A DNA stretch of 64,000 bases from Candidatus Woesebacteria bacterium (lineage in GTDB: Bacteria; Patescibacteriota; Microgenomatia; UBA8517). Below are positions 1 to 64,000 of the stretch, one piece after another. Within the stretch, counting starts at the first letter, position 1, and every line of letters starts with the position of its first letter. Position numbers and translations under genes: made by a program. A model generated the notes under the pieces. That model was not told where the DNA came from. It was given only the letters and a program-made list of their open reading frames with translations, and did no database searches. The stretch lies in contig JAGUYM010000011.1 of the NCBI GenBank assembly GCA_020061305.1, positions 2,996 through 66,995 of the forward strand, in the 5' to 3' direction.

Positions 1-102
1 CGGTATCCCAGAGAAGTAGTTTATCTATGTGGTCAATTACGGATGTTACAGAAAACCACAACCATCTTTCTTCATTTTTAAATAATGTATGTGCCCAAAT
101 TT

Positions 103-1380
103 TCATTTTTGTCTGAAATAATGATTGAAAACGATAACAAAGGCATAAATTGCAAAAATCGTATTTGAAATTAAAAGGGCAATAGCAGGGCCCAACCCTC
201 CAAAAAGTTTAGTAAAGTAAAGATTAAAAATAAAAATCAAGGCAATTTGAATAAAGGAAAAGGTACCGATAAAAACTGGTTTCCTCATCGAATGGACAAT
301 TGCAGTTACTGCGGGAGTTGAAAAAATAAATGGTATCAAAGATACTAACAAATATTGCAATATTTTAATTGATTCAAAATATTTTTGCCCAAAAAGAACT
401 AGAACAAAAGGCTTGGCAATTATTATCCAAACAATAATCCCAAGTATTATTGGTATTGTAAACAATGTGGACTTAACTAGATACCTTCTCTCATTTTGTT
501 TATCATTAAACCTAGCAAATCTGGTTGAAAGAACCGAACTTAAACTTGAAGACAAAACAATTATAAAAGATGAAAGACGCGACGCTATTGAATACTCTCC
601 AACTACAACCGCGTTAGTTAAGTTGGCCAGCATGGTTACATCAAGTCTGCCTGAAATTGATGAAATTATTCTATTTACCCCCAACCAACCTGAGAATTTA
701 ACTAGTTCTATATATTTTCTTTTCTCAATTTTTACTTTTAAAAATTTAATTCCAATAACACTAAATCCATAAATAATTGGTAATATTGTACTTAAACCAT
801 AAGCTAAAAGGGCGGTATTTAAATTTGTAGGTAAAAAAATTATCAACGCTAAAAAGTATAAAATTCTGGGAATCCCCAAGGACCAATCAAGAAATACCGA
901 AGGCCAAAACTTTTTATAAGCCATCATTATATATGGAAAAGTTAGCCATGCAGTTAATCCGATCGAAATAAAACTAACCCAATAGGAAACACTTATATCG
1001 TTTGTGGATAAAAAATTAACTGCAACATATTTAGGTATTAAAAGTACAATCCCAGAAACAATTAATATTGATAGAAATCTAAGTATAAACGAAGCTTTAA
1101 GATATTTTTCTGCACCGGCTCTATCATTTGCGCCCAATTTAACTGAGATAAAATTAATCATCGCAGTTGTAATCCCAAGATCAGTAAAAGAGGAGATTAT
1201 AATAATTAAGTTTGCAGCAGCAGAAAAAATTCCAAATTCAGCAACAGTTAGTTTTTGAGTCAAAATATAAACAAAAATGAAACCAAAAAAGGCAGAAAAA
1301 CTATTTCCTATAAATAGTGTAAAAGTATCTTTTGATGTACCATTAAACAGAATTTTTGTGGCTTTTTCTACTAACTGCAT
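103..1380 (-). CDS. Polysaccharide biosynthesis/export protein, Wzx-like flippase (MOP superfamily)
   Basis: 425 aa and about 12 predicted TM helices. The hydrophobic pattern and layout resemble oligosaccharide flippases. It sits in a glycosylation cluster. Confidence 0.55.
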   Translation of the reverse strand: MQLVEKATKILFNGTSKDTFTLFIGNSFSAFFGFIFVYILTQKLTVAEFGIFSAAANLIIIISSFTDLGITTAMINFISVKLGANDRAGAEKYLKASFILRFLSILIVSGIVLLIPKYVAVNFLSTNDISVSYWVSFISIGLTAWLTFPYIMMAYKKFWPSVFLDWSLGIPRILYFLALIIFLPTNLNTALLAYGLSTILPIIYGFSVIGIKFLKVKIEKRKYIELVKFSGWLGVNRIISSISGRLDVTMLANLTNAVVVGEYSIASRLSSFIIVLSSSLSSVLSTRFARFNDKQNERRYLVKSTLFTIPIILGIIVWIIIAKPFVLVLFGQKYFESIKILQYLLVSLIPFIFSTPAVTAIVHSMRKPVFIGTFSFIQIALIFIFNLYFTKLFGGLGPAIALLISNTIFAIYAFVIVFNHYFRQK

Positions 1381-3721
1381 GCCCTAAGTATGACATAAAA
1401 AGTGTTAAAACTGAAACCAAACTAATATTGACTGCAGTATCTAAAATTTCTTGATCTTTAAAATAAATTTTGGAATTTATATTACTTTCATTTACCTCAA
1501 AACCATTTGTTATGGAATTAATTGGAAACGGATGACTCTCCCCCAACCGCCAGGATTTATGATAACTTTGATTTAATATCAACCATCCATTCTTAGGCTC
1601 AGAATTTATTTTTGAAACAGGCAATTTTGAATCTGAATTATATATTTTATAATTATCCAGCTCATTCCTAACTTTTTTGTAATATTGCTGATATTCATCT
1701 TCTTCAATTATTAAAATGTTCCCAATTACATTAAAACCACCATTATTTTTCAACACGAAGCCTTCAGTATCTTGACCAAAAACAATATCCTGACTAAACC
1801 ATCTAAAAATGTTTCCATCCGGAATTTTTAACTGCTTGTCATCTATTGATATACCCCTTGAATTTTTGCCAGCCAATCCTCTTATAAAGATTTTGTACTT
1901 TTTACCCCCTTCGAAATCATGTCTAACCTTTACAACTTCATTTTCTTGAGTCGATAGAATAATCCCGCTATCAAAATTTATTTCTTTAGTATCCACATCA
2001 CGAATTAAAAGTTGATACTTCCAAGTTAAATAATCATCCTTTAAATATTTACCCCAACTATTCTCCGCCAATAAAGATGGATCAATAAACTTATTTTTTA
2101 GACCTGCAATTATCAAATCATCTAAACTTTTATTATTTAAGATAAAGAAAAGTTTTTCATTTGAAATTTGTAATAGCCGTCCCAAGTCAGTTTTTCCATC
2201 TTCGATAAAAATTACTCCATACTCAGGAACTAACTTTTGTGCACCAATTGGAGAACCAACAACTACCGCCATTTTATCAATATAATATTTTTCAGGCACT
2301 GTATTTTCTAATGTAGCAATTTCTGGTTTTTTTGAAGATAAATAGACTAAATTTTTGATGCCCAAACTTCTAAAAAAGTTAAGATAATGATCTCTCTGCA
2401 TGAAATTGAATCTATCCTCTGATCCATAATTATCTACTGCAAATGGCAAATAACCGGCAAGTACTCGCCCGTCTACTGCTTGATTATTTTCTGTTTGATA
2501 GGCAAGCTGTGGCTTATGGGGAATGTATATTGTCCTTGAAAAGTTATTATCTTTTACTATATTTTTTAATTCTAAAAAATTATTAATTTCTGATTCACCT
2601 TTTAAATTATTATTTGTCCCAAAAATTAATCCGGGCACAAGAGGTATTATCAATGAGACTGGTATTAAATATATTAATAATTTATTTTTAATTCCGTCAT
2701 AATATTTAGCAACCACAAGTGAAAAAGCTAATATAAGTAATGGGAAAAATTTTGTAGAATCACGAAAGACAGATGCAAATGGAAAATTATTAATAACATA
2801 AGAATAAATTTCTCCAAAAGGACGGGATTCACCCTTAGCTAAAAATGCAAAAGACAAGAATAATATGCTTAAATAAACTTTTACCTTACTAGGCTTAATT
2901 AGATTTGACAGAATAAGTAATATCGGAAATACCAAGAATAACACATTTGGTTCAATTGTCTTGCCAAATTCATTAAATGGCCAGTGAGGTTGATATAGAA
3001 GTAATGAATCTTTTAATGTAACTAATTTTAAATTTGATATAAATGTCGGTGCCTCAATAGTGACTAGTTTAATTATTGGATATATCCAATAAAAATTTAT
3101 TAACATAACAAAGGTTAAGGTTAAGACTAACTTAAAAATTTTTGAAAATTCAAATTTTGACAATAATAATCCAAGAGTTAAAGACAGCATCAAAAAACGC
3201 GGATCAAAAATTGCAATTAGTGACAAAAATGAAAGTGTCTTAAAAAATTTAAAATTAGTAATTGCCTCAACTGCCAGTGGCAGTATTGAATAGGCAAGCA
3301 TGACACCCAATTGTCCGCCATCAATCAAAAGAATAAAATAAGTATTGAAAACATATATTAAACCCATTAGAAATTGACCGTTATTTTTATACCCCAATGA
3401 TTTAGCTAATTTCTGCGCTGAATAAATTGATAAAAATATGCCGGGCAAGTAAAAAAACAATCTAACTAATATATTCCAATCAAGATTTAACAAGTTACCC
3501 ACAAAACCGGCAAGATAAGTCACAGGATATAACCATAAAATTAGGTGCAAGCCACCGAATGGAGTGTCGTACGATCCCCAAATATTTATTTTATTTGTTA
3601 AATCAAAATAAGCTTCTTTGTAAAAATAAACCGAATCCAAATCTACTAAATAATTGAATGAAAATATACCTGAAAAAACCAAGGTTGACAAAACAACCAA
3701 AATTAAATTTTTGTATTTCAT
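1343..3721 (-). CDS. Large polytopic membrane protein with a C-terminal soluble domain; putative GT-C-type glycosyltransferase
   Basis: 792 aa. The N-terminal half is multi-TM and the C-terminal roughly 400 aa are hydrophilic. This is the layout of extracytoplasmic polyprenol-P-dependent transferases. I did not recognise a family. Confidence 0.35.
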   Translation of the reverse strand: MKYKNLILVVLSTLVFSGIFSFNYLVDLDSVYFYKEAYFDLTNKINIWGSYDTPFGGLHLILWLYPVTYLAGFVGNLLNLDWNILVRLFFYLPGIFLSIYSAQKLAKSLGYKNNGQFLMGLIYVFNTYFILLIDGGQLGVMLAYSILPLAVEAITNFKFFKTLSFLSLIAIFDPRFLMLSLTLGLLLSKFEFSKIFKLVLTLTFVMLINFYWIYPIIKLVTIEAPTFISNLKLVTLKDSLLLYQPHWPFNEFGKTIEPNVLFLVFPILLILSNLIKPSKVKVYLSILFLSFAFLAKGESRPFGEIYSYVINNFPFASVFRDSTKFFPLLILAFSLVVAKYYDGIKNKLLIYLIPVSLIIPLVPGLIFGTNNNLKGESEINNFLELKNIVKDNNFSRTIYIPHKPQLAYQTENNQAVDGRVLAGYLPFAVDNYGSEDRFNFMQRDHYLNFFRSLGIKNLVYLSSKKPEIATLENTVPEKYYIDKMAVVVGSPIGAQKLVPEYGVIFIEDGKTDLGRLLQISNEKLFFILNNKSLDDLIIAGLKNKFIDPSLLAENSWGKYLKDDYLTWKYQLLIRDVDTKEINFDSGIILSTQENEVVKVRHDFEGGKKYKIFIRGLAGKNSRGISIDDKQLKIPDGNIFRWFSQDIVFGQDTEGFVLKNNGGFNVIGNILIIEEDEYQQYYKKVRNELDNYKIYNSDSKLPVSKINSEPKNGWLILNQSYHKSWRLGESHPFPINSITNGFEVNESNINSKIYFKDQEILDTAVNISLVSVLTLFMSYLGHAVSRKSHKNSV

Positions 3722-4074
3722 TTTTTCTTTACAGTTTCAACAATTAAAAGCACCAGACCAACAATCAAGCTTTCGAATGTGTAAACTGCGGTTCTTTCTG
3801 CCCAAATATCAATTTTTAGTAATTTAATTAAACATGCAAATATCCAAAATAATAATGATATAAAAAACATCATCCTACTATTAAAATTTAGCAAAAATAT
3901 AGACAAAATAAGTATTAAAAATACAATAAAATTAACTGAAATTTCAAAAAATGGGTGAAAATATCCAGCAGACCTCATCAAGACCATAAACACAAGTAAG
4001 GTGTTCAAAATAAGCATATTAAATAAATACTTTTCTCCCCATTTACGCACTTTATTTTTTATTTTTGTAGCCAT
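3718..4074 (-). CDS. Small 4-TM membrane protein, possible GtrA-like flippase component
   Basis: 118 aa with four predicted TM helices. The segment LLNFNSRMMFF loosely resembles the GtrA-family N(R/K)xWTF motif. The assignment is weak. Confidence 0.3.
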   Translation of the reverse strand: MATKIKNKVRKWGEKYLFNMLILNTLLVFMVLMRSAGYFHPFFEISVNFIVFLILILSIFLLNFNSRMMFFISLLFWIFACLIKLLKIDIWAERTAVYTFESLIVGLVLLIVETVKKK

Positions 4075-7000
4075 ATCTTAAATAGAGATAATATTATTGT
4101 AAAAATAGTAAATGTTGAAATAGCAACTCCTAAAATAAAATGTCTTTGTGGGAAATAGATTATCTCAAATCTATAATCTATTCCTCCGGTATCGATAAAC
4201 CAGGCATTGGAATATGAATCAATTGTAAAATGTTCCTCTACGAATCTAATTTTTGAACCATTCAAATCCGTCACCTCAAGTTTCCAGTCAGGAGAATAGT
4301 TTTCGGCAAAAACCAAAACATTCGGACCAGTAACTTTTGTTACCTGGCCAGTATGTTTTACGGGGGTTGAGCTGGTTAGATTAACTTTCGGTTGCTGACT
4401 ATTGTCATCAATTACACTAGGTTCTGATATAAAAAATAAATCATTCATAAAAAGTTTGTAAACTCTTAAATTGTCATAAGCAACTCTAGTACCCAAGGAA
4501 TTATTTATAAAAGGAGCAGCTAAAGAAATTGTCATTTTGGATTCTGTTTTTACGGGTTCATAATAAAAATTAAAATTTGTTCTGTCTAAATAACTGGGTA
4601 GGTTTTCTGTTTGAGTCTTAATCAAATTTTCACTTCTCTGTTGATAGACATAGACAGTAGACATGTTTCCATGACTCCATTCATAGTCTAATTGGATAAA
4701 ATAAGGATTATTGAAATCAAAATCTTCTAATTCAAAATCAGCTGAAACATCAATGTCCCCCCTATTTAAAATACTTAATTGTTTATTGCCATTATTTTCA
4801 GTGATTGTTAACTCAGCTTTATCATTTTGGTGTGTTTTTTTATAGTTAATTTGTCCCTCAAAATTTTCGAATTTTATTAAATTTGAGGAGGTATCATACA
4901 CCACTTCGTGTAATCCTTTACTTAAATATATTTTATTAAAAAATATGTGAGAATCAGTTATTTTTTGTACGGGCCAGCTTTCATCAATAGAATTATGAAC
5001 AACATCGATTTTAGTCAAATTTTCTGATAAATCATAATTTTCTATAATTGGTAAATAATAACCATCTTCATCTATACTGAATGTAAACTTAACTTCTGTC
5101 ATGTTTTGTGCCGTAATTCTGTTTAAAGTTATATTTGGAAGTTTTTGGTGCTTGTTGTAGTTATCTTTTTGTGAGTTATTTGAAACAATAATTTTACCCG
5201 CAGGAATCTTATTAGGAAATATTTTCGATGTAACATTATCCTTGCTATTTAATAAATGTTGATCTATACCCAAAATTGATAACGCCTTTACAGCGTAATC
5301 ATTATTATCACCGCTAAACCGATAATAAAAATTATTAGCCAAAAATATTTTAGGTAAACTGATTGTTTTTTCATTTAAAAAATAAATGTTCCATTTCTCG
5401 AAATTAACTTTTTTAAGCCGGTCAAAAGAACCAGATAGCTCAGGTGATAAAGTATGCTGATCTTTCTTTTCAAGGATAATTGTTGCGTTTAATTTATTGG
5501 CCAAATTAAAAACAGAGCTAAACCTGTCTTTTCTGATATTTTCATACAAAAGTTGAATAATTTGATTTATTTCTGTACCAGTGTTGTTAATTCCCGAAAA
5601 CAAAACTTCTTTATCTATAAATAAACTCACTACCGGCTCAACACCCGTATAACCCCATTTGTATTTTTCCAGCTGGTCATCGGGATAAGTTATAATTCTA
5701 CCAGAATTTAGATTTTCCAAATAATTTGCACTATCAAAAAGATAGTCAGGAAAATTTACAAAAAAGCCATTTGAACTGTTTGGTCTAAATATTTTTCCAG
5801 TTATCAGGGGGTAACTGTAAAACAAATTACCAACAATTAAAATCCATGCAATAAATTTGATATAAATACTATTATTGTGTTTTTCAATCAATAATGCTAT
5901 TAGCCCCGCCATAGATAGTGTTACAAAAAGGGTAAAAATATACCAAGGGCTTCTAAAAAGAGAAAAATAAGGAAGGTGTTCTGCTAACCATTTAAAAATT
6001 ATTCCTGTGGGTTCGTGAGTTCCAGAACCTAAAAATATCCCTAGCATCAACATTATCGCAAAAGGAATATAAAATCTTAATTTCTTTTTATCTATGTATA
6101 CTAATGAAATTAGAGCTAGTGATGGAACAATAAAACTAAATATCAAAAATGGAAATCTATAAAAATAATTTACTACATAAGGCAGATATATTGGCAATTT
6201 TGACACACTATCAAATGTATACCAATCCCAAGCTCCCTGTAGTCTCATAATATTTAATATACTGGTATTAGCAGAAAGAGAATCAATCCAATTATTAAAA
6301 CCAATTGAAGTAATACTTGAATTTTGTGTAACACTTCTTAATACAAAGCTTATTGTTGGAAATATCCAATAAGAACTGATCGCGAAGATAATTCCGATAA
6401 TAAAAGTAAGTATCTTACTAACTTTCTTAATATTGTTATCGACAATGGCAAAAGAAATTGCGAATATAATAAAGGTTAATAGTGCAGTTATAAAATAGGC
6501 AGGGTTGATGCCGGCACCAGATAATATCAAACTTGTAAAAACCAGCAAAACAGACGCTTTGGATTTACTCATTGAGTCCAGATACAACCCCATGAAAATA
6601 TGTAAAAGCAATGGAACTCCCGCCACCAATGATAAATTCGACACTTTTACATTTTCCCAACTATTAAACATATAGATATTCAAGCTATATAAACAGACAA
6701 AGAGAATTCTAGTTAGTTGTGCTTTAAATAAATTCTTTGAAAAAATGTAAGAACTTACAACAATTGTGGCAAACCAAAACACTAAACTGGTTTTTTCAAC
6801 CATCTGAAGAGATAATCCTATTATATATGGGACAAACTGTACTAAATGGAAAAATATTCCAGCTGGAGCAAACGAAAAATCAGATCCACCATTGCTCAAA
6901 TTATTCCACATATAAAATCTCCTAATTAGCCATAGCTTAGGGTTAAGTGGAAAATTCGTATCAACTCCGTTGATAATTGCGTCCCCCTTACCAAAAAACC

Positions 7001-7085
7001 AAATTATTGGTATAAGTGACAACAAAACCAGCACAAAAACATGCCAATATTTCTTACATAAATTAATTAATTTATTTTTTAACAC
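4059..7085 (-). CDS. Large GT-C-like membrane glycosyltransferase, AftD/DUF3367-like (putative)
   Basis: 1008 aa. The N-terminus GVDTNFPLNPKLWLIRRFYMWNN...GGSDFSFAPAGIFF loosely matches the start of AftD-family arabinofuranosyltransferase-like proteins. It has many TM helices and a large C-terminal domain. Confidence 0.35.
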   Translation of the reverse strand: MLKNKLINLCKKYWHVFVLVLLSLIPIIWFFGKGDAIINGVDTNFPLNPKLWLIRRFYMWNNLSNGGSDFSFAPAGIFFHLVQFVPYIIGLSLQMVEKTSLVFWFATIVVSSYIFSKNLFKAQLTRILFVCLYSLNIYMFNSWENVKVSNLSLVAGVPLLLHIFMGLYLDSMSKSKASVLLVFTSLILSGAGINPAYFITALLTFIIFAISFAIVDNNIKKVSKILTFIIGIIFAISSYWIFPTISFVLRSVTQNSSITSIGFNNWIDSLSANTSILNIMRLQGAWDWYTFDSVSKLPIYLPYVVNYFYRFPFLIFSFIVPSLALISLVYIDKKKLRFYIPFAIMLMLGIFLGSGTHEPTGIIFKWLAEHLPYFSLFRSPWYIFTLFVTLSMAGLIALLIEKHNNSIYIKFIAWILIVGNLFYSYPLITGKIFRPNSSNGFFVNFPDYLFDSANYLENLNSGRIITYPDDQLEKYKWGYTGVEPVVSLFIDKEVLFSGINNTGTEINQIIQLLYENIRKDRFSSVFNLANKLNATIILEKKDQHTLSPELSGSFDRLKKVNFEKWNIYFLNEKTISLPKIFLANNFYYRFSGDNNDYAVKALSILGIDQHLLNSKDNVTSKIFPNKIPAGKIIVSNNSQKDNYNKHQKLPNITLNRITAQNMTEVKFTFSIDEDGYYLPIIENYDLSENLTKIDVVHNSIDESWPVQKITDSHIFFNKIYLSKGLHEVVYDTSSNLIKFENFEGQINYKKTHQNDKAELTITENNGNKQLSILNRGDIDVSADFELEDFDFNNPYFIQLDYEWSHGNMSTVYVYQQRSENLIKTQTENLPSYLDRTNFNFYYEPVKTESKMTISLAAPFINNSLGTRVAYDNLRVYKLFMNDLFFISEPSVIDDNSQQPKVNLTSSTPVKHTGQVTKVTGPNVLVFAENYSPDWKLEVTDLNGSKIRFVEEHFTIDSYSNAWFIDTGGIDYRFEIIYFPQRHFILGVAISTFTIFTIILSLFKIWLQK

Positions 7086-8700
7086 TTTTTAGTTTTAATC
7101 TAATTTCGTTAGTTATATTTACTAACTTTTCTTGTTTACTGTCCCAAGAATAGGCAACAACTGATTCTACTGGCAGATTATATTCTTTAATTGTGTCTTT
7201 TAGCAAATCAAAATCTCTAAAATACCCAAATCCACGACCGTCAATTTCTTTGTATCCCTGACTATCAATTGGCCACAGATAGGCATTGTCAAAAAATTCA
7301 ATGGGGAAATTTTCATAGTCATTAAACCAAACCAAAAGTGTTTGACCAAATCCTGATTGAAAAGGTAAAATTTTTACTGCATCTGGCAAGCCATAATAAC
7401 TGGTATCACTTTCTATATAAAATATCTGTCTATCTTTAAGTTTCAAATTATCTCTGGATATTTGATTTAAAATGTTTAGTCTATTTTTGCCAACTTCTGA
7501 TATACCCTGCAACTCAATCCTTGTGATTAACATATTAAAAACTACAAATATAGATAAAGTCGCCGCCGACCATTTCCAATTTTTGAATAAAGAGGCAATA
7601 GAAACAATAAAAAAGATCATTCCAATTGAAGGCATATATAAATTTCTCGAATCAATTATTGGCACAAAGCCAGATCTCCCCGGTGATAATGCATAAATTG
7701 CACTATTTGCACCTACAAACAAAAGGCTTAGTAATGCAATCACTGCAAGATTTCTTTTCTTATACTTTATGGCAAAGATAGATATTAGAACTGTAAATCC
7801 AAACACTATATTGGTTAACAAACTAAGAATATATTTAAGATAAAAATTATCAAAATATGTAGTTCCGGGTGCACCTGCAATACCATCTGGTAATTTATCT
7901 GCGATAAATTTTGATGTTTCCAAAAATACATATGGAGGAATAAATGTTTGAGAAATACCCTTTATTGGGAATGTGGCAATATTAAATAATATTTCAGATT
8001 GTGATTGCGATTCAGTTACAACTGGTGCCGTAATATCTGAGAATATTCCAAGAAAGGTAAGATAACGAAAAACAACATAAAACAAGGCAACAGCTACAAA
8101 ATATATCATTCGTTTATCAAAAAGTCTTTTTTTGGCAAAGTAGTTTTGGAATAATATTAAAATCGGATAAAATGCAAACATACCAATTGCAATTTCTTTA
8201 AACAACATCGATAGTATTAGCATTAAAATAGAAAGGAATAGCTTCGCTTCAAGGAAATAGATTAAAGACAATAAAACCAAAGTTGTCGCCCCCTGTGTTG
8301 ATCCATTTGCAACAACCCATGACGTAGCCTGTTGACCTGAAGCAAAAACAGCAAACAAAATGCCACTAAAAACTGCCTGCCAATCCTCCTTGAACATCTT
8401 CTTTGCTAAATGAAAAACAAGATACGAATTTAAAATATGCCAAACAATACTAACCATGGCCCAATTAAAATAATTAAATTTAAAAAAATATGTCAACACA
8501 GCAAATAAAATTCGGGTAAAAGGAACATAGTGGCCAGGATCAGGTATCAGGGCTTTAAAAATATAATTGTCATACCCTGATAAATATATTTCAGCAAAAG
8601 CAGACCATTCATCTTGCTGAAAGAAGTTATTAAAAATTGGAATATAAAGTAAAACAACTAAAATGCTCAAAATTAAAAATGGTAATATTTTTTTAATCAT
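7072..8700 (-). CDS. Polytopic membrane protein, GT-C-like glycosyltransferase (family not resolved)
   Basis: 542 aa and about 12 TM helices, with a hydrophilic C-terminal roughly 150 aa. It has an N-terminal QQDEW motif. Its start overlaps the upstream gene. Confidence 0.4.
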   Translation of the reverse strand: MIKKILPFLILSILVVLLYIPIFNNFFQQDEWSAFAEIYLSGYDNYIFKALIPDPGHYVPFTRILFAVLTYFFKFNYFNWAMVSIVWHILNSYLVFHLAKKMFKEDWQAVFSGILFAVFASGQQATSWVVANGSTQGATTLVLLSLIYFLEAKLFLSILMLILSMLFKEIAIGMFAFYPILILFQNYFAKKRLFDKRMIYFVAVALFYVVFRYLTFLGIFSDITAPVVTESQSQSEILFNIATFPIKGISQTFIPPYVFLETSKFIADKLPDGIAGAPGTTYFDNFYLKYILSLLTNIVFGFTVLISIFAIKYKKRNLAVIALLSLLFVGANSAIYALSPGRSGFVPIIDSRNLYMPSIGMIFFIVSIASLFKNWKWSAATLSIFVVFNMLITRIELQGISEVGKNRLNILNQISRDNLKLKDRQIFYIESDTSYYGLPDAVKILPFQSGFGQTLLVWFNDYENFPIEFFDNAYLWPIDSQGYKEIDGRGFGYFRDFDLLKDTIKEYNLPVESVVAYSWDSKQEKLVNITNEIRLKLKSVKK

Positions 8701-8739
8701 TTACTAATTGTTAATTGCATTACATTATATATATAAAAT

Positions 8740-9432
8740 ATGAATGAATCTACCAGACGAAAGGTTAATTTAGATTTTGATCAAGAACCATCATTTCATC
8801 ATAAATTCAATTTAAAATTTGCACTTCCATATATAAAACATAAGAAGGTTTTAGATATTGGATGTTGGACTGGACAATTTGAAATGTTGGCTGCTTCACA
8901 TGCCAAAGAAATTTGGGGTATTGATCCTGGTGTAGAGGCTATAAAAATGGCCAAAAAATTGATCCCGAAAGCTAATTTCAAAACAGGTAATGCTCTAGAC
9001 CTTAAATTTAAAAACAAATATTTTGATACTGTAACACTAATGGATGTAATTGAACACATTCCAAAAGGGACTGAAGAAAAGTGTATAAAGGAGATTAATA
9101 GGGTTTTAAAACCAAACGGACATTTGATCATTTCAACACCTCACTCTCACCCACTCTCTACATTTTTAGACCCCGCATATTATTTAATAGGCCACAGGCA
9201 CTATTCTGAAAATTTTTTAAAAATGTTACTAGAAAATAATAATTTTAAAATAGTTAAAATTAAAAAAACTGGAAGAGTTTATAGAATACTAACAACTTTG
9301 ATGGAATATTTTTTTAAACATATATTAAAAGCTAAATTTAATATTCCAAAATGGCTCAAAAATAAAATTAAAGATGAATATAAAAGTAAAAATGCCTTTG
9401 CTCAAATAAATGTCGTTGCAATAAAAAAATAA
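8740..9432 (+). CDS. Class I SAM-dependent methyltransferase
   Basis: Motif I VLDIGCWTGQF, and a post-motif block LKPNGHLIISTPHS typical of Methyltransf_11/23-type enzymes. Confidence 0.7.
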   Translation: MNESTRRKVNLDFDQEPSFHHKFNLKFALPYIKHKKVLDIGCWTGQFEMLAASHAKEIWGIDPGVEAIKMAKKLIPKANFKTGNALDLKFKNKYFDTVTLMDVIEHIPKGTEEKCIKEINRVLKPNGHLIISTPHSHPLSTFLDPAYYLIGHRHYSENFLKMLLENNNFKIVKIKKTGRVYRILTTLMEYFFKHILKAKFNIPKWLKNKIKDEYKSKNAFAQINVVAIKK

Positions 9433-9434
9433 TT

Positions 9435-10190
9435 TCATATTTTTTTGCACTCAGCCACAAAAGAGTATGATAAATTGCTCAGCTTTATTTTTTGGTCAAC
9501 GCGTGCCAACCAAATAATAAATTTGCTCTCTTTCTTAAAAAGAGCAAAATATAGAAAATCAATTGCCAATATAATTGGCAATGTTAATGAATATAACCAA
9601 TGTCGTGTTAATTTAAACTTATTTCCCAAAAGTTTTATTAGATCTTTTTTAGAATAATGAGTATGAGAATCCCTCCCCAATGTAATATCGCCAATCATTC
9701 CTTGTTTCTTTTTTAACACAAATTCTTTTCTATATTCTTTTTCACCATAAAAATATTTATATAAAATCCGATGTAAATTAGGGAACAAAAACTTAATATT
9801 TCCAGTGTCTAAAAATCCAAACAAACCTTTGTTCAAACCATATATATATAAAGTTCCATTCTTTTTTAAGACCCTATGGATCTCGGACAATGTTTCTCTC
9901 TCATCTAAAACATGTTCTAAAACCCCCATCATCGTCACACAATCAAAAAAGTTTGACTTATATGGAATTTTTTCTCCTATACCAACTAATGAATAGTTTG
10001 CTTTTTGCTGTTTGTTTTTTAGTTTTTTAATAACAAGTGCATCTGCGTCACACGCATAAACTATTCTATTCTTTGAACACAAATTCTCAGAAAAACTACC
10101 ATTTCCACACCCAAAATCCAATATTTTTTTAGCACTATTAGGAATAGCTTTCATCACAATTTCTTCGCATAAAAAATCTTTATTATTCAT
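9435..10190 (-). CDS. Class I SAM-dependent methyltransferase
   Basis: Motif I ILDFGCGNGSF, followed by LKKNGTLYIYG. Confidence 0.7.
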   Translation of the reverse strand: MNNKDFLCEEIVMKAIPNSAKKILDFGCGNGSFSENLCSKNRIVYACDADALVIKKLKNKQQKANYSLVGIGEKIPYKSNFFDCVTMMGVLEHVLDERETLSEIHRVLKKNGTLYIYGLNKGLFGFLDTGNIKFLFPNLHRILYKYFYGEKEYRKEFVLKKKQGMIGDITLGRDSHTHYSKKDLIKLLGNKFKLTRHWLYSLTLPIILAIDFLYFALFKKESKFIIWLARVDQKIKLSNLSYSFVAECKKI

Positions 10191-10192
10191 AA

Positions 10193-10933
10193 TTAACTTT
10201 TCTGCGCAACAACAAACAAATCTGATGAAAGGCTTGGGAAATTTGAAAAAAGCTTGTCAAACAACTTCATATATTTAGGCAAATATTCGACCTCACCACC
10301 TCTTACTAAAACAGGATTAAATCCATAATATTCCAACAAATCGATTAAAGCTTTTAAAGTGAAAACTCTAATATGACCCAGCGAGGCTCTATTTTTAGTT
10401 AAATTTTGTGTAAACTTTAACCCCAAAGTTTTATCTTCATTGCTTACTTCTGTAAAAAAGGGTTGATAGCCAAACATAAAAATTATTCTATTAAACCATG
10501 CGGCCATGTTTGGGGTAGACAAATATAGTAATCCATCATTTTTTAAAACCCTTTTGGATTCTCTAATAAAATTATCAGTATCAAAAATGTGCTCTATCAC
10601 CTGTGAACTCACAATGTAATCGAAAGATTTTGATTTATAAGGCCATTTCTCATTAAGGTCGCCTCGTTTTACCAGTATTCCGTTTTGTCTAGCCTTTGAA
10701 ATTGCTACATTAGACAATTCCATCCCAAAAACATCAACCTTAAATTTATTTTTAATAAACGACCCCAATACACCTATTCCACATCCAGGTTCAAAAACCT
10801 TTGAATTCTTTTTTGGATTAAATTGTGTCTTGTAAAGAAAATATTCTGCTTGCTTACTTTTTTGTTTAACTATAATTGGATCGTTATAGTGCTTATCGTA
10901 AATATCTAAGTTTGTTTGATTTTTATTCGTCAT
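10193..10933 (-). CDS. Class I SAM-dependent methyltransferase
   Basis: Motif I VFEPGCGIGVLG, followed by LKNDGLLYLSTPN. Confidence 0.7.
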   Translation of the reverse strand: MTNKNQTNLDIYDKHYNDPIIVKQKSKQAEYFLYKTQFNPKKNSKVFEPGCGIGVLGSFIKNKFKVDVFGMELSNVAISKARQNGILVKRGDLNEKWPYKSKSFDYIVSSQVIEHIFDTDNFIRESKRVLKNDGLLYLSTPNMAAWFNRIIFMFGYQPFFTEVSNEDKTLGLKFTQNLTKNRASLGHIRVFTLKALIDLLEYYGFNPVLVRGGEVEYLPKYMKLFDKLFSNFPSLSSDLFVVAQKS

Positions 10934-10965
10934 ACATCTAGTATATCAAATATATTAAAGGTATT

Positions 10966-11994
10966 GTGAACAATATGAGTAGAAAATCATTACTTTCAAT
11001 TTCTGTAATTATCTATGCCAGAAATGAGGAATCCAATCTAAAAAGATTGTTTTCATCGCTTAAAAAACAGAATTACCCAAAAAACAAAATTGAATATATT
11101 TACATTGATGATAAATCTACAGACAGAAGTGTTTCGATTGCAAAAGAATTTGGAGCAAAAATATTTAGAGTTAATACCGGTGACATTGAACTTAACAAAG
11201 GCATTGGCATGCATAAGGCAAAGAACGACCTCGTCTATTGGATGGATGCAGATATGGAAGTTATTGATAAAGATTTCTTTCTAAAACTTTCTTATCCATT
11301 GCAAAAGGATCCAAAGATGTTTGCATCTTTTACAAACGAATTTGCGTTAGATAAAAAACATCCAGTTAAAAACTCATTTTTAAGATTTATTTCATACGAC
11401 CCACTCCAAAGGGACCCACTCTATCAAGTTTTCTCACCTTCTATTCAAGAAACTATTATCAGAAAAGGGGATGGATATTTTGTATGCAAATTTGTTCCAA
11501 AAAGAATTCCACCTGCAGGAAGAAGCATGTACAGAAGATTAAAGTTATTAAAAACTGATGTTAGCAAAAATGAATCCTTTATAGATCTTGAAACTTTAGA
11601 GATTGTCTCACGAGCAGGGCATCAACACTTCGCCTATGTTCCTGGTGCAAAAATAAGGCACTTCCATGCAGAAAATATAAATGTACTTATCAAAAAACGA
11701 TTAAGAAATTTAAGTCGCGATTACCTTCCAAATCTCGGAAATAAATACTACACATGGTTTGACCTCAAGAACCCAAAAGATGTTATCAAAATAATATCTT
11801 GGATTATTTGGGTTAATCTATTAATACCCGAGTCAATTGTCGGACTTTACAAGTCTATTAAATTTAAAGACCTTGCATTTTTATGGCAACCAATCGTTTC
11901 AGTAGTTACAACTGATTTAATTATTTTTTCAATTTTGACTTCAAAAGGAGGTTGGAAACTTATCTCTTCAATTTTTGGATCATCAAACCATTAA
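10966..11994 (+). CDS. GT2 family glycosyltransferase
   Basis: ISVIIYARNEESNL near the N-terminus, then IYIDDKSTD and a DxD-type segment VYWMDADMEV. It has a C-terminal hydrophobic tail. Confidence 0.7.
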   Translation: MNNMSRKSLLSISVIIYARNEESNLKRLFSSLKKQNYPKNKIEYIYIDDKSTDRSVSIAKEFGAKIFRVNTGDIELNKGIGMHKAKNDLVYWMDADMEVIDKDFFLKLSYPLQKDPKMFASFTNEFALDKKHPVKNSFLRFISYDPLQRDPLYQVFSPSIQETIIRKGDGYFVCKFVPKRIPPAGRSMYRRLKLLKTDVSKNESFIDLETLEIVSRAGHQHFAYVPGAKIRHFHAENINVLIKKRLRNLSRDYLPNLGNKYYTWFDLKNPKDVIKIISWIIWVNLLIPESIVGLYKSIKFKDLAFLWQPIVSVVTTDLIIFSILTSKGGWKLISSIFGSSNH

Positions 11995-12955
11995 GAAAGA
12001 AGATTCCATAGGTTAAATGGGTTGCAATTATTCCGATCGATACGATAAATGCATCTTTGATGCTAGCTCTCTTTATTACAGAAAGCATACCAAGTATTAC
12101 AAAAAATATAATTAAAAAGGTATATAAATAGAAAATTGTTAAGTTGTAAATTGATAGTAACAATCCAAGCAAAAATCCAAGTGCAAGAATTGAGGGTATA
12201 AAATAATCAAATCTTCTTGATGTTTCAGGAAATTTTTTTGCGAAATACCCTCTATGTGTTCCTATGTTTGAAATCTGTCTTAGATAGGGTAAAAACAATG
12301 CCCTTCTATGATGGTGCACCACGACTTCTGGATCATATATTATCTTATGTCCACCCTTGATTAATTTTAAACAAAGAAATGTATCCTCACCACCATAAAA
12401 ATGTGTCCCGTAACCACCGATTTTTTTCAAAACATCTTTTCTAACGACTAAATTATATGCAGGGTAATCATCAACAAACATCGCATGTTTTTTGACAAAT
12501 CGATGTTGTGCTTGGCCACCGCAAAAAAAAGAGCTATAAACAAGCCCTGTCAATTGCTCCCAATATTTGTCTTCTTTTGGAGTAATCCCCGGACCTCCAA
12601 CTGCAACAATTTGTGGATGGTTAAAATGAACTACCGCATTTTTCAACCAGTTTTTATCGGGGTAGGCATCATCGTCTATAAATGCACATATTTCTCCTTT
12701 TGCCGACTTTATTGCAATATCTCTTTTCTCAGCAGGTCCTGTTGTCTGTTTACCGGTAATTAAAACTCTAGTTTTTGGATTTTTAATCTCAATCTTTTTG
12801 TCGCTAACAATAATTATCTCATAATTTTTATAATTTAATTTATTAAATTTTTTTAAATCTACAAAAAAACGTTTTGTGTCAACATAATAAGGGATGATAA
12901 TTGATACTTTTGGATTATTTCTTGTGATTGAGCGCATCAAACGAGTATTTTTCAT
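11960..12955 (-). CDS. GT2 family glycosyltransferase with C-terminal TM segments
   Basis: VSIIIPYY near the N-terminus and DDD in ICAFIDDDAYPD. The C-terminal roughly 80 aa are hydrophobic. Confidence 0.6.
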   Translation of the reverse strand: MKNTRLMRSITRNNPKVSIIIPYYVDTKRFFVDLKKFNKLNYKNYEIIIVSDKKIEIKNPKTRVLITGKQTTGPAEKRDIAIKSAKGEICAFIDDDAYPDKNWLKNAVVHFNHPQIVAVGGPGITPKEDKYWEQLTGLVYSSFFCGGQAQHRFVKKHAMFVDDYPAYNLVVRKDVLKKIGGYGTHFYGGEDTFLCLKLIKGGHKIIYDPEVVVHHHRRALFLPYLRQISNIGTHRGYFAKKFPETSRRFDYFIPSILALGFLLGLLLSIYNLTIFYLYTFLIIFFVILGMLSVIKRASIKDAFIVSIGIIATHLTYGIFFLNGLMIQKLKR

Positions 12956-12987
12956 TTTTGGATATCATATCATCCAAAATTGATATT

Positions 12988-13641
12988 TCATAATTTTTTA
13001 ACGGCTAATAGTGAATATGCTTTCTTTGGATTTTTTCGAGTATATAATAAATTGGAAATTTCTGATATCAAACCCCAGATTATCTTTGGTTTGTATTTTA
13101 GTTCTGCTTTTTCACCTCTTAGACCTTTTAACCCATATCTTCCAAAAACTTTGTATCCTAACTTTTTGAAGTTGGAAACACCCCAACCAGACAGATGTTC
13201 TTGCAAGCCATTACCTTCACCTGTTTGATTAACAAAACCATTTGGAGTTAATAGAATTACTTTTTTGGAAGCAATGTGCTCCATTATTTTCAATAATTTG
13301 TAACCATCTTTTTTAGGTAAATGCTCAATAACATCCAATGCTATTACTGCATCAAAACTATTTTTCTTGAAATCTTCTTTAACTTCTAAAATGTTTTTGT
13401 GTAAATATTTGTCATGAATATTTAGTTTTTTACTTATATCAATTGATTTTTTAAAACCATCAACACCAACTAAATATTTTTTTCTATCTATAAACCCAAT
13501 TGGAGAATTATCACCACAACCTAAATCTAAAACAGAATCGCAATCAGAAAGTATATAATCAAGTTCCAAAGAAAACGTGAACAATGCAAGATTTGGAAAT
13601 GTCTTTTTGATTGTATTTACAAAATTCATATATTGATGCAT
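12988..13641 (-). CDS. Class I SAM-dependent methyltransferase
   Basis: Motif I VLDLGCGDNSPIG, acidic VGVDG, and KVILLTPNG. Confidence 0.65.
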   Translation of the reverse strand: MHQYMNFVNTIKKTFPNLALFTFSLELDYILSDCDSVLDLGCGDNSPIGFIDRKKYLVGVDGFKKSIDISKKLNIHDKYLHKNILEVKEDFKKNSFDAVIALDVIEHLPKKDGYKLLKIMEHIASKKVILLTPNGFVNQTGEGNGLQEHLSGWGVSNFKKLGYKVFGRYGLKGLRGEKAELKYKPKIIWGLISEISNLLYTRKNPKKAYSLLAVKKL

Positions 13642-13662
13642 CCAATATTCATATTATTTAAT

Positions 13663-15696
13663 TTACATATTTCCATGACTATTTGGAAATATTACGCCAT
13701 CTTCTAACTTTACAGGATTTAGCATAAAGCCTGATAAGTCTTCAATGACTTCTGCATTATATATATTAATTTCTAATAATTCATCGCTGGATTTATAGGA
13801 TTCAAATGTATCAAAACCAATGACCATATATTTTGCATCTTTTGGAATAGACCCAATAATGTCTTTGTTTTTATTTCTAGAGGAGAGTCTAACAGCAACT
13901 CTTTTAGTTATATCATCTATATCTTCTATTTTTTTATAAAAATTAACATAAACATAACCTCTTCCTTTTTCACTTGTCTTTGGATTTATATAAAAGCCTT
14001 TCCAATCTGAAACTTCGATTGGATCAGATGTCCAGATATTTGGTTTGTCATCAAACAATATTTTTTTAGCAAGAGTCTTCTTGATTATTTTGTATTTTGG
14101 AATTTTAGCAACTATGAAATTTGATTCAGGCGCTTGCCATTCTTTAAGCACTGAATAAACTGCATAGTCTGATAATTCACGAACAGACATCGCAGAATAT
14201 TTATTCTCAAGCATTTCTACTGGCTTATTCCAATACAACAAAGATTGTTTAGTATCTTGCGTCATCCAATCGTAAAAATCTGTTGTAGACCAGTCAAGAC
14301 TTGAAACAACCAAATCGGCACCTTTTTCGCTAAATTCTCGCATACTAAAATCGTCTGACACAAAGTTATATGGAACTACCTTTTCAATAGTATTTGGTAG
14401 AGGAACTGATGCGTGAGCTGCCACAACTGATTTGTCAGGAATATTTTTGTTAACCCAAGCGCCTAATATTTTATAATTCCATGGTTTGATATATTCTCTT
14501 ATCACAACAAATGAATTTAATAGACTTTCGTAACCTATAAATCCAACTACAATTAATATAAATAAATTATTTTTAAAAACTTTAGAAACAAAAACGCTAG
14601 TAAAAATTAGAATAAGGGGAATTATTGTTACAAAGTTTCTGGTATAAAACCCTCCACCTGTATAAACAGTTGTTATAAATAAAAATGGAAGTATTACAGA
14701 TAAAATTAATATGGTGTTTAGTTTTTTGTAATAAAAAGCTACAATAATGCCAAGAATTGAAAGTATCGATGCAATTTTCCCTATTCCAATGTGATAAAGA
14801 TAGGAGTAAGGAAAAAAATCAAATTCCATTCTTCCCGTTCGATACTTACCCGAAACAGACGAAAGCCAGGCTCTTGTCTCATCTAATTTTATTAAATGGT
14901 AAGGATTTAAAACTACAAATAAAACAGCAATGATGACAGGTATCATCATCGCCATCGGTTTAAACAAAAACTTTAATCTTAATTTATTATCTTTTTGTTT
15001 ATACACATTTACTAAATGGGCCAAAAGTAATGGTGTAAATGCAAAAAATTGATATTTTGTTGAAAATGACAAACCCGCAAAAATTGCTGACCAAAAATAA
15101 TTTTTGTTAGTTGGTTTTTCAAAAACATTTAAAGTAAACCATAAAGAAAGAAGCAAATAAAATGAATTATAAATATCAGGAAGACCTAAATGACTATTCA
15201 AAACATGCCTATAATTAATAGCAACAAAGAAAGCACTTAAAAGTCCCGCTTTTGTGCTATACAACCTACGTGTTATCATGAAAGTTAAAATAACTATTAA
15301 AACTCCAATGGTCGCGGTAACATACCTACCCCAAAACAACGCATTTATCCATCTGTCTCCCAATGTAACACGGTAAAAAAAATCATGAAATTTTTCTGCT
15401 TCTTTTGGTATTTCAAGGTGCCCGGCAGGATAATTTAAATAATTTCTAACTAAAAATTTTGACCATTCAACTGGGATAAAAAATGTTTGATATGCAATAT
15501 AATTAGTAAGCGGTGTCATAATCGGATAATCGTAACGAAGAGGATCAAAATTTCCGTTAACTATCATTGAAGAAGCTGCAGAATATGAAATTCCATCATC
15601 AGAATGATAAGGTGGATAACCTGGATTTATACCAACAAAACGAAGTATTACTGCTACGATAAGTATAACAAAAAACAATTTAGTATTAGTCTTCAT
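13663..15696 (-). CDS. GT-C-like polytopic membrane glycosyltransferase (ArnT/PMT-like)
   Basis: 677 aa. The N-terminal roughly 400 aa have many TM helices and an early conserved acidic loop (YHSDDG). The C-terminal roughly 250 aa are soluble. Confidence 0.45.
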   Translation of the reverse strand: MKTNTKLFFVILIVAVILRFVGINPGYPPYHSDDGISYSAASSMIVNGNFDPLRYDYPIMTPLTNYIAYQTFFIPVEWSKFLVRNYLNYPAGHLEIPKEAEKFHDFFYRVTLGDRWINALFWGRYVTATIGVLIVILTFMITRRLYSTKAGLLSAFFVAINYRHVLNSHLGLPDIYNSFYLLLSLWFTLNVFEKPTNKNYFWSAIFAGLSFSTKYQFFAFTPLLLAHLVNVYKQKDNKLRLKFLFKPMAMMIPVIIAVLFVVLNPYHLIKLDETRAWLSSVSGKYRTGRMEFDFFPYSYLYHIGIGKIASILSILGIIVAFYYKKLNTILILSVILPFLFITTVYTGGGFYTRNFVTIIPLILIFTSVFVSKVFKNNLFILIVVGFIGYESLLNSFVVIREYIKPWNYKILGAWVNKNIPDKSVVAAHASVPLPNTIEKVVPYNFVSDDFSMREFSEKGADLVVSSLDWSTTDFYDWMTQDTKQSLLYWNKPVEMLENKYSAMSVRELSDYAVYSVLKEWQAPESNFIVAKIPKYKIIKKTLAKKILFDDKPNIWTSDPIEVSDWKGFYINPKTSEKGRGYVYVNFYKKIEDIDDITKRVAVRLSSRNKNKDIIGSIPKDAKYMVIGFDTFESYKSSDELLEINIYNAEVIEDLSGFMLNPVKLEDGVIFPNSHGNM

Positions 15697-15724
15697 AGAT
15701 GTTACAATATGCTTAAATCATATC

Positions 15725-16912
15725 ATGAATTTATTTTCTAAAACATATCACAAATATTTAAATCTACTAGTTAAAAATTTAGTTCCAACTAAAGAAGCAA
15801 AAAATTATATAGTTTTTAAAAACTCACTTGCCTACTCTGAAGACATACAAAAAGATATAAAAGAAACCTATAAAAAAAGTCGTGGGGACACTAGAGTTTT
15901 GGTAATTTATTTTAATTTTTTGTGGAAACCCATACTTGATTTGGCACAGTTCCTAAATTTAAGAAGTCCCAAAGAAACAAAGGAACCAAATTGGCTTTCA
16001 CCAGATGATATAAATAATATATTTTATCTTGAAAACTTTGAAAAAGTTAAAGAAGGCAAATATTTAGTCTTCCCATTCCCTGGAAAATTATTTGAAATAC
16101 TAAATAAGATTATCTCGAATTTGCCACTAATAAAGGAGTTATCACTTATTACCTATCAAATTTATCGACCATTATTTAAACCTAAAAAATATAGTGTCTC
16201 AATAATTATCCCGGCCAGAAATGAATCAGGAAACATTGTGGGATTAATTTCAAAATTACCTAAATTTAATACAAAAACTGAGGTTATCTTTGTTGAAGGT
16301 CATTCAAAAGATAATACTTACGAGAAAATTATTAATGAAATAAAACAAAACAAAAGAAAAGATATTGCAAGTTATGTTTTTAAGCAAAATGGAATTGGAA
16401 AAAATGATGCAGTTAAGCTGGGCTTTGAAAAAGCAAAAAATGATATTTTAATAGTTTTGGATGCTGACTTAACAGTTAAACCAAAAGAACTTAAAAAGTT
16501 TTACGATGCTATTTGTGAGGGTAAGTCCGATTTAGTAATAGGGACACGGCTTGTTTACCCAATGGAAAAACAAGCAATGAGACTTTTAAATTATTTTGGC
16601 AACAAAATGTTCAGTATTTTATTTAGTTTTATAATTGATCAAAAAATCAAAGATACACTTTGTGGTACAAAGGCAATTTTAAAAAGTAATTATTTAAAAA
16701 TAAAATCAAATCAAAGATACTTTGGGAATTTTGACCCATTTGGTGATTTTGATTTAATATTTGGAAGCGCAAAATTAAATTTTAAAATAACGGAAGTTCC
16801 GGTTAGATACGGTCAAAGAAAATATGGCCAGACAAATATTGATAGGTTTAGACACGGATTGTTGCTTTTAAGGATGGTTTATCTAGGCTTATTAAAATTA
16901 AAATTCGTATGA
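15725..16912 (+). CDS. GT2 family glycosyltransferase (DPM1/polyprenol-phosphate-sugar synthase-like) with a 150-aa N-terminal extension
   Basis: YSVSIIIPARNESGNI, VIFVEGHSKDNT and ILIVLDADLTV in the C-terminal two thirds. Confidence 0.65.
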   Translation: MNLFSKTYHKYLNLLVKNLVPTKEAKNYIVFKNSLAYSEDIQKDIKETYKKSRGDTRVLVIYFNFLWKPILDLAQFLNLRSPKETKEPNWLSPDDINNIFYLENFEKVKEGKYLVFPFPGKLFEILNKIISNLPLIKELSLITYQIYRPLFKPKKYSVSIIIPARNESGNIVGLISKLPKFNTKTEVIFVEGHSKDNTYEKIINEIKQNKRKDIASYVFKQNGIGKNDAVKLGFEKAKNDILIVLDADLTVKPKELKKFYDAICEGKSDLVIGTRLVYPMEKQAMRLLNYFGNKMFSILFSFIIDQKIKDTLCGTKAILKSNYLKIKSNQRYFGNFDPFGDFDLIFGSAKLNFKITEVPVRYGQRKYGQTNIDRFRHGLLLLRMVYLGLLKLKFV

Positions 16913-18369
16913 AAGTGAATGGTCAAATCCATAGAATATATATTCTGTTAATTGTACTGATCTCACTTCTTATTTGGAAACCAATATTTGACCAGGTGCC
17001 AATGGGTGAGGGTTATTATTATTTCGACAAATGCCAAAACAAATTTATAGTCCCAAGTGACTGTCCAACAACAATTTGGCAATATGATAACTTAGCCAGA
17101 ATTTCCTTCCAAATAATGATTCCGCTTTTCAAGGATAATATTCATTTATACATGTTTGCTCAAATCGGCATGATGTTACTTCTATATATAACTTTTTATC
17201 TTGTCATGTCAAAAGTCACAAAAAATCCGATGCTTGCTTTTTTTACCGTTCTCGTCTTTCTAACAAACCATACTGGTTCATTTTCAATGATGGCTATCGG
17301 CAATTATCAGAGATTTGTTCAAAGAGTACCCAATTTAATACCCATACTAATTTCATTTTACTTTATATTTAAATATTTCGATACTAAAAAGTATAGTAAC
17401 TTAGTAAAATCAATCATCCTTTATGCATTGGGTTTCTATTTAGCACATCACAGTATTTTTATGCTTCCCCTTTTTGCCGCATTTATATTTTTAAATACAA
17501 TTTCTCAGAAATTGAGCTTCAAATCGGTAATCATAAATATAGGAATTATAATAATCCTATCAGGAATATCAATCGTTTTATCTTTAACTGATCACTTTGT
17601 GCCAAAACAGGGATTAATGAGCTTTATTATAACAACACCTCAAATTATTGAAAAAACAATGCTTCAGGTGCCCAACCTACTAGTCCCAACTGAAATTGTA
17701 AGGTTAATTGCAAGAAATTGGCCTATCTCACCTATTCCCTATCCATTTTCTTTTGTGCTTGAGCTTTTCGCGGTACCTTTATTTTTAATATTAATAATTT
17801 CACTATTCTTAGTTAAAAACAACACAAACGCAAAATTAATTCTTAAAAGTGCAATTCTTGCATTGCCCGTAGTTTGTCTATTAAACCTCTATTCATACGG
17901 AGATGGAGCACCACATCCATTACGAGATTTTGGTGAAGACAGAATATACTTTATACCATCAATTTATGGCTCAATCCTGCTAGGCTACTTTATAAACTCA
18001 ATTTATGTAAAAGGGAAAATACTAAGCAAGTTTATAGCTATTGCAATATTAATAACTTATGTTTTCTATAATTCGCATTTAATCCAAAGGGATTCAAAAA
18101 AACTAACTCCAACTTCAACTAAAATGGAGCAATTTATTGAATATGTAAAAGCCAAGACACATAACAGAGATGCAAAAATTATGATTGTTGGACCCTCACA
18201 TCTACTTTGGCCAATTCAATTTGTTACATTGTTTTATAATACCAACAACAATTTATCATTTGCACTTGATTCATCAAGTTGGGGTGAGACAATTAGTAAG
18301 TCGGATTATGATGAGATTAAATCAATAGATTATATTGATAACAAAATTTTAGAAAAAACAATTAAATGA
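16909..18369 (+). CDS. Polytopic membrane protein of unknown family (possible GT-C-like)
   Basis: 486 aa and about 11 TM helices. It is start-overlapped with the upstream GT2 gene. Confidence 0.35.
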   Translation: MKVNGQIHRIYILLIVLISLLIWKPIFDQVPMGEGYYYFDKCQNKFIVPSDCPTTIWQYDNLARISFQIMIPLFKDNIHLYMFAQIGMMLLLYITFYLVMSKVTKNPMLAFFTVLVFLTNHTGSFSMMAIGNYQRFVQRVPNLIPILISFYFIFKYFDTKKYSNLVKSIILYALGFYLAHHSIFMLPLFAAFIFLNTISQKLSFKSVIINIGIIIILSGISIVLSLTDHFVPKQGLMSFIITTPQIIEKTMLQVPNLLVPTEIVRLIARNWPISPIPYPFSFVLELFAVPLFLILIISLFLVKNNTNAKLILKSAILALPVVCLLNLYSYGDGAPHPLRDFGEDRIYFIPSIYGSILLGYFINSIYVKGKILSKFIAIAILITYVFYNSHLIQRDSKKLTPTSTKMEQFIEYVKAKTHNRDAKIMIVGPSHLLWPIQFVTLFYNTNNNLSFALDSSSWGETISKSDYDEIKSIDYIDNKILEKTIK

Positions 18370-19115
18370 GAGATCTAGACGCCAAGGAATCGCTACTGGA
18401 ACACAAGAAGATAATTAATTCAAAGTTATTTTTGAAAAATGTATATATCGATTTCTACAAAATATTAAAGAGTCATAAAGCACCAAAAAAAGGATTATTA
18501 ATTGAAGTTGGCTCTGGTGGAGGATTTTTAAAAAGATTTATTCCAAAAGTTATAACAACAGATGTTTTAAAAGTAGATGGTATCGATAGAAAACTTGACC
18601 TCGAAAATATCAAATTAAAATCCAATTCTGTATCTGCATTTTACATGTTGAATGTTTTCCATCATATTAAAAATCCAAAAAGGGCACTTTCCGAAATGGA
18701 AAGGTGTCTCGTTGATGAAGGAAAAATAATCATGATCGAGCCATGGCCAACTATTTTTTCTAAATTTATATACAAAAATTTTCACCACGAAACATTTGAT
18801 ACCAATTCTGATTGGAAAGTTAGAGGAACAGGAAGAATGTCAGACGCAAATGGTGCACTCCCTTGGATAATTTTTAAAAGAGACAAACAAAAGTTTGAAA
18901 AGTTATTTCCTAATTTAAAAATCGAGATTGTAAAACCACACACCCCATTTAAATATCTGCTTTCAGGAGGACTGTCACATAAACAAGTGCTCCCTAGCTT
19001 TTTTTACCCCTTTTTAAATATTATAGAAATCCCATTAAGACCATTTAATAAATTTCTTGCCATGTTTGCAACAATTATCATTTCAAAGGCAGGCATTCAT
19101 ATAGAACATGACTAA
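18366..19115 (+). CDS. Class I SAM-dependent methyltransferase
   Basis: Motif I LLIEVGSGGGFL, acidic VITTDV, and LVDEGKIIMIEP. Confidence 0.6.
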   Translation: MRDLDAKESLLEHKKIINSKLFLKNVYIDFYKILKSHKAPKKGLLIEVGSGGGFLKRFIPKVITTDVLKVDGIDRKLDLENIKLKSNSVSAFYMLNVFHHIKNPKRALSEMERCLVDEGKIIMIEPWPTIFSKFIYKNFHHETFDTNSDWKVRGTGRMSDANGALPWIIFKRDKQKFEKLFPNLKIEIVKPHTPFKYLLSGGLSHKQVLPSFFYPFLNIIEIPLRPFNKFLAMFATIIISKAGIHIEHD

Positions 19116-19833
19116 ATGGTCGGCCCTTGTGTGGGTATGTAGTTTTTACCTTAAAACCATAACTTTTGAATAATTTTTTCCATTCACTATCACTTCTATA
19201 ATTTACATTCGTATCTATTAATTTGTTATTAAAAATAATTGGTAATATCAATACATCAGTAATGTAGGTGAAAATATATTTTAATAATGGCTTTTGGATA
19301 ATCTCTGCAACAACTAATTTCCCGTTCGGATTCAAGTTTTTCTTGCAAGCATCAAGTACTCCTTCTTGAGCTTCTCTACTGGGCAAGTGGTGAAAAACAT
19401 GAATTAACAAAATTGCATCAACTTTCTCTATTTTCTCTTTTAAAATATTGCCTACCTTAAATTTTACATTCTTAAGTCCTTTGTTACTCTCAACAAGTCT
19501 TGATTTGTTTAGTTCTATACCAAATACTTTTCTACTTTTTGATGATAATCCTAAATAATTTGCCATTAAGCCATCACCACTTCCCAAGTCTATTATTTGT
19601 CCTTTTTTAGGAACAATTTTTTCAATTTCCTGATATGGAGCATCCCAAACTCTAATTAATTTAAAAAGTGAAGAGAATCCTTGTCCTTTGTATAGATCTA
19701 TCGTTTTTTTCAAATCATTACTCATTTTTGGTTTACCAAAAATATTAAAATAAACATTAAAAAACATTTCGATTAAAAACAACAAAAATTGCTTAATGGT
19801 TTTCATTCTTGTATTATACTGCCATGAAGACAA
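19078..19833 (-). CDS. Class I SAM-dependent methyltransferase
   Basis: Motif I IIDLGSGDGLMANYL, followed by LNPNGKLVVAEI. The true start is probably the internal MKTIKQ methionine. Confidence 0.65.
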   Translation of the reverse strand: MSSWQYNTRMKTIKQFLLFLIEMFFNVYFNIFGKPKMSNDLKKTIDLYKGQGFSSLFKLIRVWDAPYQEIEKIVPKKGQIIDLGSGDGLMANYLGLSSKSRKVFGIELNKSRLVESNKGLKNVKFKVGNILKEKIEKVDAILLIHVFHHLPSREAQEGVLDACKKNLNPNGKLVVAEIIQKPLLKYIFTYITDVLILPIIFNNKLIDTNVNYRSDSEWKKLFKSYGFKVKTTYPHKGRPFSHVLYECLPLK

Positions 19834-20753
19834 AAATATCAGTCGTAATCCCAGTTTGGAACGAAGAAGGTAATATTAATATTCTCTATTCCAAACTCCG
19901 CGAAACACTACTTAAGATTGATAAAAATTTTGAAATTATTTTTATCAACGATGGTAGTTTTGATAATTCGTACCAACTACTTAAAAAAATCGCAAAAAGG
20001 GATAAAAAAGTAAAGTTAATTTCTTTTTCAAGAAATTTTGGCCACATGTCTGCCATAAATGCTGGACTAGAACACTCAACCGGTGAGAGAGTTGTTGTTA
20101 TGGATGCTGACATGCAGGACCCACCATTTGTAATTGAAAAAATGTACAAAAAATCACTAGAAGGTTTTGATGTCGTATATGGTGTTAAAAAGAAAAGAAA
20201 AGAAAATTTTATACGGGTTTACATGATGAAAGTTTTTTACAGGTTACTAAGTAAAATTTCAAACATTAAAATTCCACTTGATGCCGGCACATTCTCCCTA
20301 GTTACACGAAAAGTTGTTAATCACATAAATGAGCTGCCCGAGAGAAATAAATACTACAGCGGTCTTCGGGCATGGGCTGGCTACAGCCAAACTGGAATAA
20401 CCTACGAGAGAGCCAAAAGATACAAAGGTAAAGAAGCAAGCTATGCAAGGCTTTTTAAACTTGCAATGGATCAAATTGTTTCATTTTCATTTGTCCCACT
20501 TAAACTTGCAAGCTTTTTAGGATTTATATTTTCTTTTATTGCGTTCTTAATGATCATTGTTTTATTTATCTTAAAGTTCTTTGTAAATCTTGGAATCGTT
20601 GGATGGACTTCTACCATTACAACAATTTTACTAATTGGCGGAGTTCAACTTATTACACTTGGAATAATTGGTGAATATCTAGCTAGAATTTATGATGAAG
20701 TAAAACACAGACCTGAATATATTGTTAAGGAAAAAATAAACTTCAAAAAATAA
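19809..20753 (+). CDS. Polyprenol-phosphate glycosyltransferase, GtrB/ArnC/DPM1-like GT2 with two C-terminal TM helices
   Basis: ISVVIPVWNEEGNI...IIFINDGSFDNS...VVVMDADMQDPP, plus a C-terminal pair of TM helices. This is the canonical layout of bactoprenol-P sugar synthases. Confidence 0.75.
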   Translation: MYYTAMKTKISVVIPVWNEEGNINILYSKLRETLLKIDKNFEIIFINDGSFDNSYQLLKKIAKRDKKVKLISFSRNFGHMSAINAGLEHSTGERVVVMDADMQDPPFVIEKMYKKSLEGFDVVYGVKKKRKENFIRVYMMKVFYRLLSKISNIKIPLDAGTFSLVTRKVVNHINELPERNKYYSGLRAWAGYSQTGITYERAKRYKGKEASYARLFKLAMDQIVSFSFVPLKLASFLGFIFSFIAFLMIIVLFILKFFVNLGIVGWTSTITTILLIGGVQLITLGIIGEYLARIYDEVKHRPEYIVKEKINFKK

Positions 20754-21434
20754 TTATATCTTCTTAGCAACAATAAAATGTGTATGAAGGCCTTTATTTT
20801 TACTCAAAAACTCTCCCGCTTCCTTTTTTTCTAAAAACCTGTTTCTTGGTAAAAAGTCTCCTGTAATTCTTTTTGTGATATATAACCAAATTAGATAGAA
20901 ACTAAACCAAAGCCCTCCTTTGATTGTAAACTTTAAAATTTTAAAGCCATTATCTTTTAGTAACCTCTGCAATCTTTCAAATTTATAATGTCTATGTCCA
21001 AAATAAAAAGCTGGATCAAGCAAATTCATAAAAAAGTTTGAATTTGGGGTTGATAAAAATAGTAACCCATCGGACTTTAAAATTCTATTAACTTCCTTTA
21101 GGGCTTTCGCCTCAGTGTTCTTTGGAACATGTTCAATTACGTCAAAAAGCGTTGCAATATCTGCAAAATTATTCTTTATTGGAAGTTTTAAAGCATCGCC
21201 TACCAAGAATTTAGCTCCTTTAATTTCCTTGTTTGAGAATGCTACAGCATTTTTATCAGGTTCAACTCCAACAATTTTGATAGTTTTATCAATTGTTAGT
21301 AATTCCTTTTCCAACCATCCAAAAGAAGAGCCAATATCAACGACTGTTTTGTTTTTTAATTTGTATTGTTTAAGCAAATTAAGACAGGCCAAGACTCGTC
21401 CCGAAACTGACATATCCAAAGTGTATTTTTTCAT
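20754..21434 (-). CDS. Class I SAM-dependent methyltransferase
   Basis: Motif I VVDIGSSFGWL, followed by LKSDGLLFLSTPN. Confidence 0.7.
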   Translation of the reverse strand: MKKYTLDMSVSGRVLACLNLLKQYKLKNKTVVDIGSSFGWLEKELLTIDKTIKIVGVEPDKNAVAFSNKEIKGAKFLVGDALKLPIKNNFADIATLFDVIEHVPKNTEAKALKEVNRILKSDGLLFLSTPNSNFFMNLLDPAFYFGHRHYKFERLQRLLKDNGFKILKFTIKGGLWFSFYLIWLYITKRITGDFLPRNRFLEKKEAGEFLSKNKGLHTHFIVAKKI

Positions 21435-22471
21435 TGTTTATCTCGCTTTGCGGAAAAATTTGCTTCTACTTTTAAAAAGTGTTTAAACATTTCACTAAAA
21501 TTAAATGCCTTCATTACTTTTTCAAAAATCTGATCGTCACTAACAACTCTATATTCTTGTATTTTTTTTCTTTTTTTATTTAACTTACCAACATTTTTTA
21601 CATTCCAATCAATGGCATTGATTATCATCGAAAATTTTTTAAACTGCAATCGTAATAAATAATAAATAGATAAACATTGCAAAATTAATATATGAGGTAT
21701 CAGAATTATAAATAAATTTTTTGTTTCTAAATTTTTATATAAGCTAGATATCCTATTTTTAAATGAATTGTAATTTACTGTTTCAGGGCTTAATTTACCA
21801 TAACTATATCCAACTTTATGATAAATGAATGTCGTTGGTAAATAATAGACCTTGTAACCTACAAGCCACACTCTAAAGCAAAAATCAGACTCCTCCATGT
21901 AACTTATAAAGTCATCATCAAATAATCCTATTTTGTCTGTTATCTTTTTTCTGGTCATTAAGCATGCCCCTTTTGCCGAAAAGATTATTTTTTCTTTGTC
22001 GTACTCTTTAGAATCTTTCTTATCAAATCCCCAATGTATCAGAAAGCCGCTTTTAGTTATAAAGGATCCGGCATTATCGAGAATATTTGGGCTATCCATC
22101 ATTTTAATTTTGGGTTGAATAACACCAATCGATTTGTCACTTTCCATTTTCTTAACCAACTCTGCTAATAAATTTTTACTTACTTTAGTATCATTATTTA
22201 AAAGTAAAATATATTTACCCGTCGCGTGCCTTAATCCTTCATTATTTGAGCCAACAAAGCCTAAGTTTTTTTTGGTTTTAAAACCAAACAATTTTAAACC
22301 ACCTTTATTTTTAATTGCTTTGTCAAAACTATTATCGGTTGAGCAATCATCAACAAGTACAACCTCAAAGTTTGGGTAATCAAGTTTTTTTAACGATTCA
22401 ATGCAGTCAATTAAAACCCGTCCTCCATTATAATTTGTAATAATTATTGATACTTTTGGATACTTTATCAT
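21431..22471 (-). CDS. GT2 family glycosyltransferase
   Basis: VSIIITNYNGGRVLIDCIESL...VVLVDDCSTDNS...ILLLNNDTKV. Confidence 0.7.
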   Translation of the reverse strand: MIKYPKVSIIITNYNGGRVLIDCIESLKKLDYPNFEVVLVDDCSTDNSFDKAIKNKGGLKLFGFKTKKNLGFVGSNNEGLRHATGKYILLLNNDTKVSKNLLAELVKKMESDKSIGVIQPKIKMMDSPNILDNAGSFITKSGFLIHWGFDKKDSKEYDKEKIIFSAKGACLMTRKKITDKIGLFDDDFISYMEESDFCFRVWLVGYKVYYLPTTFIYHKVGYSYGKLSPETVNYNSFKNRISSLYKNLETKNLFIILIPHILILQCLSIYYLLRLQFKKFSMIINAIDWNVKNVGKLNKKRKKIQEYRVVSDDQIFEKVMKAFNFSEMFKHFLKVEANFSAKRDKQ

Positions 22472-23343
22472 TTAAATAAATTAAATGCTGTACTAATAAA
22501 TTTTTTTAAGCCCACCTTATTTATAAATCCCAAAACTGCAGAGATTGTTTCAAGTGTTCTAACAAATAAAAAGGCTAATCCCAAAAGCGGACTTGATAGA
22601 AACTTCCTCCAATTTTTTAAATATACTCTTCTAAATAAAATTGTCCCCTGAGTTTTAATCAGTTCTGGGTGTTTTTCGGCATATATCGCTCCTTGACCTG
22701 AGTAATAATATTTTTTCTTTAATAAACTTGAAAGTGTTACATTTTCCTCGTGATGATAGATATATTGATTAATACGCGAGGCTATATATTTTTTACTAAT
22801 TCTAAATGGTAAATCGTAGTCTTCGGGTCCGGTCAATTTTGTATCATAGCCTCCAAATTCAAAAAAAACTTTTCGATCAAAGAACCTTGGAACTTCATAT
22901 TTAGGGTCTTCCATATACATTTCACGCTCAAATTTTCTAACTTTAGAAACCCAACTATTTCCAACTGTAGTTTCTGCAATAGTTATCATCTTTGCCTTTG
23001 ATGAAAGTATCTGCCTAACACAATTTTTCAAAACTGATCTAGAAAGCTCCATGTCTGCATCCAAAAATAATAAATATTGTCCGACAGACTTATTGGCGCC
23101 AAAATTGCGTTGTGCGCTTCTTTCCGGACCTTTAGTATAAATTTTTACCCTAAAATTTTTAGCAATCTGCAATGTTTTGTCTGTCGATTTATTGTCAACA
23201 AGTATGACCTCGTAGTTATGATAAGTTTGATTAAATATACTTTTTAGAAGCCTGCCAATCACCTTCTCCTCATTTTTCGTAGTTATAATCACCGATACCT
23301 TAGGCCAATTGTTTTTTTGCATACTATTGTCAAATGATAGCAC
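22468..23343 (-). CDS. GT2 family glycosyltransferase
   Basis: VSVIITTKNEEKVI...VILVDNKSTDKT...YLLFLDADMEL. Confidence 0.7.
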   Translation of the reverse strand: MLSFDNSMQKNNWPKVSVIITTKNEEKVIGRLLKSIFNQTYHNYEVILVDNKSTDKTLQIAKNFRVKIYTKGPERSAQRNFGANKSVGQYLLFLDADMELSRSVLKNCVRQILSSKAKMITIAETTVGNSWVSKVRKFEREMYMEDPKYEVPRFFDRKVFFEFGGYDTKLTGPEDYDLPFRISKKYIASRINQYIYHHEENVTLSSLLKKKYYYSGQGAIYAEKHPELIKTQGTILFRRVYLKNWRKFLSSPLLGLAFLFVRTLETISAVLGFINKVGLKKFISTAFNLFK

Positions 23344-23843
23344 AAATCGTATACTACTACTGCATGAAGATATTATTTTTAAGTTTAATTATCTTTGTTT
23401 TTAGTATTTCTCAGATCTATGCAAAAACTCCAGAAGAGTATCATTTGACTTATCAAAAAACTCTCCCCAGCTCCCCTTCATACTCTTTTAAAAGATTCAA
23501 AGAAAAAGGATTGATGATGTTAAAAATTACTCATAAATCTAAATATAAATATTCAGAGGTGTTACTTGAAAAAAGACTTTCTGAGCTAGTATCGTTGGTT
23601 GATGTTAAAGATCCAAATCTGGTTACAGGTGCTTCCCAGCGTTTTTCATACCAAGCAGGTATACTTGCTGATCTAAATTCAAAATTAAAAATTAGCAACA
23701 AAGAAAATATTAAAAACAGATTTGAAGATTATAAAAAGATTCTTTCAGAACTTCGTGATAACTATCCAGCCAATTCAGCCTACTGGCTACTAATTCAACA
23801 AAATATTGATACTCTTAATATTCTTTTTGACAAAATGAAATAA
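23334..23843 (+). CDS. Small secreted protein of unknown function
   Basis: It has an N-terminal signal-peptide-like segment MKILFLSLIIFVFSISQIYA (the real start is probably this internal Met). The remainder is hydrophilic and helical. Confidence 0.4.
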   Translation: MIAQIVYYYCMKILFLSLIIFVFSISQIYAKTPEEYHLTYQKTLPSSPSYSFKRFKEKGLMMLKITHKSKYKYSEVLLEKRLSELVSLVDVKDPNLVTGASQRFSYQAGILADLNSKLKISNKENIKNRFEDYKKILSELRDNYPANSAYWLLIQQNIDTLNILFDKMK

Positions 23844-23845
23844 AT

Positions 23846-24793
23846 ATGAGAACCCCTAAAATTTCATTAGTGATCCCAGCTAAAAATGAAGAAGACACAA
23901 TTAACCTGATCTACAAGAGAATCGATGCTGTCATGAAAAAAATAAAGAAAAGTTATGAAATTATCTATATAGATGATGGCTCAACTGACACTACCTATCA
24001 AAAGATGAGAGAACTAAATAGCAAGTATCCAAAAAAAATTGCCGTAGTTAAACATCGTGGTAATTGGGGAAAATCAATAGCATTACAATCTGGATTCAAA
24101 CTTGTCAGAGGTGAAATCACTATTACCATGGATGCAGATCTCCAAGACATCCCTGAGGAAATTCCAAATTTCATTAAAAAAATTGAGGAAGGATTCGACT
24201 TGGTTTCTGGTTGGAAAAAAATTAGACATGATCCAATTTCAAAGACATTTCCCTCCAAAATTGGCAATTGGTTAGCATCATCTTTAACTGGTGTTAAACT
24301 TCACGACTTTAACTGTGGTTTTAAGGCTTACAGATCACAAGTTGTTAAAAATTTAAATCTATATGGCGAGCTATATAAATTTATTCCAATTATTGCCGCA
24401 AAGAAAAATTATAAGTTAACTGAGATTGTTGTTAAACACAAAAAACGAGAGTTTGGTAAAAGTAAATTTGGCTGGGAAAGAAATGCAAAAGGATTTTTAG
24501 ATATTATGACAATCTTTTTCATAACTGGATACATTAAAAAACCGGGCCATTTTTTTGGAACTTTGGGACTTCTATCATTTTTATTTGGTTTTATTGTCGG
24601 ACTCTATATAACATACCTCAGAATAACCACGGGTGGAATAAATTACAGATACCCACTTCTGTTTTTAGGAATACTTGCGATGATAATTGGTATTCAACTA
24701 GTTACAACAGGACTCCTAGCAGAACTGTTTGTCTACTACATGTCTCCAAGAGATAAAGGTGATGACAAAATCGAAGAAACCTTAACTATTTAA
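23846..24793 (+). CDS. Polyprenol-phosphate glycosyltransferase, GtrB/DPM1-like GT2 with C-terminal TM helices
   Basis: ISLVIPAKNEEDTI...IIYIDDGSTDTT...ITITMDADLQDIPEE, plus two C-terminal TM helices. Confidence 0.75.
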   Translation: MRTPKISLVIPAKNEEDTINLIYKRIDAVMKKIKKSYEIIYIDDGSTDTTYQKMRELNSKYPKKIAVVKHRGNWGKSIALQSGFKLVRGEITITMDADLQDIPEEIPNFIKKIEEGFDLVSGWKKIRHDPISKTFPSKIGNWLASSLTGVKLHDFNCGFKAYRSQVVKNLNLYGELYKFIPIIAAKKNYKLTEIVVKHKKREFGKSKFGWERNAKGFLDIMTIFFITGYIKKPGHFFGTLGLLSFLFGFIVGLYITYLRITTGGINYRYPLLFLGILAMIIGIQLVTTGLLAELFVYYMSPRDKGDDKIEETLTI

Positions 24794-26840
24794 AAACGAA
24801 TACTTTATAGGTTTGAATATTCGTTAAACAGGTGTCAATTGGATCTAATACTAATTTTATATATCTAGCCTCTTGACCAACAAAAGGCTCAACAAATTTA
24901 CCATTTTTAGGCTGTTCCCCCGCAGTCGCCACTCTCCAATCATCAGGTAAGTATCCACCTACTAATTCCCAATTGTTTGCATCTTTTGATATATAAACCA
25001 TACCTAATGATAAAGGTTTACACTTAATATCATTATATTTAACTTCAAGCTTTGATAATTTTTTGATTGAATTTAAATCAAAAATTAAGTTATTCTTATC
25101 TTTTTTGTAAGTTACATTTGAATAAACTTCTGAATTAAATGTTGGTTTTAAATATTCTTTATCATTTTTCCAAATTTTAAGTATTGCTACACCATCAACT
25201 TTGATTTCATAAACAGGATCAACAAAATTTTCTAAAAATTCATCATAGTATGACCGCTCAGCTGACCCATCGTATGTCAATCCCATTGCATACTCACCTT
25301 GTTGCAAGTATCCGCTTCTATGACCGTTATATAAATTCAAATCCTGTCTAAGCCAAATTCTTGGTAGGTTTGGTATTAAATCATAGGTGTATGCAATTTT
25401 TGCACCTTCTGGAGCATTTTCATTTAACCATTTTGCAGCTTGTCTATATGGTGAACCAAAACTAAAGCCCCAATATTTGATATCTTTTTCCTTAGCCCCA
25501 CTTAAACCACCGATTAAGTTGTTAAAATAGACATTTTCATTCGGGTGGATAGAAACTATTTTGAGAAAAATCGGTATAAATATTAAAAATGAGAGAATGA
25601 TTGCAAATTTCGAACTCAATTTGCTTGTAATTTTTGAAAAACCATATGCTGAAACTAAGGCTATTGCAGGAATAAATTCCATAATTTGCCTAACCCCTCC
25701 ATAAATACTTGAGCCGGGGATCATCACTCGCACGATTGGAATAAATAGCCATAAAATAAAGAGTATTGTTGTATAATCTTTATCTTTTTTGAAACTAAAA
25801 ACATAAAGAAATAGACCTAATGTAGTTAGGATTAATGTTACAATTGGTGTTGTAAATAATATCCATTTTAAGGCAAACATATTTAAACCAAATAGTGAAT
25901 AACTAACAACTTTAGTTGTCCCAATTGTTTGATAAAAACCAAGCATCTTAAAAAATCCTCTTAATGGATCTTGCCATAAATATGGCCAAAAAGCGTAAAT
26001 TATTGCTAATCCAATAACAGGAATTAGAATTAGAGAAATAATTATTTTTTTCTCTTTTAGGTAAAACCTAATATTTGAAACAAGACCTTTGTTACTAAAC
26101 AAATAGATTACAAACCAAGGAATAATTACTAAACTTGCAAATATAATATTAAGTTTTGTTCCAAGTGCTAGTCCAAAAAAAACACCAGTTGCTATTATCC
26201 ACTTCCAATTTTTTGTGGTAATTCCTTTCCAAAATGAATACATAAAGAATGTCCAAAAAGCAGTCTGTGGTACATCTTTTTCTGTATTGAAGTGGCTCTC
26301 CGCCCAATAAAGTGGGTAAAGTGATATGGCAAGAACTGCAACTAAACCAGACGCTATACCATAGAGTTTACTAACCCAATAGAAAATTAAGCCTACTGTT
26401 AATGAAGCTAGCAATATTCCATAAATCCGATATGAATCAATATCATTAATTAAACCCAGTCTTCGAAAGAAAATTTCATTAGAGAGTGCCGCCATGATGT
26501 CACTTAATGGAGGATGGCCATCGCCATCTTTTTCCATAAAATATTTAAAATCCATATCCTCAACTTGATACATACTTCTCTGAAAAAAGTTATTGTTTGG
26601 AAGATCTGTTTTTATAGTTAAATAATTAGGATCTTGAAAATACCATTGGCCCTTTTGTTGCCAACCATTAAAATGAAGTGGCAAATCAGAGTAGTCTTTG
26701 TTGCCGGTTAAAAAATAATGTAAATAGGCTTGCCCTCTTGGAAGATGATTGATAGTATCCCAATTGATTCCATAATTTTTTAGAGTAAAAAGAGAGATAA
26801 TAAAAAACACAAAACCTACCAATATTGCTGTTTTTTTCAT
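24786..26840 (-). CDS. GT-C-like polytopic membrane glycosyltransferase with a C-terminal beta-rich domain
   Basis: 684 aa. The N-terminal roughly 450 aa are multi-TM. The C-terminal roughly 200 aa are hydrophilic and rich in W/Y/G, ending ...ARYIKLVLDPIDTCLTNIQTYKVFVFK. This is plausibly a carbohydrate-binding domain. Confidence 0.45.
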   Translation of the reverse strand: MKKTAILVGFVFFIISLFTLKNYGINWDTINHLPRGQAYLHYFLTGNKDYSDLPLHFNGWQQKGQWYFQDPNYLTIKTDLPNNNFFQRSMYQVEDMDFKYFMEKDGDGHPPLSDIMAALSNEIFFRRLGLINDIDSYRIYGILLASLTVGLIFYWVSKLYGIASGLVAVLAISLYPLYWAESHFNTEKDVPQTAFWTFFMYSFWKGITTKNWKWIIATGVFFGLALGTKLNIIFASLVIIPWFVIYLFSNKGLVSNIRFYLKEKKIIISLILIPVIGLAIIYAFWPYLWQDPLRGFFKMLGFYQTIGTTKVVSYSLFGLNMFALKWILFTTPIVTLILTTLGLFLYVFSFKKDKDYTTILFILWLFIPIVRVMIPGSSIYGGVRQIMEFIPAIALVSAYGFSKITSKLSSKFAIILSFLIFIPIFLKIVSIHPNENVYFNNLIGGLSGAKEKDIKYWGFSFGSPYRQAAKWLNENAPEGAKIAYTYDLIPNLPRIWLRQDLNLYNGHRSGYLQQGEYAMGLTYDGSAERSYYDEFLENFVDPVYEIKVDGVAILKIWKNDKEYLKPTFNSEVYSNVTYKKDKNNLIFDLNSIKKLSKLEVKYNDIKCKPLSLGMVYISKDANNWELVGGYLPDDWRVATAGEQPKNGKFVEPFVGQEARYIKLVLDPIDTCLTNIQTYKVFVFK
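24795..24825 (-). terminator. Candidate intrinsic terminator hairpin at a convergent gene junction
   Basis: An 8-bp stem AACGAATA / TATTCGTT with a 15-nt loop. On the minus strand it is followed by the T-run TTTTTAAATAG, which overlaps the last codons and stop of 24786..26840. The stem is weak and AT-rich. Confidence 0.25.
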
Positions 26841-27883
26841 GATATCTGGTTTAAGAATTTACGAACTGACGATTCGAGGCCGTAATCATTAACAGCTAAT
26901 TTAAATTTACCCTTCAATCTATATTGTTTATATTTAAAATTGTTAATTTTTTTGATTATTTGATTAACATCGCCTGGTTTAAATGTTTCTCCGATTTTAT
27001 ATTTTGTTAAAACATACTTGCAATCCCCAACATCACTAGCCAAAACAGGTAATTTGTAATTTGCAGCTTCCAATATAACTAAAGGCAAACTCTCATTCCT
27101 TGATGGGATAATCAAAAAGTCAGACGCTTTCATGTAAGAAGTCATTTCATACAAATCAAGATAGCCTAAAAAGTTGACATTACTACTCCTATTTTTTTCC
27201 AAATTATTTCGCATTGTTCCATCCCCAACGACATTAATTACAAATTTACTATTTACTTTCTTGGCTGCCTCAACTAGTAAATCTGGACCTTTTACTTTTT
27301 CAAGCCTCCCTACAAAAAGTATATTGACCTTTTTATTATTTAATTTAATTTTTTTTGTAGTATTGATTACATCTTTAAGTTTTGTTGATGCGGGCAACAT
27401 TAAACACTTTTTATATTTATGAGAGGCGATTTTTGCCAAAGCGTAACTATTTGCAAAAAGATGATCGGCCCTTATTGATATAAAATGTATAATTGTACTT
27501 AAAATTGGAATCTTTGAATATATATTTAAATCCGATCCTAAGTACCAAACTCCATATGAAGTCCCATGCTTAAACTTTGAAACTAAACCATAAATTCCTG
27601 ATGGTATGGCCCAAGCACAAAGTATGTAATCAATTTTATTTTTTTCAACAAATTTCAGCGACTCTCTAATGCCAAAAAAAACATTTTTGAAGAAATTGAC
27701 TGCGCTTAATGGATTAAAAATTGACCAATTGCTAAATTTTTTGTCATTTCCATAATCTGGACAAAATATAAAAACTTGATGATGCTTTTTCAATTCGTTA
27801 GCAAAATCATGAACAAAAATCCCGGCATCTTTTCTATCCTTTTTATATTTTGGATAATTGTGGGTAAAAATTGCAATATTCAT
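26837..27883 (-). CDS. GT4 family (GT-B, retaining) glycosyltransferase
   Basis: C-terminal E-x7-E region VILEAANYKLPVLASDVGDC, as in group-1 glycosyltransferases. Confidence 0.65.
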   Translation of the reverse strand: MNIAIFTHNYPKYKKDRKDAGIFVHDFANELKKHHQVFIFCPDYGNDKKFSNWSIFNPLSAVNFFKNVFFGIRESLKFVEKNKIDYILCAWAIPSGIYGLVSKFKHGTSYGVWYLGSDLNIYSKIPILSTIIHFISIRADHLFANSYALAKIASHKYKKCLMLPASTKLKDVINTTKKIKLNNKKVNILFVGRLEKVKGPDLLVEAAKKVNSKFVINVVGDGTMRNNLEKNRSSNVNFLGYLDLYEMTSYMKASDFLIIPSRNESLPLVILEAANYKLPVLASDVGDCKYVLTKYKIGETFKPGDVNQIIKKINNFKYKQYRLKGKFKLAVNDYGLESSVRKFLNQIS

Positions 27884-27905
27884 ATAGTATAATTGTACTA
27901 CTTAT

Positions 27906-28628
27906 ATGTATCAAAATGAATACGCCTCAACCAGGCCTCAAATGTATGACAAAAAATCTAGAAAACTTAAGGCTTTAAACATTAAAAATATTTTGACAAA
28001 TTATTATGGTAAAGAGAAACTAAAGAAATTATCTGTTTTAGATGTAGGCGCATCTAGCGGAATAATTGATTTTTACATATCAAAATATGTGGGAATGCTA
28101 ACTGGAATTGATATTGATAATGGAGCAATTAGTTACGCAAAAAAGAAATTTATAAGAAAAAATTTACTATTTAAAAAAGGTGATGCCTTAAAATTAAGTT
28201 TCAAAAACAACAGATTTGATATTGTAATATGTACCCATGTATATGAGCATGTTGAAAAACCCAATAAATTGTTTCGTGAAATTCACAGAGTTTTAAAACC
28301 TGGTGGAATTTGCTATTTGGCTGCTGTAAACGCATTGTGGCCGATTGAACCTCACTACTATTTACCATTCTTATCATACCTACCCAAGAAGATTGCGAAT
28401 TTTTATTTAAGAATTTTTACTGGTAAGAAATATTATTATGAAACATTATTTACTTACTGGAGATTAAAAAGTCTCGTTACAAAAAATAATTTTTCAATTA
28501 GAGACTATACACCGATGGTTTTATCTGAACCAAAAAAATTGGGATTTAAACATAAAAAAATTAATAAAACTATTGCCAATTTACTTAAATATTTTACACC
28601 TACCTTTTTTTGGATATTAAAAAAATGA
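27906..28628 (+). CDS. Class I SAM-dependent methyltransferase
   Basis: Motif I VLDVGASSGIIDFY, acidic GIDID, and LKPGGICYLAAVN. Confidence 0.7.
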   Translation: MYQNEYASTRPQMYDKKSRKLKALNIKNILTNYYGKEKLKKLSVLDVGASSGIIDFYISKYVGMLTGIDIDNGAISYAKKKFIRKNLLFKKGDALKLSFKNNRFDIVICTHVYEHVEKPNKLFREIHRVLKPGGICYLAAVNALWPIEPHYYLPFLSYLPKKIANFYLRIFTGKKYYYETLFTYWRLKSLVTKNNFSIRDYTPMVLSEPKKLGFKHKKINKTIANLLKYFTPTFFWILKK

Positions 28629-29392
28629 ACAAGGGAATTTTTTGTATATCAATAGATTTTGAATTACTTTGGGGCAGGCGTGACATGCCAAATTTAGACT
28701 ATTTTAAGAAAAGAATACCTGAAGAAAGAAAGGCCATAGACAAACTACTTAAACTTTTTAAGAAATACAATATCCCCACTACTTGGGCAACGGTCGGAAA
28801 AATATTCGAAAAGGGTAACCCAAACTATTCGGGATTAGATATAATAAAAAAAATTGAAAAAGTTAAAAATCAAGAAATAGGAAGTCATTCTTATACCCAT
28901 CCCGAATTTACAAAGATTTCTAAAGAGAAAGCGATTTTAGAATTTAATAATTTTAAGAAAAAAAGCTTTGTCTTTCCAAGAAATAAAATTAGATATTTGG
29001 CCGAATTAAAAAAAACGGGATTTAAATGCTACAGAGGAAAGGATAGAAATGAATATGAGCTTTTGATGCCTAGAATTCCACCAGTTTACGAACCGAAAAT
29101 GAATTCTGGATTATTAAATATCAATGGATCCATGTACTTTGTTTCTGGAAGAGGTTTAAAGCAATTCATTCCAAAAAATGTTAGATATTTAAAATCTATT
29201 ATGGGTATTAACAACGCGATAAAACAAAAAAAGATTTTTCACCTTTGGTTTCACCCAATTGACTTTGTAGATGACAAAAAAAAGTTATTTTCTGATTTCG
29301 AAAAAATATTAAAATTTGCAGACGAAAAGCGTCAATTGGGACAACTAAAAATATTAAACATGGGGCAAATTTCAAGGGTAGCTAAAAAATAA
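28610..29392 (+). CDS. Polysaccharide deacetylase-like (CE4-like) protein, putative
   Basis: CISIDFELLWG near the N-terminus and a histidine motif IGSHSYTHPEF that resembles the NodB H-S/T-x-x-H motif. I recognised it only weakly. Confidence 0.45.
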   Translation: MDIKKMNKGIFCISIDFELLWGRRDMPNLDYFKKRIPEERKAIDKLLKLFKKYNIPTTWATVGKIFEKGNPNYSGLDIIKKIEKVKNQEIGSHSYTHPEFTKISKEKAILEFNNFKKKSFVFPRNKIRYLAELKKTGFKCYRGKDRNEYELLMPRIPPVYEPKMNSGLLNINGSMYFVSGRGLKQFIPKNVRYLKSIMGINNAIKQKKIFHLWFHPIDFVDDKKKLFSDFEKILKFADEKRQLGQLKILNMGQISRVAKK

Positions 29393-30117
29393 TGAAAAAT
29401 CTCTGGAACATATTTACTGATAAATTGGGATTAACAGTTCTCCACCCTCAGTATTATATGAATAAATATAACAGGTTTGCAATTAAACAAATTAAAAATT
29501 TTTCAAAAGATAAAACTATTGTTGATTTCGGTTGTGGAAGGATGAGTTACAAAAAATATCTTCTTGAAACCTGCAAATCATACTTCGGGATTGATCATCC
29601 AACAGAAAGCAAAAATTACATATCTAATGAAAAACCCGATCTACTTACACACTTTGAGAAGACGAAATTAAAAAATAATAGCTATAATACTGCGATGATG
29701 TTAGAGGTTTTAGAATATCTGGAGAGACCATCAACCCCAGAGGAAGTTTTAAAAGAAATACACAGGATATTAAAAAAGAACGGTAAAATCTTTCTAACAT
29801 CTCCTTTCATGTATCCAATTCATGACAGGAAAATTGATAGGAATAGGTTTACGGCCCAAAAAATAAATAACTTACTAAAAGATGCAGGGTTTAAAAAAAT
29901 CAAAGTAGCCCAGCAAGGAAATTTTTATGTCTTTGTGACCACTTCAGTACTAGTCTATATGTTTAAGAAAATTAACAATTTAAATAAAATGTATCAGTTA
30001 TTTTTAATACCGGCTGGACTTTTATTATCACTAATTTTAAATATTTTAACTTTATTTTTTGAGAATAATAATGACGACGACTTTCCAATAAATATATTAG
30101 CTATTGCAGAAAAATAA
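29392..30117 (+). CDS. Class I SAM-dependent methyltransferase with a C-terminal hydrophobic tail
   Basis: Motif I IVDFGCGRMSY, followed by LKKNGKIFLTSP. The C-terminus LFLIPAGLLLSLILNILTLFF is TM-like. Confidence 0.6.
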   Translation: MKNLWNIFTDKLGLTVLHPQYYMNKYNRFAIKQIKNFSKDKTIVDFGCGRMSYKKYLLETCKSYFGIDHPTESKNYISNEKPDLLTHFEKTKLKNNSYNTAMMLEVLEYLERPSTPEEVLKEIHRILKKNGKIFLTSPFMYPIHDRKIDRNRFTAQKINNLLKDAGFKKIKVAQQGNFYVFVTTSVLVYMFKKINNLNKMYQLFLIPAGLLLSLILNILTLFFENNNDDDFPINILAIAEK

Positions 30118-30118
30118 T

Positions 30119-31243
30119 TTACTTCAGAATTCTTTGAATCAATCTTTCACTCATCTGAGAAGATTTTTTGTAGCTAAATTGTAAAGCCCATTTTTTGGCA
30201 CTTTCAGACAACTTGTTATATTTATTTTTATCATTTACAAGTTTCATAACTTCATTTGCAAGTTCTTCAGGTTTACTTTCTCTGGTTAATATTCCACTAT
30301 AATTGTCTTTGACAGAGTCAACCAACCCTGGTGATGGATAAGCAATTACAGGGGTACCTACTGCATTGGCTTCAATATTGACCAAGCACCACCCTTCCCT
30401 AATTGAAGGATTTATTAATACAAAAGATTTGGAAAATATTTCAAACTTTTGAGGATCACTAGGGTTAGTTACAAACTCAATCTTTTCTCCAAGACCTGAC
30501 CTTTTTACTTCAGATCTCACAGTTTGAAAGTATTCCTCTGTTTCAATCCTACCAGCAATATAAAACTTAAAACTCCCTTGTTTATTTAATATAGCAAATG
30601 TTTTTACAGCATCCATTACTCCCTTATCAACCGTCATTCTGCCAAAAAATGTAATAATTTTTGGATTAGTTGCTTTACGATTTGGAATCGTTTTAGGCAA
30701 AACTACTCCATGGGGAACGATAGTAATATTTTTATTTGTAATTCCAAATTTTATTAAATCTAACTTTGCAGAGGCAGAACCTACCATAAAGTGTGTATTT
30801 TTGTAAAAGAGAAAAACAATTGGTTCCGTAATAAAACCAATAAGTCCAATTATTAAATTTAAAGGAAATTTAAGCGGATTTTTGAACCAAACTTCTTTGG
30901 CCACTTCTTGAAGAACTGCAAGTTTTGGCTTATTTACATAAAGTGGGGTAAAAAATGGAATTCCATGAAATTGGTCTACAACAAAATCTATGTTATTTTT
31001 ATTTTTAAGATAGAATAAAAATCCTGCTATCTGAACTCCGATATATTGGAAACTTTTTCTTATTATTCTTACACCATCAAGATATTCCTCATTTTTTAAA
31101 CCAATGACCCTAGACGCAAAAAGACTAACCGAATGACCAGCTTGTACCCAACCCTTCATGTGTTCATGCATAGACTGTTCTGCACCTCCAGCTAAAGGAT
31201 GTTTAGGATCTCTCCAAGAGAAAACAAGTATATTCATATCCAA
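30119..31243 (-). CDS. GT4 family glycosyltransferase
   Basis: The segment EGWCLVNIEANAVGTPVIAYPSPG shows the E-x7-E signature. Confidence 0.65.
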   Translation of the reverse strand: MDMNILVFSWRDPKHPLAGGAEQSMHEHMKGWVQAGHSVSLFASRVIGLKNEEYLDGVRIIRKSFQYIGVQIAGFLFYLKNKNNIDFVVDQFHGIPFFTPLYVNKPKLAVLQEVAKEVWFKNPLKFPLNLIIGLIGFITEPIVFLFYKNTHFMVGSASAKLDLIKFGITNKNITIVPHGVVLPKTIPNRKATNPKIITFFGRMTVDKGVMDAVKTFAILNKQGSFKFYIAGRIETEEYFQTVRSEVKRSGLGEKIEFVTNPSDPQKFEIFSKSFVLINPSIREGWCLVNIEANAVGTPVIAYPSPGLVDSVKDNYSGILTRESKPEELANEVMKLVNDKNKYNKLSESAKKWALQFSYKKSSQMSERLIQRILK

Positions 31244-32043
31244 TTATTTTGTTTTTTGTCATCATAAAAATGAAGAATTTTAAGACGATAAAAAACGGCC
31301 AAGGTGTCCCATGCCATATTAAAACTTGTTTGCCATTTTATGGCGCTAGTATTTTTATTGAATGTTACCTCTATCGGACCCTCAAAAATTCGGTCAAAAC
31401 CAAAGTACTTAGCAACTGCCAACATTTCTATATCCATAGCGTAAGTTTTGACAAGTAATTTTGGCAATATCTTTTCAACCACTTCTCTTCTAAATATTTT
31501 TATTCCACTTTGCGTATCTGCCAAATCAAGATTAAATAGTATTTTAATACCAAGATGGTACCCAAAACTTAAAACTTTTCTCAAAAATGGATAGTTTACT
31601 CGAGAAACTGGATGTCTTTTACTGCCCACAATTATATCCGCATTGTACCAATCCATGTGGGCCATGAGCATCATTATACCTTTAGGCGAGATATCCATCC
31701 CGGCATCTAAAAACGATATTAAATCACCCCTAGCTTTAGACATACCAAATCTTACAGCATAACCCTTGCCTTGATTTTTTTCGTAATTAAATATTTTTAA
31801 CTTGTTCGAATTAACTTTTTTTGCCTGAAAAAATGTTTTATCAACATTTCCATCAACTACACAAATCACTTCAAAGTCCATGTTTGTTAAACCTTCATTT
31901 AGAGTATTTATAATATTCATCAAATCTCTTTTGATTGTTTTTTCCTGTTTATATGCAGGCACGATAACAGATAGAAATCTATTGGTATTATTTGTTTTTT
32001 TCTTCATTTTACTTGCCTTCGTCATAAAGTAAATTATATCCAC
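31234..32043 (-). CDS. GT2 family glycosyltransferase
   Basis: LSVIVPAYKQEKTI...VICVVDGNVDKT...LISFLDAGMDISP. Confidence 0.65.
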   Translation of the reverse strand: MDIIYFMTKASKMKKKTNNTNRFLSVIVPAYKQEKTIKRDLMNIINTLNEGLTNMDFEVICVVDGNVDKTFFQAKKVNSNKLKIFNYEKNQGKGYAVRFGMSKARGDLISFLDAGMDISPKGIMMLMAHMDWYNADIIVGSKRHPVSRVNYPFLRKVLSFGYHLGIKILFNLDLADTQSGIKIFRREVVEKILPKLLVKTYAMDIEMLAVAKYFGFDRIFEGPIEVTFNKNTSAIKWQTSFNMAWDTLAVFYRLKILHFYDDKKQNNWI

Positions 32044-33259
32044 AGTAAAACCCTAAGCAAATAAGCAATCCAAGAGTTGTAAACAACGATACATGAATTA
32101 TCTCTGTGACGCTATCATGATAAAACCATATAATAATTGCTTGCGTAAGAGCTGAAAACAAGGGTAATATTACAATTTTTACTTTACCGATTGAAAGATA
32201 AAAGTTAACTAACAGGTTTGAAAGTGTATAAAAAAGCATGAAAAAACCCATCCAAACTAAATCTGTTTTGGCTGATAAGTAGTCCTTTCCGTACAAAACT
32301 CCGATGGCAATGTTTGGAAATAGCCAAAACAGTAAAATTGCAGACGATGCAATACCTGCTGTAATCGCAAGTGAAGCAAAAAAAACTTTTAGATATCCTT
32401 GACCTAATGATTTTCTTTTTGAGATCACAGGAAACATAGTAGCTGCGACCGGGGATGCAGCAAAAAAGACAATCTTACCCAATGTTGAAAGAGCTGCATA
32501 AATACCTGCAGAAAAAGGGTCTAGAAAATGTTTCGCTAAAACTACATCAATAGTAAAAATTGAAGTAAAGGCCAAGGCTTGAGCCAAAACTGGGCCTGAG
32601 TATTTTACAAAAGGTGTCAAATCTATTTTTTTAAGCTTAGTAACCCGAATTTGTTTAGTGATAAATTTATAGCTATAAATAAATGAAACAATAGCTCCCA
32701 AAACAACCGCAAACATTGCTCCCATGACAGACCAGCCAAGATATACAAAAGCTACTCCCAAAACAAATTTCAAAAATGAAGATATTAAAGTTGGGATGAC
32801 ATAACCTGAAAACTTTAAAAGTCCTTGAGATGAAGACTGGTTAACTAAAGTCAACAAAGAAAAAAACAATATTGGTGCTACTAATAAAACAGGGGACGTA
32901 TTTTTAAGATGTAAAAATTTTGAAATTACAGGCGATGTTAATAATATGACAGCCACCAATACAACAGATATTCTAAAAACAAATTTGTTAATCGCATCAT
33001 AAACTGAGTAGACCTCACTGTCCTTTATTGAAGAAATAAATTTTACTATTGCAACGCTTGCGGAAGATGGAACAATACTAACCAAATATAGTATTGAGTA
33101 TAAACTGGCGAGAACACCATATTCTACAGGTCCCAACATTCTACCCATTACAAGATGATAACCATAATTAATAACATTTGCGGTCATATTGCCTACAAAG
33201 ACTATCGCGCCACCTGAAAATAGCGGATGGTTAACAAGATTTATGATTTTTTGCTTCAT
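32009..33259 (-). CDS. Polysaccharide biosynthesis protein, Wzx-like flippase (MOP superfamily)
   Basis: 416 aa and about 12 TM helices. It is the second flippase-like gene in the island. Confidence 0.55.
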   Translation of the reverse strand: MKQKIINLVNHPLFSGGAIVFVGNMTANVINYGYHLVMGRMLGPVEYGVLASLYSILYLVSIVPSSASVAIVKFISSIKDSEVYSVYDAINKFVFRISVVLVAVILLTSPVISKFLHLKNTSPVLLVAPILFFSLLTLVNQSSSQGLLKFSGYVIPTLISSFLKFVLGVAFVYLGWSVMGAMFAVVLGAIVSFIYSYKFITKQIRVTKLKKIDLTPFVKYSGPVLAQALAFTSIFTIDVVLAKHFLDPFSAGIYAALSTLGKIVFFAASPVAATMFPVISKRKSLGQGYLKVFFASLAITAGIASSAILLFWLFPNIAIGVLYGKDYLSAKTDLVWMGFFMLFYTLSNLLVNFYLSIGKVKIVILPLFSALTQAIIIWFYHDSVTEIIHVSLFTTLGLLICLGFYCGYNLLYDEGK

Positions 33260-34405
33260 TTATGATATAAAATAGCCTCTTAAAAAAAGAGATTGGGCAA
33301 TAAATAGAATTATAGACATAACGACAAAAATTCCAACTACTAAAGATTTCTTCATCTTGGAAAAGGTTTGTGCCAGAAAAAAGAACATCGGGAAAAGCAA
33401 AATTACATACCTGGGCATTGAGGAAAAACTTCCCGAAATAGTAGGAATTAGATAGCCCAAAACTGAAAAAATCCAGTAATCCCAACGGATTTTCCTTATA
33501 CTAATAATGATTAAGTATAAAAACAGAGTACCAGTAGCCATTTCAAGTAAAACTGTAAAAACAAAGGGGAAATAATCCCAAGTAAGATTCGGTATTATTT
33601 TTACGATGTATCTATAAAAAACTTGCGGCAGCAATACAACATGGTCAGCTCTTTGTTCACCAAACAATGTATAGGCACGGTAGAGTTTGATAGGTCCACC
33701 CCAATTTATAATTAAATAATATATATAACTTAAAAGTCCGATAGGTATTAAAAACAAGGATAGTAAATCCCTTTTTAATGGTTTTTGATTAACAAACATG
33801 CCTATCAAAAATGCGGGAAGTAAGGTAATACCAACCGCACGAGATCCAGAAGCAAACATTGCTAGAATAGAAGCCAAAAGAAACTCATTTTTTCGAAATA
33901 AGTAAAATGACCAAACGGCTAGAGCTAAAAATAAACTTTCTGTATAAACTGCACCAAAATAAAATGAGGTGGGGAAAAATAAAATTAAGATAACTGTTAG
34001 TTTTGAAATTTTTTCAGAATAATCTAACCGTGCTAATTTATATAGTCCAAATAAAGCTAACAGAAGCGCAATATTTGATATAAATATTCCACTCCAAACA
34101 TAGTTTATTAATTCTTGGCCAAATAATGCTGAGACAAAACGAATTAGAAGTGGATATAATGGAAAATAAAATTGCTGTAAATTTTTGTATCCATAAAGTG
34201 CAATTGAGGTAAAATGCTCACCATCAAAATTTGACCAACCCCATACTAATGGGTTATTTAAATAATTGACAAGTTTTCCTCCAAAAAAATTTTCACCCAA
34301 CAACGGAACGAGACGAACAGACAAAACTGCAATAATAATTGTACCAAATCGCCAAAATAAATAACTTTTTAATATGAATTGGATATCTTTTTTCATACTC
34401 TTCAT
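33260..34405 (-). CDS. Polytopic membrane protein, GT-C-like (PIG-V/DUF2029-like mannosyltransferase-like)
   Basis: 381 aa and about 9 TM helices. The N-terminal pattern FGTIIIAVLSVRLV...SNFDGEHFTSIALYGY resembles PIG-V-like membrane glycosyltransferases. Confidence 0.35.
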   Translation of the reverse strand: MKSMKKDIQFILKSYLFWRFGTIIIAVLSVRLVPLLGENFFGGKLVNYLNNPLVWGWSNFDGEHFTSIALYGYKNLQQFYFPLYPLLIRFVSALFGQELINYVWSGIFISNIALLLALFGLYKLARLDYSEKISKLTVILILFFPTSFYFGAVYTESLFLALAVWSFYLFRKNEFLLASILAMFASGSRAVGITLLPAFLIGMFVNQKPLKRDLLSLFLIPIGLLSYIYYLIINWGGPIKLYRAYTLFGEQRADHVVLLPQVFYRYIVKIIPNLTWDYFPFVFTVLLEMATGTLFLYLIIISIRKIRWDYWIFSVLGYLIPTISGSFSSMPRYVILLFPMFFFLAQTFSKMKKSLVVGIFVVMSIILFIAQSLFLRGYFIS

Positions 34406-34415
34406 GTATCACTGT

Positions 34416-35465
34416 TCAGATCATTTTTTTGTATATCTTCAATGTTTCTTTGGCTGCTTTATCCCAACTATATTTTTTGACTTGCTCATATCCTCTTTTA
34501 ATACATTCATTTCTTTGTTTGTTGTCTGACATTAGTATTTTTAACTTTTCTACCAAATCATCAACACTATTAGTATCAAAATAAAGGCAGGCATCACCAC
34601 ACACTTCAACCAATGCCTGAGTTCTCGAACATATTACAGGGCAACCCAATTTCATGGCTTGAATGGGTGGCAAACCAAAACCTTCGTAAAACGAAGGTTG
34701 AATACAGATGTAAGCTAAATTATAAATTTTATTAAGCTCGTCATCAGTTACATATCCCGGTCTAATAACTTTGGAAAAATTTACTCCCTTTAAATGTTTT
34801 AATTCTGGGTGATTTAAGTCCAAATTATTAATATTTTTAGTATCTTCATCAATTGCAACAAGTGGAAAATTTATTTTATTGCAAGCCTCAATAAGTGTTT
34901 TTAAATTTTTATTGTAATTTAAACCATGATCAAATAATATAAATTTATCCGGTAAATTAAATTTCTTTTTGGTTTCCTCAATCCATTTTCCTTTTTCTAA
35001 TTTTTTAATAGCTGATTTTGGAGCAAGATAAACTACATCAACAATTTCAGGTTTAACACCTAAAAATCTACAAATGTCTTTTTTAGAAGTTTCAGAAATT
35101 GTAATAACCCTATCTACATATTTTTTGATCAAAAATTTATTAATATAAAATCTAATTTTTCCTTTAATACCTGACGGATAGTGTTCTGGATATATAAGTG
35201 GTATCAAATCATGAATTGTTAATATCCACTTCTGGCTAGCAGTTTTAAAAAATGGCAAATCAACAAAAAATGGTCTAAATTTAGTGAAATGCACTATATC
35301 TGCGTTTGATCGATCAACAACTATGACTTTTGACTTTTGACTTTTGACTTCAAGAGCTTTTACAAGCTCGCTCGTATTAACACCTATGCCACGCATTGAA
35401 TCTAACTCGCTATGTGCTCCAGATGAAAAATAAACTTTCATTGTTTTATTATACTGCAGAGCCAA
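34416..35465 (-). CDS. GT4 family glycosyltransferase
   Basis: The segment EGFGLPPIQAMKLGCPVICS has the E-x7-E-like signature. The CDS contains a (GACTTTT)n tandem repeat. Confidence 0.7.
   Translation of the reverse strand: MALQYNKTMKVYFSSGAHSELDSMRGIGVNTSELVKALEVKSQKSKVIVVDRSNADIVHFTKFRPFFVDLPFFKTASQKWILTIHDLIPLIYPEHYPSGIKGKIRFYINKFLIKKYVDRVITISETSKKDICRFLGVKPEIVDVVYLAPKSAIKKLEKGKWIEETKKKFNLPDKFILFDHGLNYNKNLKTLIEACNKINFPLVAIDEDTKNINNLDLNHPELKHLKGVNFSKVIRPGYVTDDELNKIYNLAYICIQPSFYEGFGLPPIQAMKLGCPVICSRTQALVEVCGDACLYFDTNSVDDLVEKLKILMSDNKQRNECIKRGYEQVKKYSWDKAAKETLKIYKKMI
35324..35349. repeat. Heptanucleotide tandem repeat (GACTTTT) x3.7 inside the GT4 CDS 34416..35465
   Basis: Read directly: gacttttgacttttgacttttgacttc. 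On the coding strand it encodes KSQKSKV. Confidence 0.9.
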
Positions 35466-36984
35466 CCACTTGACTAATGTTTTTGAGGCCTTTTTCCTCT
35501 AACTTTTGTGACAAATCTCTATTTATTTGAGCAATTAGCTGAGGTCCTTCATAAATCATACCTGTAATAAGCTGAACTAGACTTGCTCCATTTTCAAATT
35601 TTACCCAAGCATCATCAGCATTAAACACCCCACCTGTACCCACTATTACAAACCTATCTTTGAAATTTTTGTAAGCTAATTTTATTCTAATATTCGAATC
35701 TTCAAAAGTAGGTTTGCCTGAATACTTACCCATTTTAAACTTTTTAACTTCATCTTTATCCAAAAGCCTATGTTTTTTATTTGTCTGTAGATTGCCAAAT
35801 ATCACACCTACTATTTTGTGTTTCGCAATAATTTTTAACATACTTAAGGTATGTTTTTCTGTCTGATCAATCGGCATTTTTACAAAAATAGGTTTTTTTA
35901 TTTTTAATTTGTCAATCTCACTTAATAATTTTTCTAAATTTTTTAAATCGTAGAAATCAATATTTAAACTATGAATCAAATTTGGACAACTAATATTTAA
36001 TTCATAATATGCATTATTAAGATTTATTTTTTTGGCTTCTTTAAAACCTTTAACAATATCACTAATTGTTTTATCAACTGTATCCAGTTCGGAAGAATTT
36101 GTTCTACCAACGGAAATTCCAACAGGATATCTAAATTTAGATTTATTGAATTTCTTCAAAGTTTCGTGTATCCCAAAATTTTTAAATCCTTTGTTTACTA
36201 AAAGTGATTTAGAATTTGGAAGACGGCCAAGCATTGGTTTCGGATTACCTTCATAGGATGAATAGCTTAAAGTCCCGATTGTACCAAATCCAAAACCCAA
36301 ATTGGGAAGAATCTTTGTTAATCTCGCCTCATAATCAAAACCGGCAGCTAAACCAATTGGAGACTTAAAATTGACACCCACAATATTTTGGACTAAGTTT
36401 TTATAATATTTACCAAATATTTTTTTGAATAAGATGAGTATTGGTTTTGGTAAATTTTCCCCAAATTTGACCATCCACTCATGAACTGCTTCAGCATCAA
36501 ATAAAAATAAAATCGGTTTTAGTAAATATTTGTAAGCATATCCAAAACAGTCCAATACAAGTGTTTTAAAATCTTTCTCAAAAAAGATTAAGGTGAAACC
36601 AAAATTAAAAAAAGATACAAAAGCAGAAAGCAGGCAATATAAACAAAACAGTTTAATTGCAAACATTTGTATTCCTATTAAATAAAGTGAAAATAAAACC
36701 CCAAAACTGGATGTAATTATGTAAAAATGGCGAAACATTTTATTGCTTCTACCGAAATATAAAAATGATCCCAAAAACATGTAATAAATTACACCTAAAA
36801 GGGCCAATGGAATTCCAAAAATTTCAGAATATTTGGAAGTAGTTACTACCAAGCAGTTTATCCAAGTAGAAACAGGGCAACCAATTGAAGTTAAGACATA
36901 ATGTTCATATGTCAAAAATACAGAATCAGTCAAGCCAACTAAAATTAGAAATGAAAGTATATATATTTGAACTTTTTTCATCAA
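35449..36984 (-). CDS. pyrD: Fusion protein: N-terminal VKOR (vitamin K epoxide reductase) domain plus dihydroorotate dehydrogenase (PyrD-like, class-2 architecture with a catalytic Cys)
   Basis: The N-terminal roughly 160 aa have a loop Cys pair 7 residues apart (GCPVSTWINC), a SKY..IFGIP motif and a CxxC (CLYC) in the last TM, which is the VKOR signature. The C-terminal roughly 340 aa carry GLAAGFDYEARL, GFGFGTIGT, NISCPN, VGTGGV and GASLVQLITGMIYEGPQLI, which align to E. coli PyrD blocks. Confidence 0.7.
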   Translation of the reverse strand: MMKKVQIYILSFLILVGLTDSVFLTYEHYVLTSIGCPVSTWINCLVVTTSKYSEIFGIPLALLGVIYYMFLGSFLYFGRSNKMFRHFYIITSSFGVLFSLYLIGIQMFAIKLFCLYCLLSAFVSFFNFGFTLIFFEKDFKTLVLDCFGYAYKYLLKPILFLFDAEAVHEWMVKFGENLPKPILILFKKIFGKYYKNLVQNIVGVNFKSPIGLAAGFDYEARLTKILPNLGFGFGTIGTLSYSSYEGNPKPMLGRLPNSKSLLVNKGFKNFGIHETLKKFNKSKFRYPVGISVGRTNSSELDTVDKTISDIVKGFKEAKKINLNNAYYELNISCPNLIHSLNIDFYDLKNLEKLLSEIDKLKIKKPIFVKMPIDQTEKHTLSMLKIIAKHKIVGVIFGNLQTNKKHRLLDKDEVKKFKMGKYSGKPTFEDSNIRIKLAYKNFKDRFVIVGTGGVFNADDAWVKFENGASLVQLITGMIYEGPQLIAQINRDLSQKLEEKGLKNISQVVGSAV

Positions 36985-36998
36985 ATGTATTTTACCAC

Positions 36999-37718
36999 TT
37001 AATATTCAACCCTAACATCATGAAGCCAAATCTGTGCTGGGCGGGAGAGCATGTAGACGATAACATCAGCCAAATCTTCTGGTTTTATGAATTTATTTTG
37101 GTCAAAATGCTCATTTGTTTTATTAAACAATTCAGTATTAGTACCACCTTGATGGACCGTAGCAACTCGAACTTTTGTATCTTTACATTCTGTTTTTAAA
37201 ACCTCGGTAAATCCTGTTACTCCCCATTTACTTGCACTATAAATAGTTTGGCCTTCTTGAGCAGTAATTCCAGACCGACTAGAAACATTTAGAATAATGG
37301 CATCTTTATCTTCTTCTTTAAAATATTGAAGTAAATATTTTGACATATATACTAAACCTTTAAGGTTTATGTCTATAACTGAATCTATTTCGTCATCATC
37401 TATATCTTGAAGTTTGTTTAGTTTTTGCCAAACACCTGCAATATTTAATAAAATATCTATGCCATCAAAATCTGTAATTATTTTATTTACAGTTTGTTTA
37501 ACTTCATCTCTTTTGGAAATATCACAAACATAAACCTCAACCTTTGGAGAACCAATTTCTAAGCATTCCGCTTTAACTTGATTTAACCTATCTTTATTTC
37601 TAGCAACTAAAGCAAGAGAAACTCCTTCACTTGCAAGTTTTAAAGCAACTTGCCTTCCTATTCCATCACTTGCACCAGTTACAACGGCAGTTTTTCCTTT
37701 TAGATTCATATTTTCCAA
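36999..37718 (-). CDS. Classical short-chain dehydrogenase/reductase (SDR)
   Basis: The segment KTAVVTGASDGIGRQVA has the TGxxxGxG motif, and the YSASK catalytic Y-x3-K is present. Confidence 0.75.
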   Translation of the reverse strand: MENMNLKGKTAVVTGASDGIGRQVALKLASEGVSLALVARNKDRLNQVKAECLEIGSPKVEVYVCDISKRDEVKQTVNKIITDFDGIDILLNIAGVWQKLNKLQDIDDDEIDSVIDINLKGLVYMSKYLLQYFKEEDKDAIILNVSSRSGITAQEGQTIYSASKWGVTGFTEVLKTECKDTKVRVATVHQGGTNTELFNKTNEHFDQNKFIKPEDLADVIVYMLSRPAQIWLHDVRVEY

Positions 37719-38164
37719 ATTCTTACTTCATTTTCTTCAGGCTGGTTTTCATCAAAAAGTTGAATATCAGTTAACTTAATTTTATAAAATCTTGATTTCC
37801 AAGCTTTTTTAAACTCTCTATATGTAACTTTGACAAATCCTCTTTTATTCCAAGCTTTAATAATCTCTTTTACTTCGAAGGCGGAGGTAACCTTAGAAGC
37901 AATTCCTCTTGCTTGAAAGCCTTTCTTTTTACCTTCTGGGTCTTGTTCACTGTTTACAATAACTATAGAAACTTTAGAATTTTTAGAAATATTTACACAG
38001 TGTTTAGTTTTTGGATTGCTTACAAAGTACAAATTAAAATTATCATCAAACAAATAATAGACACATGCAGACCAAGGAAGTTTGTAATATGTCCCTATAG
38101 ACATCAATTTATGTTTACTTAAAAAATCCAAAACTTCTTTTTTGTCTTTTTCCGTTAATTTCAT
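37706..38164 (-). CDS. Pyridoxamine 5'-phosphate oxidase-like FMN-binding split-barrel protein (putative)
   Basis: 152 aa. The pattern KEVLDFLSKHKLMSIGTY...LYFVSNPKTKHCVNISKNSKVSIVIV resembles the PNPOx / general-stress-protein-26 family. Confidence 0.4.
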   Translation of the reverse strand: MKLTEKDKKEVLDFLSKHKLMSIGTYYKLPWSACVYYLFDDNFNLYFVSNPKTKHCVNISKNSKVSIVIVNSEQDPEGKKKGFQARGIASKVTSAFEVKEIIKAWNKRGFVKVTYREFKKAWKSRFYKIKLTDIQLFDENQPEENEVRIWKI

Positions 38165-39090
38165 ATACTATTTTGTTTATTATATTCCTCATCAAAAATA
38201 TTTGGAAGCATAAAAATTGGTTGTCCATCCCCAGTTTTATACCAATCAATTTTAGGAGCCTTCCAACCCTTTGGTCGAAACTCATCAATCTTTAAATAAT
38301 CTTCCTGACTCATGACAAAACCTATCGAACCAATAGACTCATCAATGTGTTCAATATTTTCAGATTTGGTTAGTGGAATGCAACCTTTCCATATTAACCA
38401 ATTTAATATAATTTGGTTTTGAGTTTTGGAATATTTTTCTGAAAGTTCCATCAACAAAGGCCAGTTTCGTAAGACAGTTCTGTTTCGTCTTAGTGGTTGA
38501 AAAATAAAATTTTTGATATCGTTTTCTTTAGCGAAATCTATTATTCCTAAATCTTGGTTTTCTCTAATCTCAAAGTTTAGAATAACTTCATGTGAGAATA
38601 ATTTCTCTCCGAATTCCTCCTTAAACTCCCTTAAACTTTCTAAATCAAAATTCGTAACGCTTACATATCTAACGATATTTTCACTAAGCCATTTTTTGAG
38701 TATTTGTTTTGATTCATCTCTCCCCCACTGAGGAAGTGATGAAAGCAAAAACTGAACAGTATCAATATAATCAGTTTTTAGTGTATTTAATAATATTTCC
38801 ATCTCTTTTTCAGCTTCCTTCAGCGTTGGATTTCTATAAGGGTAAATGGTTGAGGTTATAAATATTTGGTCTCTTTTCTTGCTTGATTCATCTAAGGCTA
38901 ATTTAATCAATTCTACAGCTTTTCCCTCAGCATACCAATACGTCGCCTCAATTAAATTAACCCCGTTATTGAATGTGTATTTCAAAGCTTCTATTTGTTT
39001 TCTATCGTCATTTTTGGGGTCTCGCTCAGCAAAACCTCCAATTCCCCATGTACCAATTCCAATTTTAGAAAGATCATCTTTATTTACCAT
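38161..39090 (-). CDS. Aldo/keto reductase family oxidoreductase
   Basis: N-terminal IGIGTWGIGG and a NLIEATYWYAEG block resemble the AKR (beta/alpha)8 barrel motifs. Confidence 0.55.
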   Translation of the reverse strand: MVNKDDLSKIGIGTWGIGGFAERDPKNDDRKQIEALKYTFNNGVNLIEATYWYAEGKAVELIKLALDESSKKRDQIFITSTIYPYRNPTLKEAEKEMEILLNTLKTDYIDTVQFLLSSLPQWGRDESKQILKKWLSENIVRYVSVTNFDLESLREFKEEFGEKLFSHEVILNFEIRENQDLGIIDFAKENDIKNFIFQPLRRNRTVLRNWPLLMELSEKYSKTQNQIILNWLIWKGCIPLTKSENIEHIDESIGSIGFVMSQEDYLKIDEFRPKGWKAPKIDWYKTGDGQPIFMLPNIFDEEYNKQNSI

Positions 39091-39092
39091 GT

Positions 39093-39977
39093 TTATTTGG
39101 AATTATTAGTCAAATACTTAAAATAAGCAATTGGGAAGTGCCAAGATGAAAACAAACTCCACAAAAATCCATTTACTCCATCGAGAAAACCAAGGTGACG
39201 CACATACAATGAAAGAAAAGTGACTAGTGGCTTGTGAATTGTGAACAACAAAAACGAAAATAAATTTTTTGGAACATTTTTAACTTTCAGTTCTTCAGCA
39301 TGAAGATCAGTATATCTATTTAATCTCGAAAAATAACGCTTTAATGTTGGGGAATCAAAATGTAACAAATCTCCATTTAACCAGCCAACCCTGCCATCAA
39401 GAGTTATTTGTTCATGAACTGATTTTTGGGGAAACCTAGCGTATCCATTTTTAACAAGTCTAATAACTCCATCAGGATAAACACCTGCATGTACTAAAGG
39501 TTTTCCTAAAAACATGTTTCTTCTGGGAATAAAGTAACCCACAATTTCTCCTGTTGATTTACCAATTGGACCATCACGTTGTTCTATTAGTTTTTGGTGG
39601 CGAGCAAATAGTGGATTGTGATTTGTGACTGGTGATTGGTGAGATACAACAGAAACAATTTCTTTGGCAAGTTCGGGAGTTACGACTTCGTCTGCATCAA
39701 GTTGTAATATCCATTCACCTTTTGCTTTTTCAAGGGCTTTCTGTTTTGTTATATGAAAAATATCATGATGTGGTTCTAAATAAACTTTGGCTCCTAGTTT
39801 TTCTGCAATTTCTCTTGTTTTGTCAGTTGAATATTCATCAACAACAATCATTTCACCCGCAATGTCTTTTACGGATTCCAAACACCTTTCAATATTTTCT
39901 TCTTCATTGCGCGTCGCTAAGACGACAGATAACTTCAGTGATTGGTGGCTTGTGATTGGTGATTTGTAAATACTCAT
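39093..39977 (-). CDS. GT2 family glycosyltransferase (small WaaE/KdtX-like type)
   Basis: LSVVLATRNEEENIERCL...MIVVDEYSTDKT...ILQLDADEVVTPEL...IPRRN. It is a paralog of 60449..61165 and 61129..62046. It contains three TCAC-heptamer arrays, one at codons 4-13. Confidence 0.7.
   Translation of the reverse strand: MSIYKSPITSHQSLKLSVVLATRNEEENIERCLESVKDIAGEMIVVDEYSTDKTREIAEKLGAKVYLEPHHDIFHITKQKALEKAKGEWILQLDADEVVTPELAKEIVSVVSHQSPVTNHNPLFARHQKLIEQRDGPIGKSTGEIVGYFIPRRNMFLGKPLVHAGVYPDGVIRLVKNGYARFPQKSVHEQITLDGRVGWLNGDLLHFDSPTLKRYFSRLNRYTDLHAEELKVKNVPKNLFSFLLFTIHKPLVTFLSLYVRHLGFLDGVNGFLWSLFSSWHFPIAYFKYLTNNSK
39220..39246. repeat. TCACNNN heptamer array (copy D): gtgactagtggcttgtgaattgtgaac
   Basis: It lies inside the GT2 CDS 39093..39977, in the C-terminal part. 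Confidence 0.7.
39611..39643. repeat. TCACNNN heptamer array (copy C): gtggattgtgatttgtgactggtgattggtgag
   Basis: It lies inside the GT2 CDS 39093..39977 and encodes SHQSPVTNHNP in a loop between the DxD-E block and IPRRN. Confidence 0.75.
39938..39966. repeat. TCACNNN heptamer array (copy B, reverse orientation): gtgattggtggcttgtgattggtgatttg
   Basis: It lies within codons 4-13 of the GT2 gene 39093..39977 (peptide SPITSHQS) and immediately 3' of the four-helix-bundle gene. It shares an 18-mer gtggcttgtga(t/a)ttg(g)tga with copy D. Confidence 0.8.
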
Positions 39978-40342
39978 TTTTTACTTAAAATATTAATTAA
40001 TGCATTTATTGACATTGACAAATATTCATATTTTTGTCTTAACATCAAATACTTTTCATTACTAATATAACCTAAGTCTTTCGAAACTAACAGATGATAA
40101 ATTACTTCTCCTGAAGAACCACGAGATGTATATAAAAATTGAACCAATTCTTTGGTTGTATGACGATAAAAACCTTCTAGGATATTAGTAGGTATTGATA
40201 GAGCCGACCTTCGAATTTGTGAAATAAGTCCAAACAATTCTTCTTTTGGAAATTTTTTAGTTATTGTATAAATTTCCATAGCAAGTTTATGTGACCCTTG
40301 CCATATCTTTAAATCTTCAAATTTAGTTATTTGTTTTTTCAT
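39974..40342 (-). CDS. Four-helix-bundle protein of the Avd / 23S rRNA intervening-sequence protein family (TIGR02436-like)
   Basis: 122 aa. FEDLKIWQ...A..IY..TKKFPKEELFGLISQIRRSALSIPTNILEG matches the family consensus well. Confidence 0.75.
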   Translation of the reverse strand: MKKQITKFEDLKIWQGSHKLAMEIYTITKKFPKEELFGLISQIRRSALSIPTNILEGFYRHTTKELVQFLYTSRGSSGEVIYHLLVSKDLGYISNEKYLMLRQKYEYLSMSINALINILSKK

Positions 40343-40354
40343 TTGTTTTTGTTC

Positions 40355-40392
40355 TCACTAATCACAAGTCACTAATCACTATTGTTGTTCAC
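40355..40392. repeat. TCACNNN heptamer array (copy A): TCACTAA TCACAAG TCACTAA TCACTAT ... TTCACTG
   Basis: It lies in the 46-bp gap between the four-helix-bundle gene start and the end of the GT39-like gene. It is the reverse complement of the copy at 39938..39966, identical at 21 of 24 positions (three pyrimidine transitions). Confidence 0.8.
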
Positions 40393-41966
40393 TGCGCATG
40401 TCCTGTAACAATGTAGAATGCATCTGTTTTATTTGGGTATTTGATCTGTTTTACTACATCAAATTGCTGCGCGAATCTAAGCCCCGTATAATAACTTGGT
40501 GTTATGACATATAATATTCCCTCGCTAGGATAGCTGTCTATAATATTCCAGCTTCCAAATTGATATCGACCAAAAGACAAAATGGTGTTAAAACTTTTTG
40601 AATTTGATCTGTCATATTTGACAGTTTTAAGTAACTCAGGAAGTGCTACTTTTTGATAATATAAAAAGTATATATACGGCTGCTGTCTGATATTATCAAC
40701 ATACATTTTTTGAAAATTGTCATTATCTTTTGCATATTCAACAATTTCTTTCATTCCATATTGCCATTCAATAGCCTCTTTAACGGGGTAAACTTTCGAA
40801 TAATAATTTAAATAATATATTACCTCTTTACCTAAATATACTAAAATTAAAATTGCAACAAGTATTTGAACTATTTTATACTTAAATGTTTGGATTAATG
40901 CTGATGCTCCAAAAGCAGATAATAAAATGATGGGGCCTATCATAAATATACCTCTGATTGCACTTGGGTCGATTGATGACACTGAGCTTGGAATTGGTGA
41001 GAGAAACAACCACAATAAAATAACTGATAATGCTTGCCACTTTTTTCTTAATATAAGTGCAAGTAAACCAACCATCAGTAAAATTAAATCTATTTTATAA
41101 AATTGCCCCACAACCTTAACTGATGCTCTTGGTCCTTGATCTCCACTTACAAATAAATATTGATAATTAAAATGTTTTATATAATTAGAGGCAATAAGTT
41201 TTAATTTTCCACCTGCATTTTTAATTTGTTCGTCAGAAAATTTTGTCTGATTTATTCGTGCAAAACCTAAAATTCTAGTATCTTTTATAATTAATATTCC
41301 AAAAAATAATATGATTAGTACCGAAAATGTCAGCGCAACTCTTTTTTGCAATAGAGACTTAATATTTAAGATACAAACCAATATTACAACAATTGGGACA
41401 ACAACTTTGGCAGAGTGATATGAGAAAAAGGATAATCCAAAAGACAAAAATGATATTGGCAACAAATAATTTTTGTTTAGTAAACCAACATAGAATGTAG
41501 ATAACCCCGTAACCAAAAAAAACAATGCAAAGTTATTCTCCCAAAGTCCTCTGGAAAAATGAATATGATATGGAGAAACAGCCAAAAAAAGTGATGCAAG
41601 TAGTCCTGCCAAATCGCTTTTGAATAATTCACGGGCTAAGAAAAAAAATGCAAATACAGATAATGTTCCAATCACTGCACTGACCGATCGAATATTAAAA
41701 TCGGACAGTCCAAATATTTTTACTATTACAGCAGTTAAATAAATGTGAACAGGATGTTTGTCATCACCAAAAGAGGTAAAAGTAATTGGAAATTTATTTC
41801 CATATTCATCTGCTCCCCAATTTGCAATTGTATATGCATTATACCCTGCCGCCACTTCATCCCAATTTAATGAGGCTGGAATTTGGTCAAGTTTGTAAAA
41901 TCTTAAAAAACCTGCCAGTATTACAATCAAGAATAATGTAATATATATTAGTTTGTCTTTCCACAT
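40389..41966 (-). CDS. GT-C polytopic membrane glycosyltransferase, GT39/ArnT-like (tandem paralog 1 of 4)
   Basis: The N-terminal loop SLNWDEVAAGYNAYTIANWGADEYGNKFPITF is shared with the three downstream paralogs. It has about 11 TM helices. Confidence 0.6.
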   Translation of the reverse strand: MWKDKLIYITLFLIVILAGFLRFYKLDQIPASLNWDEVAAGYNAYTIANWGADEYGNKFPITFTSFGDDKHPVHIYLTAVIVKIFGLSDFNIRSVSAVIGTLSVFAFFFLARELFKSDLAGLLASLFLAVSPYHIHFSRGLWENNFALFFLVTGLSTFYVGLLNKNYLLPISFLSFGLSFFSYHSAKVVVPIVVILVCILNIKSLLQKRVALTFSVLIILFFGILIIKDTRILGFARINQTKFSDEQIKNAGGKLKLIASNYIKHFNYQYLFVSGDQGPRASVKVVGQFYKIDLILLMVGLLALILRKKWQALSVILLWLFLSPIPSSVSSIDPSAIRGIFMIGPIILLSAFGASALIQTFKYKIVQILVAILILVYLGKEVIYYLNYYSKVYPVKEAIEWQYGMKEIVEYAKDNDNFQKMYVDNIRQQPYIYFLYYQKVALPELLKTVKYDRSNSKSFNTILSFGRYQFGSWNIIDSYPSEGILYVITPSYYTGLRFAQQFDVVKQIKYPNKTDAFYIVTGHAQ

Positions 41967-43345
41967 ATTTTTTCAAAAGTATAATTACCAAACGATTTGA
42001 CAGTTGAGAAACCCCAGTCAGAAACAGGATTTAGTTGTCTTGTCTTGATAAACTCATTTGGATCTATTTTTTGGTAGAACAAGGCAAATATATAAGGTTG
42101 GGCAAATTTATCACTAACACATCCTTCTTTTTGTTTTTCAAATATTTCTTTGTATTCATATTGCCATGCACTTGAAGACAACTTGTTGTATTCAGTTCCA
42201 AATTTATAAAAATAATTTTCAAATGAAAGTGCATAAATAAGGATTATCCCTGTCAATATCCAAGCCCTACCTTTTTTGAAGAGAGTAGAAAAAAAGTAAA
42301 TTCCCATTGCAGAAACAACTGATAAAATTGGGCTCATTAAAATTGATCGAAGTGCATGTGGATTTTCGCGAGTTAAAGCAGCTGGAATTGGTGCCAACGT
42401 AATAAGAATTAAGATTGGCCAATATTTTGAATTTTTCAAAATATAAATTATTCCAATCACTAAAAACAAAACATCAACGTAATATAATTGCCCAATATTA
42501 GGTATCTGGCTTCTCGGATTTGTATCTCCCGTCTTAATTAAAAAATCGTATGAAAAGTTTTTAAAGTAATTATTTACAATATTTTTTGTATCACCAACTG
42601 TTTGGAATCTACCTAGTCCTGAATCCAGTTTATATAATTTATATATGGGAATAATGCTACCAATCAATAAAATTATTGAAATTGTAACCACAACAAATTG
42701 TTTTTTTGTTAAAAAATAAAATAAAATTGGCCCTAAAATAAACGGTGTTAATATCCTAAAACTATTATAACTGTAAATAGATAGAATAAATAAAATCGTC
42801 GAACCAACAATTAGCCATTTGTTTCTTTGACTATACAAAATTAAATATATTGCCCATATAAAAAATGCTAGACCTGCTACTGCCTCATGCCCTGTTCTTG
42901 AAAAAACATAAAACCATGGGGTTATTGAAAACAAGAATGAAGAAAAAAGAGATAATAATTTCTGGTTAGTCAATTTGAAAACTACGAAATACAAACCAAG
43001 AATTGATAACAATCCGTACAATACTGCGGGCAGACGGACAGCCAGCGTAGATAATCCAAACACAGACTCTGTAACAAGTACAGAGTATATATATACAGGC
43101 AACTTAAATTCGCCAAAAGCTCTAAAATGCAAAGGCAATGTTTCTCCCCATTCATCTTTACCTGTTGTTAGTACAGAGTAGGCATTATAACCAATTGAGG
43201 CTTCATCCCAATAAACTGATGATGGTATTGAATCAATTTTATAAAGTCTGGTTATTAAAAATAACAAACAGATTAATAACAAAAAGAAGTTGATTTTTAC
43301 AAAATTAACACTAATTTTCAACAATTTCAAAAGCTGGATCGCCAT
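41948..43345 (-). CDS. GT-C polytopic membrane glycosyltransferase, GT39/ArnT-like (tandem paralog 2 of 4)
   Basis: Carries the shared loop SVYWDEASIGYNAYSVLTTGKDEWGETLPLHF. Confidence 0.6.
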   Translation of the reverse strand: MAIQLLKLLKISVNFVKINFFLLLICLLFLITRLYKIDSIPSSVYWDEASIGYNAYSVLTTGKDEWGETLPLHFRAFGEFKLPVYIYSVLVTESVFGLSTLAVRLPAVLYGLLSILGLYFVVFKLTNQKLLSLFSSFLFSITPWFYVFSRTGHEAVAGLAFFIWAIYLILYSQRNKWLIVGSTILFILSIYSYNSFRILTPFILGPILFYFLTKKQFVVVTISIILLIGSIIPIYKLYKLDSGLGRFQTVGDTKNIVNNYFKNFSYDFLIKTGDTNPRSQIPNIGQLYYVDVLFLVIGIIYILKNSKYWPILILITLAPIPAALTRENPHALRSILMSPILSVVSAMGIYFFSTLFKKGRAWILTGIILIYALSFENYFYKFGTEYNKLSSSAWQYEYKEIFEKQKEGCVSDKFAQPYIFALFYQKIDPNEFIKTRQLNPVSDWGFSTVKSFGNYTFEKICGKTN

Positions 43346-44972
43346 TAAGGAAATTTATCCTTTCTAATACTTCTTTATATTCTGGGAAGTCTCCCTTTTT
43401 ACCAATAAATAATATTTTTTTGTTTGGATTTGCTTTTACTATATCATCATATCTTGTTCCTTCATCTCTCAAATCTGGGAAATAATACTTATCAAATCTT
43501 AATACTCTAACCCAGTCAAAAGTTTCAAATCTCTCTAAATTATTTAGAGATTGAAATTTTGTAGGATCATATTGCAAATTAAAAAGTGTAAAAATATGTG
43601 GTTCACCATAATGTCTAGTGAAAACAACCAAATCATATTTGTCTTGATTGTTTTTAATGTACTCAACTGCTTGTTTGTTACCATACTGCCAATCTCGAGA
43701 ATATTTAATTGGATAATTAGTAAAATAATTAATTAAATAAATATAAAAATTAATTATGAATAACACTAAAACAAATAGTATTACCTTGATCTTAGATCTT
43801 GGATCTTTGATCATAGACAGAACTTCAAACAAACCAATTGCGGTAAATATTTGATAAACAGGAACTGCAATTAAAGTACGAAGTGCATTTGGGATGCTGT
43901 CGTTTGTCATGGAAACGGGAATAAATGCAATTAATAGCCATGGAATAAGAATTTTTAAAGAACCATGTTTTCTTTTAATTAAAAAATTTAAACCGTACAA
44001 CAAAAATGGCAACTGAATCCAATATAATTCCCCAATCCCTTGTACATGATGTTGTCTGTGCCCTGCACCATTAATAAATAAAAAGTTAGGAGTAAAATGA
44101 GCAACATAATTTTTACTAAAGTAAAAGGTATTATATGTGTATCTATTGTGAATTAATCTTGTCAAGAGTGGTGGCAATTTAGATAAGTTTCTTCTTTCTT
44201 CAATTCTAGGTATTAACCCCTTGTCATCTGTAATACTTACTAATTTATATCTAGCTACAGCACCGCCAGAAAAAACAAAGGGCACAATCGGCAAGACTAA
44301 AACAACAAAGGCTAAAAAGCTAAATGCTAAATATCTAAAATTCTTTAGCAAAAACTTAATATTAAGAAGATAAACAACAAACAAAAAGAGAGGTGTAAAC
44401 ACCCTTGCGGTATTGTATGTGTAAACCGATATTACAAATGGTATCATCGATACAATAAGCAGCTTGGGCTTATTGTTAAACCCTCTAATCAGGAACCAAG
44501 ACCCCATTACAAACCAAAAAAGTGAAAATGAAGATTCAAAAGAAGCTCGGGTAAGTTGAATGTGCCAAGGAGAAACAGCAAGCATAAAGGCAGTGATTAG
44601 TGAATAGTGATTAGTGAATAGTGACTTTGCAAACAATTCTCTGGTTAAAAAATAAAGTAGTAAAACTGTTAGTGTCCCATAAACAACCGGCGTTATCCTA
44701 ACACCAAATTCATTTAATCCAAATATGGCAATTGCAGGAATTGAAGCATAGATTTGAGTAGGTAATTTATACTCACCAAATGATTTAAAATGAACCGGCA
44801 TAAACTCGCCCCATTCGTCTTTTCCAGTTTTCATTATTGAATATGCATTGTAACCAATAGAAGTCTCATCCCAATTTAAAGATGGTGGAATTGTCGTTAC
44901 TTTAAAAATTCTTAAAGCAAATGCAAGGACTAATATTAATATCAACCAATAATTATAATTATTTTTTAACAT
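43311..44972 (-). CDS. GT-C polytopic membrane glycosyltransferase, GT39/ArnT-like (tandem paralog 3 of 4)
   Basis: Carries the shared loop SLNWDETSIGYNAYSIMKTGKDEWGEFMPVHF. It contains a TCAC-heptamer array. Confidence 0.6.
   Translation of the reverse strand: MLKNNYNYWLILILVLAFALRIFKVTTIPPSLNWDETSIGYNAYSIMKTGKDEWGEFMPVHFKSFGEYKLPTQIYASIPAIAIFGLNEFGVRITPVVYGTLTVLLLYFLTRELFAKSLFTNHYSLITAFMLAVSPWHIQLTRASFESSFSLFWFVMGSWFLIRGFNNKPKLLIVSMIPFVISVYTYNTARVFTPLFLFVVYLLNIKFLLKNFRYLAFSFLAFVVLVLPIVPFVFSGGAVARYKLVSITDDKGLIPRIEERRNLSKLPPLLTRLIHNRYTYNTFYFSKNYVAHFTPNFLFINGAGHRQHHVQGIGELYWIQLPFLLYGLNFLIKRKHGSLKILIPWLLIAFIPVSMTNDSIPNALRTLIAVPVYQIFTAIGLFEVLSMIKDPRSKIKVILFVLVLFIINFYIYLINYFTNYPIKYSRDWQYGNKQAVEYIKNNQDKYDLVVFTRHYGEPHIFTLFNLQYDPTKFQSLNNLERFETFDWVRVLRFDKYYFPDLRDEGTRYDDIVKANPNKKILFIGKKGDFPEYKEVLERINFLNGDPAFEIVEN
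44593..44625. repeat. TCACNNN heptamer array (copy E): perfect (gtgattagtgaata) x2 plus gtgac
   Basis: It lies inside the GT39-like CDS 43311..44972 and encodes SLFTNHYSLIT. Confidence 0.8.
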
Positions 44973-46422
44973 CTGTTATTGTAATATTGCCATATACTTT
45001 AGGAAAAGTACCATATTGTGATTGTACTAATTGAGGATCGATTTTTGCATATACTGGATAGGCATATTCAATATTGTCAATATTAGTTGAGAGAACAACC
45101 TTTTTATCTTTTGGTTTACTGATTGCTTCAATTGATTTTTTCTTCGCCTCCTCCGACCAAAAAGATCCAAACTTATTAGGAGCAAAATAATAAATCGTTA
45201 TCAAAACATGGATCAACTGAACAATTATTAAACTAACAAATATTAACTTTGCTTTTTTTGGAATACTAGATAGAGCATATGCAGATATTAAAATAAAAGG
45301 CGGTAACATTAAATTATTTCTAAGCGCATGGGTTTGACCAAGAAACATAGTTGCAAGTGGGGTAATTAGAATCCAACAAATGATTAATGTTAAATACTTT
45401 TTGTTATTATTTGCCAAAAAGTATAAACCAACAAATAATAGCCCCATTTCAGCCAAATATAACATGCCCCATTCAGCAGGATTTGCTCTAGGATTTCTGT
45501 CGCCTCGCAAAAATAAAAACTGGGGGGACAAATTTTCAATATAATTTTCGAAAAGTATTCTTGAATATAATAGCGGCCGATTATAAATGTATGGCTTGAT
45601 TGCTTCGGGTAGTGTCGAAAGTGTGCGTTTCTCATTAACTTTTTGTATCACTTCTTCCCTCAGCTGTGCATCTGATAAAACATTTAATCTTAAAAATCTT
45701 TCCTCCGATGTCCCTTTAAAACTTTCGTTCAATGAAAATAAAGCAAACAGAGACAATATTAAAAGTGACAATTTAAATTGATTGTCTTTAAACATTTCTT
45801 TAATTCCAGAAGTTATCGCCAAAATTGGAAATAGTAGCGGTAGTGTTAACTTAAATGTTGGATATGTAAAAATTGTCAAACCAAAAAAAACAGCCATTGG
45901 TATATATTTCTTGTACAAAAACGAAACTACGCCCAAGAGTGATAAAAATAATGCAAGATGAGCTTCAAATCCTGCCCGAGATAAATATATATCCCACAGT
46001 GAAATTGAAGTTAAAAAACTTGCCCATAAACCGACATTATTATCAAAGAGCTTTTTTCCGATAAAATACATAATCAATACTATTCCCATTCCAGATAGGA
46101 ATGATAATCCCCTAACTCCCCATTCAGTTGGTCCAAATAGCGCAACAAACGGTATGCTACCGTAAACATACCCCGCGGGCCTGCCTGCACCCATTTTAAA
46201 AGTTATAGGCAGTCTTTCACCTGTTTGATCCATTCCGGTTTTCAATAATGAATATGAATCGTACACAATAGTTAATTCATCCCCATACATTGGAAGTGAA
46301 GTTATTTTATATACTCTTAAGAAGAATCCTAATATTAATATTCCAATTAGTATATAATTTGAGTATGGAAGTTTTGCTGATGGGATCAATTTTTGGATTT
46401 TCTCTCGCAACATTAATTTCAT
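44959..46422 (-). CDS. GT-C polytopic membrane glycosyltransferase, GT39/ArnT-like (tandem paralog 4 of 4, more divergent)
   Basis: Carries a divergent version of the loop: YGDELTIVYDSYSLLKTGMDQTGERLPITF. Confidence 0.55.
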   Translation of the reverse strand: MKLMLREKIQKLIPSAKLPYSNYILIGILILGFFLRVYKITSLPMYGDELTIVYDSYSLLKTGMDQTGERLPITFKMGAGRPAGYVYGSIPFVALFGPTEWGVRGLSFLSGMGIVLIMYFIGKKLFDNNVGLWASFLTSISLWDIYLSRAGFEAHLALFLSLLGVVSFLYKKYIPMAVFFGLTIFTYPTFKLTLPLLFPILAITSGIKEMFKDNQFKLSLLILSLFALFSLNESFKGTSEERFLRLNVLSDAQLREEVIQKVNEKRTLSTLPEAIKPYIYNRPLLYSRILFENYIENLSPQFLFLRGDRNPRANPAEWGMLYLAEMGLLFVGLYFLANNNKKYLTLIICWILITPLATMFLGQTHALRNNLMLPPFILISAYALSSIPKKAKLIFVSLIIVQLIHVLITIYYFAPNKFGSFWSEEAKKKSIEAISKPKDKKVVLSTNIDNIEYAYPVYAKIDPQLVQSQYGTFPKVYGNITITDVKK

Positions 46423-48152
46423 ATATCTTAATTGTACTAAATATTCCTTATTTAATCATTCCTGTTTTACTTACATCTTTAATCTTAAATCTTAAATCAA
46501 TAATCAAAGTAATAAAAACAGTTAAAATCAAGCTCGACATTCGTCTATTGGTGATATTTATAGTATTCACTCTCGGCATTGTTGGTCAATTATTAGTCGT
46601 CTCTCCTAGCGGTACTTACAAATCAGGGGATCTTTTATTCTGGAGTGCACATGGCCACGATGGATCATGGCATATAGCTCTAATGGAAGAAATTAAAAAG
46701 GGATATCCGTTCCAAAACCCAATCTTTGCGGGTGAAAAACTGATAAACTACCATTTTTTCTCTGATATTTTGCCTGCGGTAATTAGTAAATATACACCGC
46801 TATCTAACGAAAATTTATACTTTAGAATTTTTCCATTTTTTTATTCTTTATTTTTGGGTACATCAGTTTACTTTCTAACTAAAAAAATAACTAGTAATTT
46901 TAGTGCCAGTATTTGGGCAGTTATTTTTACTTATTTTACAGGAAGCTTTGGTTATTTAATAGGCAAAGGTGAGAGTGTCTTTTGGGCTACACAAATTCAA
47001 AGCTCAAGTGGCAACCCACCTCAAATAATTTCAAACTTTTTATTTTTAACTGCAATATATTTTGTTTTAAAAAAACGTTTTTTTATTTCACTTATTCTTA
47101 TTGGTACCATCTCAGCATTTAAAATATATGCAGGAGTAATACTACTTGGAACTCTTTCAATTATCGGTATCTGGAACTTAATATTCAAAAAAGATATGTG
47201 GCTATTTTTACTTTCTTTATTTTCAGGAATAATTGCGCTAGCACTTTATCTACCCAATTCTTCCAATTCTTCTTCTTTTCTAATATTTGAGCCTTGGTGG
47301 TATATCAGAACAATGATTGTAGAGCCTTCAAGATTAAATTTATTAGATTGGGAACTTCGCCGTCAAACTTATATTTATGAGCATAATTGGAAAAGAGTTA
47401 TTTGGCTTGAGGGAATGGGTTTTTTAATATTTTTCTTTGGAAATTTAGGAATGAGATTTTTGGGGTTATGGGAATTTGTCAAAACTAACGCTATTTTTAA
47501 AATATCAATTTTATTATCCCTAGTCTTTCCACTTCTCTTTCTACAAAAAGGGGTTGCCAGTAATACGGCTCAATTTTTGCAATACTTTTTGTTACTTTTT
47601 GGAATTTTAGCTGGAATTGCAGTTTCCAAAATTCCAAAAACTTTATCTTCATTCCTCTTTCCTCTTATCTTTCTTTTGATGATCCCAACACAAATTGATT
47701 TACTTCGAAATTTTTACCAAAGACCAGCATTTGCAAAAATTAGTTCTCAAGAGCTAGAAGCTTTGAATTTTATTAAAAACAACACGGATGAAAACGCAGT
47801 AATTCTAACACCCCCATATAATCAACATTTAGATCAAAAACAAGTTACACCAAATATTTGGGATTGGTTTGATACATCGTATGTTTCAGCATTTTCATCA
47901 AGAAGAACTTATTTTGATGACTATGAACAAGTTGACATAATGGGCTATGATTATAAACCTAGATTAAAAATAAAGGAAACAATTTTTAATAGTAGAGAAA
48001 TTGAAGAAGTTAAAGGGGCCCTAAAATCAACAAATGCAGATATTTTATATTACCCCAAAGAGACAGCTCCTAAAGTTAATCTAAATGAACATGAACTTGG
48101 GCTAACAAAAATATACGAAAACTCTAATCTAGAAGTTTGGAAAGTAAATTGA
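46290..48152 (+). CDS. Polytopic membrane protein, paralog of 62015..63718 (GHDG-WH...NP-FAGE family); probable GT-C-like
   Basis: Shares the motif WSAHGHDGSWHIALMEE...QNPIFAGEKLINYH with 62015..63718. The annotated start overlaps the divergent gene 44959..46422, so the real start is probably downstream: ATG at 46365 or 46380, or a TTG/GTG near 46545. Confidence 0.45.
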   Translation: MEVKLFYILLRRILILIFQLVYNLSMEVLLMGSIFGFSLATLISYILIVLNIPYLIIPVLLTSLILNLKSIIKVIKTVKIKLDIRLLVIFIVFTLGIVGQLLVVSPSGTYKSGDLLFWSAHGHDGSWHIALMEEIKKGYPFQNPIFAGEKLINYHFFSDILPAVISKYTPLSNENLYFRIFPFFYSLFLGTSVYFLTKKITSNFSASIWAVIFTYFTGSFGYLIGKGESVFWATQIQSSSGNPPQIISNFLFLTAIYFVLKKRFFISLILIGTISAFKIYAGVILLGTLSIIGIWNLIFKKDMWLFLLSLFSGIIALALYLPNSSNSSSFLIFEPWWYIRTMIVEPSRLNLLDWELRRQTYIYEHNWKRVIWLEGMGFLIFFFGNLGMRFLGLWEFVKTNAIFKISILLSLVFPLLFLQKGVASNTAQFLQYFLLLFGILAGIAVSKIPKTLSSFLFPLIFLLMIPTQIDLLRNFYQRPAFAKISSQELEALNFIKNNTDENAVILTPPYNQHLDQKQVTPNIWDWFDTSYVSAFSSRRTYFDDYEQVDIMGYDYKPRLKIKETIFNSREIEEVKGALKSTNADILYYPKETAPKVNLNEHELGLTKIYENSNLEVWKVN

Positions 48153-48705
48153 GATAGACCAATTTAACCGTTTTTAATCTACTTTCTGGTTTATGGAAAG
48201 TTACAATAGGAGCTCCACCTAGGTGTTTTTCATCATCATATATGTATTCAACTATTTCATCTGTTGGTTCGGTCAAAAAGACTTCAATTATTTCGTCTTG
48301 TTTAGCGTCAGGCGATGCTAAATTAAAATAATACTTTTTGTTTTGAGAGTCAATAATTGGTTCAAAAACTATTTTTATAAAATCTCCATCTCCAATATTA
48401 AAACCGTTCAAATTTACTGTTCTAATTAAATTATTATCCTGATCATATAAATTAAATACAATATCTTTTTTATTTTTTAAATTTGGGTTTTTAATAGTTG
48501 TTCCAATTGCTGTTAAATTTTTATTTTTTGAGACAAAATATTGAGTAAATGTTCTTTCCCCATAGACTGAAACACTTCCCCCGCTCCCATATCCCGGCTG
48601 GTCATTTGCAGGGATCATTTTTATTAAACTTGCGAGTATTGCTGGGACTATTAACAATACAAATAAAATAAAGGTGGTTGTAAAAACTACAAGTTTGTTA
48701 TTCAT
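48124..48705 (-). CDS. Small membrane-anchored protein of unknown function
   Basis: 193 aa. It has an N-terminal TM/signal anchor and then a Gly/Ser-rich hydrophilic domain. Confidence 0.4.
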   Translation of the reverse strand: MNNKLVVFTTTFILFVLLIVPAILASLIKMIPANDQPGYGSGGSVSVYGERTFTQYFVSKNKNLTAIGTTIKNPNLKNKKDIVFNLYDQDNNLIRTVNLNGFNIGDGDFIKIVFEPIIDSQNKKYYFNLASPDAKQDEIIEVFLTEPTDEIVEYIYDDEKHLGGAPIVTFHKPESRLKTVKLVYLNLLSKLLD

Positions 48706-49913
48706 GATAGTGCCTCCTCTTTTTTAAACATCATATATGTAATAAGTACAGATACTCCCGCTAAAGCAGAATGGATTATACTTTGTACTCCAAATGGATC
48801 GTAAAACTTTTGAACTACTGTAAATGGAACAGGCAATAAATCAAACCAAGTTGAGTAAATTCTAAAAAGGGATATTGTCATAGATCTATCTGAATAAAAC
48901 ATAGGGATTGATACAGCCAAAAGTGACCACAAAAATACCAGCCATATTAGCTTTGGCTGTTTAATTACCAAAATTATTAAAAAAGGCGCTATCCATAAAA
49001 GCCAAGAGATATGAAAATGCGAAAAAGAAAATAATATCAATAGTAAAATCACAAATAGTTTTAGAAGATTAATTTTTTTCTCATATCTTGCTACATATAA
49101 AAATAATATTGTCAATAAAAATATTCCAATAATCATTGATTCACCAAACCCTATTAAAAAGTTTGGGCTAAAAATACGAGTTGAAAGTCCCGAAACAAGT
49201 GCTGAATCGATAAACGCTGACGACCAAAAAGGAATTAATGAAACAACAAATATAGAAATTGGAATAACTATCGTTAACATTTTTTCTTTAATATTTTTGG
49301 CACTAACAAATAAAAATGGTACAAAAAGTAAAGAATACAGTTTAAAAGCAATAGCAAGCCCAATAAAGACAGAGGCTTTAATTAATTTTTTTTGTCTGAT
49401 ATACAAAAAGGCAATTACAGTTAGTAAAACTGCATATAAATCTATATTTGAAAATGCATAAATTAAAATTATCGTAAATGGATTAAACAACCACAATTCA
49501 AAAGCCTTTTGACTTAATTTTCGGTCCTTGAAAAATTTTAATAATAAATATGCAATCACCACATCCATAATAAGTAGTGGTAATTTAAGTACAATTAAAT
49601 ACCAAAATATATTTGGGTTATTTACAACCGAATTTGCTCCAGCATCTTTAAGCCAACTATCAAATCCATCGCCCAAAAATGGGGCAGCCAACGCTTGATA
49701 ACTTCCGATTGTAAAATAAGTCAATGGGAAATAAACAAATTCCTCTTTTAGGGTTAGATTTGCTTTGTTCTGGATTAAATGTCTATATATATCAGTTACA
49801 CCATCTCTTAAAAAAGATGTTTGAAAAGCGATTATTTTTATATCCGGATGAAATAACAACCCAGAAACTAGTAATCTAAGAATAGCTGCCAAAATTATCA
49901 AATTAATTTTCAT
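48702..49913 (-). CDS. Polytopic membrane protein, DUF2029/GT87-like (tandem paralog 1 of 2)
   Basis: 403 aa and about 11 TM helices. It resembles 49903..51156 in N-terminal pattern and length. Confidence 0.4.
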   Translation of the reverse strand: MKINLIILAAILRLLVSGLLFHPDIKIIAFQTSFLRDGVTDIYRHLIQNKANLTLKEEFVYFPLTYFTIGSYQALAAPFLGDGFDSWLKDAGANSVVNNPNIFWYLIVLKLPLLIMDVVIAYLLLKFFKDRKLSQKAFELWLFNPFTIILIYAFSNIDLYAVLLTVIAFLYIRQKKLIKASVFIGLAIAFKLYSLLFVPFLFVSAKNIKEKMLTIVIPISIFVVSLIPFWSSAFIDSALVSGLSTRIFSPNFLIGFGESMIIGIFLLTILFLYVARYEKKINLLKLFVILLLILFSFSHFHISWLLWIAPFLIILVIKQPKLIWLVFLWSLLAVSIPMFYSDRSMTISLFRIYSTWFDLLPVPFTVVQKFYDPFGVQSIIHSALAGVSVLITYMMFKKEEALS

Positions 49914-51156
49914 TTATTCTTTTAGGGAAATAATGGTAAATATAGTATAAACTGGTTCCTACAAAAATGGTATGAAATATGCTTCTCGCCATATTTATAT
50001 CAATATTCAAACCCAATTGTTGCCATATTCCCACTTGACTATATAGATTTGGACTAATTGGTGCAAATAGCCAAACAGTAAGACCCGCATCGAAAAACGA
50101 GACTAAAAATATAAAACTGGTTAAGACGACTATAAAAAGTGGCCAATGTCTAAATTTTGTAACCACAAGGTCAATCACATAAAAGGGCGTCATCCACAGC
50201 AACCACTGTGGATGAAAATGAGTAAAAATAAAAAAAATTAATAACATCAAAAAGAAATCCTTCCAAATATTTTCATTATTTATTTTTTTGAAGTAAAAAA
50301 CAAAATATAAGAAGACAACTACAGCTAAAAATAAAATTATTGATTCGCCACCAGAAACAGGAATGTTTGCATAAAAACTTTTTGTTGTTTGGTTAGCAAG
50401 AGCAGCTGTCATCCTAAATCCATTAGAGAAAATAAATGGATAAGCAAACAAGACATAAGTTATTCCAGAAATCAAAATTAATTTCACCCTTTCCCAAAAA
50501 CCCGATCTTATTAATGCGAGTGGAATAATTAATAGTAATGGAAATATTTTAAATCCTGCACCGACACCAAGTAGAATCGCACTAATGTATAAATTTGTAT
50601 ATTTGCTTTTAGTTGCCAAAAACATTGCCAAAACAGTTAAAAATGTGGGAATAATATCAAATTGACCAATCATGTAAGTTGCATAAAGATTTATAGGATT
50701 AAATATCCAAAGCGCAAAAACCCATAACTTTTCTTTTTTCTCTTTAAACATTGCCATTAATAGATAGGCAATGGCTATATCAAAAAAGAAATATGGCAAT
50801 TTTAGTAGAAACAACAACAAATTTAATTGAACATCACCGAGAGTAGATTCAAAATCTAGAATAAAATTACTATGTACTACAGGATTCACAACCCATGTTG
50901 TCAAAAGCGATGTTCCACCTAAAAAAAAATAGGGTAAGGGTGGATAATTAAATAAATTTCTTGGATAAATTTTTAAGTATGGATGATCTTCTGGTAAATT
51001 CCAAAGATAATCGTAGAAATTAAAAATATTCCCACTACCAATAACTTTTCCGGCAAAATCAAAGGGTGCAGTATCAGAATGGTATGTTGTTGAAGCTAAA
51101 AATATTCTTAATATTATTCCGATTATTAAAATTGTTGATAAAATTCTATTTCCCAT
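49903..51156 (-). CDS. Polytopic membrane protein, DUF2029/GT87-like (tandem paralog 2 of 2)
   Basis: 417 aa and about 11 TM helices. Confidence 0.4.
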   Translation of the reverse strand: MGNRILSTILIIGIILRIFLASTTYHSDTAPFDFAGKVIGSGNIFNFYDYLWNLPEDHPYLKIYPRNLFNYPPLPYFFLGGTSLLTTWVVNPVVHSNFILDFESTLGDVQLNLLLFLLKLPYFFFDIAIAYLLMAMFKEKKEKLWVFALWIFNPINLYATYMIGQFDIIPTFLTVLAMFLATKSKYTNLYISAILLGVGAGFKIFPLLLIIPLALIRSGFWERVKLILISGITYVLFAYPFIFSNGFRMTAALANQTTKSFYANIPVSGGESIILFLAVVVFLYFVFYFKKINNENIWKDFFLMLLIFFIFTHFHPQWLLWMTPFYVIDLVVTKFRHWPLFIVVLTSFIFLVSFFDAGLTVWLFAPISPNLYSQVGIWQQLGLNIDINMARSIFHTIFVGTSLYYIYHYFPKRINEN

Positions 51157-52762
51157 TTTTCTTAATTAATAAATAAATTACTGAGACAAACGAGGTAAGT
51201 GATATCAAATCAAATATAAATCTCATTAATGACTCGCCATATTTTACTTCTACTAAGTGACTACCACTAGGTACCAAAAATGAAATCTGGCCGTATGGTT
51301 TACTTGAGATCATTTCAACTTTTTTCCCATCAACTGTAACTTTCCAGCCAGGATAGCTGTATTTATTATAGCTTAATACAAAATCGATATCACTTTCTGT
51401 AATAATCTTTGCGTTTAGTGGATTTAATTCTTCAATCACAAATCTTACATCCTGTTCATTAGTATATGCTCTTGGATAATTTCTTTCAGGTCTTTTTTCT
51501 GCTTCTTTTGGCAATCTTAAATATTCTTCAGATGTTTTTTTATATTCTTCACTTGCAGTCGGAAATGGAATGTATCTATTAATATAGTAGTCATCTTTCC
51601 TCCCTAAGTATTCGCTTGTTTTAAAATAATTAAAGTTTAAACATATACTTCCGGCAATAACTATAAATGGTAAATATTTATAACTTTTAAACTTTGAAAA
51701 AGCAATTAAAAAAAATGGGCTCACTAAGGTAATCATCGCCAAAAATCTCCAAGGAAACTGAAAATAAGGAAGAAATGGCAAGTTTTGCCAAATCCATGCA
51801 GATCTAAAGTTCATCATAAATATACTTGTTAAAGCCACAGCGGTACTCCACAACAAAATTATTTTTTCAGAACCTATATATTTTTTGAGTCTAATCAAAA
51901 AGATAGTTGAACCTAATAGTATTACAGCCAAGCCTACCATACCCACATAAAACGACATTGTGTCATAATTTCCAGGAACAGAGGCCCCATATCCCCAATA
52001 TGGAGTAATAAATTGTTTCAATGCAGGAAAATGATCATAAAAGTTGAACACTGTATCATATTTCATCAACCGACTTTCAATTATTGCCGGTACCCAAAAA
52101 TAACTAGATACTAAAAGTCCAAGTAGTATGCCTTTTAAAGAAACCCAAAATGACTTGTTTAGGATAACAAATAATAATAAAAATGACATGAACATATAGG
52201 CCATAATATTGTGAGACAGAACCAAACCCGCAACAGATAATGCCAAAATATATGGATTTTTCTTAATAACAGAAAGAACAATCATTGGAAAGAAAACAAA
52301 AGCCACAATCTCACCTATTGTTCCCCTAACAAACATCTCCAATGCGCGATACGGTGCGTAGACATACAAAACTGCACCAGCCAGTGCCCAGTCTTCTTTC
52401 ATATAAATTTTTAAAAGTTTATACATGAAGTACATAGAAAGAGGGATAGACAATCCAAAAACAAGTTTTACACTATTAACTAGTGAGAAACCAATGAGAT
52501 GAAATAGCTCTGCTACATAAAACGGGAGCGGGTAAACAAAAGTAAAAAGCGGATAACCAAAACCATAGCTTAAATCAGGAACAAAGCGTGGTGGGAATTG
52601 TCCCATTTTAACCACCCTATCCATTTCAAATAACCAGCCGATATGAAGATCATCTGAAACTCCAAAATAGCCTTGCACAAAAAGGTACCTAACAGCAGGA
52701 ATTGAAAGCATAATAACTATGTAGCAAATATATTTAGATATTAATTTTTGTATTTTCTCCAT
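51146..52762 (-). CDS. Polytopic membrane protein with C-terminal beta domain, PTPS-related/YfhO-like GT-C family (tandem paralog 1 of 3)
   Basis: Carries the shared motif GYFGVSDDLHIGWLFEMDRVVKMGQFPPRFVPDLSYGFGYPLFTF. The C-terminal roughly 120 aa are soluble, followed by a terminal TM. Confidence 0.45.
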   Translation of the reverse strand: MEKIQKLISKYICYIVIMLSIPAVRYLFVQGYFGVSDDLHIGWLFEMDRVVKMGQFPPRFVPDLSYGFGYPLFTFVYPLPFYVAELFHLIGFSLVNSVKLVFGLSIPLSMYFMYKLLKIYMKEDWALAGAVLYVYAPYRALEMFVRGTIGEIVAFVFFPMIVLSVIKKNPYILALSVAGLVLSHNIMAYMFMSFLLLFVILNKSFWVSLKGILLGLLVSSYFWVPAIIESRLMKYDTVFNFYDHFPALKQFITPYWGYGASVPGNYDTMSFYVGMVGLAVILLGSTIFLIRLKKYIGSEKIILLWSTAVALTSIFMMNFRSAWIWQNLPFLPYFQFPWRFLAMITLVSPFFLIAFSKFKSYKYLPFIVIAGSICLNFNYFKTSEYLGRKDDYYINRYIPFPTASEEYKKTSEEYLRLPKEAEKRPERNYPRAYTNEQDVRFVIEELNPLNAKIITESDIDFVLSYNKYSYPGWKVTVDGKKVEMISSKPYGQISFLVPSGSHLVEVKYGESLMRFIFDLISLTSFVSVIYLLIKKNGK

Positions 52763-54357
52763 ATTATTATTCCCAATATTAAACTGGCCAGTGTTGTTAT
52801 ATTTGCAAAAGTTCTAATCAATGTATTTCTAAATTTACCCAAAACTTCATATTCTCCTTCTTTCAAATCAAAAGATATTCTACCTAATGGATTATCATGG
52901 TTAGATGGATATAATTTTCCATCAACATAAACTTCCCAATTAGGGAAATAATAAATTGGAACTTCGATTTTTGATTCTTCACTAACTTTTATCTTAAAAC
53001 TAAAACTATTTGATTTGATGGCAAAGTCTTTAACTTCCGCTTTTCCTGACACTACAATCGGGGTTTTCTGAGCGGCCTCTCTTGGTTCTAAAGCTGTTTT
53101 TGGCAAATAATCTAAAATGGCTCCCCTCTTTTGCAAATCCCATGCTTCACCTGTTATTTTTTGTTGCTCGCTAATATTATAAACTTCTCTTGGTTTAAAA
53201 TAACTCCAGTTCAATACCATTGTTGTAAATATAATAATAGTTGCCAAATACAACTGCATTTTTTCTTTAAAAGATAATACTACGAAACCACCTAAAATAG
53301 AGGATGTCAAAATAGAAAGTGATAGAAATCTCCAAGGAAACTGAAAATATGTAAGTATTGGAAACATTTCCCAAATAAAAGTTGACTTGTTGTGTGTCAT
53401 GAAGATAGAAAATACAAACAGTAGTAAGCAGAATATAGCAAGTAGCCTGTTTTTTTTGTTCTTATTAAACGGAATAAACAGTAAGGATAAAAACACAAGA
53501 ACCCAGTGTGGCCAGCCAATAGAAAAATTCATCCCGCCTTCAGGTCCAGGTATTGATGTTCCATAGCCCCAGTCCCTATCTAAAAAAAGCTGCTTTACAC
53601 TAACAAAATTAGCTCTATAGTCCAGCTCAAATCTAGTTAGACTCTCAGTCTGAACTAGATCTTTTTCCAAAAACGCAGGTAGCACAAAAAAAGCTGACAA
53701 TCCAAACGCTATTACAATAGCGATTGTAAAAGACTTTATGCTTTTTAAATTATCATTAAATACTAAGTAAATAACCCACAATACAACAACAGGTAAAAAT
53801 ACTATTGTCATGATATTGTGTGTTATCAGAAATATAAATAAAAATATTGTAAATAGCTTGAAATTTTTCTTGTATGCAAAATACAATACAAATGGAATTA
53901 TAGTTAACGCCATGCTTTCGGCCAAAGCACCTCTGACATAAACATCCAAAGCTTTATATGGTGCAATCATGTAAAGAACTGCAGAAGTTAATCCTGCATA
54001 TCTACCCCACAATTCCTTAATCAAAAGATATAATCCAAAACTACCAGCAATTAAGCTTAAGAAAAATAAAATTTTAGAAGCAACCAAATAACCCGTTAGA
54101 AAACTAATAACTGCACCTAAATAGTAGGTAAATACCCCGTAAAAGTTAAAAAGCGGAAATCCATTTCCCCATCCCATATCAGGAACCCAACGGCAAGGGA
54201 TTTGAAAATCAGCAAAACACTTCCTCATCTCCACAAGTCTTATAACCTGCAAATCGTCTTGATGAGAAAAATAACCACTTTTAAACAACGGCCACGAAAT
54301 TGATAGCCCCAAAATAAAAATTAATATTAGTTGCCAGTGTTTAAGTATTTTTTCCAT
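52741..54357 (-). CDS. Polytopic membrane protein, same family (tandem paralog 2 of 3)
   Basis: Carries the shared motif GYFSHQDDLQVIRLVEMRKCFADFQIPCRWVPDMGWGNGFPLFNFY. Confidence 0.45.
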   Translation of the reverse strand: MEKILKHWQLILIFILGLSISWPLFKSGYFSHQDDLQVIRLVEMRKCFADFQIPCRWVPDMGWGNGFPLFNFYGVFTYYLGAVISFLTGYLVASKILFFLSLIAGSFGLYLLIKELWGRYAGLTSAVLYMIAPYKALDVYVRGALAESMALTIIPFVLYFAYKKNFKLFTIFLFIFLITHNIMTIVFLPVVVLWVIYLVFNDNLKSIKSFTIAIVIAFGLSAFFVLPAFLEKDLVQTESLTRFELDYRANFVSVKQLFLDRDWGYGTSIPGPEGGMNFSIGWPHWVLVFLSLLFIPFNKNKKNRLLAIFCLLLFVFSIFMTHNKSTFIWEMFPILTYFQFPWRFLSLSILTSSILGGFVVLSFKEKMQLYLATIIIFTTMVLNWSYFKPREVYNISEQQKITGEAWDLQKRGAILDYLPKTALEPREAAQKTPIVVSGKAEVKDFAIKSNSFSFKIKVSEESKIEVPIYYFPNWEVYVDGKLYPSNHDNPLGRISFDLKEGEYEVLGKFRNTLIRTFANITTLASLILGIIIWRKYKN

Positions 54358-56014
54358 TTTTCTTGATTAGTAATACAACTAATATAATTATACTAATTAA
54401 TGTAATATAATTTCCCAATCTTCTAACTGGTGTATCTGTTAGTTCTACTTCAATTTTATACTCTCCTTTGGGTAATTTAAATGAAATTAGACCATAACAA
54501 AAATCATGCCCCCTGCAGTCATTGTTATAATGTTCTATTTTTTTACCATCTACCCTAACCACCATTCCTGGGAAATCAAAAAGTGGAAGTCTAATCGAAG
54601 CATCTTCTTCGACATTGATTACCCCATATTGAAAATCACTTCCCTTTTTGTATTCCAATACCTTAGCCTTACCATCCATAATTTCAGGAATTGCGGGAGC
54701 CTCATTAATGGGGGGTAAACTTGCTGATTTTGGTAAATAATCAAAAATTGAAATTGTCATTTGTTTTTGCCAACTAACGCCAGAGAATTTATCCCTATCT
54801 GTGATATTTAACCAATCTTTAGGTACAAAAAAAGAGATATTGGTAAGTATTGCAATTATGATTACAGCCATCCCTAATATGTATTTATACTTTCCCGATT
54901 GATATATAAAATAGCCTGCAAGCAAACACAATAAAAATATACTGATGGCTAAAAATCTCCAAGGAAATTGCATATACCATAAAAATGGCAATTTGGCCCA
55001 TATAAAACTTGATTTCATATGAATCATAAAAATTGAAAACATGGTAGTAAGTAATATGTAGAATGTAGTAAGCGATAAAACTTTATTTTTTTTGAAATTA
55101 AAGACTGATAAAATTCCGGCACCGAGTCCAACTACCCATTGCACAATTCCGAGTGATAGATTTAATTTTTCGTTAGGAAAGCCAGAAGATCCATACCCCC
55201 ATTCTGTTGATATAAATAATTTTTGCAAACTAACAAAATGTGCACGGTAATCAAAATAACCAGAAAGCATACTCTCGATATGCACAAATTGGCGTTCAAA
55301 AGCAACCGGCAAAAGATAGAATGCAGAAATCCCTAAACCCAGCAATCCCGCCCAAATAATTTTTACCAAATTTTTCCATTTTTCAAGATATAACCAGTAC
55401 AACGCCCAGATAACTGCAACAGGCGCAAAAATCAAGGTCATCAAGGTGTGAGTTGTCGTAAGAAGTCCTATCGCCATACCAAGTAACAATACAAAAGAAG
55501 TTTTGTTGGTTTTGATTACTTTATATATTAAATAAAAAATTAAGGGAAAAAATATTTGTGCCCAAAATTCACTTAATGCACCACGAACATAAACCTCAAC
55601 AGCTTTGTAGGGAATGTATGTATATAATACTGCTGATACAAATCCAGCCCATTTGTTTTTAAGCAATTCGCTAACTAGCAAAAACATTGTTAATGCGGAA
55701 AGCAAATAACCCGCAATAAATAGTATTTTTACAGTATCAATGTATTGGATTCCAAATCTATGTAAAATTGCCCCAACATAATAAGGTGTCGGTGGGTAAT
55801 AATTAAACTGAGGGTAACCATAGCCATAACCGGCGTCAGGAATCCAACGACAAGGAATTTGAAAGTCCTCAAAACAATTGTTCATTTGTTGAACACGAAA
55901 CGCCTGCAAGTCATCCTGCATTGAAAAATAACCGGGTTTCATCAAACTCCAAATAGAAGGCAATGTTAATACAACAAGAAGCAGATACCACCCAAATTTT
56001 TTAAACTTAACCAT
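54341..56014 (-). CDS. Polytopic membrane protein, same family (tandem paralog 3 of 3)
   Basis: Carries the shared motif GYFSMQDDLQAFRVQQMNNCFEDFQIPCRWIPDAGYGYGYPQFNYY. Confidence 0.45.
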   Translation of the reverse strand: MVKFKKFGWYLLLVVLTLPSIWSLMKPGYFSMQDDLQAFRVQQMNNCFEDFQIPCRWIPDAGYGYGYPQFNYYPPTPYYVGAILHRFGIQYIDTVKILFIAGYLLSALTMFLLVSELLKNKWAGFVSAVLYTYIPYKAVEVYVRGALSEFWAQIFFPLIFYLIYKVIKTNKTSFVLLLGMAIGLLTTTHTLMTLIFAPVAVIWALYWLYLEKWKNLVKIIWAGLLGLGISAFYLLPVAFERQFVHIESMLSGYFDYRAHFVSLQKLFISTEWGYGSSGFPNEKLNLSLGIVQWVVGLGAGILSVFNFKKNKVLSLTTFYILLTTMFSIFMIHMKSSFIWAKLPFLWYMQFPWRFLAISIFLLCLLAGYFIYQSGKYKYILGMAVIIIAILTNISFFVPKDWLNITDRDKFSGVSWQKQMTISIFDYLPKSASLPPINEAPAIPEIMDGKAKVLEYKKGSDFQYGVINVEEDASIRLPLFDFPGMVVRVDGKKIEHYNNDCRGHDFCYGLISFKLPKGEYKIEVELTDTPVRRLGNYITLISIIILVVLLIKKNGKNT

Positions 56015-56045
56015 GTATATATCTTACTACAATTAGGCAGAACGA

Positions 56046-56933
56046 CTAAATCTTTAAAAAGACCGCCTCATCGCTGACTATTGACGCCTTCTTTTGCTTC
56101 TTTCGTTCTTTTATAAGAACTGATAGTTTAAGTAAGGCAAAAAAAACAATTTTAATGTAGCCCGGGTGCTCAAATACTCTTTTTATAACCCCTCGCAAAT
56201 GTTTTTTAAACATATTTGGACTATGAATGTTCTTCCAAATCATCAAAAGCTGATTCCTTTCCCTTATTATATCAACCTTTTTTTGATTTAATTTGGAAAT
56301 AGTAGATTCATGTTTATGATTTACTTTTGAATCAGGATCCCATAAACAATAGTAGCCTTGTTTGTATGCTCTATAACATAGATCTAAATCTTCCCAATAA
56401 TACGGTGATAATAAATTCTCGTCCAGCCCTCCCAATTCTTTCCACACTTCTTTTTTAAAAACTCCGCTTCCACCACTGACATAAAAGGATCTTTTAGATT
56501 TATTGTCTTCTTTTCCCATTGAAAGCTCTATGTAACCGTCCTTAAAATTGCCAACGGCAGGACCATAACCCCTCTCGTGCATTGATATTCCAAATAATTT
56601 TTTGTCATCGTTAAATAATTTTTGAATAGAAATTAAAAAATCATGACTTGGAGAAACATCGTTATTTAATAAAACTAATAAATCTCCCTTAGCAGATCTT
56701 GCTCCAGTGTTGGTTGTGGCTGAAAAGCCCCTGTTTTTTGTGTGTTTAATTAGATTAATTTCTGATTTAAGACTATTTAAGTAAATCAAACTATCATCTG
56801 TTGAAAAATCATCAACGACAATTATTTCCTGTATATTATTTTTTGGATTATTTTTTGCAGATATTACTGCAGGTAAGTTTTTCTCAAGTAGTTCTTTACC
56901 ATTGTAATTTGTAATTATTATTGATGCTTTCAT
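56046..56933 (-). CDS. GT2 family glycosyltransferase
   Basis: ASIIITNYNGKELL...IIVVDDFSTDDS...LLVLLNNDVSP. Confidence 0.7.
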   Translation of the reverse strand: MKASIIITNYNGKELLEKNLPAVISAKNNPKNNIQEIIVVDDFSTDDSLIYLNSLKSEINLIKHTKNRGFSATTNTGARSAKGDLLVLLNNDVSPSHDFLISIQKLFNDDKKLFGISMHERGYGPAVGNFKDGYIELSMGKEDNKSKRSFYVSGGSGVFKKEVWKELGGLDENLLSPYYWEDLDLCYRAYKQGYYCLWDPDSKVNHKHESTISKLNQKKVDIIRERNQLLMIWKNIHSPNMFKKHLRGVIKRVFEHPGYIKIVFFALLKLSVLIKERKKQKKASIVSDEAVFLKI

Positions 56934-57583
56934 TGTGTTTTTCTAACCTTAATTAAGTGTAACATTCCAAGATTAAATTTTTTATTAACCTCAATCTTAA
57001 AACCTGCTTTTTTGACGGCAGTAACTAGATAATTATTCCTATATGTTTGAATATGTGTATCTCTCCAAACCCACCCTCTTGGATAGAAATGAAGCCACAA
57101 CCACCAAACAATTTTGAATAAATTATTATCAGACGGAACCAAAAATACTCCATAGCCGCCCTTTTTCATAACCCTCTTAAACTCTTTAAAGACTTTCATA
57201 GGATCAGCAACATGCTCTAAAGCCTCAAGACAAAAAACTGCATCAAAGTAATTGTTAGCAAAAGGCAATTTGTGTGCATCACCTACTGTAAATTTCATTC
57301 TTTTATTTTTTGCCCAATGCTTTTTTGCCCAAGCTATCGAAGTCTTAACCACATCAAGACCAATAAATTTTTTAGGATTAATTTTCTTAAAAATAACGTT
57401 TGAAAAAACTCCATCCGCACAACCTACATCTAATACAAATTCTGCAGGTGTCGCCACTTTCCTAACTTCTCTAAACCTGGTGTTATGCCAGATTCTTTGG
57501 AAAAAATCTTTTTTTAAACTTTGATGGTACCAATCAGCAGGTACATGTTCATGTAAATTTTCTGCAATCTTTTTTGTATCCAT
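56930..57583 (-). CDS. Class I SAM-dependent methyltransferase
   Basis: Motif I VLDVGCADGVFSNVI, acidic GLDVV, and MKKGGYGVFLVPS. Confidence 0.7.
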   Translation of the reverse strand: MDTKKIAENLHEHVPADWYHQSLKKDFFQRIWHNTRFREVRKVATPAEFVLDVGCADGVFSNVIFKKINPKKFIGLDVVKTSIAWAKKHWAKNKRMKFTVGDAHKLPFANNYFDAVFCLEALEHVADPMKVFKEFKRVMKKGGYGVFLVPSDNNLFKIVWWLWLHFYPRGWVWRDTHIQTYRNNYLVTAVKKAGFKIEVNKKFNLGMLHLIKVRKTQ

Positions 57584-57607
57584 AATTTAGTAATCTTAAT
57601 TGGCAGT

Positions 57608-59146
57608 TTACCTTATTTTGATTCTTTTTTGTATTATGATTCCGTCAAACACTTTTTGTTCAAGAACTTTTGATCTTGAATTTTCTTCGTCCATTGATTC
57701 TTTAATATATTTTAAGGGTATCCCGCCCGATGGTTCTATTATCAAATAATATATTTTTGTATCCCTTGGTGTTTTTTCAAGATTGTCTCCCCAATATCCA
57801 ACCTGATCTTTACCGTGCCAGTAAGGTAGATAGCCATATTTTTTGTAACCATATTGATTATAAAGTGCCGACCAAGTTGTATTTAACCAAAGCGGTGCGG
57901 TAACAGTATTAATACTAAAACTTTTTCCTTCCGCTGTAGTGTAAGTATAATCAATAGCTTGAAATAAATTTGAGAGTAACATCTGCTGACGAACGGCAAA
58001 AATAGTTTGACCCGATCCGTTTTTGTTTACAACTGTTCTAATATTTGAAAATATGATTAAACCGGTCAAAAGAAGAGATAAAATTTTGCTTTTTAGATAC
58101 AATTTTGATAAAAATATGGCCATTAATATGCAAGCCGCACTCCCAATTCCTACTGCAATATATGGGGTCATTAATCCACCCAAGTAAAATAACCAAATAT
58201 GAGAGGTTAGAAATAAAAACAAAAATAGTTGATAACTCGATTTTTTCTTTTTGGCCTTAGCCAATGACAATAATAAAAATAAAATCAAAGAAACTGTAAT
58301 TAGTTTACCAACAGCCAAGCTAATGGGGAATAAATTCAAATTAAAAACATTTGTAAGTTGATTAAAATAGATTTCTACAAAATCAAAAAATGTTTTTGAG
58401 CTAGCAATTTTGTCACCCCCAGTCAACAAATATTCAAGACCATGAATACCCTGAAAGCCAAACTTAATCTCAGAAATGATTAGTGTAGAAACGCCAACTA
58501 CCAATCCAAAAATGCTCTTTAAAATTTCCTTTAATTTCAAACTATTTCTGTTTAAAAAAATCCAAATAATAATTGGAAACAGATGGTAAATTAAAAATAA
58601 ATCAGATTGCACACTTAAACCCAAAAATAAACCCGTTAAAAACGAGAAAATTCTTTTGCTTTTAATTGTCCAAAGCCATAATGATAAATATGTTAAAGGA
58701 ACAAACCAAACAGCCATGGCAGGGTTTGATAACCAAAGCGCATATTGTGAAGCCTCAAACGAAAAGGTAAAAAGTAAAGATGATAGAAACGAAGCCCGCC
58801 TGTCCCTGGTTAGATAGAAACAAAGAAAGTAAATAATAATTATTGTGAAACTACTAAATAGAGAAAGCCACACAAATGGGGCTGTTAAACTACTATCCCA
58901 AACCAAATATGGAATAAGTAAAAAGTATAAGAACAAGACTCCATGATAAAGTCCCGGAGCGTTAGCAGGAAGTCCTTGAATTTTGAAATCTCCATTAATA
59001 ATTTCTTTTACTACAAATAAATCTCTAGCTTGATCAAACATAAAATTAACTGCAAACTTATTTGTATATAGATTTCGAATAAAAAAACCTAGTATAAATA
59101 AAGAGATTAGAATTAAGGTCGTTTTGCTTGAAACAAACTTTTTCAT
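57608..59146 (-). CDS. GT-C-like polytopic membrane glycosyltransferase (ArnT/PMT-like)
   Basis: 512 aa and about 12 TM helices, with an N-terminal acidic loop FMFDQARDLFVVKEI. The C-terminal roughly 120 aa are soluble. Confidence 0.45.
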   Translation of the reverse strand: MKKFVSSKTTLILISLFILGFFIRNLYTNKFAVNFMFDQARDLFVVKEIINGDFKIQGLPANAPGLYHGVLFLYFLLIPYLVWDSSLTAPFVWLSLFSSFTIIIIYFLCFYLTRDRRASFLSSLLFTFSFEASQYALWLSNPAMAVWFVPLTYLSLWLWTIKSKRIFSFLTGLFLGLSVQSDLFLIYHLFPIIIWIFLNRNSLKLKEILKSIFGLVVGVSTLIISEIKFGFQGIHGLEYLLTGGDKIASSKTFFDFVEIYFNQLTNVFNLNLFPISLAVGKLITVSLILFLLLSLAKAKKKKSSYQLFLFLFLTSHIWLFYLGGLMTPYIAVGIGSAACILMAIFLSKLYLKSKILSLLLTGLIIFSNIRTVVNKNGSGQTIFAVRQQMLLSNLFQAIDYTYTTAEGKSFSINTVTAPLWLNTTWSALYNQYGYKKYGYLPYWHGKDQVGYWGDNLEKTPRDTKIYYLIIEPSGGIPLKYIKESMDEENSRSKVLEQKVFDGIIIQKRIKIR

Positions 59147-60177
59147 TTTAGAATTTCAGTAATATTTTTTTTGAAGTTATCGTAACCAAACTTTGAAGAT
59201 GTTTCTATTGCATTTGTTGATATGTTTCGCATTTCTCCAGTTTTTTGTACTACGAATTTTGTTAAATTAATAAGTTCTTTTTCAGACTGCCATAGAAAAC
59301 CATTCCTTCCGTTATCAACAACCTCTTTATAACCACCTCCACCATAGACTATTGGTACACAGCCTGCAGACATTGCTTCTACTAATGTAATTCCAAAATG
59401 CTCAACTCTCTCTGGACTTTTTACTTCATCTTCACCAAAACCAGCACCGGACCAAAATATTTTTGATTTTCCAAATATGTCTTTTAATACTTCTAAAGAA
59501 GGGCTTTCTACAAATTCTATATTGGCACCACTAGCAAGTTTTTTTAAGTTTTTTAAATTTACATCAGAACCTACTTCTACCCCACCAGCTAAAACCAGCT
59601 TCCAATCCTGGAATTTTTTTTCCTTAACCAGCTTCTTAAATTGCTTTATCAAAACATCGTGGCCTTTATTCTGGGTTAAATTTGAAAATCTAGCCACATA
59701 ACACAATTGATTGATTTTTCTTTTTGGTTTATATATATCTGTTCCAACCGGTGGGTATAAAACCGTAGAATCAACTTTATATTCCTTATCTATTACATTT
59801 TTAGTAAATTTAGAATTGCAAATTATTTTATTAACTCTAAATAATTTCATTTTATTTAAAAGGGAAGATCCGTTAACATCATGAAAAGGAAATTGAAAAT
59901 GGATATAATTTTTGATAGCCCGAAGTGTTGGAATACTGCCGTCACTTACCCAAAAAATAAGATTATAATTTTCGCCTCTATTTACAGAATCGACAATTTT
60001 TAAATTTGAAGGGAATTTTAATCCAAATCTTTTGGATAACTTATCTAAAATACTCTTTTCTTTCCATTCAATATCTACATCATAGCCAATCTCTGCCAAA
60101 ACTTTAGCAAAAGTTAGAGTATACCTTTCCCCCCCACCCAAGGTATCTAAATACGGATTGTATATCGCAGCTTTCAT
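59143..60177 (-). CDS. GT4 family glycosyltransferase
   Basis: FGITLVEAMSAGCVPIVYGGGGYKEVVDNGRNGFLW, with the E-x7-E region. Confidence 0.65.
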   Translation of the reverse strand: MKAAIYNPYLDTLGGGERYTLTFAKVLAEIGYDVDIEWKEKSILDKLSKRFGLKFPSNLKIVDSVNRGENYNLIFWVSDGSIPTLRAIKNYIHFQFPFHDVNGSSLLNKMKLFRVNKIICNSKFTKNVIDKEYKVDSTVLYPPVGTDIYKPKRKINQLCYVARFSNLTQNKGHDVLIKQFKKLVKEKKFQDWKLVLAGGVEVGSDVNLKNLKKLASGANIEFVESPSLEVLKDIFGKSKIFWSGAGFGEDEVKSPERVEHFGITLVEAMSAGCVPIVYGGGGYKEVVDNGRNGFLWQSEKELINLTKFVVQKTGEMRNISTNAIETSSKFGYDNFKKNITEILK

Positions 60178-60231
60178 TTCATCATTTTAAACCATCTAAA
60201 TATTTTTCAGAAGATACAATTGGCTTGGAGT

Positions 60232-60345
60232 TACACCAAATGTAGCTTTTGATATTTCTGCAGTTAAAATTTTACTCACATCTACAACAGAAAACCACCA
60301 TTCTTTTTTAAATATTACAATTCTTGTTTCCTTTGGAGAGATCAT
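60232..60345 (-). pseudogene. 37-codon ORF with a BRO-N/KilA-N-like motif; probable remnant of a phage-type antirepressor gene
   Basis: The translation MISPKETRIVIFKKEWWFSVVDVSKILTAEISKATLV* resembles the BRO-N N-terminal consensus (..vRvv..dgepWFvakDvakiL..) and then stops after 37 aa. It lies in the only large intergenic gap, 271 bp long. Confidence 0.3.
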
Positions 60346-60448
60346 TAATTAATGATGAACCAAAACTTCACCGAAGTCAAATTATTTTTGAATATAGTCT
60401 TTCAATTTTTGAAATGCTATTTTTCTCATGCTAATTTTATTTTTCACT

Positions 60449-61165
60449 TTACTTTTCTTTCAATTGCATTTCCCACAACTTAGAATATGAGATGAGCTTA
60501 CTATAAATTTGGTAAATCCCATATATTATTCCCATTTTTCCATCAAGGAATGCTTTTTCTGCTATAAATCTTTTCCAAAATTCCCTAAAACCTGCACTAA
60601 AAAATCTGAAACCATTCATTGGGGGATGATTTGCATCAAACATGAGTTTAGCCTCAATTTCAGACCATTTATTTGTTTTATCTATCATCTCAGAAAGTGT
60701 CATGTTTTTGTGGTGAATCATTGGATTTTTTAAATGTCCAATCTCGCCTTTATAGATTGGTTCTTCATGGACATCACCCACCCATTTTTTTAAACTAATT
60801 CTTTTAAAAAATCTCTTTTGATAATCTGGATATTGGCCTGAATATTTAAATTCTTTGTTTAAAATGAAATTTCTACGCGGTATTGCGTACGCGCTTACTT
60901 TTGGCTGTTGGCTGTTGACTGCTGACCAAAGCTCTGCGTGAAGCGCAGGCGTAATTTCTTCGTCTGAATCTAAATATAAAATCCAGTCGCACTTGGCTTT
61001 TTTTAATCCTTCATTTCTCCAATCACTAAAGCTTCCCTTTTCTCCAACAACCAAAACCAATTCATCACACCAAGAAACTGACTTTTTGGCAACTTCTAGA
61101 AGTTTTTCATTATAATATCCGCCATAAATTATAACGGCAGATATTTTCTTTTTATTTTCAACCAT
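60449..61165 (-). CDS. GT2 family glycosyltransferase (small WaaE/KdtX-like type)
   Basis: ILYLDSDEEITPAL...IPRRN. It is a paralog of 39093..39977 and 61129..62046. It contains a GC-rich repeat-derived insert. Confidence 0.6.
   Translation of the reverse strand: MVENKKKISAVIIYGGYYNEKLLEVAKKSVSWCDELVLVVGEKGSFSDWRNEGLKKAKCDWILYLDSDEEITPALHAELWSAVNSQQPKVSAYAIPRRNFILNKEFKYSGQYPDYQKRFFKRISLKKWVGDVHEEPIYKGEIGHLKNPMIHHKNMTLSEMIDKTNKWSEIEAKLMFDANHPPMNGFRFFSAGFREFWKRFIAEKAFLDGKMGIIYGIYQIYSKLISYSKLWEMQLKEK
60901..60927. repeat. Short GC-rich direct repeat ttGGCTGTTGGCTGTTGACTGCTGACC inside the GT2 CDS 60449..61165
   Basis: GGCTGTT occurs twice, followed by degenerate copies. It lies within an atypically GC-rich patch of about 80 bp (60870-60960) that includes a small hairpin CTGCG-TGAAG-CGCAG. 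Confidence 0.7.
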
Positions 61166-62046
61166 AATTTTCTAAATATGTTTTTTTCTTCCTTTAATTT
61201 GCTTTCAAAAATCCACCACACAAAGTCCTTGTAACAATTTTTAAATATGCCAGATACTTCCTCAACTGACATTTTCTTCTTATAAAATCCTTGTTTCTGC
61301 CAAAGTTTCAAATACAAAACAAGTTCTGATGCAGATTGTAAAAGTGATAAAGCCAAACCATGTAAGCCGTCCTTATATCCTTTTTCTGCAAAATATCTTC
61401 TTAAAAATTCGGCTGTAGGCTTAACTATCAAATCAATCCAACTAAATTCTTTTCCACTCTTAACCAAATCTCTAACTTGGACAGTAGTGTATCTATTCAT
61501 TCTGGTTATATATTCCTCAAGTGATGAATAATGCATATGTTTAATTGCAAACTTTCCATCAATAGGTAAATCTATTCCGACCCCCGTAGTTATTGGAATT
61601 GAATGTATCTTATTGCCCCAAGAAACATTTCCCTTCCTAAAAAATCTTATGTTAAAATCAGGCCACCAACCCGAATACTTCATCCATTTGCCAAAAATTA
61701 TATTCTTTCTAGGAATTCTATAATAATCTCCTTTTGGCGTCTTTATTTCCTTTTTAAAAAAATTTTTAAGCTCAGGTTTGACTTCTTCGTCGGGATCCAA
61801 TATCAATACCCACTCGTTTTTGGCCTTTTCTATGGCAAAGTTTCTCGCCGGCTCTACATAATTTATTTTTTTATGCTTGAAAACCCTAGCCCCGAAACTT
61901 TTAGCCAGTTCTCTTGTCTTATCTGTAGACATCATATCAACCACAACAATGTCTTTAGAAAAATCACGGACAGAAGCCAAAGTTCTGGGAAGTTTTTTTT
62001 CTTCGTTTAATGTATTAATCACTACCGAAATCTTGGCCATATTCAT
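61129..62046 (-). CDS. GT2 family glycosyltransferase (small WaaE/KdtX-like type)
   Basis: ISVVINTLNEEKKL...IVVVDMMSTDKT...VLILDPDEEVKPEL...IPRKN. Confidence 0.65.
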   Translation of the reverse strand: MNMAKISVVINTLNEEKKLPRTLASVRDFSKDIVVVDMMSTDKTRELAKSFGARVFKHKKINYVEPARNFAIEKAKNEWVLILDPDEEVKPELKNFFKKEIKTPKGDYYRIPRKNIIFGKWMKYSGWWPDFNIRFFRKGNVSWGNKIHSIPITTGVGIDLPIDGKFAIKHMHYSSLEEYITRMNRYTTVQVRDLVKSGKEFSWIDLIVKPTAEFLRRYFAEKGYKDGLHGLALSLLQSASELVLYLKLWQKQGFYKKKMSVEEVSGIFKNCYKDFVWWIFESKLKEEKNIFRKLWLKIKRKYLPL

Positions 62047-63718
62047 ATATTATACTTTTTTTATTCTCAAAAATCTTCTTTAGATCTAAATCACTGGGGC
62101 CCAATTTTAATAACTCACCCACAAGTGGTGAGTTTTCCTTAACTAGGTATAAATATTTAATTTTATTCTTTTTTAAAAAATCCTTACCTGCTACAGGATC
62201 TAAATTAGAGATAAACCAAGCAACTTGATTTCGCCTTTTTCTCCAATCGTAACCCATGATATTTAAATTAACCTCGTCTTCAATAAATACCTTTTTACCA
62301 GAAATTGCCGATACATATGCTGTCGAATCATAGTAATAAAGTGATCTGGGCGGGTTAGCATTTTCAACTTTCGCCTTATCTGAATCAAATAAATAGGTCA
62401 AAACAATTCCACCTGGTTGCTCTTCCAAAAAAGTTAAAGCTACTATTTCTTCTGCAGAAACAATAGCCTGCGGCATTTTTGGTAAATAATGTTGAAGTGT
62501 CGACCAAACCGAGAAAAGCGAAAAAAATATGAATATATAATATTTAATATTTAACTTAATTCTGCTAAATGAAATTCCTGCAAAAATTGCAAAGAAAAAT
62601 AAATAATAATAAAAAAATTGAATTGTATTCCATGGCGTACCTTTTTGCACAAAAAGTAGAGGAATTGCCATTGCAGACATCATAATGGATATAATAAATA
62701 CAAATACGAGTTCTATCTTAACTTTAATCAAATATAAGAAACCAACAATTCTTAGACCCATGTTGCCTACAACAAATATTATAAAGGCTATTAAATAAGC
62801 CAAAATTCCTTTAAACCAAATATGTCCCATTTTATAAGTAGTCATAGCTGAATAAAACCTTTCCCAACCCAATCGATCTGAATAGCTCATCATTGTTTCC
62901 AAAAACCAAAACGGTTGCCAAACAAAAGTGGACAGACCATCATTTTTGGTTATTGCAAATAAAACTAAGTTAAGAATAAGTGAACCTAAAAATACACGCA
63001 GGTAGTATGTAGTATGTAGTATGTAGTATGCGTATATACAAGTAATAGCTAAACTACCTAAAACTAAGATTGCGGCGTAAGCCTTAATTTGTATTAATAA
63101 ACCAAAAAATAAAATACTAAAAAATAGATTCTTTTTTTGTAAAGCAATTAATCCAGATAAAATAAAAATTAAAGATAAGGCAAATGGAGGATTTATAAGT
63201 GTAGAAACTGCTTGCTGTGACCAAAACATTGATTCACCTGTAATTACTCCATCTCTTAACAAAGTAACTAAAAAACCAAAACTTCCACTAAAATAAACAA
63301 ACATGGTTGCCCACAAAGCCTCAGTTTTGGAACCACGCCAACTCCAAACGAACCAATAAACCAATAAACCAATTCCTAATGCAAACAACGGTGGGAGAAT
63401 CTGGAAATATAAATTACTAACAGAAATACCAGTTAATTTATGTAGTAACGCTAAAAATAAATCGAAGCCAATGTGATAATTTTTGATTGTCTCACCAGCA
63501 AAAACTGGATTTTCAAAATTTCCTGAAGCCAAACTTCTAGCAAGTGCTAAGTGCCATATACCATCATGGCCGTTTGCTCCCCAAAATCCAAAGCCAAAAT
63601 AATATAACAGCCCACTCCTCACCATTGTCAAAGACCAAATTATTGTACCCAATGATATTACAAGGATGTGTTTCCAGTATCTAACAATTTTGTTCATTGG
63701 CACTATTTTTCTCCCCAA
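62015..63718 (-). CDS. Polytopic membrane protein, paralog of 46290..48152 (GHDG-WH...NP-FAGE family)
   Basis: Carries the shared motif GANGHDGIWHLALARSL...ENPVFAGETIKNYH. It contains a (GTAGTAT)4 tandem repeat in the CDS. Confidence 0.45.
   Translation of the reverse strand: MGRKIVPMNKIVRYWKHILVISLGTIIWSLTMVRSGLLYYFGFGFWGANGHDGIWHLALARSLASGNFENPVFAGETIKNYHIGFDLFLALLHKLTGISVSNLYFQILPPLFALGIGLLVYWFVWSWRGSKTEALWATMFVYFSGSFGFLVTLLRDGVITGESMFWSQQAVSTLINPPFALSLIFILSGLIALQKKNLFFSILFFGLLIQIKAYAAILVLGSLAITCIYAYYILHTTYYLRVFLGSLILNLVLFAITKNDGLSTFVWQPFWFLETMMSYSDRLGWERFYSAMTTYKMGHIWFKGILAYLIAFIIFVVGNMGLRIVGFLYLIKVKIELVFVFIISIMMSAMAIPLLFVQKGTPWNTIQFFYYYLFFFAIFAGISFSRIKLNIKYYIFIFFSLFSVWSTLQHYLPKMPQAIVSAEEIVALTFLEEQPGGIVLTYLFDSDKAKVENANPPRSLYYYDSTAYVSAISGKKVFIEDEVNLNIMGYDWRKRRNQVAWFISNLDPVAGKDFLKKNKIKYLYLVKENSPLVGELLKLGPSDLDLKKIFENKKSIIYEYGQDFGSD
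63002..63029. repeat. Heptanucleotide tandem repeat (GTAGTAT) x4 inside the membrane-protein CDS 62015..63718
   Basis: Read directly: gtagtatgtagtatgtagtatgtagtat. It encodes ...ILHTTYY... on the minus strand. Confidence 0.9.
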
Positions 63719-63969
63719 GCCTCGATTTCTCCCGTATATGCTTTAAAGGCAAAGTTCTTAAGTTTGGGAAAGAATGAAATTAGTTTAATTAGGTTATCAA
63801 ATACGAATGGTGAATAATATCTTAATCTACTTAAGACATATTCCACACTCAAAACATGATAAGTAATTCTTGTTTCAACATTTTTAAATCCAGATAATTC
63901 AAGGGCCAACTTCAAATTTGATTGAGAAAAGTACATAATATGTTCTCCTGGCTTGTAGTGATACCACAT
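63703..63969 (-). CDS. Hypothetical protein, possibly truncated by the window edge
   Basis: 88-aa ORF at the window end whose upstream part may lie beyond 64000. I recognised no motifs. Confidence 0.2.
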   Translation of the reverse strand: MWYHYKPGEHIMYFSQSNLKLALELSGFKNVETRITYHVLSVEYVLSRLRYYSPFVFDNLIKLISFFPKLKNFAFKAYTGEIEAWGEK

Positions 63970-64000
63970 AGACTTTAAGAGCTTGTGCCAATATCCTCCA

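Follow-up and report, generated by a model that had tools for sequence, protein, structure and literature searches.

A conserved locus of at least 76 kb in Woesebacteria, rich in predicted GT-C glycosyltransferases, that probably encodes a surface glycoconjugate pathway

Introduction

The closest described counterparts of the locus reported here are systems in which GT-C membrane glycosyltransferases act beyond the membrane on lipid-carried sugars. In mycobacteria and corynebacteria, arabinogalactan and LM/LAM are made by many GT-C families outside the membrane, each forming one linkage from polyprenyl-phosphate sugars (EmbA/B/C, AftA-D, MptA-C, PimE, Ppm1 and DPA synthesis), and M. tuberculosis encodes roughly 15-20 GT-Cs in 4.4 Mb. 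Extracytoplasmic decoration by three-component Gtr systems (GtrA/GtrB/GtrV; CsbB-YfhO of B. subtilis; GtlA-GtlB/GtcA of Listeria) involves one GT-C, and ArnC and ArnT take part in aminoarabinose modification of lipid A. The lumenal steps of eukaryotic N-glycan assembly (ALG3/9/12/6/8/10 and STT3) combine Wzx/Rft-type flipping of a cytoplasm-built lipid-linked glycan with serial GT-C additions from Dol-P-Man and Dol-P-Glc, and a further group comprises the protein O-mannosyltransferases (PMT, GT39).

Here we analyse a 64-kb stretch of DNA from Candidatus Woesebacteria (the window), carried on a contig of 77,458 bp; coordinates below are positions in the window, with strand. Sequence comparison and structure modelling indicate that the window covers most of an operon-like, vertically inherited locus of at least 76 kb in Woesebacteria-like Microgenomates (CPR/Patescibacteria). 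Its product would be a complex surface glycoconjugate, probably made by a pathway split between two compartments. A CPR bacterium with a tiny genome would then devote at least 64 kb to its surface sugar coat, with about half of these bases in the genes of 19 predicted GT-C membrane glycosyltransferases. No description of such a locus was found in the literature searched.

Results and Discussion

Gene content and extent of the locus

ORF listing and hydropathy analysis showed that the window is densely packed with 56 non-nested genes, which cover 99.6% of its bases, and 37 of 41 same-strand junctions either overlap or leave no more than 25 bp between genes. From 20,754 onward 33 of 39 genes lie on the minus strand, in agreement with the near-single-strand layout that an earlier note on this DNA had described from 21 kb. 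Glycosylation-related genes occupy 91% of the window and GT-C genes alone 50.5%. The Pfam scan identified 12 Glycos_transf_2 (GT2), four Glycos_transf_1 (GT4) and 10 class-I SAM methyltransferase genes, two Polysacc_synt (Wzx) genes and one Polysacc_deac_1 gene, and a further 19 large polytopic proteins (381-1008 aa) remain once Wzx and the VKOR fusion are set aside; these counts reproduce exactly those of the earlier note.

That note had placed the glycosylation genes at 103-63969, which holds almost entirely as to content and understates their extent. A GT2 gene for 279 aa extends past the left window edge, with its 5' part inside (1..106, -), and a methyltransferase gene past the right, with its 3' part inside (63703..64000, -). 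Beyond g01 on the left, same-organism contigs (L006/L007) carry genes for a GT2, a methyltransferase, a PMT_2 protein (436 aa), a GT4 and a GT2, and beyond g56 on the right (L009) follow a methyltransferase, a 561-aa PMT_2-like protein, a Wzx (486 aa), a PMT (533 aa) and another polytopic protein. The locus overall is at least 76 kb and continues past both ends of the window.

Genes without a glycosylation link are g03, g21, the redox block g33-g36 (VKOR-DHODH fusion, SDR, PNPOx-like flavoprotein and aldo-keto reductase by Pfam; 35449..39090, -), g38 (a 23S rRNA IVS protein) and g44. The small g21 protein (23334..23843, +) has an N-terminal anchor and a weak, sub-cutoff DUF5667 match (E 8.2e-5), and two further sequences (L002 and L088) carry a gene for 159-164 aa at its position. 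The conserved 193-aa protein g44 (48124..48705, -) has an N-terminal TM and no Pfam hit; in Woesebacteria loci it stays flanked by the orthologues of g45 and g43, and it is a candidate partner or acceptor. Between g04 and g02 lies g03 (3718..4074, -), a 118-aa protein with four TM, with a 123-aa gene at the same position in a relative (L089). The earlier proposal that g03 is GtrA-like found no sequence support, as Pfam gave no meaningful match at E<=10 (a chance-level poxvirus family, E 1.5) and NCBIfam none; a putative role as a lipid-sugar flippase or partner is possible. No GtrA-family flippase was found in the window.

The large membrane proteins

All 19 large membrane proteins are predicted to be GT-C type glycosyltransferases from sequence profiles and structure models. 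Eight passed Pfam cutoffs for GT-C families, and the remaining 11 were joined to such families by deep profile-profile comparison (hhalign), in which the Wzx and VKOR-DHODH controls scored at most 1.1%. Seven of the 19 assignments have no Pfam hit at E<=0.01 and are based on hhalign probabilities, two of them also on AF2 models (g02 and g14, from two Pfam-less families), and four are based on sub-cutoff Pfam hits together with hhalign or paralogy. Probabilities to the PMT_2 family were 91-98% for g52, families C, B and D, g12, g23, g05 and g14, and the g02/g04 family matched PTPS_related at 98.5%. Thus Pfam, hhalign or AF2/Foldseek linked 19 of 19 proteins to GT-C enzymes, rather than to the transporters or unrelated families that would have weakened the earlier reading.

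By sequence and structure these proteins form at least eight sequence families, with paralogues 25-40% identical to each other (blastp). In each, a short basic N-tail leads into TM1 and then into a long first loop that carries a near-invariant Asp/Glu; an outer domain at the C-terminus is usual. Conservation of the acidic residue directly after TM1 was 96-100% in each of the eight families tested, which argues for catalysis.

Four PMT_2-family genes form the tandem array g39, g40, g41 and g42 (40389..46422, -), with E values of 2.9e-13, 2.8e-6, 4e-7 and 1.1e-6, all over cutoff, mutual identities of 27-31% (blastp) and a D36-E37 motif that is 99% conserved (n=82 sequences). Outer domains of 279 and 262 aa, respectively, lie at the C-termini of g12 (PMT_2 family; 13663..15696, -; E 9.2e-10, 39.4 bits against a cutoff of 26.1; hhalign to family A 95.7%) and g23 (PMT_2/PMT family; 24786..26840, -; PMT_2 E 2.3e-15, PMT 1.8e-6). 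The PIG-V-like g31 (33260..34405, -) matched Mannosyl_trans2 (E 4.3e-7, 30.1 bits against a cutoff of 22.4) and PMT_2 (3.7e-5). The tandem triplet g47, g48 and g49 (51146..56014, -) encodes PTPS_related-family proteins that are 29-40% identical to each other and all carry an outer domain as well as a C-terminal TM; g48 is over cutoff (E 7e-8), g49 scored 25.8 bits against 26.4 (E 4.6e-6), and hhalign gave 96.0% to the PMT_2 family and 98.5% to the g02 family.

The Pfam-less g02 protein (1343..3721, -) consists of an AftD-like membrane domain, an outer domain of ~400 aa that includes a CBM6-like beta-sandwich, and a TM anchor at the C-terminus. Foldseek comparison of its AF2 model (pLDDT 94.6, pTM 0.91) placed AftD first (6w98, E 7.7e-8), followed by STT3, PglB, DPY19, ALG9, PimE and CBM6/35; the outer domain gave short CBM-like hits beside the full-length GT-C matches, and these CBM6-like hits point to a glycan acceptor. 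None of 113 homologues has a Pfam domain, and D29, D134 and D321 are 99-100% conserved in the family. Its AftD-like paralogue g04 (4059..7085, -; 1008 aa, with a 553-aa outer domain and a C-terminal TM) gave a sub-cutoff match to GT-C_AftD (E 3e-4) and 98.9% to the g02-family profile. For g14 (16909..18369, +; 486 aa, Pfam-less; pLDDT 91.4, pTM 0.92) the top fold match was STT3 (6s7o, E 6.4e-6, TM 0.53), then PglB, DPY19, ALG12, EmbB and Pmt4, and E34 is 100% conserved in its family.

Three more Pfam-less families (those of g05 and g52, and family C) and family D were linked to GT-Cs by hhalign. The g05 protein (7072..8700, -; 542 aa) belongs to a family with 934 representatives in the 50%-identity library, matches the g14 family at 99.4% and the PMT_2 array family at 97.7%, and has D30 and E31 after TM1 conserved at 96-98%. 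The g52 protein (57608..59146, -) matched the PMT_2 family at 98.4% (E 1e-14, 370 columns), with D38 and D42 conserved. Family C comprises g43 (46290..48152, +) and g56 (62015..63718, -), which are 31% identical; it matched the PMT_2 family at 96.9% over 413 columns, and D52 in the GHDGxWH motif of g56 is 96% conserved. The sole plus-strand gene of its block, g43 keeps this inverted position in at least 15 relatives. The family D pair g45 and g46 (48702..51156, -) encodes compact 10-TM proteins that are weakly GT87/PimE-like (GT87 E 2.4e-4, sub-cutoff); hhalign to the PMT_2 family was 94.2%, and H22 and D24 are 98-100% conserved.

These matches can also be interpreted as GT-Cs that are mainly protein O-glycosyltransferases (PMT/GT39-like), with separate paralogues for separate targets (secreted proteins, S-layer subunits or pilins) and no polysaccharide being made. 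PMT_2 is the best Pfam family of six of the proteins, secondary PMT hits occur in g23, g39 and g40, the fold relatives of g14 include oligosaccharyltransferases (STT3, PglB) and a C-mannosyltransferase (DPY19), all protein-acting, and S-layers and abundant pili are known on CPR cells. However, ArnT and further enzymes that modify lipids or glycans also fall within PMT_2, the array has ArnT as its nearest solved relative (5ezm, 5e-5), the AftD-like g02 and g04 with their CBM-like domain suggest a glycan acceptor, and Wzx flippases with 16 cytoplasmic transferases fit a polymer. We consider this reading unlikely as the main account, and it is compatible with, not exclusive of, the glycoconjugate pathway favoured here.

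Alternatively, a substantial share of the GT-C-like proteins may not transfer monosaccharides from lipid phosphates, and may be polymerases or ligases (Wzy/WaaL-like), (glyco)lipid transport factors (MmpA-like) or non-catalytic scaffolds. In keeping with this, g02 weakly matches the trehalose-lipid delivery protein MmpA in NCBIfam (3.2e-10, far under cutoff), g45 and g46 lack an outer domain and have the weak GT87 match alone, and a Wzx pathway needs a polymerase, none being annotated. We judge this improbable, since the acidic residue after TM1 is conserved in every family and the profile and fold comparisons lead to GT-C transferases instead of Wzy or WaaL.

Lipid-sugar synthases and cytoplasmic enzymes

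Two GT2 proteins with C-terminal TM hairpins are, by near full-length matches, polyprenyl-phosphate sugar synthases of the GtrB/ArnC type, in agreement with the two GtrB/DPM1-like synthases claimed previously. The GtrB-type g17 (19809..20753, +; TM at 223-270 by hydropathy) matched Synechocystis GtrB (5ekp) at E 1.5e-78 over residues 7-308 and ArnC at 1.5e-42, and the ArnC-type g22 (23846..24793, +; two C-terminal TM) matched ArnC (9bhc) at 9e-44 over residues 4-294, GtrB at 1e-27 and DPMS at 3.7e-24. Two further GT2 proteins without TM are candidate synthases by sequence: g13 (15725..16912, +), with a DPMS/AglJ-like catalytic domain (AglJ 3.2e-32, sub-cutoff in NCBIfam; top PDB match Pyrococcus Dol-P-Man synthase 5mlz, 3.6e-11), for polyprenyl-P-hexose, and the DPMS/PpgS-like g29 (31234..32043, -; top PDB match 5mlz, 8.6e-15; PgfS 2.3e-14 and PpgS 1.5e-11, both sub-cutoff in NCBIfam) for a polyprenyl-P-sugar. 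Because the GT-C links occur together with g17 and g22, glycosylation outside the cytoplasm from lipid-phosphate sugars, as the earlier note had proposed, is the natural reading.

Among the other GT2 proteins, g09 (10966..11994, +; Glycos_transf_2 E 1.7e-18; TM at 273 and 303) and g10 (11960..12955, -; E 1e-11) each have two C-terminal TM helices; no GtrB likeness was found for g09 in NCBIfam, and the top NCBIfam match of g10 is MftF-like (2e-29, sub-cutoff). The remainder are g19 and g20 (21431..23343, -; E 3.7e-26 and 2.8e-27), g37 (39093..39977, -; E 8.9e-20), g50, which adjoins methyltransferase g51 (56046..57583, -), and g54 and g55, which follow the GT4 gene g53 (59143..62046, -). The other GT4 genes are g24 (26837..27883, -; Glycos_transf_1 E 2.6e-28), g28 (30119..31243, -; E 2.8e-31) and g32 (34416..35465, -; E 4.2e-24). 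SAM methyltransferases are encoded by g06 (+), g07 (-) and g08 (-) (8740..10933; Methyltransf_11/23/25 E 1e-15 to 1e-20), g11 (12988..13641, -; Methyltransf_11 E 2.8e-8), g15 (+) and g16 (-) (18366..19833), g18 (20754..21434, -), and g25 and g27 (Methyltransf_11 E 2.4e-24 and 1.9e-11), which flank the polysaccharide deacetylase g26 (Polysacc_deac_1 E 1.2e-8, 35.3 bits against a cutoff of 23.1; all three at 27906..30117, +). The Wzx-type flippases are g01 (103..1380, -; 425 aa, ~9 or more TM; Polysacc_synt E 4.3e-25, Polysacc_synt_3 8.7e-11) and g30 (32009..33259, -; Polysacc_synt_3 E 2.2e-18).

Conservation across Woesebacteria

Related Woesebacteria share the gene order of both halves of the locus, with identities of 50-79%, and collinear blocks in this range occur in ~25 Woesebacteria/Microgenomates species. 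The arrangement is conserved among Woesebacteria and, in part, among Daviesbacteria and Shapirobacteria, with the order g49-g48-g47 retained in 36 of 58 CPR loci. Orthologues exceed paralogues in median identity in family B (51% against 36%) and family D (55% against 29%). The locus is thus conserved and not strain-specific, and its shared gene order indicates a core, vertically inherited locus that by sequence comparison appears to be ancient equipment rather than a variable island.

The term island had been applied to this DNA, and Wzx, GT2, GT4, methyltransferase and deacetylase genes are classes typically found in variable polysaccharide loci. On this view the locus would be a surface-antigen island (O-antigen/capsule type) that was gained horizontally, differs between strains and is under diversifying selection. 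Relatives also show some indels, with an epimerase inserted in one (L088) and g52 or g46 absent from some loci. Against this, GC is flat at 0.28-0.34 throughout with no compositional break, the window contains no tRNA, integrase, transposase or other mobility genes, gene order and one-to-one orthology persist from species to species and, in part, from one candidate class to another, and the paralogues are old (25-40% identity). The label does not hold, and this explanation is very improbable and already largely refuted. Complete genomes of relatives measure 0.98-1.08 Mb against the locus of at least 76 kb, which makes the suggested large share of a small genome plausible.

Proposed pathway and comparison with known systems

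The favoured pathway comprises, by sequence and structure, 16 cytoplasmic GT2/GT4 enzymes, 10 SAM methyltransferases, a deacetylase, two Wzx flippases, the membrane-anchored synthases g17 and g22, the soluble DPMS-like g13 and g29, and 19 GT-Cs. Cytoplasmic enzymes would assemble and methylate lipid-linked oligosaccharides for flipping by Wzx, synthases would load single sugars onto polyprenyl phosphate, and GT-Cs outside the membrane may form an assembly line, one linkage each, onto a polysaccharide or lipoglycan and possibly surface proteins; roles given to the methyltransferases and redox block are guesses. Each paralogue has its own orthologue at the same position across species, which suggests that no enzyme duplicates another and that the product is conserved rather than a variable antigen. 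The earlier view of an existing extracellular glycan being modified is supported as regards glycosylation outside the membrane; modification probably understates it, as GT-C number, diversity and one-to-one orthology favour stepwise construction of a complex polymer. The 2-4 candidate lipid-sugar synthases are few for at least 19 GT-Cs to be supplied, which counts against this explanation. Also against it, the Pfam scan of the window showed neither an initiating phosphoglycosyltransferase nor an LCP-type attachment enzyme; a recognisable Wzy, Wzz or ligase and genes for nucleotide-sugar synthesis were likewise not found, so the start and end of the pathway lie outside its view.

The locus resembles protein O-mannosyltransferases in its Pfam PMT_2/PMT matches and in the D-E motif that g39-g42 carry in loop 1, but MIR domains were not detected in it and the likeness is limited to the GT-C core. 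The near full-length match of g22 to ArnC (9e-44), and ArnT as the nearest solved relative of the PMT_2 array, recall lipid A modification, whereas ArnA, ArnB, ArnD, ArnE, ArnF and LPS genes were not seen in the locus and Microgenomates are not known as LPS makers. As in three-component Gtr systems, a GtrB-type synthase (g17) is encoded beside GT-Cs, although GtrA is not detected in the locus and there are 19 GT-Cs instead of one, a scale that suggests construction, not decoration. Flipping followed by serial GT-C additions, if inferred correctly for the locus, resembles lumenal N-glycan assembly, and the g14 model matches STT3, ALG12 and DPY19; the locus differs in being bacterial, in having other families and three times as many GT-Cs, and in showing no sign of en bloc transfer to Asn.

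In comparison to the mycobacterial machinery, the locus is from another phylum with a ~1 Mb genome, its genes form one collinear block whereas the mycobacterial ones are scattered, and its families are mostly distinct, partly without Pfam models, with no DprE1/E2, galactan or mycolate genes. Its GT-C count of ~19-23 equals or exceeds that of M. tuberculosis (roughly 15-20). The likeness lies in many GT-C families predicted to act outside the membrane, in g02 and g04, whose GT-C domain is joined, as in AftD, to a large outer domain containing a CBM-like fold and to a TM at the C-terminus, in the weakly PimE-like g45 and g46, and in the DPMS/Ppm-like synthases. By analogy, we infer that the assembly line would parallel arabinogalactan/LAM synthesis in mycobacteria or the part of N-glycan assembly that ALG enzymes carry out in the lumen.

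Gene content and organization of the locus

The window had a GC content of ~30% (range 0.28–0.34) without a compositional break and, once nested ORFs were dropped, held 56 genes (g01 to g56, numbered left to right) that covered 99.6% of its bases. Gene packing is operon-like, with 37 of 41 same-strand junctions overlapping or ≤25 bp apart, and 33 of the 39 genes from 20.7 kb onward lay on the minus strand, in agreement with the near-uniform strand usage claimed in the earlier note from ~21 kb. The sole sizeable intergenic gap was found between g53 and g54 (60178–60448, 271 bp) and contained a 49-aa ORF that was also called in Logan contigs; within this gap a terminator-like site was absent and promoter-like matches were not above those of shuffled sequence. 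Scans of the window for tRNAs and Rfam families gave no match, and those for tandem repeats, promoters and terminators gave nothing relevant.

Pfam scans of the 56 proteins reproduced the gene-class counts first read from the sequence alone: 12 GT2 glycosyltransferases (g09, g10, g13, g17, g19, g20, g22, g29, g37, g50, g54 and g55), four GT4 enzymes (g24, g28, g32 and g53), 10 class-I SAM methyltransferases (g06, g07, g08, g11, g15, g16, g18, g25, g27 and g51), two Wzx flippases (g01 and g30), one polysaccharide deacetylase (g26) and 19 large polytopic proteins (g02, g04, g05, g12, g14, g23, g31, g39–g43, g45–g49, g52 and g56). The last group, our GT-C candidates, occupied 50.5% of window bases and all glycosylation-related genes together 91%. 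Genes outside glycosylation were a redox block (g33–g36), g38, and the small genes g03, g21 and g44 that lacked a firm family.

The large polytopic proteins are GT-C-type proteins

Eight of the 19 large membrane proteins scored above the Pfam gathering cutoffs for GT-C families, with PMT_2 assigned to g12, g23, g39, g40, g41 and g42, Mannosyl_trans2 (PIG-V) to g31 and PTPS_related to g48; we take all three families to be members of the Pfam GT-C clan. Sub-threshold matches were obtained for another four (g04 to GT-C_AftD, g45 to GT87, g47 to PMT_2 and g49 to PTPS_related), and the remaining seven had no Pfam match at E≤0.01. Paralogue sets sharing 25–40% identity by blastp were {g39–g42}, {g47–g49}, {g43, g56}, {g45, g46} and {g02, g04}. 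NCBIfam models returned only a far-sub-threshold MmpA match (for g02) among ten unassigned membrane proteins, PDB sequence searches with g23 and with the thin paralogue profiles A2, A3, A4 and A5 gave nothing useful, and hhalign comparisons using profiles built from window paralogues only were too weak.

Profile comparison by hhalign became decisive only once the profiles had been enriched with homologues drawn from 77 genome loci; these deep alignments also drew on two word-index searches and a representative library. The PMT_2 array family (g39–g42) aligned with g52 at 98.4% probability (E 1e-14, 370 columns), and with g05 (97.7%), the g43/g56 family (96.9%), g14 (96.7%), the g47–g49 family (96.0%), g12 (95.7%), the g45/g46 pair (94.2%) and g23 (91.0%). 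The g02 family matched g47–g49 at 98.5% and g04 at 98.9%, and g05 matched g14 at 99.4%. Overall, the 11 proteins below Pfam cutoffs were linked at 91–99% probability, while the two Wzx proteins and g33 (VKOR-DHODH), which served as negative controls, reached ≤1.1%.

Structures were modelled with AlphaFold2 from deep alignments for g02 and g14, whose families have no Pfam domain on any homologue. The most similar solved structure to the g02 model (pLDDT 94.6, pTM 0.91) according to Foldseek was mycobacterial AftD (6w98; E 7.7e-8, 867 columns, TMq 0.45), followed by STT3, PglB, DPY19, ALG9 and PimE, and its outer domain gave CBM6/35-like matches of ~100 residues. With the AftD Pfam model itself (PF11847), g04 scored 19.3, below the cutoff of 26, and no match was obtained for g02. 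The g14 model (pLDDT 91.4, pTM 0.92) matched STT3 (E 6.4e-6, TM 0.53) and then PglB, DPY19, ALG12, EmbB and Pmt4.

Hydropathy analysis of the 19 proteins gave 6–10 TM helices, an N-tail that was basic and in most cases ≤12 residues, and a first loop of 41–117 aa in 18 of the 19, a crude estimate in which TM1 was misplaced in g43 and g56. These proteins share a layout in which a short basic N-tail and TM1 precede the first loop, more TM helices follow, and the C-terminus forms a soluble domain of 100–550 residues; in g02, g04 and g47–g49 this domain was closed by a last TM helix. All eight family alignments (8–158 sequences each) had an acidic residue 5–20 residues past TM1 that was 96–100% conserved: D36/E37 in the PMT_2 array, D34/D35 in g47–g49, D52 in g43/g56, D24 in g45/g46, D38/D42 in g52, D30/E31 in g05, D29 in g02 and E34 in g14. 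This Asp/Glu of the first extracytoplasmic loop is the putative catalytic residue of these GT-C families.

The earlier note had proposed a GT-C identity for the large membrane proteins, to be weakened if most proved to be transporters or unrelated families. Each of the 19 was instead GT-C-type by Pfam, hhalign or AlphaFold2/Foldseek, and from these sequence comparisons and predicted folds we conclude that all are GT-C-type proteins, seven of them on profile or fold grounds alone. The classification is solid.

Donor synthases, flippases and small proteins

Two GtrB/DPM1-like synthases had also been recognized at first reading, and g17 and g22 bear this out, matching GtrB/ArnC nearly end to end with a C-terminal TM hairpin in both (g17 to Synechocystis GtrB 5ekp, E 1.5e-78, residues 7–308; g22 to ArnC 9bhc, E 9e-44, residues 4–294). 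The best solved relative of g13 and g29 was DPMS, covering the catalytic domain only and without TM helices; NCBIfam likeness was to AglJ for g13 and PpgS for g29, and both are candidates for further lipid-sugar synthases. Two C-terminal TM helices each were also present in g09 and g10, yet neither was GtrB-like according to NCBIfam. Wzx matches (Polysacc_synt/Polysacc_synt_3) exceeded the cutoff for g01 (89.1 bits) and g30 (66.9 bits), a family of which ~9 or more TM helices are expected, and a third Wzx copy lay beyond the right window end.

The GtrA-like candidate of the earlier note, g03 (118 aa, 4 TM), could not be upheld, as it resembled GtrA (PF04138) only in size and TM number, had no meaningful Pfam match at E≤10 (the best being a poxvirus family at a chance-level E of 1.5) and had no NCBIfam match. 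The gene lies between g02 and g04, both AftD-like, in a translationally coupled arrangement that is kept in a relative, and from this position its product is a candidate partner or flippase.

The g44 gene (48124–48705, minus strand) encodes a 193-aa protein that has a single TM helix at its N-terminus and matches no family, and was also located between g45 and g43 orthologues in Woesebacteria loci at 48–75% identity; the protein could serve the GT-C array as a conserved partner or be one of its substrates. The longest ORF of neighbouring g43 (plus strand, TTG start) overlapped the 5′ end of minus-strand g42 by 133 bp (46290–46422). Alignment with its paralogue g56 suggests that the true g43 start may be further downstream; g43 orthologues were of similar length (608–632 aa).

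A redox block within the locus

A single 511-aa ORF, g33 (35449–36984, minus strand), combined an N-terminal VKOR domain (4 TM, E 2.6e-22) with a dihydroorotate-dehydrogenase-family domain (E 8e-47). Its start codon is TTG and the exact product was absent from the protein collection, where the start was probably called differently. Scanning the genome contigs with this protein found no relative, and our literature search found no description of a bacterial VKOR-DHODH fusion. Following this gene mid-locus, g34–g36 (36999–39090, minus strand) encode an SDR, a PNPOx-like flavoprotein and an aldo-keto reductase according to Pfam. By analogy with DprE1/E2-like logic, g33–g36 might modify lipid-linked sugars, or they might be unrelated. 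Nearby g38 (39974–40342, minus strand) encodes a 23S rRNA intervening-sequence protein (PF05635, E 1.3e-36) that faintly resembles Avd proteins of diversity-generating retroelements (bAvd 0.0037); a reverse transcriptase was absent from the window.

Extent and conservation of the locus

The exact window proteins recurred on a contig of 77,458 bp in NCBI and JGI and on Logan assemblies of several runs; contigs of the organism occur in the runs SRR5011273 and SRR6488462. These contigs showed that the locus goes on past both window ends. Genes for a GT2, a methyltransferase, a 436-aa PMT_2-like protein, a GT4 and a GT2 were found beyond the left end, and for a methyltransferase, a 561-aa PMT_2-like protein, the third Wzx, a 533-aa PMT protein and another polytopic protein beyond the right end, raising the GT-C tally from 19 in 64 kb to at least 23 in ~76 kb. 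Two complete relatives had chromosomes of 0.98 and 1.08 Mb, from which we infer that a locus of ~76 kb or more would make up roughly 7% of such a genome.

Relatives were identified with the g47–g49 alignment in a scan where a single genome represented each GTDB species, and 77 loci were returned. The closest came from Microgenomates/Woesebacteria MAGs (60–75% identity), followed by Daviesbacteria (~50%), Shapirobacteria and Roizmanbacteria (29–42%) and Chloroflexota (24–28%), which places the source of the window among the CPR as a Woesebacteria-like bacterium. Fifteen of the loci (L011, L020, L024, L026–L028, L034, L038, L043, L047, L049, L056, L059, L061 and L068) belonged to TPA MAG records titled 'uncultured Gammaproteobacteria bacterium'; they had a Microgenomates-type locus with collinear genes at 50–75% identity, and the Gammaproteobacteria names on these records look wrong.

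Gene order around the g48 orthologue was collinear in ~25 Woesebacteria/Microgenomates species at 50–79% amino-acid identity, with the kept order g56-g55-g54-g53-(g52)-g51-g50-g49-g48-g47-g46-g45-g44-g43(inverted)-g42-g41-g40. The order g49-g48-g47 occurred in 36 of 58 CPR loci and g45-g44-g43-g42 in 15. Daviesbacteria had the g47–g49 triplet together with g56/g43-like genes, and g22/g29-like synthases upstream; Shapirobacteria had a g48-like gene amid 5–7 PMT_2 copies, and Chloroflexota homologues were singletons in unrelated surroundings. The left half was similarly kept, with a g14 homologue (59% identity) within the same g11-to-g23 series, changed only by an inserted epimerase, and a g02 homologue (64% identity) in a g05-g04-g03-g02-g01 series that leads into the same left-flank genes. 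Genes for NAD-dependent epimerase/dehydratases, which function in nucleotide-sugar modification and were lacking from the window, were present in relatives inside or at the edge of the locus (15559–16500 and 20827–21461 in L088; 1–377 and 2525–3505 in L089).

Locus proteins were nearer to their best window paralogue than to the next (median identity 51% versus 36% for g47–g49 and 55% versus 29% for g45/g46), indicating that the duplications predate the split of these lineages, and the comparison argues that every GT-C paralogue has its own conserved job. The earlier note had called the region a glycosylation island. Pfam identified no integrase or transposase among the 56 proteins, and this lack of mobility genes inside the window, together with its lack of tRNAs, the flat GC content, collinearity across many species and orthology, led us to reject the term.

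Proposed pathway and acceptor

A pathway can be proposed from the established Gtr, Arn, mycobacterial and ALG pathways. Cytoplasmic GT2 and GT4 enzymes and methyltransferases would build methylated lipid-linked oligosaccharides that Wzx flips, g17 and g22, perhaps with g13 and g29, would charge polyprenyl phosphate with single sugars, and the GT-Cs would add sugars outside the membrane, linkage by linkage. That the GT-C donors would be polyprenyl-phosphate-linked sugars at the outer face is indirectly suggested by the co-encoded GtrB/ArnC/DPMS-like synthases. As regards the putative product and acceptor of the pathway, the CBM-like domain of the g02 model favours a glycan acceptor for the g02 family; the PMT-, STT3- and DPY19-like similarities would also be compatible with protein acceptors.

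The window does not hold a complete Wzx/Wzy locus, as Bac_transf, Glycos_transf_4 (MraY/WecA), Wzy_C and Wzz gave no Pfam match among the 56 proteins, and an initiating phosphoglycosyltransferase, a polymerase/ligase, an LCP-type attachment enzyme and nucleotide-sugar genes were not found in it. The initiating phosphoglycosyltransferase, Wzy and a chain-length regulator may be encoded elsewhere in the genome.

A bolder interpretation is that Microgenomates assemble their principal envelope polymer outside the cytoplasmic membrane on an ancient production line in which more than 20 GT-Cs take part, all encoded in a single collinear locus of ~7% of a 1-Mb genome. We offer this tentatively and give it somewhat less than an even chance. 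If true, no known system would be as dense in GT-Cs; at least five of its GT-C families would be without a Pfam model (g02/g04, g05, g14, g43/g56 and g52), and its product would be a glycopolymer with heavy methylation, of a type for which no chemical description yet exists.

Significance and comparison with known systems

The CPR represent a large part of bacterial diversity and most are uncultured; to our knowledge next to nothing has been established about the chemistry of their envelopes. That a locus spanning at least 76 kb is conserved, with half of its DNA devoted to genes for extracytoplasmic GT-C transferases, implies that surface glycan construction ranks among the largest biosynthetic investments such reduced cells make, and the surface glycan is a likely determinant of CPR attachment to hosts or particles. 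Eight GT-C families (several without a curated model) and four candidate lipid-sugar synthases are available from the locus as orthology-defined targets that could be studied structurally, assayed in heterologous hosts and followed up by glycomics of enrichments. As predicted from its genes, it would also offer a compact natural multi-step GT-C pathway for comparison with mycobacterial and eukaryotic ones.

Full-text searches on GT-C enzymes and glycosyltransferases in CPR, Microgenomates, Woesebacteria and Patescibacteria turned up no account of such a locus; two papers mention only in general terms that Peregrinibacteria and Saccharibacteria have several genes annotated as dolichol-phosphate mannosyltransferases (PMC4736985, PMC6031116). 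Functionally, the locus is most like the mycobacterial arabinogalactan/LAM machinery, and in logic it comes closest to Gtr/CsbB-YfhO-type systems, ArnC/ArnT and the lumenal ALG steps. It is set apart from these systems by its scale, with 19 GT-Cs within 64 kb and no fewer than 23 within ~76 kb; it also includes several GT-C families that are annotated as hypothetical and without a curated model, and is organized as one collinear locus in a CPR host with a genome of ~1 Mb.

What the first reader, a model, noticed from the sequence alone, without database searches (positions are those of the whole stretch)
8740..57583. Ten paralogous small SAM methyltransferases interleaved with GT2 genes
Ten ORFs of 217-251 aa each carry a class I SAM motif I (DxGxGxG variants) and a conserved LKxxGxLxxSTPN-like block. 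They start at 8740, 9435, 10193, 12988, 18366, 19078, 20754, 27906, 29392 and 56930. Most sit immediately next to a GT2 gene, sometimes with start/stop overlap. This looks like repeated methyltransferase-glycosyltransferase modules, and suggests a heavily O- or N-methylated glycan, or sequential methylation of a lipid-linked intermediate. This many paralogous small methyltransferases in one glycan locus is uncommon.
Basis: partly seen in the sequence, partly recalled or inferred. Interest (0 to 1): 0.6.

Follow-up and report, generated by a model that had tools for sequence, protein, structure and literature searches.

The report
Methyltransferase-rich surface-glycan locus, CPR bacterium
A tiny uncultured (CPR/Patescibacteria) bacterium devotes more than 64 kb to sugar-coating its surface, and ten different small methyl-adding enzymes are built into that locus, which points to heavily methylated surface sugars; the kind of enzyme is ordinary, but the number and the way some are wired to lipid-sugar-making enzymes are not yet described.

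Summary
All ten ORFs exist at the stated coordinates (217-251 aa), and all pass Pfam class I SAM-methyltransferase (MT) thresholds. None reaches an NCBIfam cutoff for UbiE, UbiG, rRNA or any other named MT. They are old paralogues, not local duplicates. In-window identity is 23-42%. MT1-MT4 have positional orthologues at 67-85% in a related groundwater contig, and MT1, MT5 and MT9 each have their own family elsewhere.

The window is a 98%-coding glycosylation island of a Patescibacteria genome:
- 12 GT2, 4 GT4 and 2 Wzx-like flippases.
- About 23 polytopic membrane proteins, many of them GT-C-like.

"Most sit next to a GT2" is really 5 of 10, which is no more than shuffling gives (P=0.36). The module idea is better supported by three other results:
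- A cassette of polyprenyl-phosphate GT2, sometimes a membrane protein, then MT5 recurs in 6 of 6 contexts examined.
- That GT2 carries a truncated MT domain here and an intact one in Woesebacteria/Microgenomates homologues.
- Distant MT9 relatives are MT domains embedded in multidomain glycosyltransferases.

Most likely these are cytoplasmic glycan-tailoring MTs acting on lipid-linked or nucleotide-activated sugars. Substrates and O- versus N-methylation remain untested. Multi-MT glycan loci are typical of this lineage, and this one is at the high end.

The parts
8740..9432 (+). MT1. Class I SAM MT of a Patescibacteria-specific family, with invariant LDIGCWTGQ (Trp at the central Gly of motif I) and DP...GHRHY signatures. 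Monocistronic, and divergent from a 542-aa GT-C-like membrane protein.
   Evidence: Pfam. Family alignments A2/A3. AF2 pLDDT 94.4. Foldseek top hits are AtmM and RebM. The pairing with the 540-542-aa membrane protein is conserved in L004 and L005.
9435..10190 (-). MT2. Class I SAM MT with canonical GCGNG and one C-terminal hydrophobic segment. Second gene of the MT3-MT2 pair.
   Evidence: Has a 70% orthologue in L004.
10193..10933 (-). MT3. Class I SAM MT (MetW/Methyltransf_23-like). Its family is always beside a 322-342-aa GT2.
   Evidence: Context in the window, L004, L011 and L013.
10966..11994 (+). GT2 with two C-terminal TM segments, divergent partner of MT3.
11960..12955 (-). GT2, best sub-threshold match MftF-like. 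Last gene of the operon GT-C, MT4, GT2.
12988..13641 (-). MT4. Class I SAM MT (motif I GCGDN), lying between a PMT_2 GT-C and the MftF-like GT2.
   Evidence: Has an 85% orthologue in the same position in L004.
13663..15696 (-). GT-C (PMT_2) membrane glycosyltransferase, first gene of the MT4 operon.
15725..16912 (+). GT2-395. A polyprenyl-phosphate-type glycosyltransferase (residues about 158-395). Its N-terminal region of about 155 residues is a truncated MT domain: motif I and strands beta1-3 are deleted.
   Evidence: Homologues of 440-483 aa carry Pfam MT domains plus GT2. Alignment A4. AF2 pLDDT 89. The Foldseek top 18 hits are all ArnC, DPMS or GtrB.
16909..18369 (+). 486-aa polytopic membrane protein with no Pfam match, translationally coupled between GT2-395 and MT5.
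   Evidence: Present in the same position in L024, L026 and L027.
18366..19115 (+). MT5. Class I SAM MT (EVGSGGG) of a very large Patescibacteria family, and a conserved partner of GT2-395.
   Evidence: 1849 homologues. Cassette found in 6 of 6 contexts.
19078..19833 (-). MT6. Class I SAM MT that also matches Methyltransf_2 (O-methyltransferase domain). Divergent from a PgfS/ArnC-like GT2.
   Evidence: Its family lies beside PMT_2 GT-C genes in L007, L026 and L027, and one gene away from one in L005.
19809..20753 (+). GT2 with three C-terminal TM segments. PgfS/ArnC-like polyprenyl-phosphate sugar synthase (below curated cutoffs).
20754..21434 (-). MT7. Closest in-window relative of MT1 (39%), sharing the GHRHY motif. 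Last gene of a GT2-GT2-MT7 operon, with a 4-bp overlap.
21431..23343 (-). Two GT2 genes (21431-22471 and 22468-23343) upstream of MT7.
27906..28628 (+). MT8. Class I SAM MT (GASSG) with a borderline NodS Pfam match. First gene of the MT8-deacetylase-MT9 operon.
   Evidence: (NodS 25.0 bits against a cutoff of 24).
28610..29392 (+). NodB-family polysaccharide deacetylase. It has no TM segment and keeps the HSYTH metal motif.
29392..30117 (+). MT9. Class I SAM MT (GCGRM, with Tyr where the others have the conserved His) and a C-terminal TM segment. Small family.
   Evidence: 23 representatives at E<=1e-30, and distant relatives embedded in GT4/GT2 multidomain proteins.
56046..56933 (-). GT2, best sub-threshold match MftF-like. 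Overlaps the MT10 stop codon by 4 bp.
56930..57583 (-). MT10. Class I SAM MT (GCADG), lying between a 512-aa GT-C-like protein and the GT2.

Best explanation
The ten ORFs are genuine, anciently diverged class I SAM-dependent methyltransferases. They belong to the cell-envelope glycosylation machinery of a Patescibacteria (CPR, Microgenomates/WWE3-like) bacterium.

Proposed mechanism:
- The MTs have no signal peptides and need SAM, so they work on the cytoplasmic face.
- They methylate sugar units that neighbouring GT2/GT4 enzymes build on polyprenyl-phosphate carriers, or possibly on nucleotide sugars.
- The products are then flipped (Wzx-like or unknown membrane proteins).
- The many GT-C-type membrane glycosyltransferases transfer them to surface acceptors.
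- The outcome would be a surface glycan repertoire carrying several different methyl groups.

Shown:
- MT identity.
- Non-housekeeping status.
- Old paralogy, with separate orthologue families.
- Glycan-locus context.
- A conserved cassette of MT5 with a polyprenyl-phosphate-type GT2.
- MT-GT2 gene fusions in relatives.

Inferred:
- That the substrates are glycans.
- That methylation happens on lipid-linked intermediates.
- That the MT8-deacetylase-MT9 unit N-methylates a de-N-acetylated amino sugar, by analogy with NodB/NodS.
For: - Pfam MT domains are above threshold in all ten. The beta2 acidic residue is conserved in all ten, and the His after strand beta4 in 9 of 10.
- MT1 folds confidently as a class I MT (pLDDT 94.4). 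Sugar 4'-O-MTs AtmM and RebM are the top Foldseek hits.
- No NCBIfam equivalog cutoff is reached for UbiE, UbiG, RlmA, Erm, BioC or CmoB.
- Window content: 12 GT2, 4 GT4, at least 7 PMT_2 GT-C, 3 PTPS_related proteins, 2 Wzx-like flippases and a NodB-like deacetylase.
- Orthologues at 67-85% keep their position in L004/L024, whereas in-window pairs reach only 23-42%.
- MT-rich GT2/GT-C loci recur in WWE3, Levybacteria, Roizmanbacteria and Woesebacteria.
- The MT5 cassette occurs in 6 of 6 contexts.
- GT2-395 homologues are MT-GT2 fusions. The GT2 domain's best 18 structural matches are ArnC, DPMS and GtrB.
- Seven of 10 long MT9-related proteins that were scanned are MT domains fused to GT4/GT2.
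- Precedents: AglP, a methyltransferase of the Haloferax dolichol-phosphate-based N-glycosylation pathway (PMC3871713); the WsaE MT+GT fusion (PMC2943079); MftM, whose glucan methylation may protect the chain from cellulase (PMC9679996).
Against: - No MT matches a characterised sugar MT family above a curated cutoff. MftM scores 39 bits against a cutoff of 200.
- The Foldseek field for MT1 is flat. C-MTs, N-MTs and SpnF score within 1-3 orders of magnitude of the sugar O-MTs, with TM-scores of only 0.6-0.7.
- The profile's best PDB sequence hits are phosphoethanolamine N-MTs and uncharacterised MTs.
- Immediate MT-GT2 adjacency is at chance level given the window's gene content.
- Several motif I variants are unusual (Trp in MT1; the third Gly lost in MT4 and MT9) and SAM binding is untested.
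- The organism is uncultured, so no glycan chemistry exists.
Confidence: 0.6

Rival explanations
1. The MTs are chain-terminating cappers. As with WbdD in E. coli O8/O9a or the MT domain of WsaE, each methylates the non-reducing end of a finished polymer to stop elongation and flag it for export.
For: MT domains fused to GT4/GT2 polymerase-like proteins are the nearest distant relatives of MT9. The WsaE precedent applies (PMC2943079). MT7 and MT10 are translationally coupled to GT2 genes.
Against: No ABC transporter (Wzm/Wzt) or kinase domain appears among the 54 ORFs. The flippases are Wzx-like. Ten different cappers in one locus would be excessive. The best-conserved partner of MT5 is a monosaccharide-lipid synthase type of GT2, not a polymerase.
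Confidence: 0.12
2. The MTs act on non-glycan substrates, such as membrane lipids, polyprenyl or quinone-like molecules, or proteins. On this view they are merely co-located with envelope genes in a compact genome.
For: The best PDB sequence hits of the family profile are phosphoethanolamine N-MTs and UbiG. The best sub-threshold NCBIfam hits are UbiG/UbiE. A VKOR-DHODH fusion, an SDR, a PNPOx-like protein and an AKR lie in the same locus. In-window adjacency to GT2 is not above chance.
Against: All UbiE/UbiG scores are far below their cutoffs. Specific MT-GT pairings and MT-GT fusions are conserved across divergent genomes. This is hard to explain without a shared pathway.
Confidence: 0.15
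3. A substantial fraction of the ten are catalytically dead MT-fold proteins that serve as scaffolds or specificity subunits of glycosyltransferase complexes.
For: One MT-derived domain in the window is certainly degenerate: the N-terminus of GT2-395 lacks motif I. Motif I is non-canonical in MT1, MT4, MT7, MT8, MT9 and MT10. MT9 has Tyr where the others have His. The relative L004 carries a 64-aa MT fragment.
Against: The Trp of MT1 is invariant across 67 family members at 41-77% identity, along with other motif residues. It is therefore a selected family trait, not decay. The beta2 acidic residue is kept in all ten. Gly-to-Ser/Ala variants of motif I are common in active MTs (general knowledge).
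Confidence: 0.1

Closest known systems
AglP, a methyltransferase of the Haloferax volcanii N-glycosylation pathway (PMC3871713)
   Same: A stand-alone SAM-dependent MT encoded among GT2-type glycosyltransferases (AglJ/G/I/E). [quoted passage not shown] GT2-395's best NCBIfam match, below cutoff, is AglJ.
   Different: AglP is one MT in its pathway and makes a methyl ester of a hexuronic acid. Here there are ten or eleven unrelated MT families. No sequence-level orthology to AglP was tested. The organism is a bacterium with GT-C rather than AglB-centred transfer.
WsaE (Geobacillus stearothermophilus S-layer glycan) and WbdD (E. coli O8/O9a)
   Same: An MT domain physically or genetically coupled to glycosyltransferase domains. 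Methylation of a lipid-linked glycan takes place in the cytoplasm (PMC2943079). MT-GT fusions also occur among relatives of GT2-395 and MT9.
   Different: Those systems cap a polymer for ABC-transporter export. This window has no Wzm/Wzt and no kinase domain. The fused GT2 is of the ArnC/DPMS/GtrB monosaccharide-lipid synthase type.
MftF/MftM (mycofactocin oligoglucoside and its 2-O-methylation; PMC9679996)
   Same: A GT2 plus a small class I MT giving a methylated glucan, with methylation suggested to protect against glycosidase. The GT2 genes at 11960 and 56046, next to MT4 and MT10, have MftF as their best sub-threshold match. MT1, MT2 and MT7 hit MftM weakly.
   Different: Scores are far below the curated cutoffs (103 against 280 bits; 39 against 200 bits). 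No mycofactocin genes are present. mftM is not clustered with mftF in mycobacteria.
RebM/AtmM indolocarbazole sugar 4'-O-methyltransferases (PDB 3bus, 6uv6)
   Same: They are the top structural neighbours of the MT1 model (E 2e-16 and 1e-15). The His after strand beta4 (the 'EH' of MT1) lies where RebM's proposed catalytic His pair lies; this last point is from my own recollection and was not verified here.
   Different: Identity is only 16-17% and TM-scores are 0.66-0.70. Many non-sugar MTs score almost as well. Their substrates are secondary-metabolite glycosides.
Three-component extracytoplasmic glycosylation (GtrB/GtrA/GtrC, ArnC/ArnT, CsbB/YfhO; summarised in PMC13390465)
   Same: Polyprenyl-phosphate GT2 enzymes (19809, 23846, 15725) plus many GT-C membrane transferases lie in the same locus.
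   Different: No GtrA-family flippase was detected. None of the precedents I checked (AglP, WsaE, MftM) shows an MT working within such a three-component system. Here MTs are fused to, or conserved beside, the lipid-sugar synthase.
NodB/NodS (Nod-factor de-N-acetylation followed by N-methylation)
   Same: A cytoplasmic NodB-family deacetylase is flanked by MT8 and MT9 and overlaps both. MT8 just reaches the NodS Pfam cutoff.
   Different: Generic MT models score far higher for MT8 than NodS does. There are no NodA/NodC equivalents. The analogy is positional only.

Membership tests
Class I (Rossmann-fold) SAM-dependent methyltransferases | Match to curated MT domain models above threshold | tested here: met
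   All ten exceed Pfam gathering scores for Methyltransf_11 and/or 23/25/31. MT5 is the weakest, at 35.8 bits against a cutoff of 21.2.
Class I (Rossmann-fold) SAM-dependent methyltransferases | Gly-rich motif I and an acidic residue at the end of strand beta2 that binds the SAM ribose | tested here: met
   The first Gly is invariant and Asp/Glu at beta2 is present in all ten. The rest of motif I is variable: GCWTG, GSSFG, GASSG, GCADG, GCGDN, GCGRM.
Class I (Rossmann-fold) SAM-dependent methyltransferases | Seven-stranded alpha/beta fold | tested here: met
   MT1 model has pLDDT 94.4. More than 1600 PDB methyltransferase-fold matches at E<=1e-3. The other nine were not modelled.
Class I (Rossmann-fold) SAM-dependent methyltransferases | SAM binding and methyl transfer | not testable with these tools
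   Needs biochemistry.
   Best UbiG score is 64.4 bits against a cutoff of 103 (MT8). Best UbiE score is 60.5 against 216 (MT10).
rRNA methyltransferases (RlmA, Erm) | Score at or above the NCBIfam equivalog cutoff | tested here: not met
   RlmA(I) PRK11088 best score is 57.6 against 303. Erm scores 27 against 212.
Mycofactocin oligosaccharide methyltransferase MftM | NCBIfam NF041255 cutoff, and co-occurrence with mft genes | tested here: not met
   Best score is 38.9 bits against a cutoff of 200. No mft genes are in the window.
NodS N-methyltransferase | Pfam PF05401 as the best-fitting model, and a Nod gene context | tested here: inconclusive
   MT8 scores 25.0 bits against a cutoff of 24, but Methyltransf_11 scores 86 bits. 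A NodB-family deacetylase is adjacent. There is no NodA/NodC.
WbdD/WsaE-type chain-terminating methyltransferases | Coupling to an ABC-transporter (Wzm/Wzt) export pathway, with or without a kinase domain | tested here: not met
   No ABC transporter or kinase domain appears in any of the 54 ORFs. The flippases are Polysacc_synt/Wzx-like.
Sugar O-methyltransferases of the RebM/AtmM type | Specific structural or sequence similarity exceeding that to other MT classes | tested here: inconclusive
   They rank first for MT1 (E 2e-16), but TleD, MitM, SpnF and PEAMT follow at 1e-15 to 1e-13.
Polyprenyl-phosphate glycosyltransferases (ArnC/GtrB/DPMS; applies to GT2-395, partner of MT5) | GT-A catalytic domain structurally closest to ArnC/GtrB/DPMS | tested here: met
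   The Foldseek top 18 hits are all ArnC, DPMS or GtrB (3.8e-15 to 1e-9). Other GT2 enzymes appear only from 1e-9.
Polyprenyl-phosphate glycosyltransferases (ArnC/GtrB/DPMS; applies to GT2-395, partner of MT5) | C-terminal transmembrane helices, and a curated family score | tested here: not met
   The hydropathy scan finds no TM segment, only a C-terminal helix at residues 374-393. AglJ scores 112 bits against a cutoff of 325.

The most novel reading that the evidence does not exclude
In this CPR lineage the methyltransferases are an integral fourth component of 'three-component' extracytoplasmic glycosylation. An MT domain fused to, or an MT such as MT5 conserved beside, an ArnC/GtrB/DPMS-type synthase would methylate the polyprenyl-phosphate monosaccharide itself on the cytoplasmic face. 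The many GT-C enzymes would then decorate the cell surface with pre-methylated sugars. I found no described example of methylated polyprenyl-phosphate sugar donors in the papers I searched. The ten MT families would then encode a combinatorial methyl-sugar code on the surface of an episymbiotic bacterium.
Probability: 0.25. Interest if true: 0.7.

Novelty: new variant of a known kind. Interest (0 to 1): 0.48.

Why it matters
Patescibacteria make up a large share of bacterial diversity. All cultivated members live attached to other microbes, and almost nothing is known about their surface chemistry. This locus and its relatives show that one lineage invests several percent of a small genome in surface glycosylation, and couples it to an unusually large and old set of methyltransferases.

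Methyl groups make sugars more hydrophobic. The MftM study suggests they also protect glycans from glycosidases (PMC9679996). They could therefore shape host attachment, phage recognition and resistance to degradation.

The conserved cassette offers a concrete, clonable test. It consists of an MT-fused polyprenyl-phosphate GT2, an optional membrane protein, and MT5. Expressing it would show whether lipid-linked monosaccharide donors can be methylated before flipping. That would add a step to a widely used glycosylation scheme.

Tried and rejected
- **Housekeeping enzymes.** I tested whether any of the ten is a housekeeping MT. None reaches an NCBIfam cutoff, so this is rejected.
- **Recent tandem duplication.** Rejected. 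In-window identity is 23-42%, each MT has closer orthologues elsewhere, and GC/GC3 equals that of the rest of the window.
- **Adjacency to GT2 as a signal.** A shuffle test shows it is not significant. I dropped it as evidence and replaced it with cross-genome synteny and fusions.
- **N-terminus of GT2-395 against the MT profile.** hhalign found nothing (probability 0.2%). The homology emerged only from full-length homologues that still carry the MT domain.
- **Literature searches.**
  - Searches for CPR glycosylation and methyltransferases returned nothing relevant.
  - A search for RebM catalytic residues returned nothing relevant.
  - A search for MT domains on polyprenyl-phosphate GTs returned one paper, which I used only for its summary of the multi-component GT-A/GtrA/GT-C glycosylation system.
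- **Genome-contig scan.** It used only the single motif LD[IV]G[CS]WTG[QP] and returned 17 loci. None is the source species. Ten carry the label 'uncultured Gammaproteobacteria', which I distrust because the named hits are all Patescibacteria.
- **tRNA and Rfam scans.** Both were empty.
- **Defence-system reading.** I did not pursue the weak 'GT4-conflict' Pfam hits. The generic GT4 models score far higher.

Full report
**1. The observation**

The window has about 30% G+C and is about 98% coding. Four lie on the + strand (8740, 18366, 27906, 29392) and six on the - strand.

Each exceeds Pfam gathering scores for the generic class I SAM-methyltransferase models Methyltransf_11/23/25/31. A profile built from the ten recovers exactly these ten among all window ORFs of at least 120 aa.

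In the alignment (A1):
- Only the first glycine of motif I is invariant.
- MT2, MT3, MT5 and MT6 have canonical GxGxG.
- MT1 has GCWTG, MT4 GCGDN, MT7 GSSFG, MT8 GASSG, MT9 GCGRM and MT10 GCADG.
- The acidic residue at the end of strand beta2 is present in all ten.
- A His following strand beta4 ('EH') is present in nine.
- The LKxxGxL block (motif III) is present in nine.

**2. The surroundings**

Pfam and NCBIfam scans of the other 44 large ORFs show a glycosylation island containing:
- 12 GT2, 4 GT4 and 2 Wzx-like flippases.
- At least 7 PMT_2-type GT-C enzymes, four of them tandem paralogues at 40389-46422.
- Three tandem PTPS_related membrane proteins and two GT87-like proteins.
- Several further polytopic proteins with no Pfam match. 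The hydropathy scan counts 23 multi-pass proteins.
- A NodB-family deacetylase.
- A redox block comprising a VKOR-DHODH fusion, an SDR, a PNPOx-like protein and an AKR.

No ABC transporter, kinase, tRNA or Rfam element is present.

The source is a metagenomic contig of up to 77 kb that is also found in an NCBI MAG. Homologues that carry names are all Patescibacteria: WWE3, Levybacteria, Roizmanbacteria, Woesebacteria, Curtissbacteria and Microgenomates. One more GT2 and an eleventh MT lie immediately left of the window.

**3. Is it more than chance?**

Ten MTs among 54 ORFs is far above any plausible background. The probability is about 1e-7 if 2% of genes are such MTs; that rate is my assumption. 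Nine of the ten fall within 22 consecutive genes (P=0.009 by shuffling).

The specific claim that most MTs sit next to a GT2 is weaker. Five of ten do (MT3, MT4, MT6, MT7, MT10), and a shuffle of the gene labels gives 3.98 on average (P=0.36).

Start/stop overlaps with neighbours are real for MT5, MT7, MT9 and MT10. Twelve of the 14 strand switches in the window lie between 8.7 and 30.1 kb, so the MT-rich part is a mosaic of one- to three-gene units.

**4. Paralogues: local duplication or separate lineages?**

- Pairwise identity among the ten is 23-42%.
- MT1-MT4 have positional orthologues at 67-85% identity in a syntenic groundwater contig (L004/L024). MT6 has a 48% orthologue in a WWE3 contig.
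- MT1 has more than 100 homologues at 40-78% identity.
- MT5 has 1849 homologues at E<=1e-5, and the top 120 are all at least 50% identical.
- MT9 has a small family of 23 representatives at E<=1e-30.
- Single-linkage clustering at 40% identity puts the ten into nine groups. The 75 MTs from 25 related loci fall into 25 groups.
- GC and GC3 of the MT genes equal those of the rest of the window.

The MTs are therefore old, separately maintained families. They are neither recent tandem duplicates nor recent imports.

**5. Not housekeeping enzymes**

No NCBIfam model reaches its curated cutoff for any of the ten. The best UbiG score is 64 bits against a cutoff of 103, the best UbiE score 60 against 216, and RlmA 58 against 303.

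**6. Evidence that the MTs belong functionally to the glycosyltransferases**

(a) The operon GT2-395 (15725-16912), 486-aa membrane protein, MT5 recurs as a cassette in all six contexts examined. In two of them the membrane protein is absent. The contexts are the window, L024, L025 (Woesebacteria), L026, L027 and L028.

(b) Many homologues of GT2-395 at 52-60% identity are 440-483 aa long and carry Pfam MT domains in front of the GT2 domain. Alignment A4 shows that the window protein and its closest relatives have lost about 55-70 residues holding motif I and the first strands. Its N-terminal region of about 155 residues is thus a methyltransferase remnant. A direct profile comparison had missed this.

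(c) The AF2 model of GT2-395 (pLDDT 89) has ArnC, Pyrococcus dolichyl-phosphate mannose synthase and GtrB as its 18 best PDB matches. Other GT2 enzymes appear only from E about 1e-9. The fused or partnered glycosyltransferase is therefore of the polyprenyl-phosphate monosaccharide synthase type.

(d) The MT3 family is beside a 322-342-aa GT2 in 4 of 4 loci. The MT6 family is beside a PMT_2 GT-C in L007, L026 and L027, one gene away from one in L005, and beside a PgfS/ArnC-like GT2 here.

(e) Of ten long proteins among MT9's distant relatives, seven have the MT domain embedded between GT4 and/or GT2 domains.

(f) L028 also has a GT2+MT fusion of 510 aa directly after its MT5 homologue.

**7. 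The MT1 family**

Sixty-seven members at 41-77% identity share several invariant residues:
- LDIGCWTGQ, with Trp in place of the central glycine of motif I.
- E105-H106.
- D144-P145.
- H152-R153-H154-Y155.

The Trp is therefore a selected family trait rather than decay.

The model is confident (pLDDT 94.4). Its top Foldseek hits are the sugar 4'-O-methyltransferases AtmM and RebM. However, C-MTs, N-MTs and a cyclase of the same fold follow within one to three orders of magnitude, so this supports the interpretation only weakly.

A motif-based scan of species-representative genomes found the family in only 17 loci. All the credibly named ones are Patescibacteria.

**8. How common is this?**

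Loci around MT1-family genes in other Patescibacteria hold 0.5-2.4 MTs per 10 kb, together with GT2 and GT-C genes. The close relative L004/L024 has eight MTs plus a 64-aa fragment across the syntenic stretch. It also has an extra GT2-GT2-MT block and an inserted epimerase.

The window has 1.56 MTs per 10 kb overall and 4.2 per 10 kb between 8740 and 30117. Many MTs in a glycan locus is thus a trait of the lineage, and this locus is at the high end.

**9. Mechanism proposed**

None of the ten has an N-terminal signal-like segment. MT2, MT6 and MT9 each have a single internal or C-terminal hydrophobic segment. SAM is cytoplasmic. The MTs should therefore act before flipping.

I propose that they methylate sugars on polyprenyl-phosphate-linked or nucleotide-activated intermediates made by the adjacent GT2/GT4 enzymes. 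Wzx-like or unknown membrane proteins then flip the products, and the GT-C enzymes transfer them.

The MT8-deacetylase-MT9 operon resembles NodB/NodS in arrangement. The deacetylase is cytoplasmic and keeps the HSYTH metal motif. This suggests N-methylation of a de-N-acetylated amino sugar, but the link is positional only.

Precedents:
- AglP, a methyltransferase of the Haloferax dolichol-phosphate-based N-glycosylation pathway (PMC3871713).
- The MT domain of WsaE, fused to two rhamnosyltransferase domains (PMC2943079).
- MftM, whose 2-O-methylation was suggested to protect a beta-1,4-glucan from cellulase (PMC9679996).

The general GT-A/flippase/GT-C scheme is summarised in PMC13390465.

**10. 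Limits**

- Substrate, regiochemistry and even SAM binding are untested.
- The structural and sequence neighbours of these MTs are functionally heterogeneous.
- GT2-395 lacks predicted transmembrane helices and stays below curated family cutoffs.
- The in-window interleaving by itself is not statistically informative.

**11. Verdict**

The enzymes are ordinary in kind. Three features have no described counterpart that I could find:
- The scale of the locus.
- The antiquity of the MT families.
- The coupling of MTs to polyprenyl-phosphate sugar synthases in Patescibacteria.

I rate it a new variant of a known kind, of moderate interest.

Noticed in passing
window 15725-16204 (+): The N-terminal region (about 155 aa) of the 395-aa GT2 is a truncated methyltransferase domain. 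Motif I and the first strands are deleted relative to 440-483-aa MT-GT2 fusion homologues in Woesebacteria/Microgenomates.
   Followed up: yes
window 35449-36984 (-): Fusion of a VKOR membrane domain (residues 9-131) with a quinone-type dihydroorotate dehydrogenase that passes the TIGR01036 cutoff. It sits inside a glycan operon next to an SDR, a PNPOx-like protein and an aldo-keto reductase. This is odd for a lineage generally thought to lack quinones.
   Followed up: partly
window 40389-46422 (-) and 51146-56014 (-): Four tandem PMT_2 GT-C paralogues (27-31% identity) and three tandem PTPS_related membrane paralogues (29-40%). About 23 polytopic membrane proteins lie in the 64 kb overall.
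   Followed up: partly
window 1343-8700 (-): A block of 792-aa, 118-aa (3718-4074, about 3 TM), 1008-aa and 542-aa membrane proteins with no Pfam match. Corresponding genes occur in L004 in the same order, in part in WWE3 (L005), and in similar-sized form in Woesebacteria (L025). The 542-aa protein is the divergent partner of MT1.
   Followed up: partly
L001 1-1367 (just left of window position 1): One more GT2 (279 aa) and an eleventh Methyltransf_23-type MT (at least 235 aa) continue the locus beyond the window edge.
   Followed up: partly
L002 and L003 (contigs from two other assemblies): Both contigs end within 8 bases of the 3' end of MT1 (window about 9432). This may mark a strain-level breakpoint at the start of the MT-rich mosaic.
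   Followed up: no
L004 11554-11748; L004 12497-15233; L024 14102-15043: The 67-85% identical relative carries a 64-aa MT fragment, an extra GT2-GT2-MT block and an inserted epimerase. This indicates gain and loss of small modules within otherwise conserved synteny.
   Followed up: partly
window 39974-40342 (-): A 122-aa ORF in the 411-bp gap. From memory it resembles the four-helix-bundle '23S rRNA intervening sequence' protein family. Not tested.
   Followed up: no
window 60178-61165: A 238-aa GT2 that matches the Pfam model only from profile position 38 (N-terminally short). It is preceded by a 271-bp gap holding a 49-aa ORF. Possibly a decayed paralogue of 61129-62046 and 39093-39977.
   Followed up: no
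L026 1295-2575 and L027 1270-2550: In two distant relatives an FAD amine-oxidase-like protein (426 aa) sits between two MTs, directly upstream of the MT5 cassette and next to a PMT_2 gene. It is absent from the window.
   Followed up: no
L028 1305-4573: In one relative the MT-GT2/MT5 cassette lies directly after dxr and an RseP-type protease. Genes of this kind usually neighbour polyprenyl-lipid synthesis genes.
   Followed up: no

Follow-up and report, generated by a model that had tools for sequence, protein, structure and literature searches.

We suggest that two of five short arrays of tandem heptamers found in this DNA serve as arms of a small selfish cassette of the rRNA intervening-sequence (IVS) type, D on its 5' side and C on its 3' side, and that the other three (A, B and E) derive from such arms as solo copies; we consider this explanation probable. 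The window, i.e., the whole 64-kb stretch of DNA analyzed here, is a glycosylation cluster of a Microgenomates (CPR) bacterium, and the cassette lies within this cluster.

A sequence-only reading had placed the arrays at 39220, 39611, 39938, 40355 and 44593, three of them in a GT2 ORF, one in a GT39-like ORF and one in a 46-bp spacer, and all these positions were verified and the ORF coordinates checked. Exactly 5 YCAC×4 arrays are present in the 64 kb, spanning 5.4 kb, against 0.03 expected by chance. A looser scan, in which at least 3 of 4 YCAC cores had to be in 7-nt phase, returned the same five places and no other in the window. The motif is far above the frequency expected from base composition, with 7 overlapping matches of TCACN3TCACN3TCAC in the window versus 0.00 over 100 shuffles. 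Period 7 was called for 4 of the 5 arrays by Tandem Repeats Finder, and the window contains 12 period-7 arrays where 1 is expected. The units of A, B, C and D are non-identical, only E being a perfect repeat among the five; elsewhere in the window, Tandem Repeats Finder reports perfect repeats at 35324 and 63002. Another heptamer array (GATCTTn, 43783-43818) is found in the GT39-like gene.

Array D is opposite in orientation to the remaining ones, since the + strand reads TCAC in D and GTGA in A, B, C and E (Table 1). An 18-mer, gtggcttgtga[a/t]ttg[g]tga, is common to the first and third arrays, A and C (39228-39245 and 39945-39962), not to the second and fourth as had been described, and TCACAAGCCAC is likewise found in both A and C. 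Array E is identical in 24 of 26 nt to the reverse complement of D (92% complementary over 26 nt). The peptides previously quoted for the arrays (SPITSHQS, SHQSPVTNHNP and FTNHYSLIT) are correct, as is the description of E as a perfect 14-mer repeat. The view of these arrays as a dispersed repeat at the DNA level, tolerated in-frame and not a protein motif, is supported.

Table 1. Cassette, solo arrays and host genes (window coordinates)
Feature	Position	Strand	Description
5' arm (array D)	40355..40381	-	Four GTGAnnn units on the gene-sense strand; in the 46-bp spacer, past the stop of the upstream GT39-like gene
IVP ORF	39974..40342	-	122 aa, four-helix-bundle, S23p family, Avd homologue (PF05635/TIGR02436)
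3' arm (array C)	39937..39967	-	Four to five nnnTCAC units; read as GT2 N-terminal extension
Solo array B	39611..39642	-	Five TCAC/CCAC units in the linker past the GT2 catalytic domain; peptide SHQSPVTNHNP
Solo array A	39220..39245	-	Four TCAC/CCAC units in the C-terminal hydrophobic region of GT2; peptide FTIHKPLVT
Solo array E	44592..44624	-	Perfect 14-mer × 2.4 (TCACTAT TCACTAA ...) in a loop of the GT39-like membrane glycosyltransferase; peptide SLFTNHYSLIT
GT2 glycosyltransferase gene	39093..39977	-	Hosts arrays A and B and arm C; translationally coupled to the cassette
GT39-like (PMT_2) gene	43311..44972	-	Hosts array E

Between C and D there is a gene of 369 nt that the sequence-only reading had overlooked. 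With a PF05635 gene enclosed by C and D in inverted orientation, what had been a repeat without a mechanism becomes the arms of a cassette of the IVS type. The encoded protein matches PF05635 (E 1.3e-36, 125 bits, cut-off 33.8) and TIGR02436 (E 1.7e-34, 118 bits, cut-off 24), the family of the '23S rRNA intervening-sequence protein' (IVP), and is a homologue of Avd. Its AlphaFold model (pLDDT 96) has four helices and matches the folds of 2gsc, 2rld, 4dwl (Avd) and the 8ube DGR RNP. With dN/dS values of 0.05-0.23 in pairs with estimable dS, the ORF is under purifying selection. C and D form an inverted repeat of 26 nt around it, 88% complementary and 392 nt apart, and these arms pair as a terminal stem in both the minimum-free-energy and the centroid RNA folds (z = -4.3).

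Arm D lies upstream of the IVP ORF and ends 12 nt from its start codon. The spacer that contains it (40343-40388) indeed has 46 bp, but it precedes the IVP ORF and is not a divider between the GT2 and GT39-like genes. On the other side, the stop codon of IVP and the start codon of GT2 overlap (ATGA). The ancestral ATG of GT2 reads CTG in the window, so its sole start is the ATG overlapping the IVP stop; with the start codon supplied by the cassette, the 3' arm is translated, giving the GT2 protein a 13-residue N-terminal extension, MSIYKSPITSHQS. The Pfam GT2 match ends at residue 111, immediately ahead of array B. The bracketed IVP gene has the anatomy of an rRNA IVS, but it is placed between the GT39-like and GT2 genes, and no Rfam family, hence no rRNA, was found in the window. 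There was no match of the IVP protein to PADLOC defence models, and a promoter and terminator scan around the cassette gave the same result as shuffles. No direct duplication was seen when filled and empty junctions were compared. Among nearly all ORFs of at least 100 aa in the 64 kb there is no transposase, integrase or reverse transcriptase; this lack of a mobility enzyme in the window counts against the cassette reading.

In seven orthologous loci (L004, L005, L009, L051, L076, L083 and L095), an IVP gene with GTGA/TCAC arms occupies the same GT39-GT2 junction, while L006, L044 and about 40 further loci have neither the gene nor the arms. One locus (L008) has kept the 3' arm and the AAAATGA junction, the rest of the cassette being absent. 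A GT2 N-terminal heptamer array, of the TCAC type or with another unit, is present in 14/14 loci for which an upstream IVP gene was scored; most loci without this gene have no such array and the protein begins with MKLSVV. At sites C and E, array and peptide are both missing from orthologues, and site E is 4 aa longer in the window than in most of them. Site B is occupied in orthologues by TCACnnn, inverted GTGAnnn or other heptamer families, by GC-rich mini-hairpins, or by an array-free 18-aa linker, and site A by TCAC, ATACTAC or TTCATTA arrays, or by none. For the GT2 linker and site A, alleles with an array are sometimes as long as those without; this counts against the reading, "insertion" being an inexact term for such cases and overwriting having no known mechanism. 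TCAC/GTGA arrays are found in the body of GT2 in 6/9 loci with an IVP gene and in 7/48 without (p = 0.003, a value that ignores kinship among loci).

As to the mechanism of spread and the role of the IVP protein, we infer the following. The arms would pair, either in RNA once transcribed or in DNA as a cruciform, enclosing the ORF and covering the ribosome-binding region, and in rRNA-borne relatives the stem would be a substrate for RNase III. Selection for a stem in the sense RNA is unsupported, the arm mismatches being 24 G·U versus 41 A·C and 67 others, with no G·U excess. Recognition of the periodic arms would fall to the IVP protein, which is probably pentameric, as are its solved relatives. 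A, B and E could stem from the arms, having been written by short-patch copying or by conversion into sites close by that tolerate them (a domain linker, loops of membrane proteins), or else be remnants of hairpin insertions after the loss of one arm. Solo copies would survive only in the orientation and register that leave the host ORF open, a constraint that would explain why the in-gene sense strand of the window arrays is always TCAC and never GTGA. For coding arrays the sense strand is TCAC in 16 and GTGA in 2, and the antisense has no open frame in 46/99. The proximity of all five TCAC arrays, at most 5.4 kb apart in 64 kb, counts for a cassette origin of the solo ones. From the three candidates proposed by the sequence-only reading, footprints of a small mobile element come closest to the evidence; gene conversion among paralogs does not agree with what is seen, the arrays occupying unrelated genes (GT2 and GT39-like) at sites that are not homologous.

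The general survey comprised 31 homologous IVP loci, with 62 flanks, from many phyla and ANME archaea. The best period of the flanks was 7 in 40/62 and 8 in 10/62, and a period-7 score of at least 15/21 was obtained for 55% of IVP ORF flanks against 2.9% of controls, an enrichment of ~19-fold. Arm complementarity scored at least 12 in 15/31 loci and in 0/105 controls. In most loci the 5' arms stop 0-12 nt short of the start codon, over the ribosome-binding region. Six loci of cultured organisms have a heptamer-flanked IVP gene (two in Nostoc and one each in Riemerella, Geminocystis, Picosynechococcus and Azospirillum). Inverted arms are found in Nostoc punctiforme, Riemerella, Geminocystis, Picosynechococcus and in Azospirillum, whose locus (L128) is a true 23S rRNA IVS with an Rfam match of 912 bits; in Nostoc PCC 7120 there are heptamer arrays on both flanks, with units that are not complementary. 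The arm-bracketed family occurs in rRNA, in operon spacers (suf, cmr, glycosylation clusters) and in plasmids, from CPR bacteria to ANME archaea.

Across these genomic contexts and phyla, the arm units track the protein clade. The clade of the window's protein has GTGAnnn arms, and in that of L012, L013, L015, L017 and L019 the arms are TAATGRY, across 3 or more genomic contexts. At the same GT39-GT2 site, L109 has an IVP 39% identical to that of the window and arms of the CGAGTTA type, and its GT2 linker array has a 13-mer, CACTCGTAACTCG, in common with its own 3' arm. As compared by sequence, the solo unit in relatives seems to track the arms of the neighboring cassette, the arrays matching their own cassette being only the TCAC family (E, A and B) and the L083 and L109 linkers. 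Over all solo arrays, shared 6-mers amount to 0.17 with local and 0.15 with foreign arms, which leaves a global co-variation unsupported. CACAGTT units resemble the V(D)J heptamer by coincidence, as units differ between lineages, and the equation of ~5 units per array with a pentamer was dropped because array length is biased by the detection threshold.

In 659 kb of the clade there are 108 period-7 arrays versus 1 in shuffles, and the other periods among 4-12 are at background. They belong to many unit families, several unrelated ones coexisting in one locus; 99/108 are inside ORFs of at least 120 aa and 97/108 are not adjacent to an IVP gene. This last number, together with the lack of similarity to local arms, means that heptamer arrays may arise independently of the cassette, and it counts against a cassette origin.

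One of the closest known systems is the large 23S rRNA IVS with an S23p ORF (Leptospira, Coxiella burnetii and Azospirillum L128), which has the same protein family, terminal inverted repeats enclosing the ORF and tandem heptamers by the start codon, those of the Azospirillum arms being GACAGAG/GACGGAT and those of Coxiella GACAGAT, repeated 3-4 times ahead of the ORF (PMC4990558). The window differs in that the cassette is between PMT_2 and GT2 genes and not in helix 25 or 45 of a 23S rRNA gene, and in that its stop overlaps the next start and the 3' arm is translated. In addition, the Coxiella ORF is described as decaying (PMC4990558), unlike the IVP ORF of the window, which is under purifying selection. 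Avd of DGRs, whose homology with PF05635 has been noted (PMC10053308), shares the four-helix-bundle fold (4dwl and 8ube, TM 0.75-0.89). However, nearly all window ORFs of at least 100 aa include no reverse transcriptase, the window has no template repeat or variable repeat, and the NCBIfam equivalog model for Avd, whose cut-off is 80 bits, gives the IVP 21.5.

Cyanobacterial STRR heptamers and the TAACTGA direct repeats of Beggiatoaceae, Cyanobacteria and Bacteroidetes also have 7-nt units, arranged in short arrays (2-6 copies) that frequently precede a start codon directly, and occur in the phyla rich in PF05635 genes. In the published description they are mostly intergenic and no gene is linked to them (PMC4679880), whereas the arrays of the clade, likewise specific to period 7 and far above chance, are mostly in ORFs, and a specific gene family is bracketed by such arrays. 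REP/REPIN and MITEs are likewise short dispersed repeats with hairpin potential, and in integron cassettes, too, a structured recombination site accompanies a small ORF. The arms of the cassette are instead tandem heptamers whose sequence differs by cassette lineage, with no RAYT, transposase or integrase among nearly all window ORFs of at least 100 aa and no target-site duplication recognized. The earlier label "REP/MITE-like" therefore fits only loosely, since the arrays are 25-33 nt of tandem heptamers and not a palindromic unit. Rickettsia palindromic elements are palindromic selfish DNA of about 100-150 bp, found in-frame in protein-coding genes, to which they add peptide segments. They resemble the present arrays as repeat DNA in-frame at permissive sites of unrelated proteins, and differ from them since the arrays are tandem heptamers of 25-50 nt, often a single arm, tied to a protein-coding cassette.

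Alternatively, the arrays could be periodic DNA or RNA binding sites for the four-helix-bundle protein or another factor, kept for regulation, e.g., translational control of the cassette ORF and the host genes. We regard this as possible, if somewhat unlikely, and as compatible with the cassette explanation rather than exclusive of it. The YCAC cores are conserved at 7-nt spacing in GT2 orthologues while the spacers vary, synonymous positions included; in most loci the 5' arms lie over the ribosome-binding region, and the arm unit co-varies with the protein clade. Moreover, solved relatives crystallised with five chains, Avd contacts RNA in the DGR RNP, and a passage of PMC4679880 cites CspB as binding with one protein per heptamer. 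On the other hand, these sites are candidates, solo arrays are at arbitrary internal positions of unrelated genes, and unrelated unit families are found within one locus. A lineage-wide mutational process generating heptamers, as in cyanobacterial STRRs, with cassettes acquiring arrays or landing beside them and A, B and E unrelated to the cassette, seems unlikely to us. It would account for the period-7 excess away from IVP genes, for solo arrays being on average no nearer to local than to foreign arms, and for the heptamer direct repeats without known mechanism in Beggiatoaceae, Cyanobacteria and Bacteroidetes (PMC4679880). It does not account for the enrichment in IVP flanks with inverted arms, where landing pads predict direct repeats, nor for arm units following the protein clade, the TCAC family of the window being limited to the surroundings of the cassette, or the L109 linker array matching its own, very different, arms.

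Slippage-prone repeats that phase-vary surface glycosyltransferases, ±7 nt being a frame shift, are a very unlikely explanation. The hosts are indeed glycosyltransferases of a glycosylation cluster, 7 is not a multiple of 3, and perfect repeats exist, the "slippage-prone module" of the sequence-only reading being plausible for E only; but the non-identical units of A, B, C and D are poor slippage substrates. In addition, arrays are in-frame and keep their position across orthologues with 63-89% protein identity, and this model leaves unexplained why ORFs of many phyla are bracketed by inverted arms. Among the other, independent assemblies of the strain, L001 and L002 match the window at 100% and L003 spans arrays A-D only, which says nothing either way about copy-number variation. 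Chance, or protein-level selection for H/S/T/P/N-rich linkers, is practically out of the question despite the encoded peptides sitting in loops or linkers, being refuted by the shuffles, the chance expectation for the window, the comparison of orthologous sites and the period-7 excess of the clade. The period is 7 nt with the unit read in all three frames, one site may carry both array orientations and unrelated unit families, and thus unrelated peptides, and one array is intergenic.

Beyond the cassette with its solo arm-derived copies, it could be speculated, with considerable reserve, that PF05635 genes with inverted heptamer arms are a widespread, unrecognized class of mobile or gene-converting elements in bacteria and archaea. 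Their Avd-like protein would recognize 7-nt-periodic nucleic acid and the arms would be copied to new sites, being the source of cyanobacterial STRRs, of the Beggiatoa TAACTGA repeats and of the in-gene arrays of CPR bacteria, with the rRNA IVS as one special landing site of several. In the portion of the literature covered, no paper ties PF05635 genes to heptamer arrays, except the description of the Coxiella IVS. The window and its relatives link two decades-old puzzles, the purpose of the ORF of the 23S IVS and the origin of tandem heptamers in cyanobacteria and other phyla. It is predicted that the protein binds its cognate arms, that RNase III processes the arms and that array families map onto paralogues. 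For annotation, the N-terminal extensions and H/S/T/P/N-rich inserts of such genes are to be taken as repeat DNA and not as conserved protein features. Short arm-like arrays can be written into coding genes or survive there, which provides the surface-glycosylation enzymes of CPR bacteria with variation in loops and linkers.

The five TCAC(N)3 arrays described by the sequence-only reading are all present where it placed them, and their motif is far above the expectation from base composition. In the window, the pattern TCACN3TCACN3TCAC has 7 matches, overlapping inside three arrays; the value for 100 shuffles is 0.00. A looser scan, which required three or more of four YCAC cores spaced in 7-nt phase, returns exactly the five sites and no others in 64 kb, with 0.03 expected, and all of them lie within a span of 5.4 kb. 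Some details of that reading had to be corrected: the near-identical 18-mer is common to the first and third arrays, and not to copies B and D, and the fourth array (40355) is opposite in orientation to the other four. An ORF between the third and fourth arrays had also been overlooked. This ORF (the IVP gene), with array D as 5' arm and array C as 3' arm, constitutes a cassette, and the remaining arrays, A and B in a GT2 gene and E in a GT39-like gene, are solo copies.

Positions of the arrays, the cassette and related features in the window
Feature	Position	Strand	Remarks
Glycosylation supercluster	1-64000		
Array A	39220 (start)		solo, GT2 gene
Array B	39611 (start)		solo, GT2 gene
Array C	39938 (start)		3' arm
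IVP ORF	39974-40342	−	122 aa, between arrays C and D
Array D	40355 (start)		5' arm
Inverted repeat	39937-39962 (C) / 40355-40380 (D)		26 nt, 88% complementary, 392 nt apart
Tandem membrane protein genes	40389-46422		four, PMT_2/GT39-like or PTPS_related
Array E	44593 (start)		solo, GT39-like gene
Period-7 array	9997-10027		
Period-7 array	23671-23699		
Period-7 array	35316-35355		
Period-7 array	43783-43818		
Period-7 array	46468-46509		
Period-7 array	60894-60929		
Period-7 array	62995-63035		

The window, with a G+C content of ~30%, is taken up by a single long cluster of glycosylation genes (GT2, GT4, PMT_2/GT39-like and methyltransferase). GT2 and GT4 genes are numerous in it, and at least 7 PMT_2/GT39-like or PTPS_related membrane proteins (four in tandem), about 10 methyltransferases and a Polysacc_synt flippase are also encoded. 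Among nearly all window ORFs of ≥100 aa, none for a mobility enzyme (transposase, integrase or reverse transcriptase) was found, and no Rfam family matched the window. The names on the GT2 homologues are Patescibacteria, Microgenomates and Woesebacteria.

The IVP ORF matches PF05635 ('23S rRNA intervening-sequence protein', E 1.3e-36) and TIGR02436 ('four helix bundle protein'), and its predicted structure has four helices (pLDDT 96). Structures that superpose with the model are 2gsc and 2rld (from the 'S23 ribosomal protein family', five chains deposited in each), Avd, the accessory protein of the Bordetella phage diversity-generating retroelement (DGR), and the DGR ribonucleoprotein; homology between PF05635 and Avd has been stated (PMC10053308). 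In pairs with an estimable dS, the dN/dS values of the ORF range from 0.05 to 0.23 (0.08 at dS 0.29 between the window and its relative L004), and the protein is under purifying selection. In the computed fold of the − strand transcript, arrays C and D pair as a terminal stem enclosing the entire ORF, with -99.8 kcal/mol versus -77.1 ± 5.3 in shuffles (z = -4.3). The arm mismatches in the sense strand (24 G·U, 41 A·C and 67 other) include no excess of G·U, which counts against an RNA-only reading of the arms. The cassette is translationally coupled to GT2, whose start codon overlaps the IVP stop codon (ATGA). In the window, CTG stands at the place where cassette-free GT2 orthologues have their start codon, so GT2 can start only inside the cassette, and its translation runs through the 3' arm as MSIYKSPITSHQS.

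Homologous loci from other assemblies and records (L numbers) differ in the occupancy of this GT39-GT2 junction. A cassette with GTGAnnn/nnnTCAC arms is present in L004, L005, L009, L051, L076, L083 and L095, and absent from L006, L044 and ~40 more loci, where a short spacer without array is followed by a protein beginning with MKLSVV. What remains in L008 is the 3' arm with the AAAATGA junction, the ORF and the 5' arm having been lost. Replacement is seen in L109, where the cassette has arms of the CGAGTTA type and a protein that shares just 39% identity with that of the window and 70% with an IVP protein of an unrelated MAG (L021), so that two cassette lineages have occupied one site. Degraded junction cassettes (L055 4069-4524; IVP ORFs of L064, L065, L067 and L079) have an ORF interrupted or cut to 82 aa, yet both arms are kept, which suggests that arms can outlive the ORF.

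A second strain is represented by L003 (JGI 3300007354), in which positions 72-1734 correspond to window 40459-38797, 1.66 kb at 99.9% identity containing the cassette, GT2 and the beginning of an aldo-keto reductase gene. Downstream of this segment the divergence is complete, with a truncated reductase and then a DUF3800 gene; upstream, the contig has just 71 nt more. The common segment suggests a recent recombination or transfer. The region just 3' of GT2 holds variable inserts in close relatives, encoding a PIF1-type helicase, an NTP_transf_2/HEPN pair, AbiEii and DUF6922 in L004 (1702-3980; 5932-6866) and an IS200-type Y1 transposase in L008 (7669-8349).

Scanning a genome collection with the IVP protein yielded 34 loci, which belong to CPR phyla, Bacteroidota, Verrucomicrobiota, Omnitrophota, WOR-3 and ANME-1/Methanophagales archaea. 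In the 31 loci with usable flanks (28 from the scan, L004, L005 and the window), the best period of the ORF flanks is 7 in 40/62 and 8 in 10/62. At least 15/21 period-7 matches were found in 55% of flanks versus 2.9% of control positions from the same loci, and the flanks are complementary to each other (score ≥12) in 15/31 loci versus 0/105 controls. Arm units vary by genome (TAATGAT/ATCATTA, GTTCAAA/TTTGAAC, ATTTGAA/TTCAAAT, GATGTTG/CAACATC, GAGGTGT/…CTCAAAC), and arm type tracks protein clade: the clade of the window (53-94% identity) has GTGAnnn arms and a second one (L012, L013, L015, L017, L019) has TAATGRY arms in at least 3 genomic contexts.

A plasmid search gave 35 records, chiefly from Nostoc, Calothrix and other cyanobacteria, plus Riemerella, six of which were read. 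Inverted heptamer arms were found in Nostoc punctiforme, Riemerella, Geminocystis and Picosynechococcus, the last within a cmr operon; the two flanking heptamer arrays of Nostoc PCC 7120 have non-complementary units. The cassette recurs in both rRNA and non-rRNA sites. The sixth record read, from Azospirillum lipoferum, holds a genuine intervening sequence (IVS) of 23S rRNA (LSU_rRNA_bacteria, 912 bits) with GACAGAG/GACGGAT arms. In the Coxiella IVS, three or four GACAGAT heptamers precede the S23p ORF, and RNase III cuts a terminal stem of 28 bp (PMC4990558). Operon spacers are also occupied, between cas10/cmr2 and cmr3 in L127 (Picosynechococcus PCC 7003 plasmid), and in L125 (Riemerella) the cassette follows an annotated iron-sulfur cluster assembly accessory gene. 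The Flavobacteria L028 and L029 have two IVP paralogues in consecutive spacers of one operon, each with its own unit, where the flanking ORFs appear sufB-, sufC- and sufD-like by their N-terminal sequences. Several long arrays of differing heptamer or octamer units surround the IVP gene in L011 (1390-1890), L030 (1177-2254), L035 (1936-2084) and L024 (145-1045), the longest being 149 nt of CCTTCAGA/CCTTTAGA; the L011 ORF has arrays of the same orientation on its flanks and an inverted array farther upstream. These loci may contain nested or tandem cassette remnants.

Among the solo copies, array E adds 4 residues relative to most orthologues of its GT39-like protein and agrees with arm D, taken as its reverse complement, at 24/26 positions. 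Array B is placed precisely at the end of the Pfam GT2 domain match. At this site some orthologues have TCACnnn arrays, L006, L047 and L073 have inverted GTGAnnn, and others have different heptamer families (CATCAAT, GGTTAGA, ACTCGTA) or GC-rich mini-hairpins (CTCCTCCGA…TCGGAGGTG); more distant orthologues have a linker without array, of the same length (18 residues). The mini-hairpin replaces the heptamer array in the GT2 linker of L045, L051, L053, L081, L091, L108 and L119; one example, CTCCTCCGAcggtggcc…ggaCTCCTCGGAGGTG, encodes SSDGG.GLLGGD, the rest of the gene being AT-rich, and it looks like an ORF-less IVS within a protein-coding gene. Site A has TCAC, ATACTAC, TTCATTA or no array in orthologues. 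GT2 arrays resemble the cassette arms of their own genome (AATCAC-type in the window, GTTCAC-type in L083, ACTCGTA in L109), and L109 has an exact 13-mer common to the linker array and its own 3' arm. TCAC/GTGA arrays are found in the GT2 body of 6/9 distinct loci with the IVP gene versus 7/48 without it (Fisher p = 0.003, a test that ignores phylogeny).

In 659 kb of dereplicated clade DNA, 108 period-7 arrays of many unit families were found versus 1 in shuffles, periods 4-6 and 8-12 being at background level; 99 are within ORFs and just 11 adjoin an IVP gene. Solo arrays are on average no closer to local cassette arms than to foreign ones, and the link with a cassette is therefore demonstrated for the TCAC family of the window and in a few related loci, but not for heptamer arrays at large; for the other families, matching cassettes may lie elsewhere in the genome, or their origin may be independent. 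The window contains 12 period-7 arrays versus 1 expected. The units of the additional ones include AAGTCAA × 4 (perfect), AAGATCn, TCTTAAA, CAGCCAA and CATACTA × 4 (perfect), all in ORFs of glycosyltransferases or unknown membrane proteins, and the ATACTAC family seen at site A in relatives also occurs in L005. Solo arrays are filtered by reading frame: TCAC is in the sense strand in 16 arrays and GTGA in 2, because the ORF must stay open and a GTGA array brings TGA in frame every third unit. The L006 array has GTCA exactly at the point of the would-be in-frame TGA. Of 99 coding arrays, 46 have no frame open in antisense, and 31 can be read through in all three sense frames.

The element works like the large 23S rRNA IVS, but it fails the defining trait of location in rRNA. 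A DGR was rejected since no reverse transcriptase was found among the window ORFs checked and the Avd model scores its protein below the cut-off. The in-gene array copies recall the Rickettsia palindromic elements. The arrays are also similar to the STRR and TAACTGA heptamers reported from cyanobacteria, Beggiatoaceae and Bacteroidetes; descriptions of these place them chiefly between genes, with neither a mechanism nor an associated gene (PMC4679880). In the literature searched, an incomplete set, no statement that PF05635 genes are generally associated with inverted heptamer arms was found, and Coxiella is the only case described there of a PF05635-type ORF with heptamers (PMC4990558).

By analogy with rRNA IVSs, we suggest that the arms would pair and be processed. 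In most loci, a gap of 0-12 nt separates the 5' arm from the start codon, so the arm could occlude the ribosome-binding region. The Avd-like protein would recognise the periodic arms, and arm sequence may be copied to permissive sites nearby.
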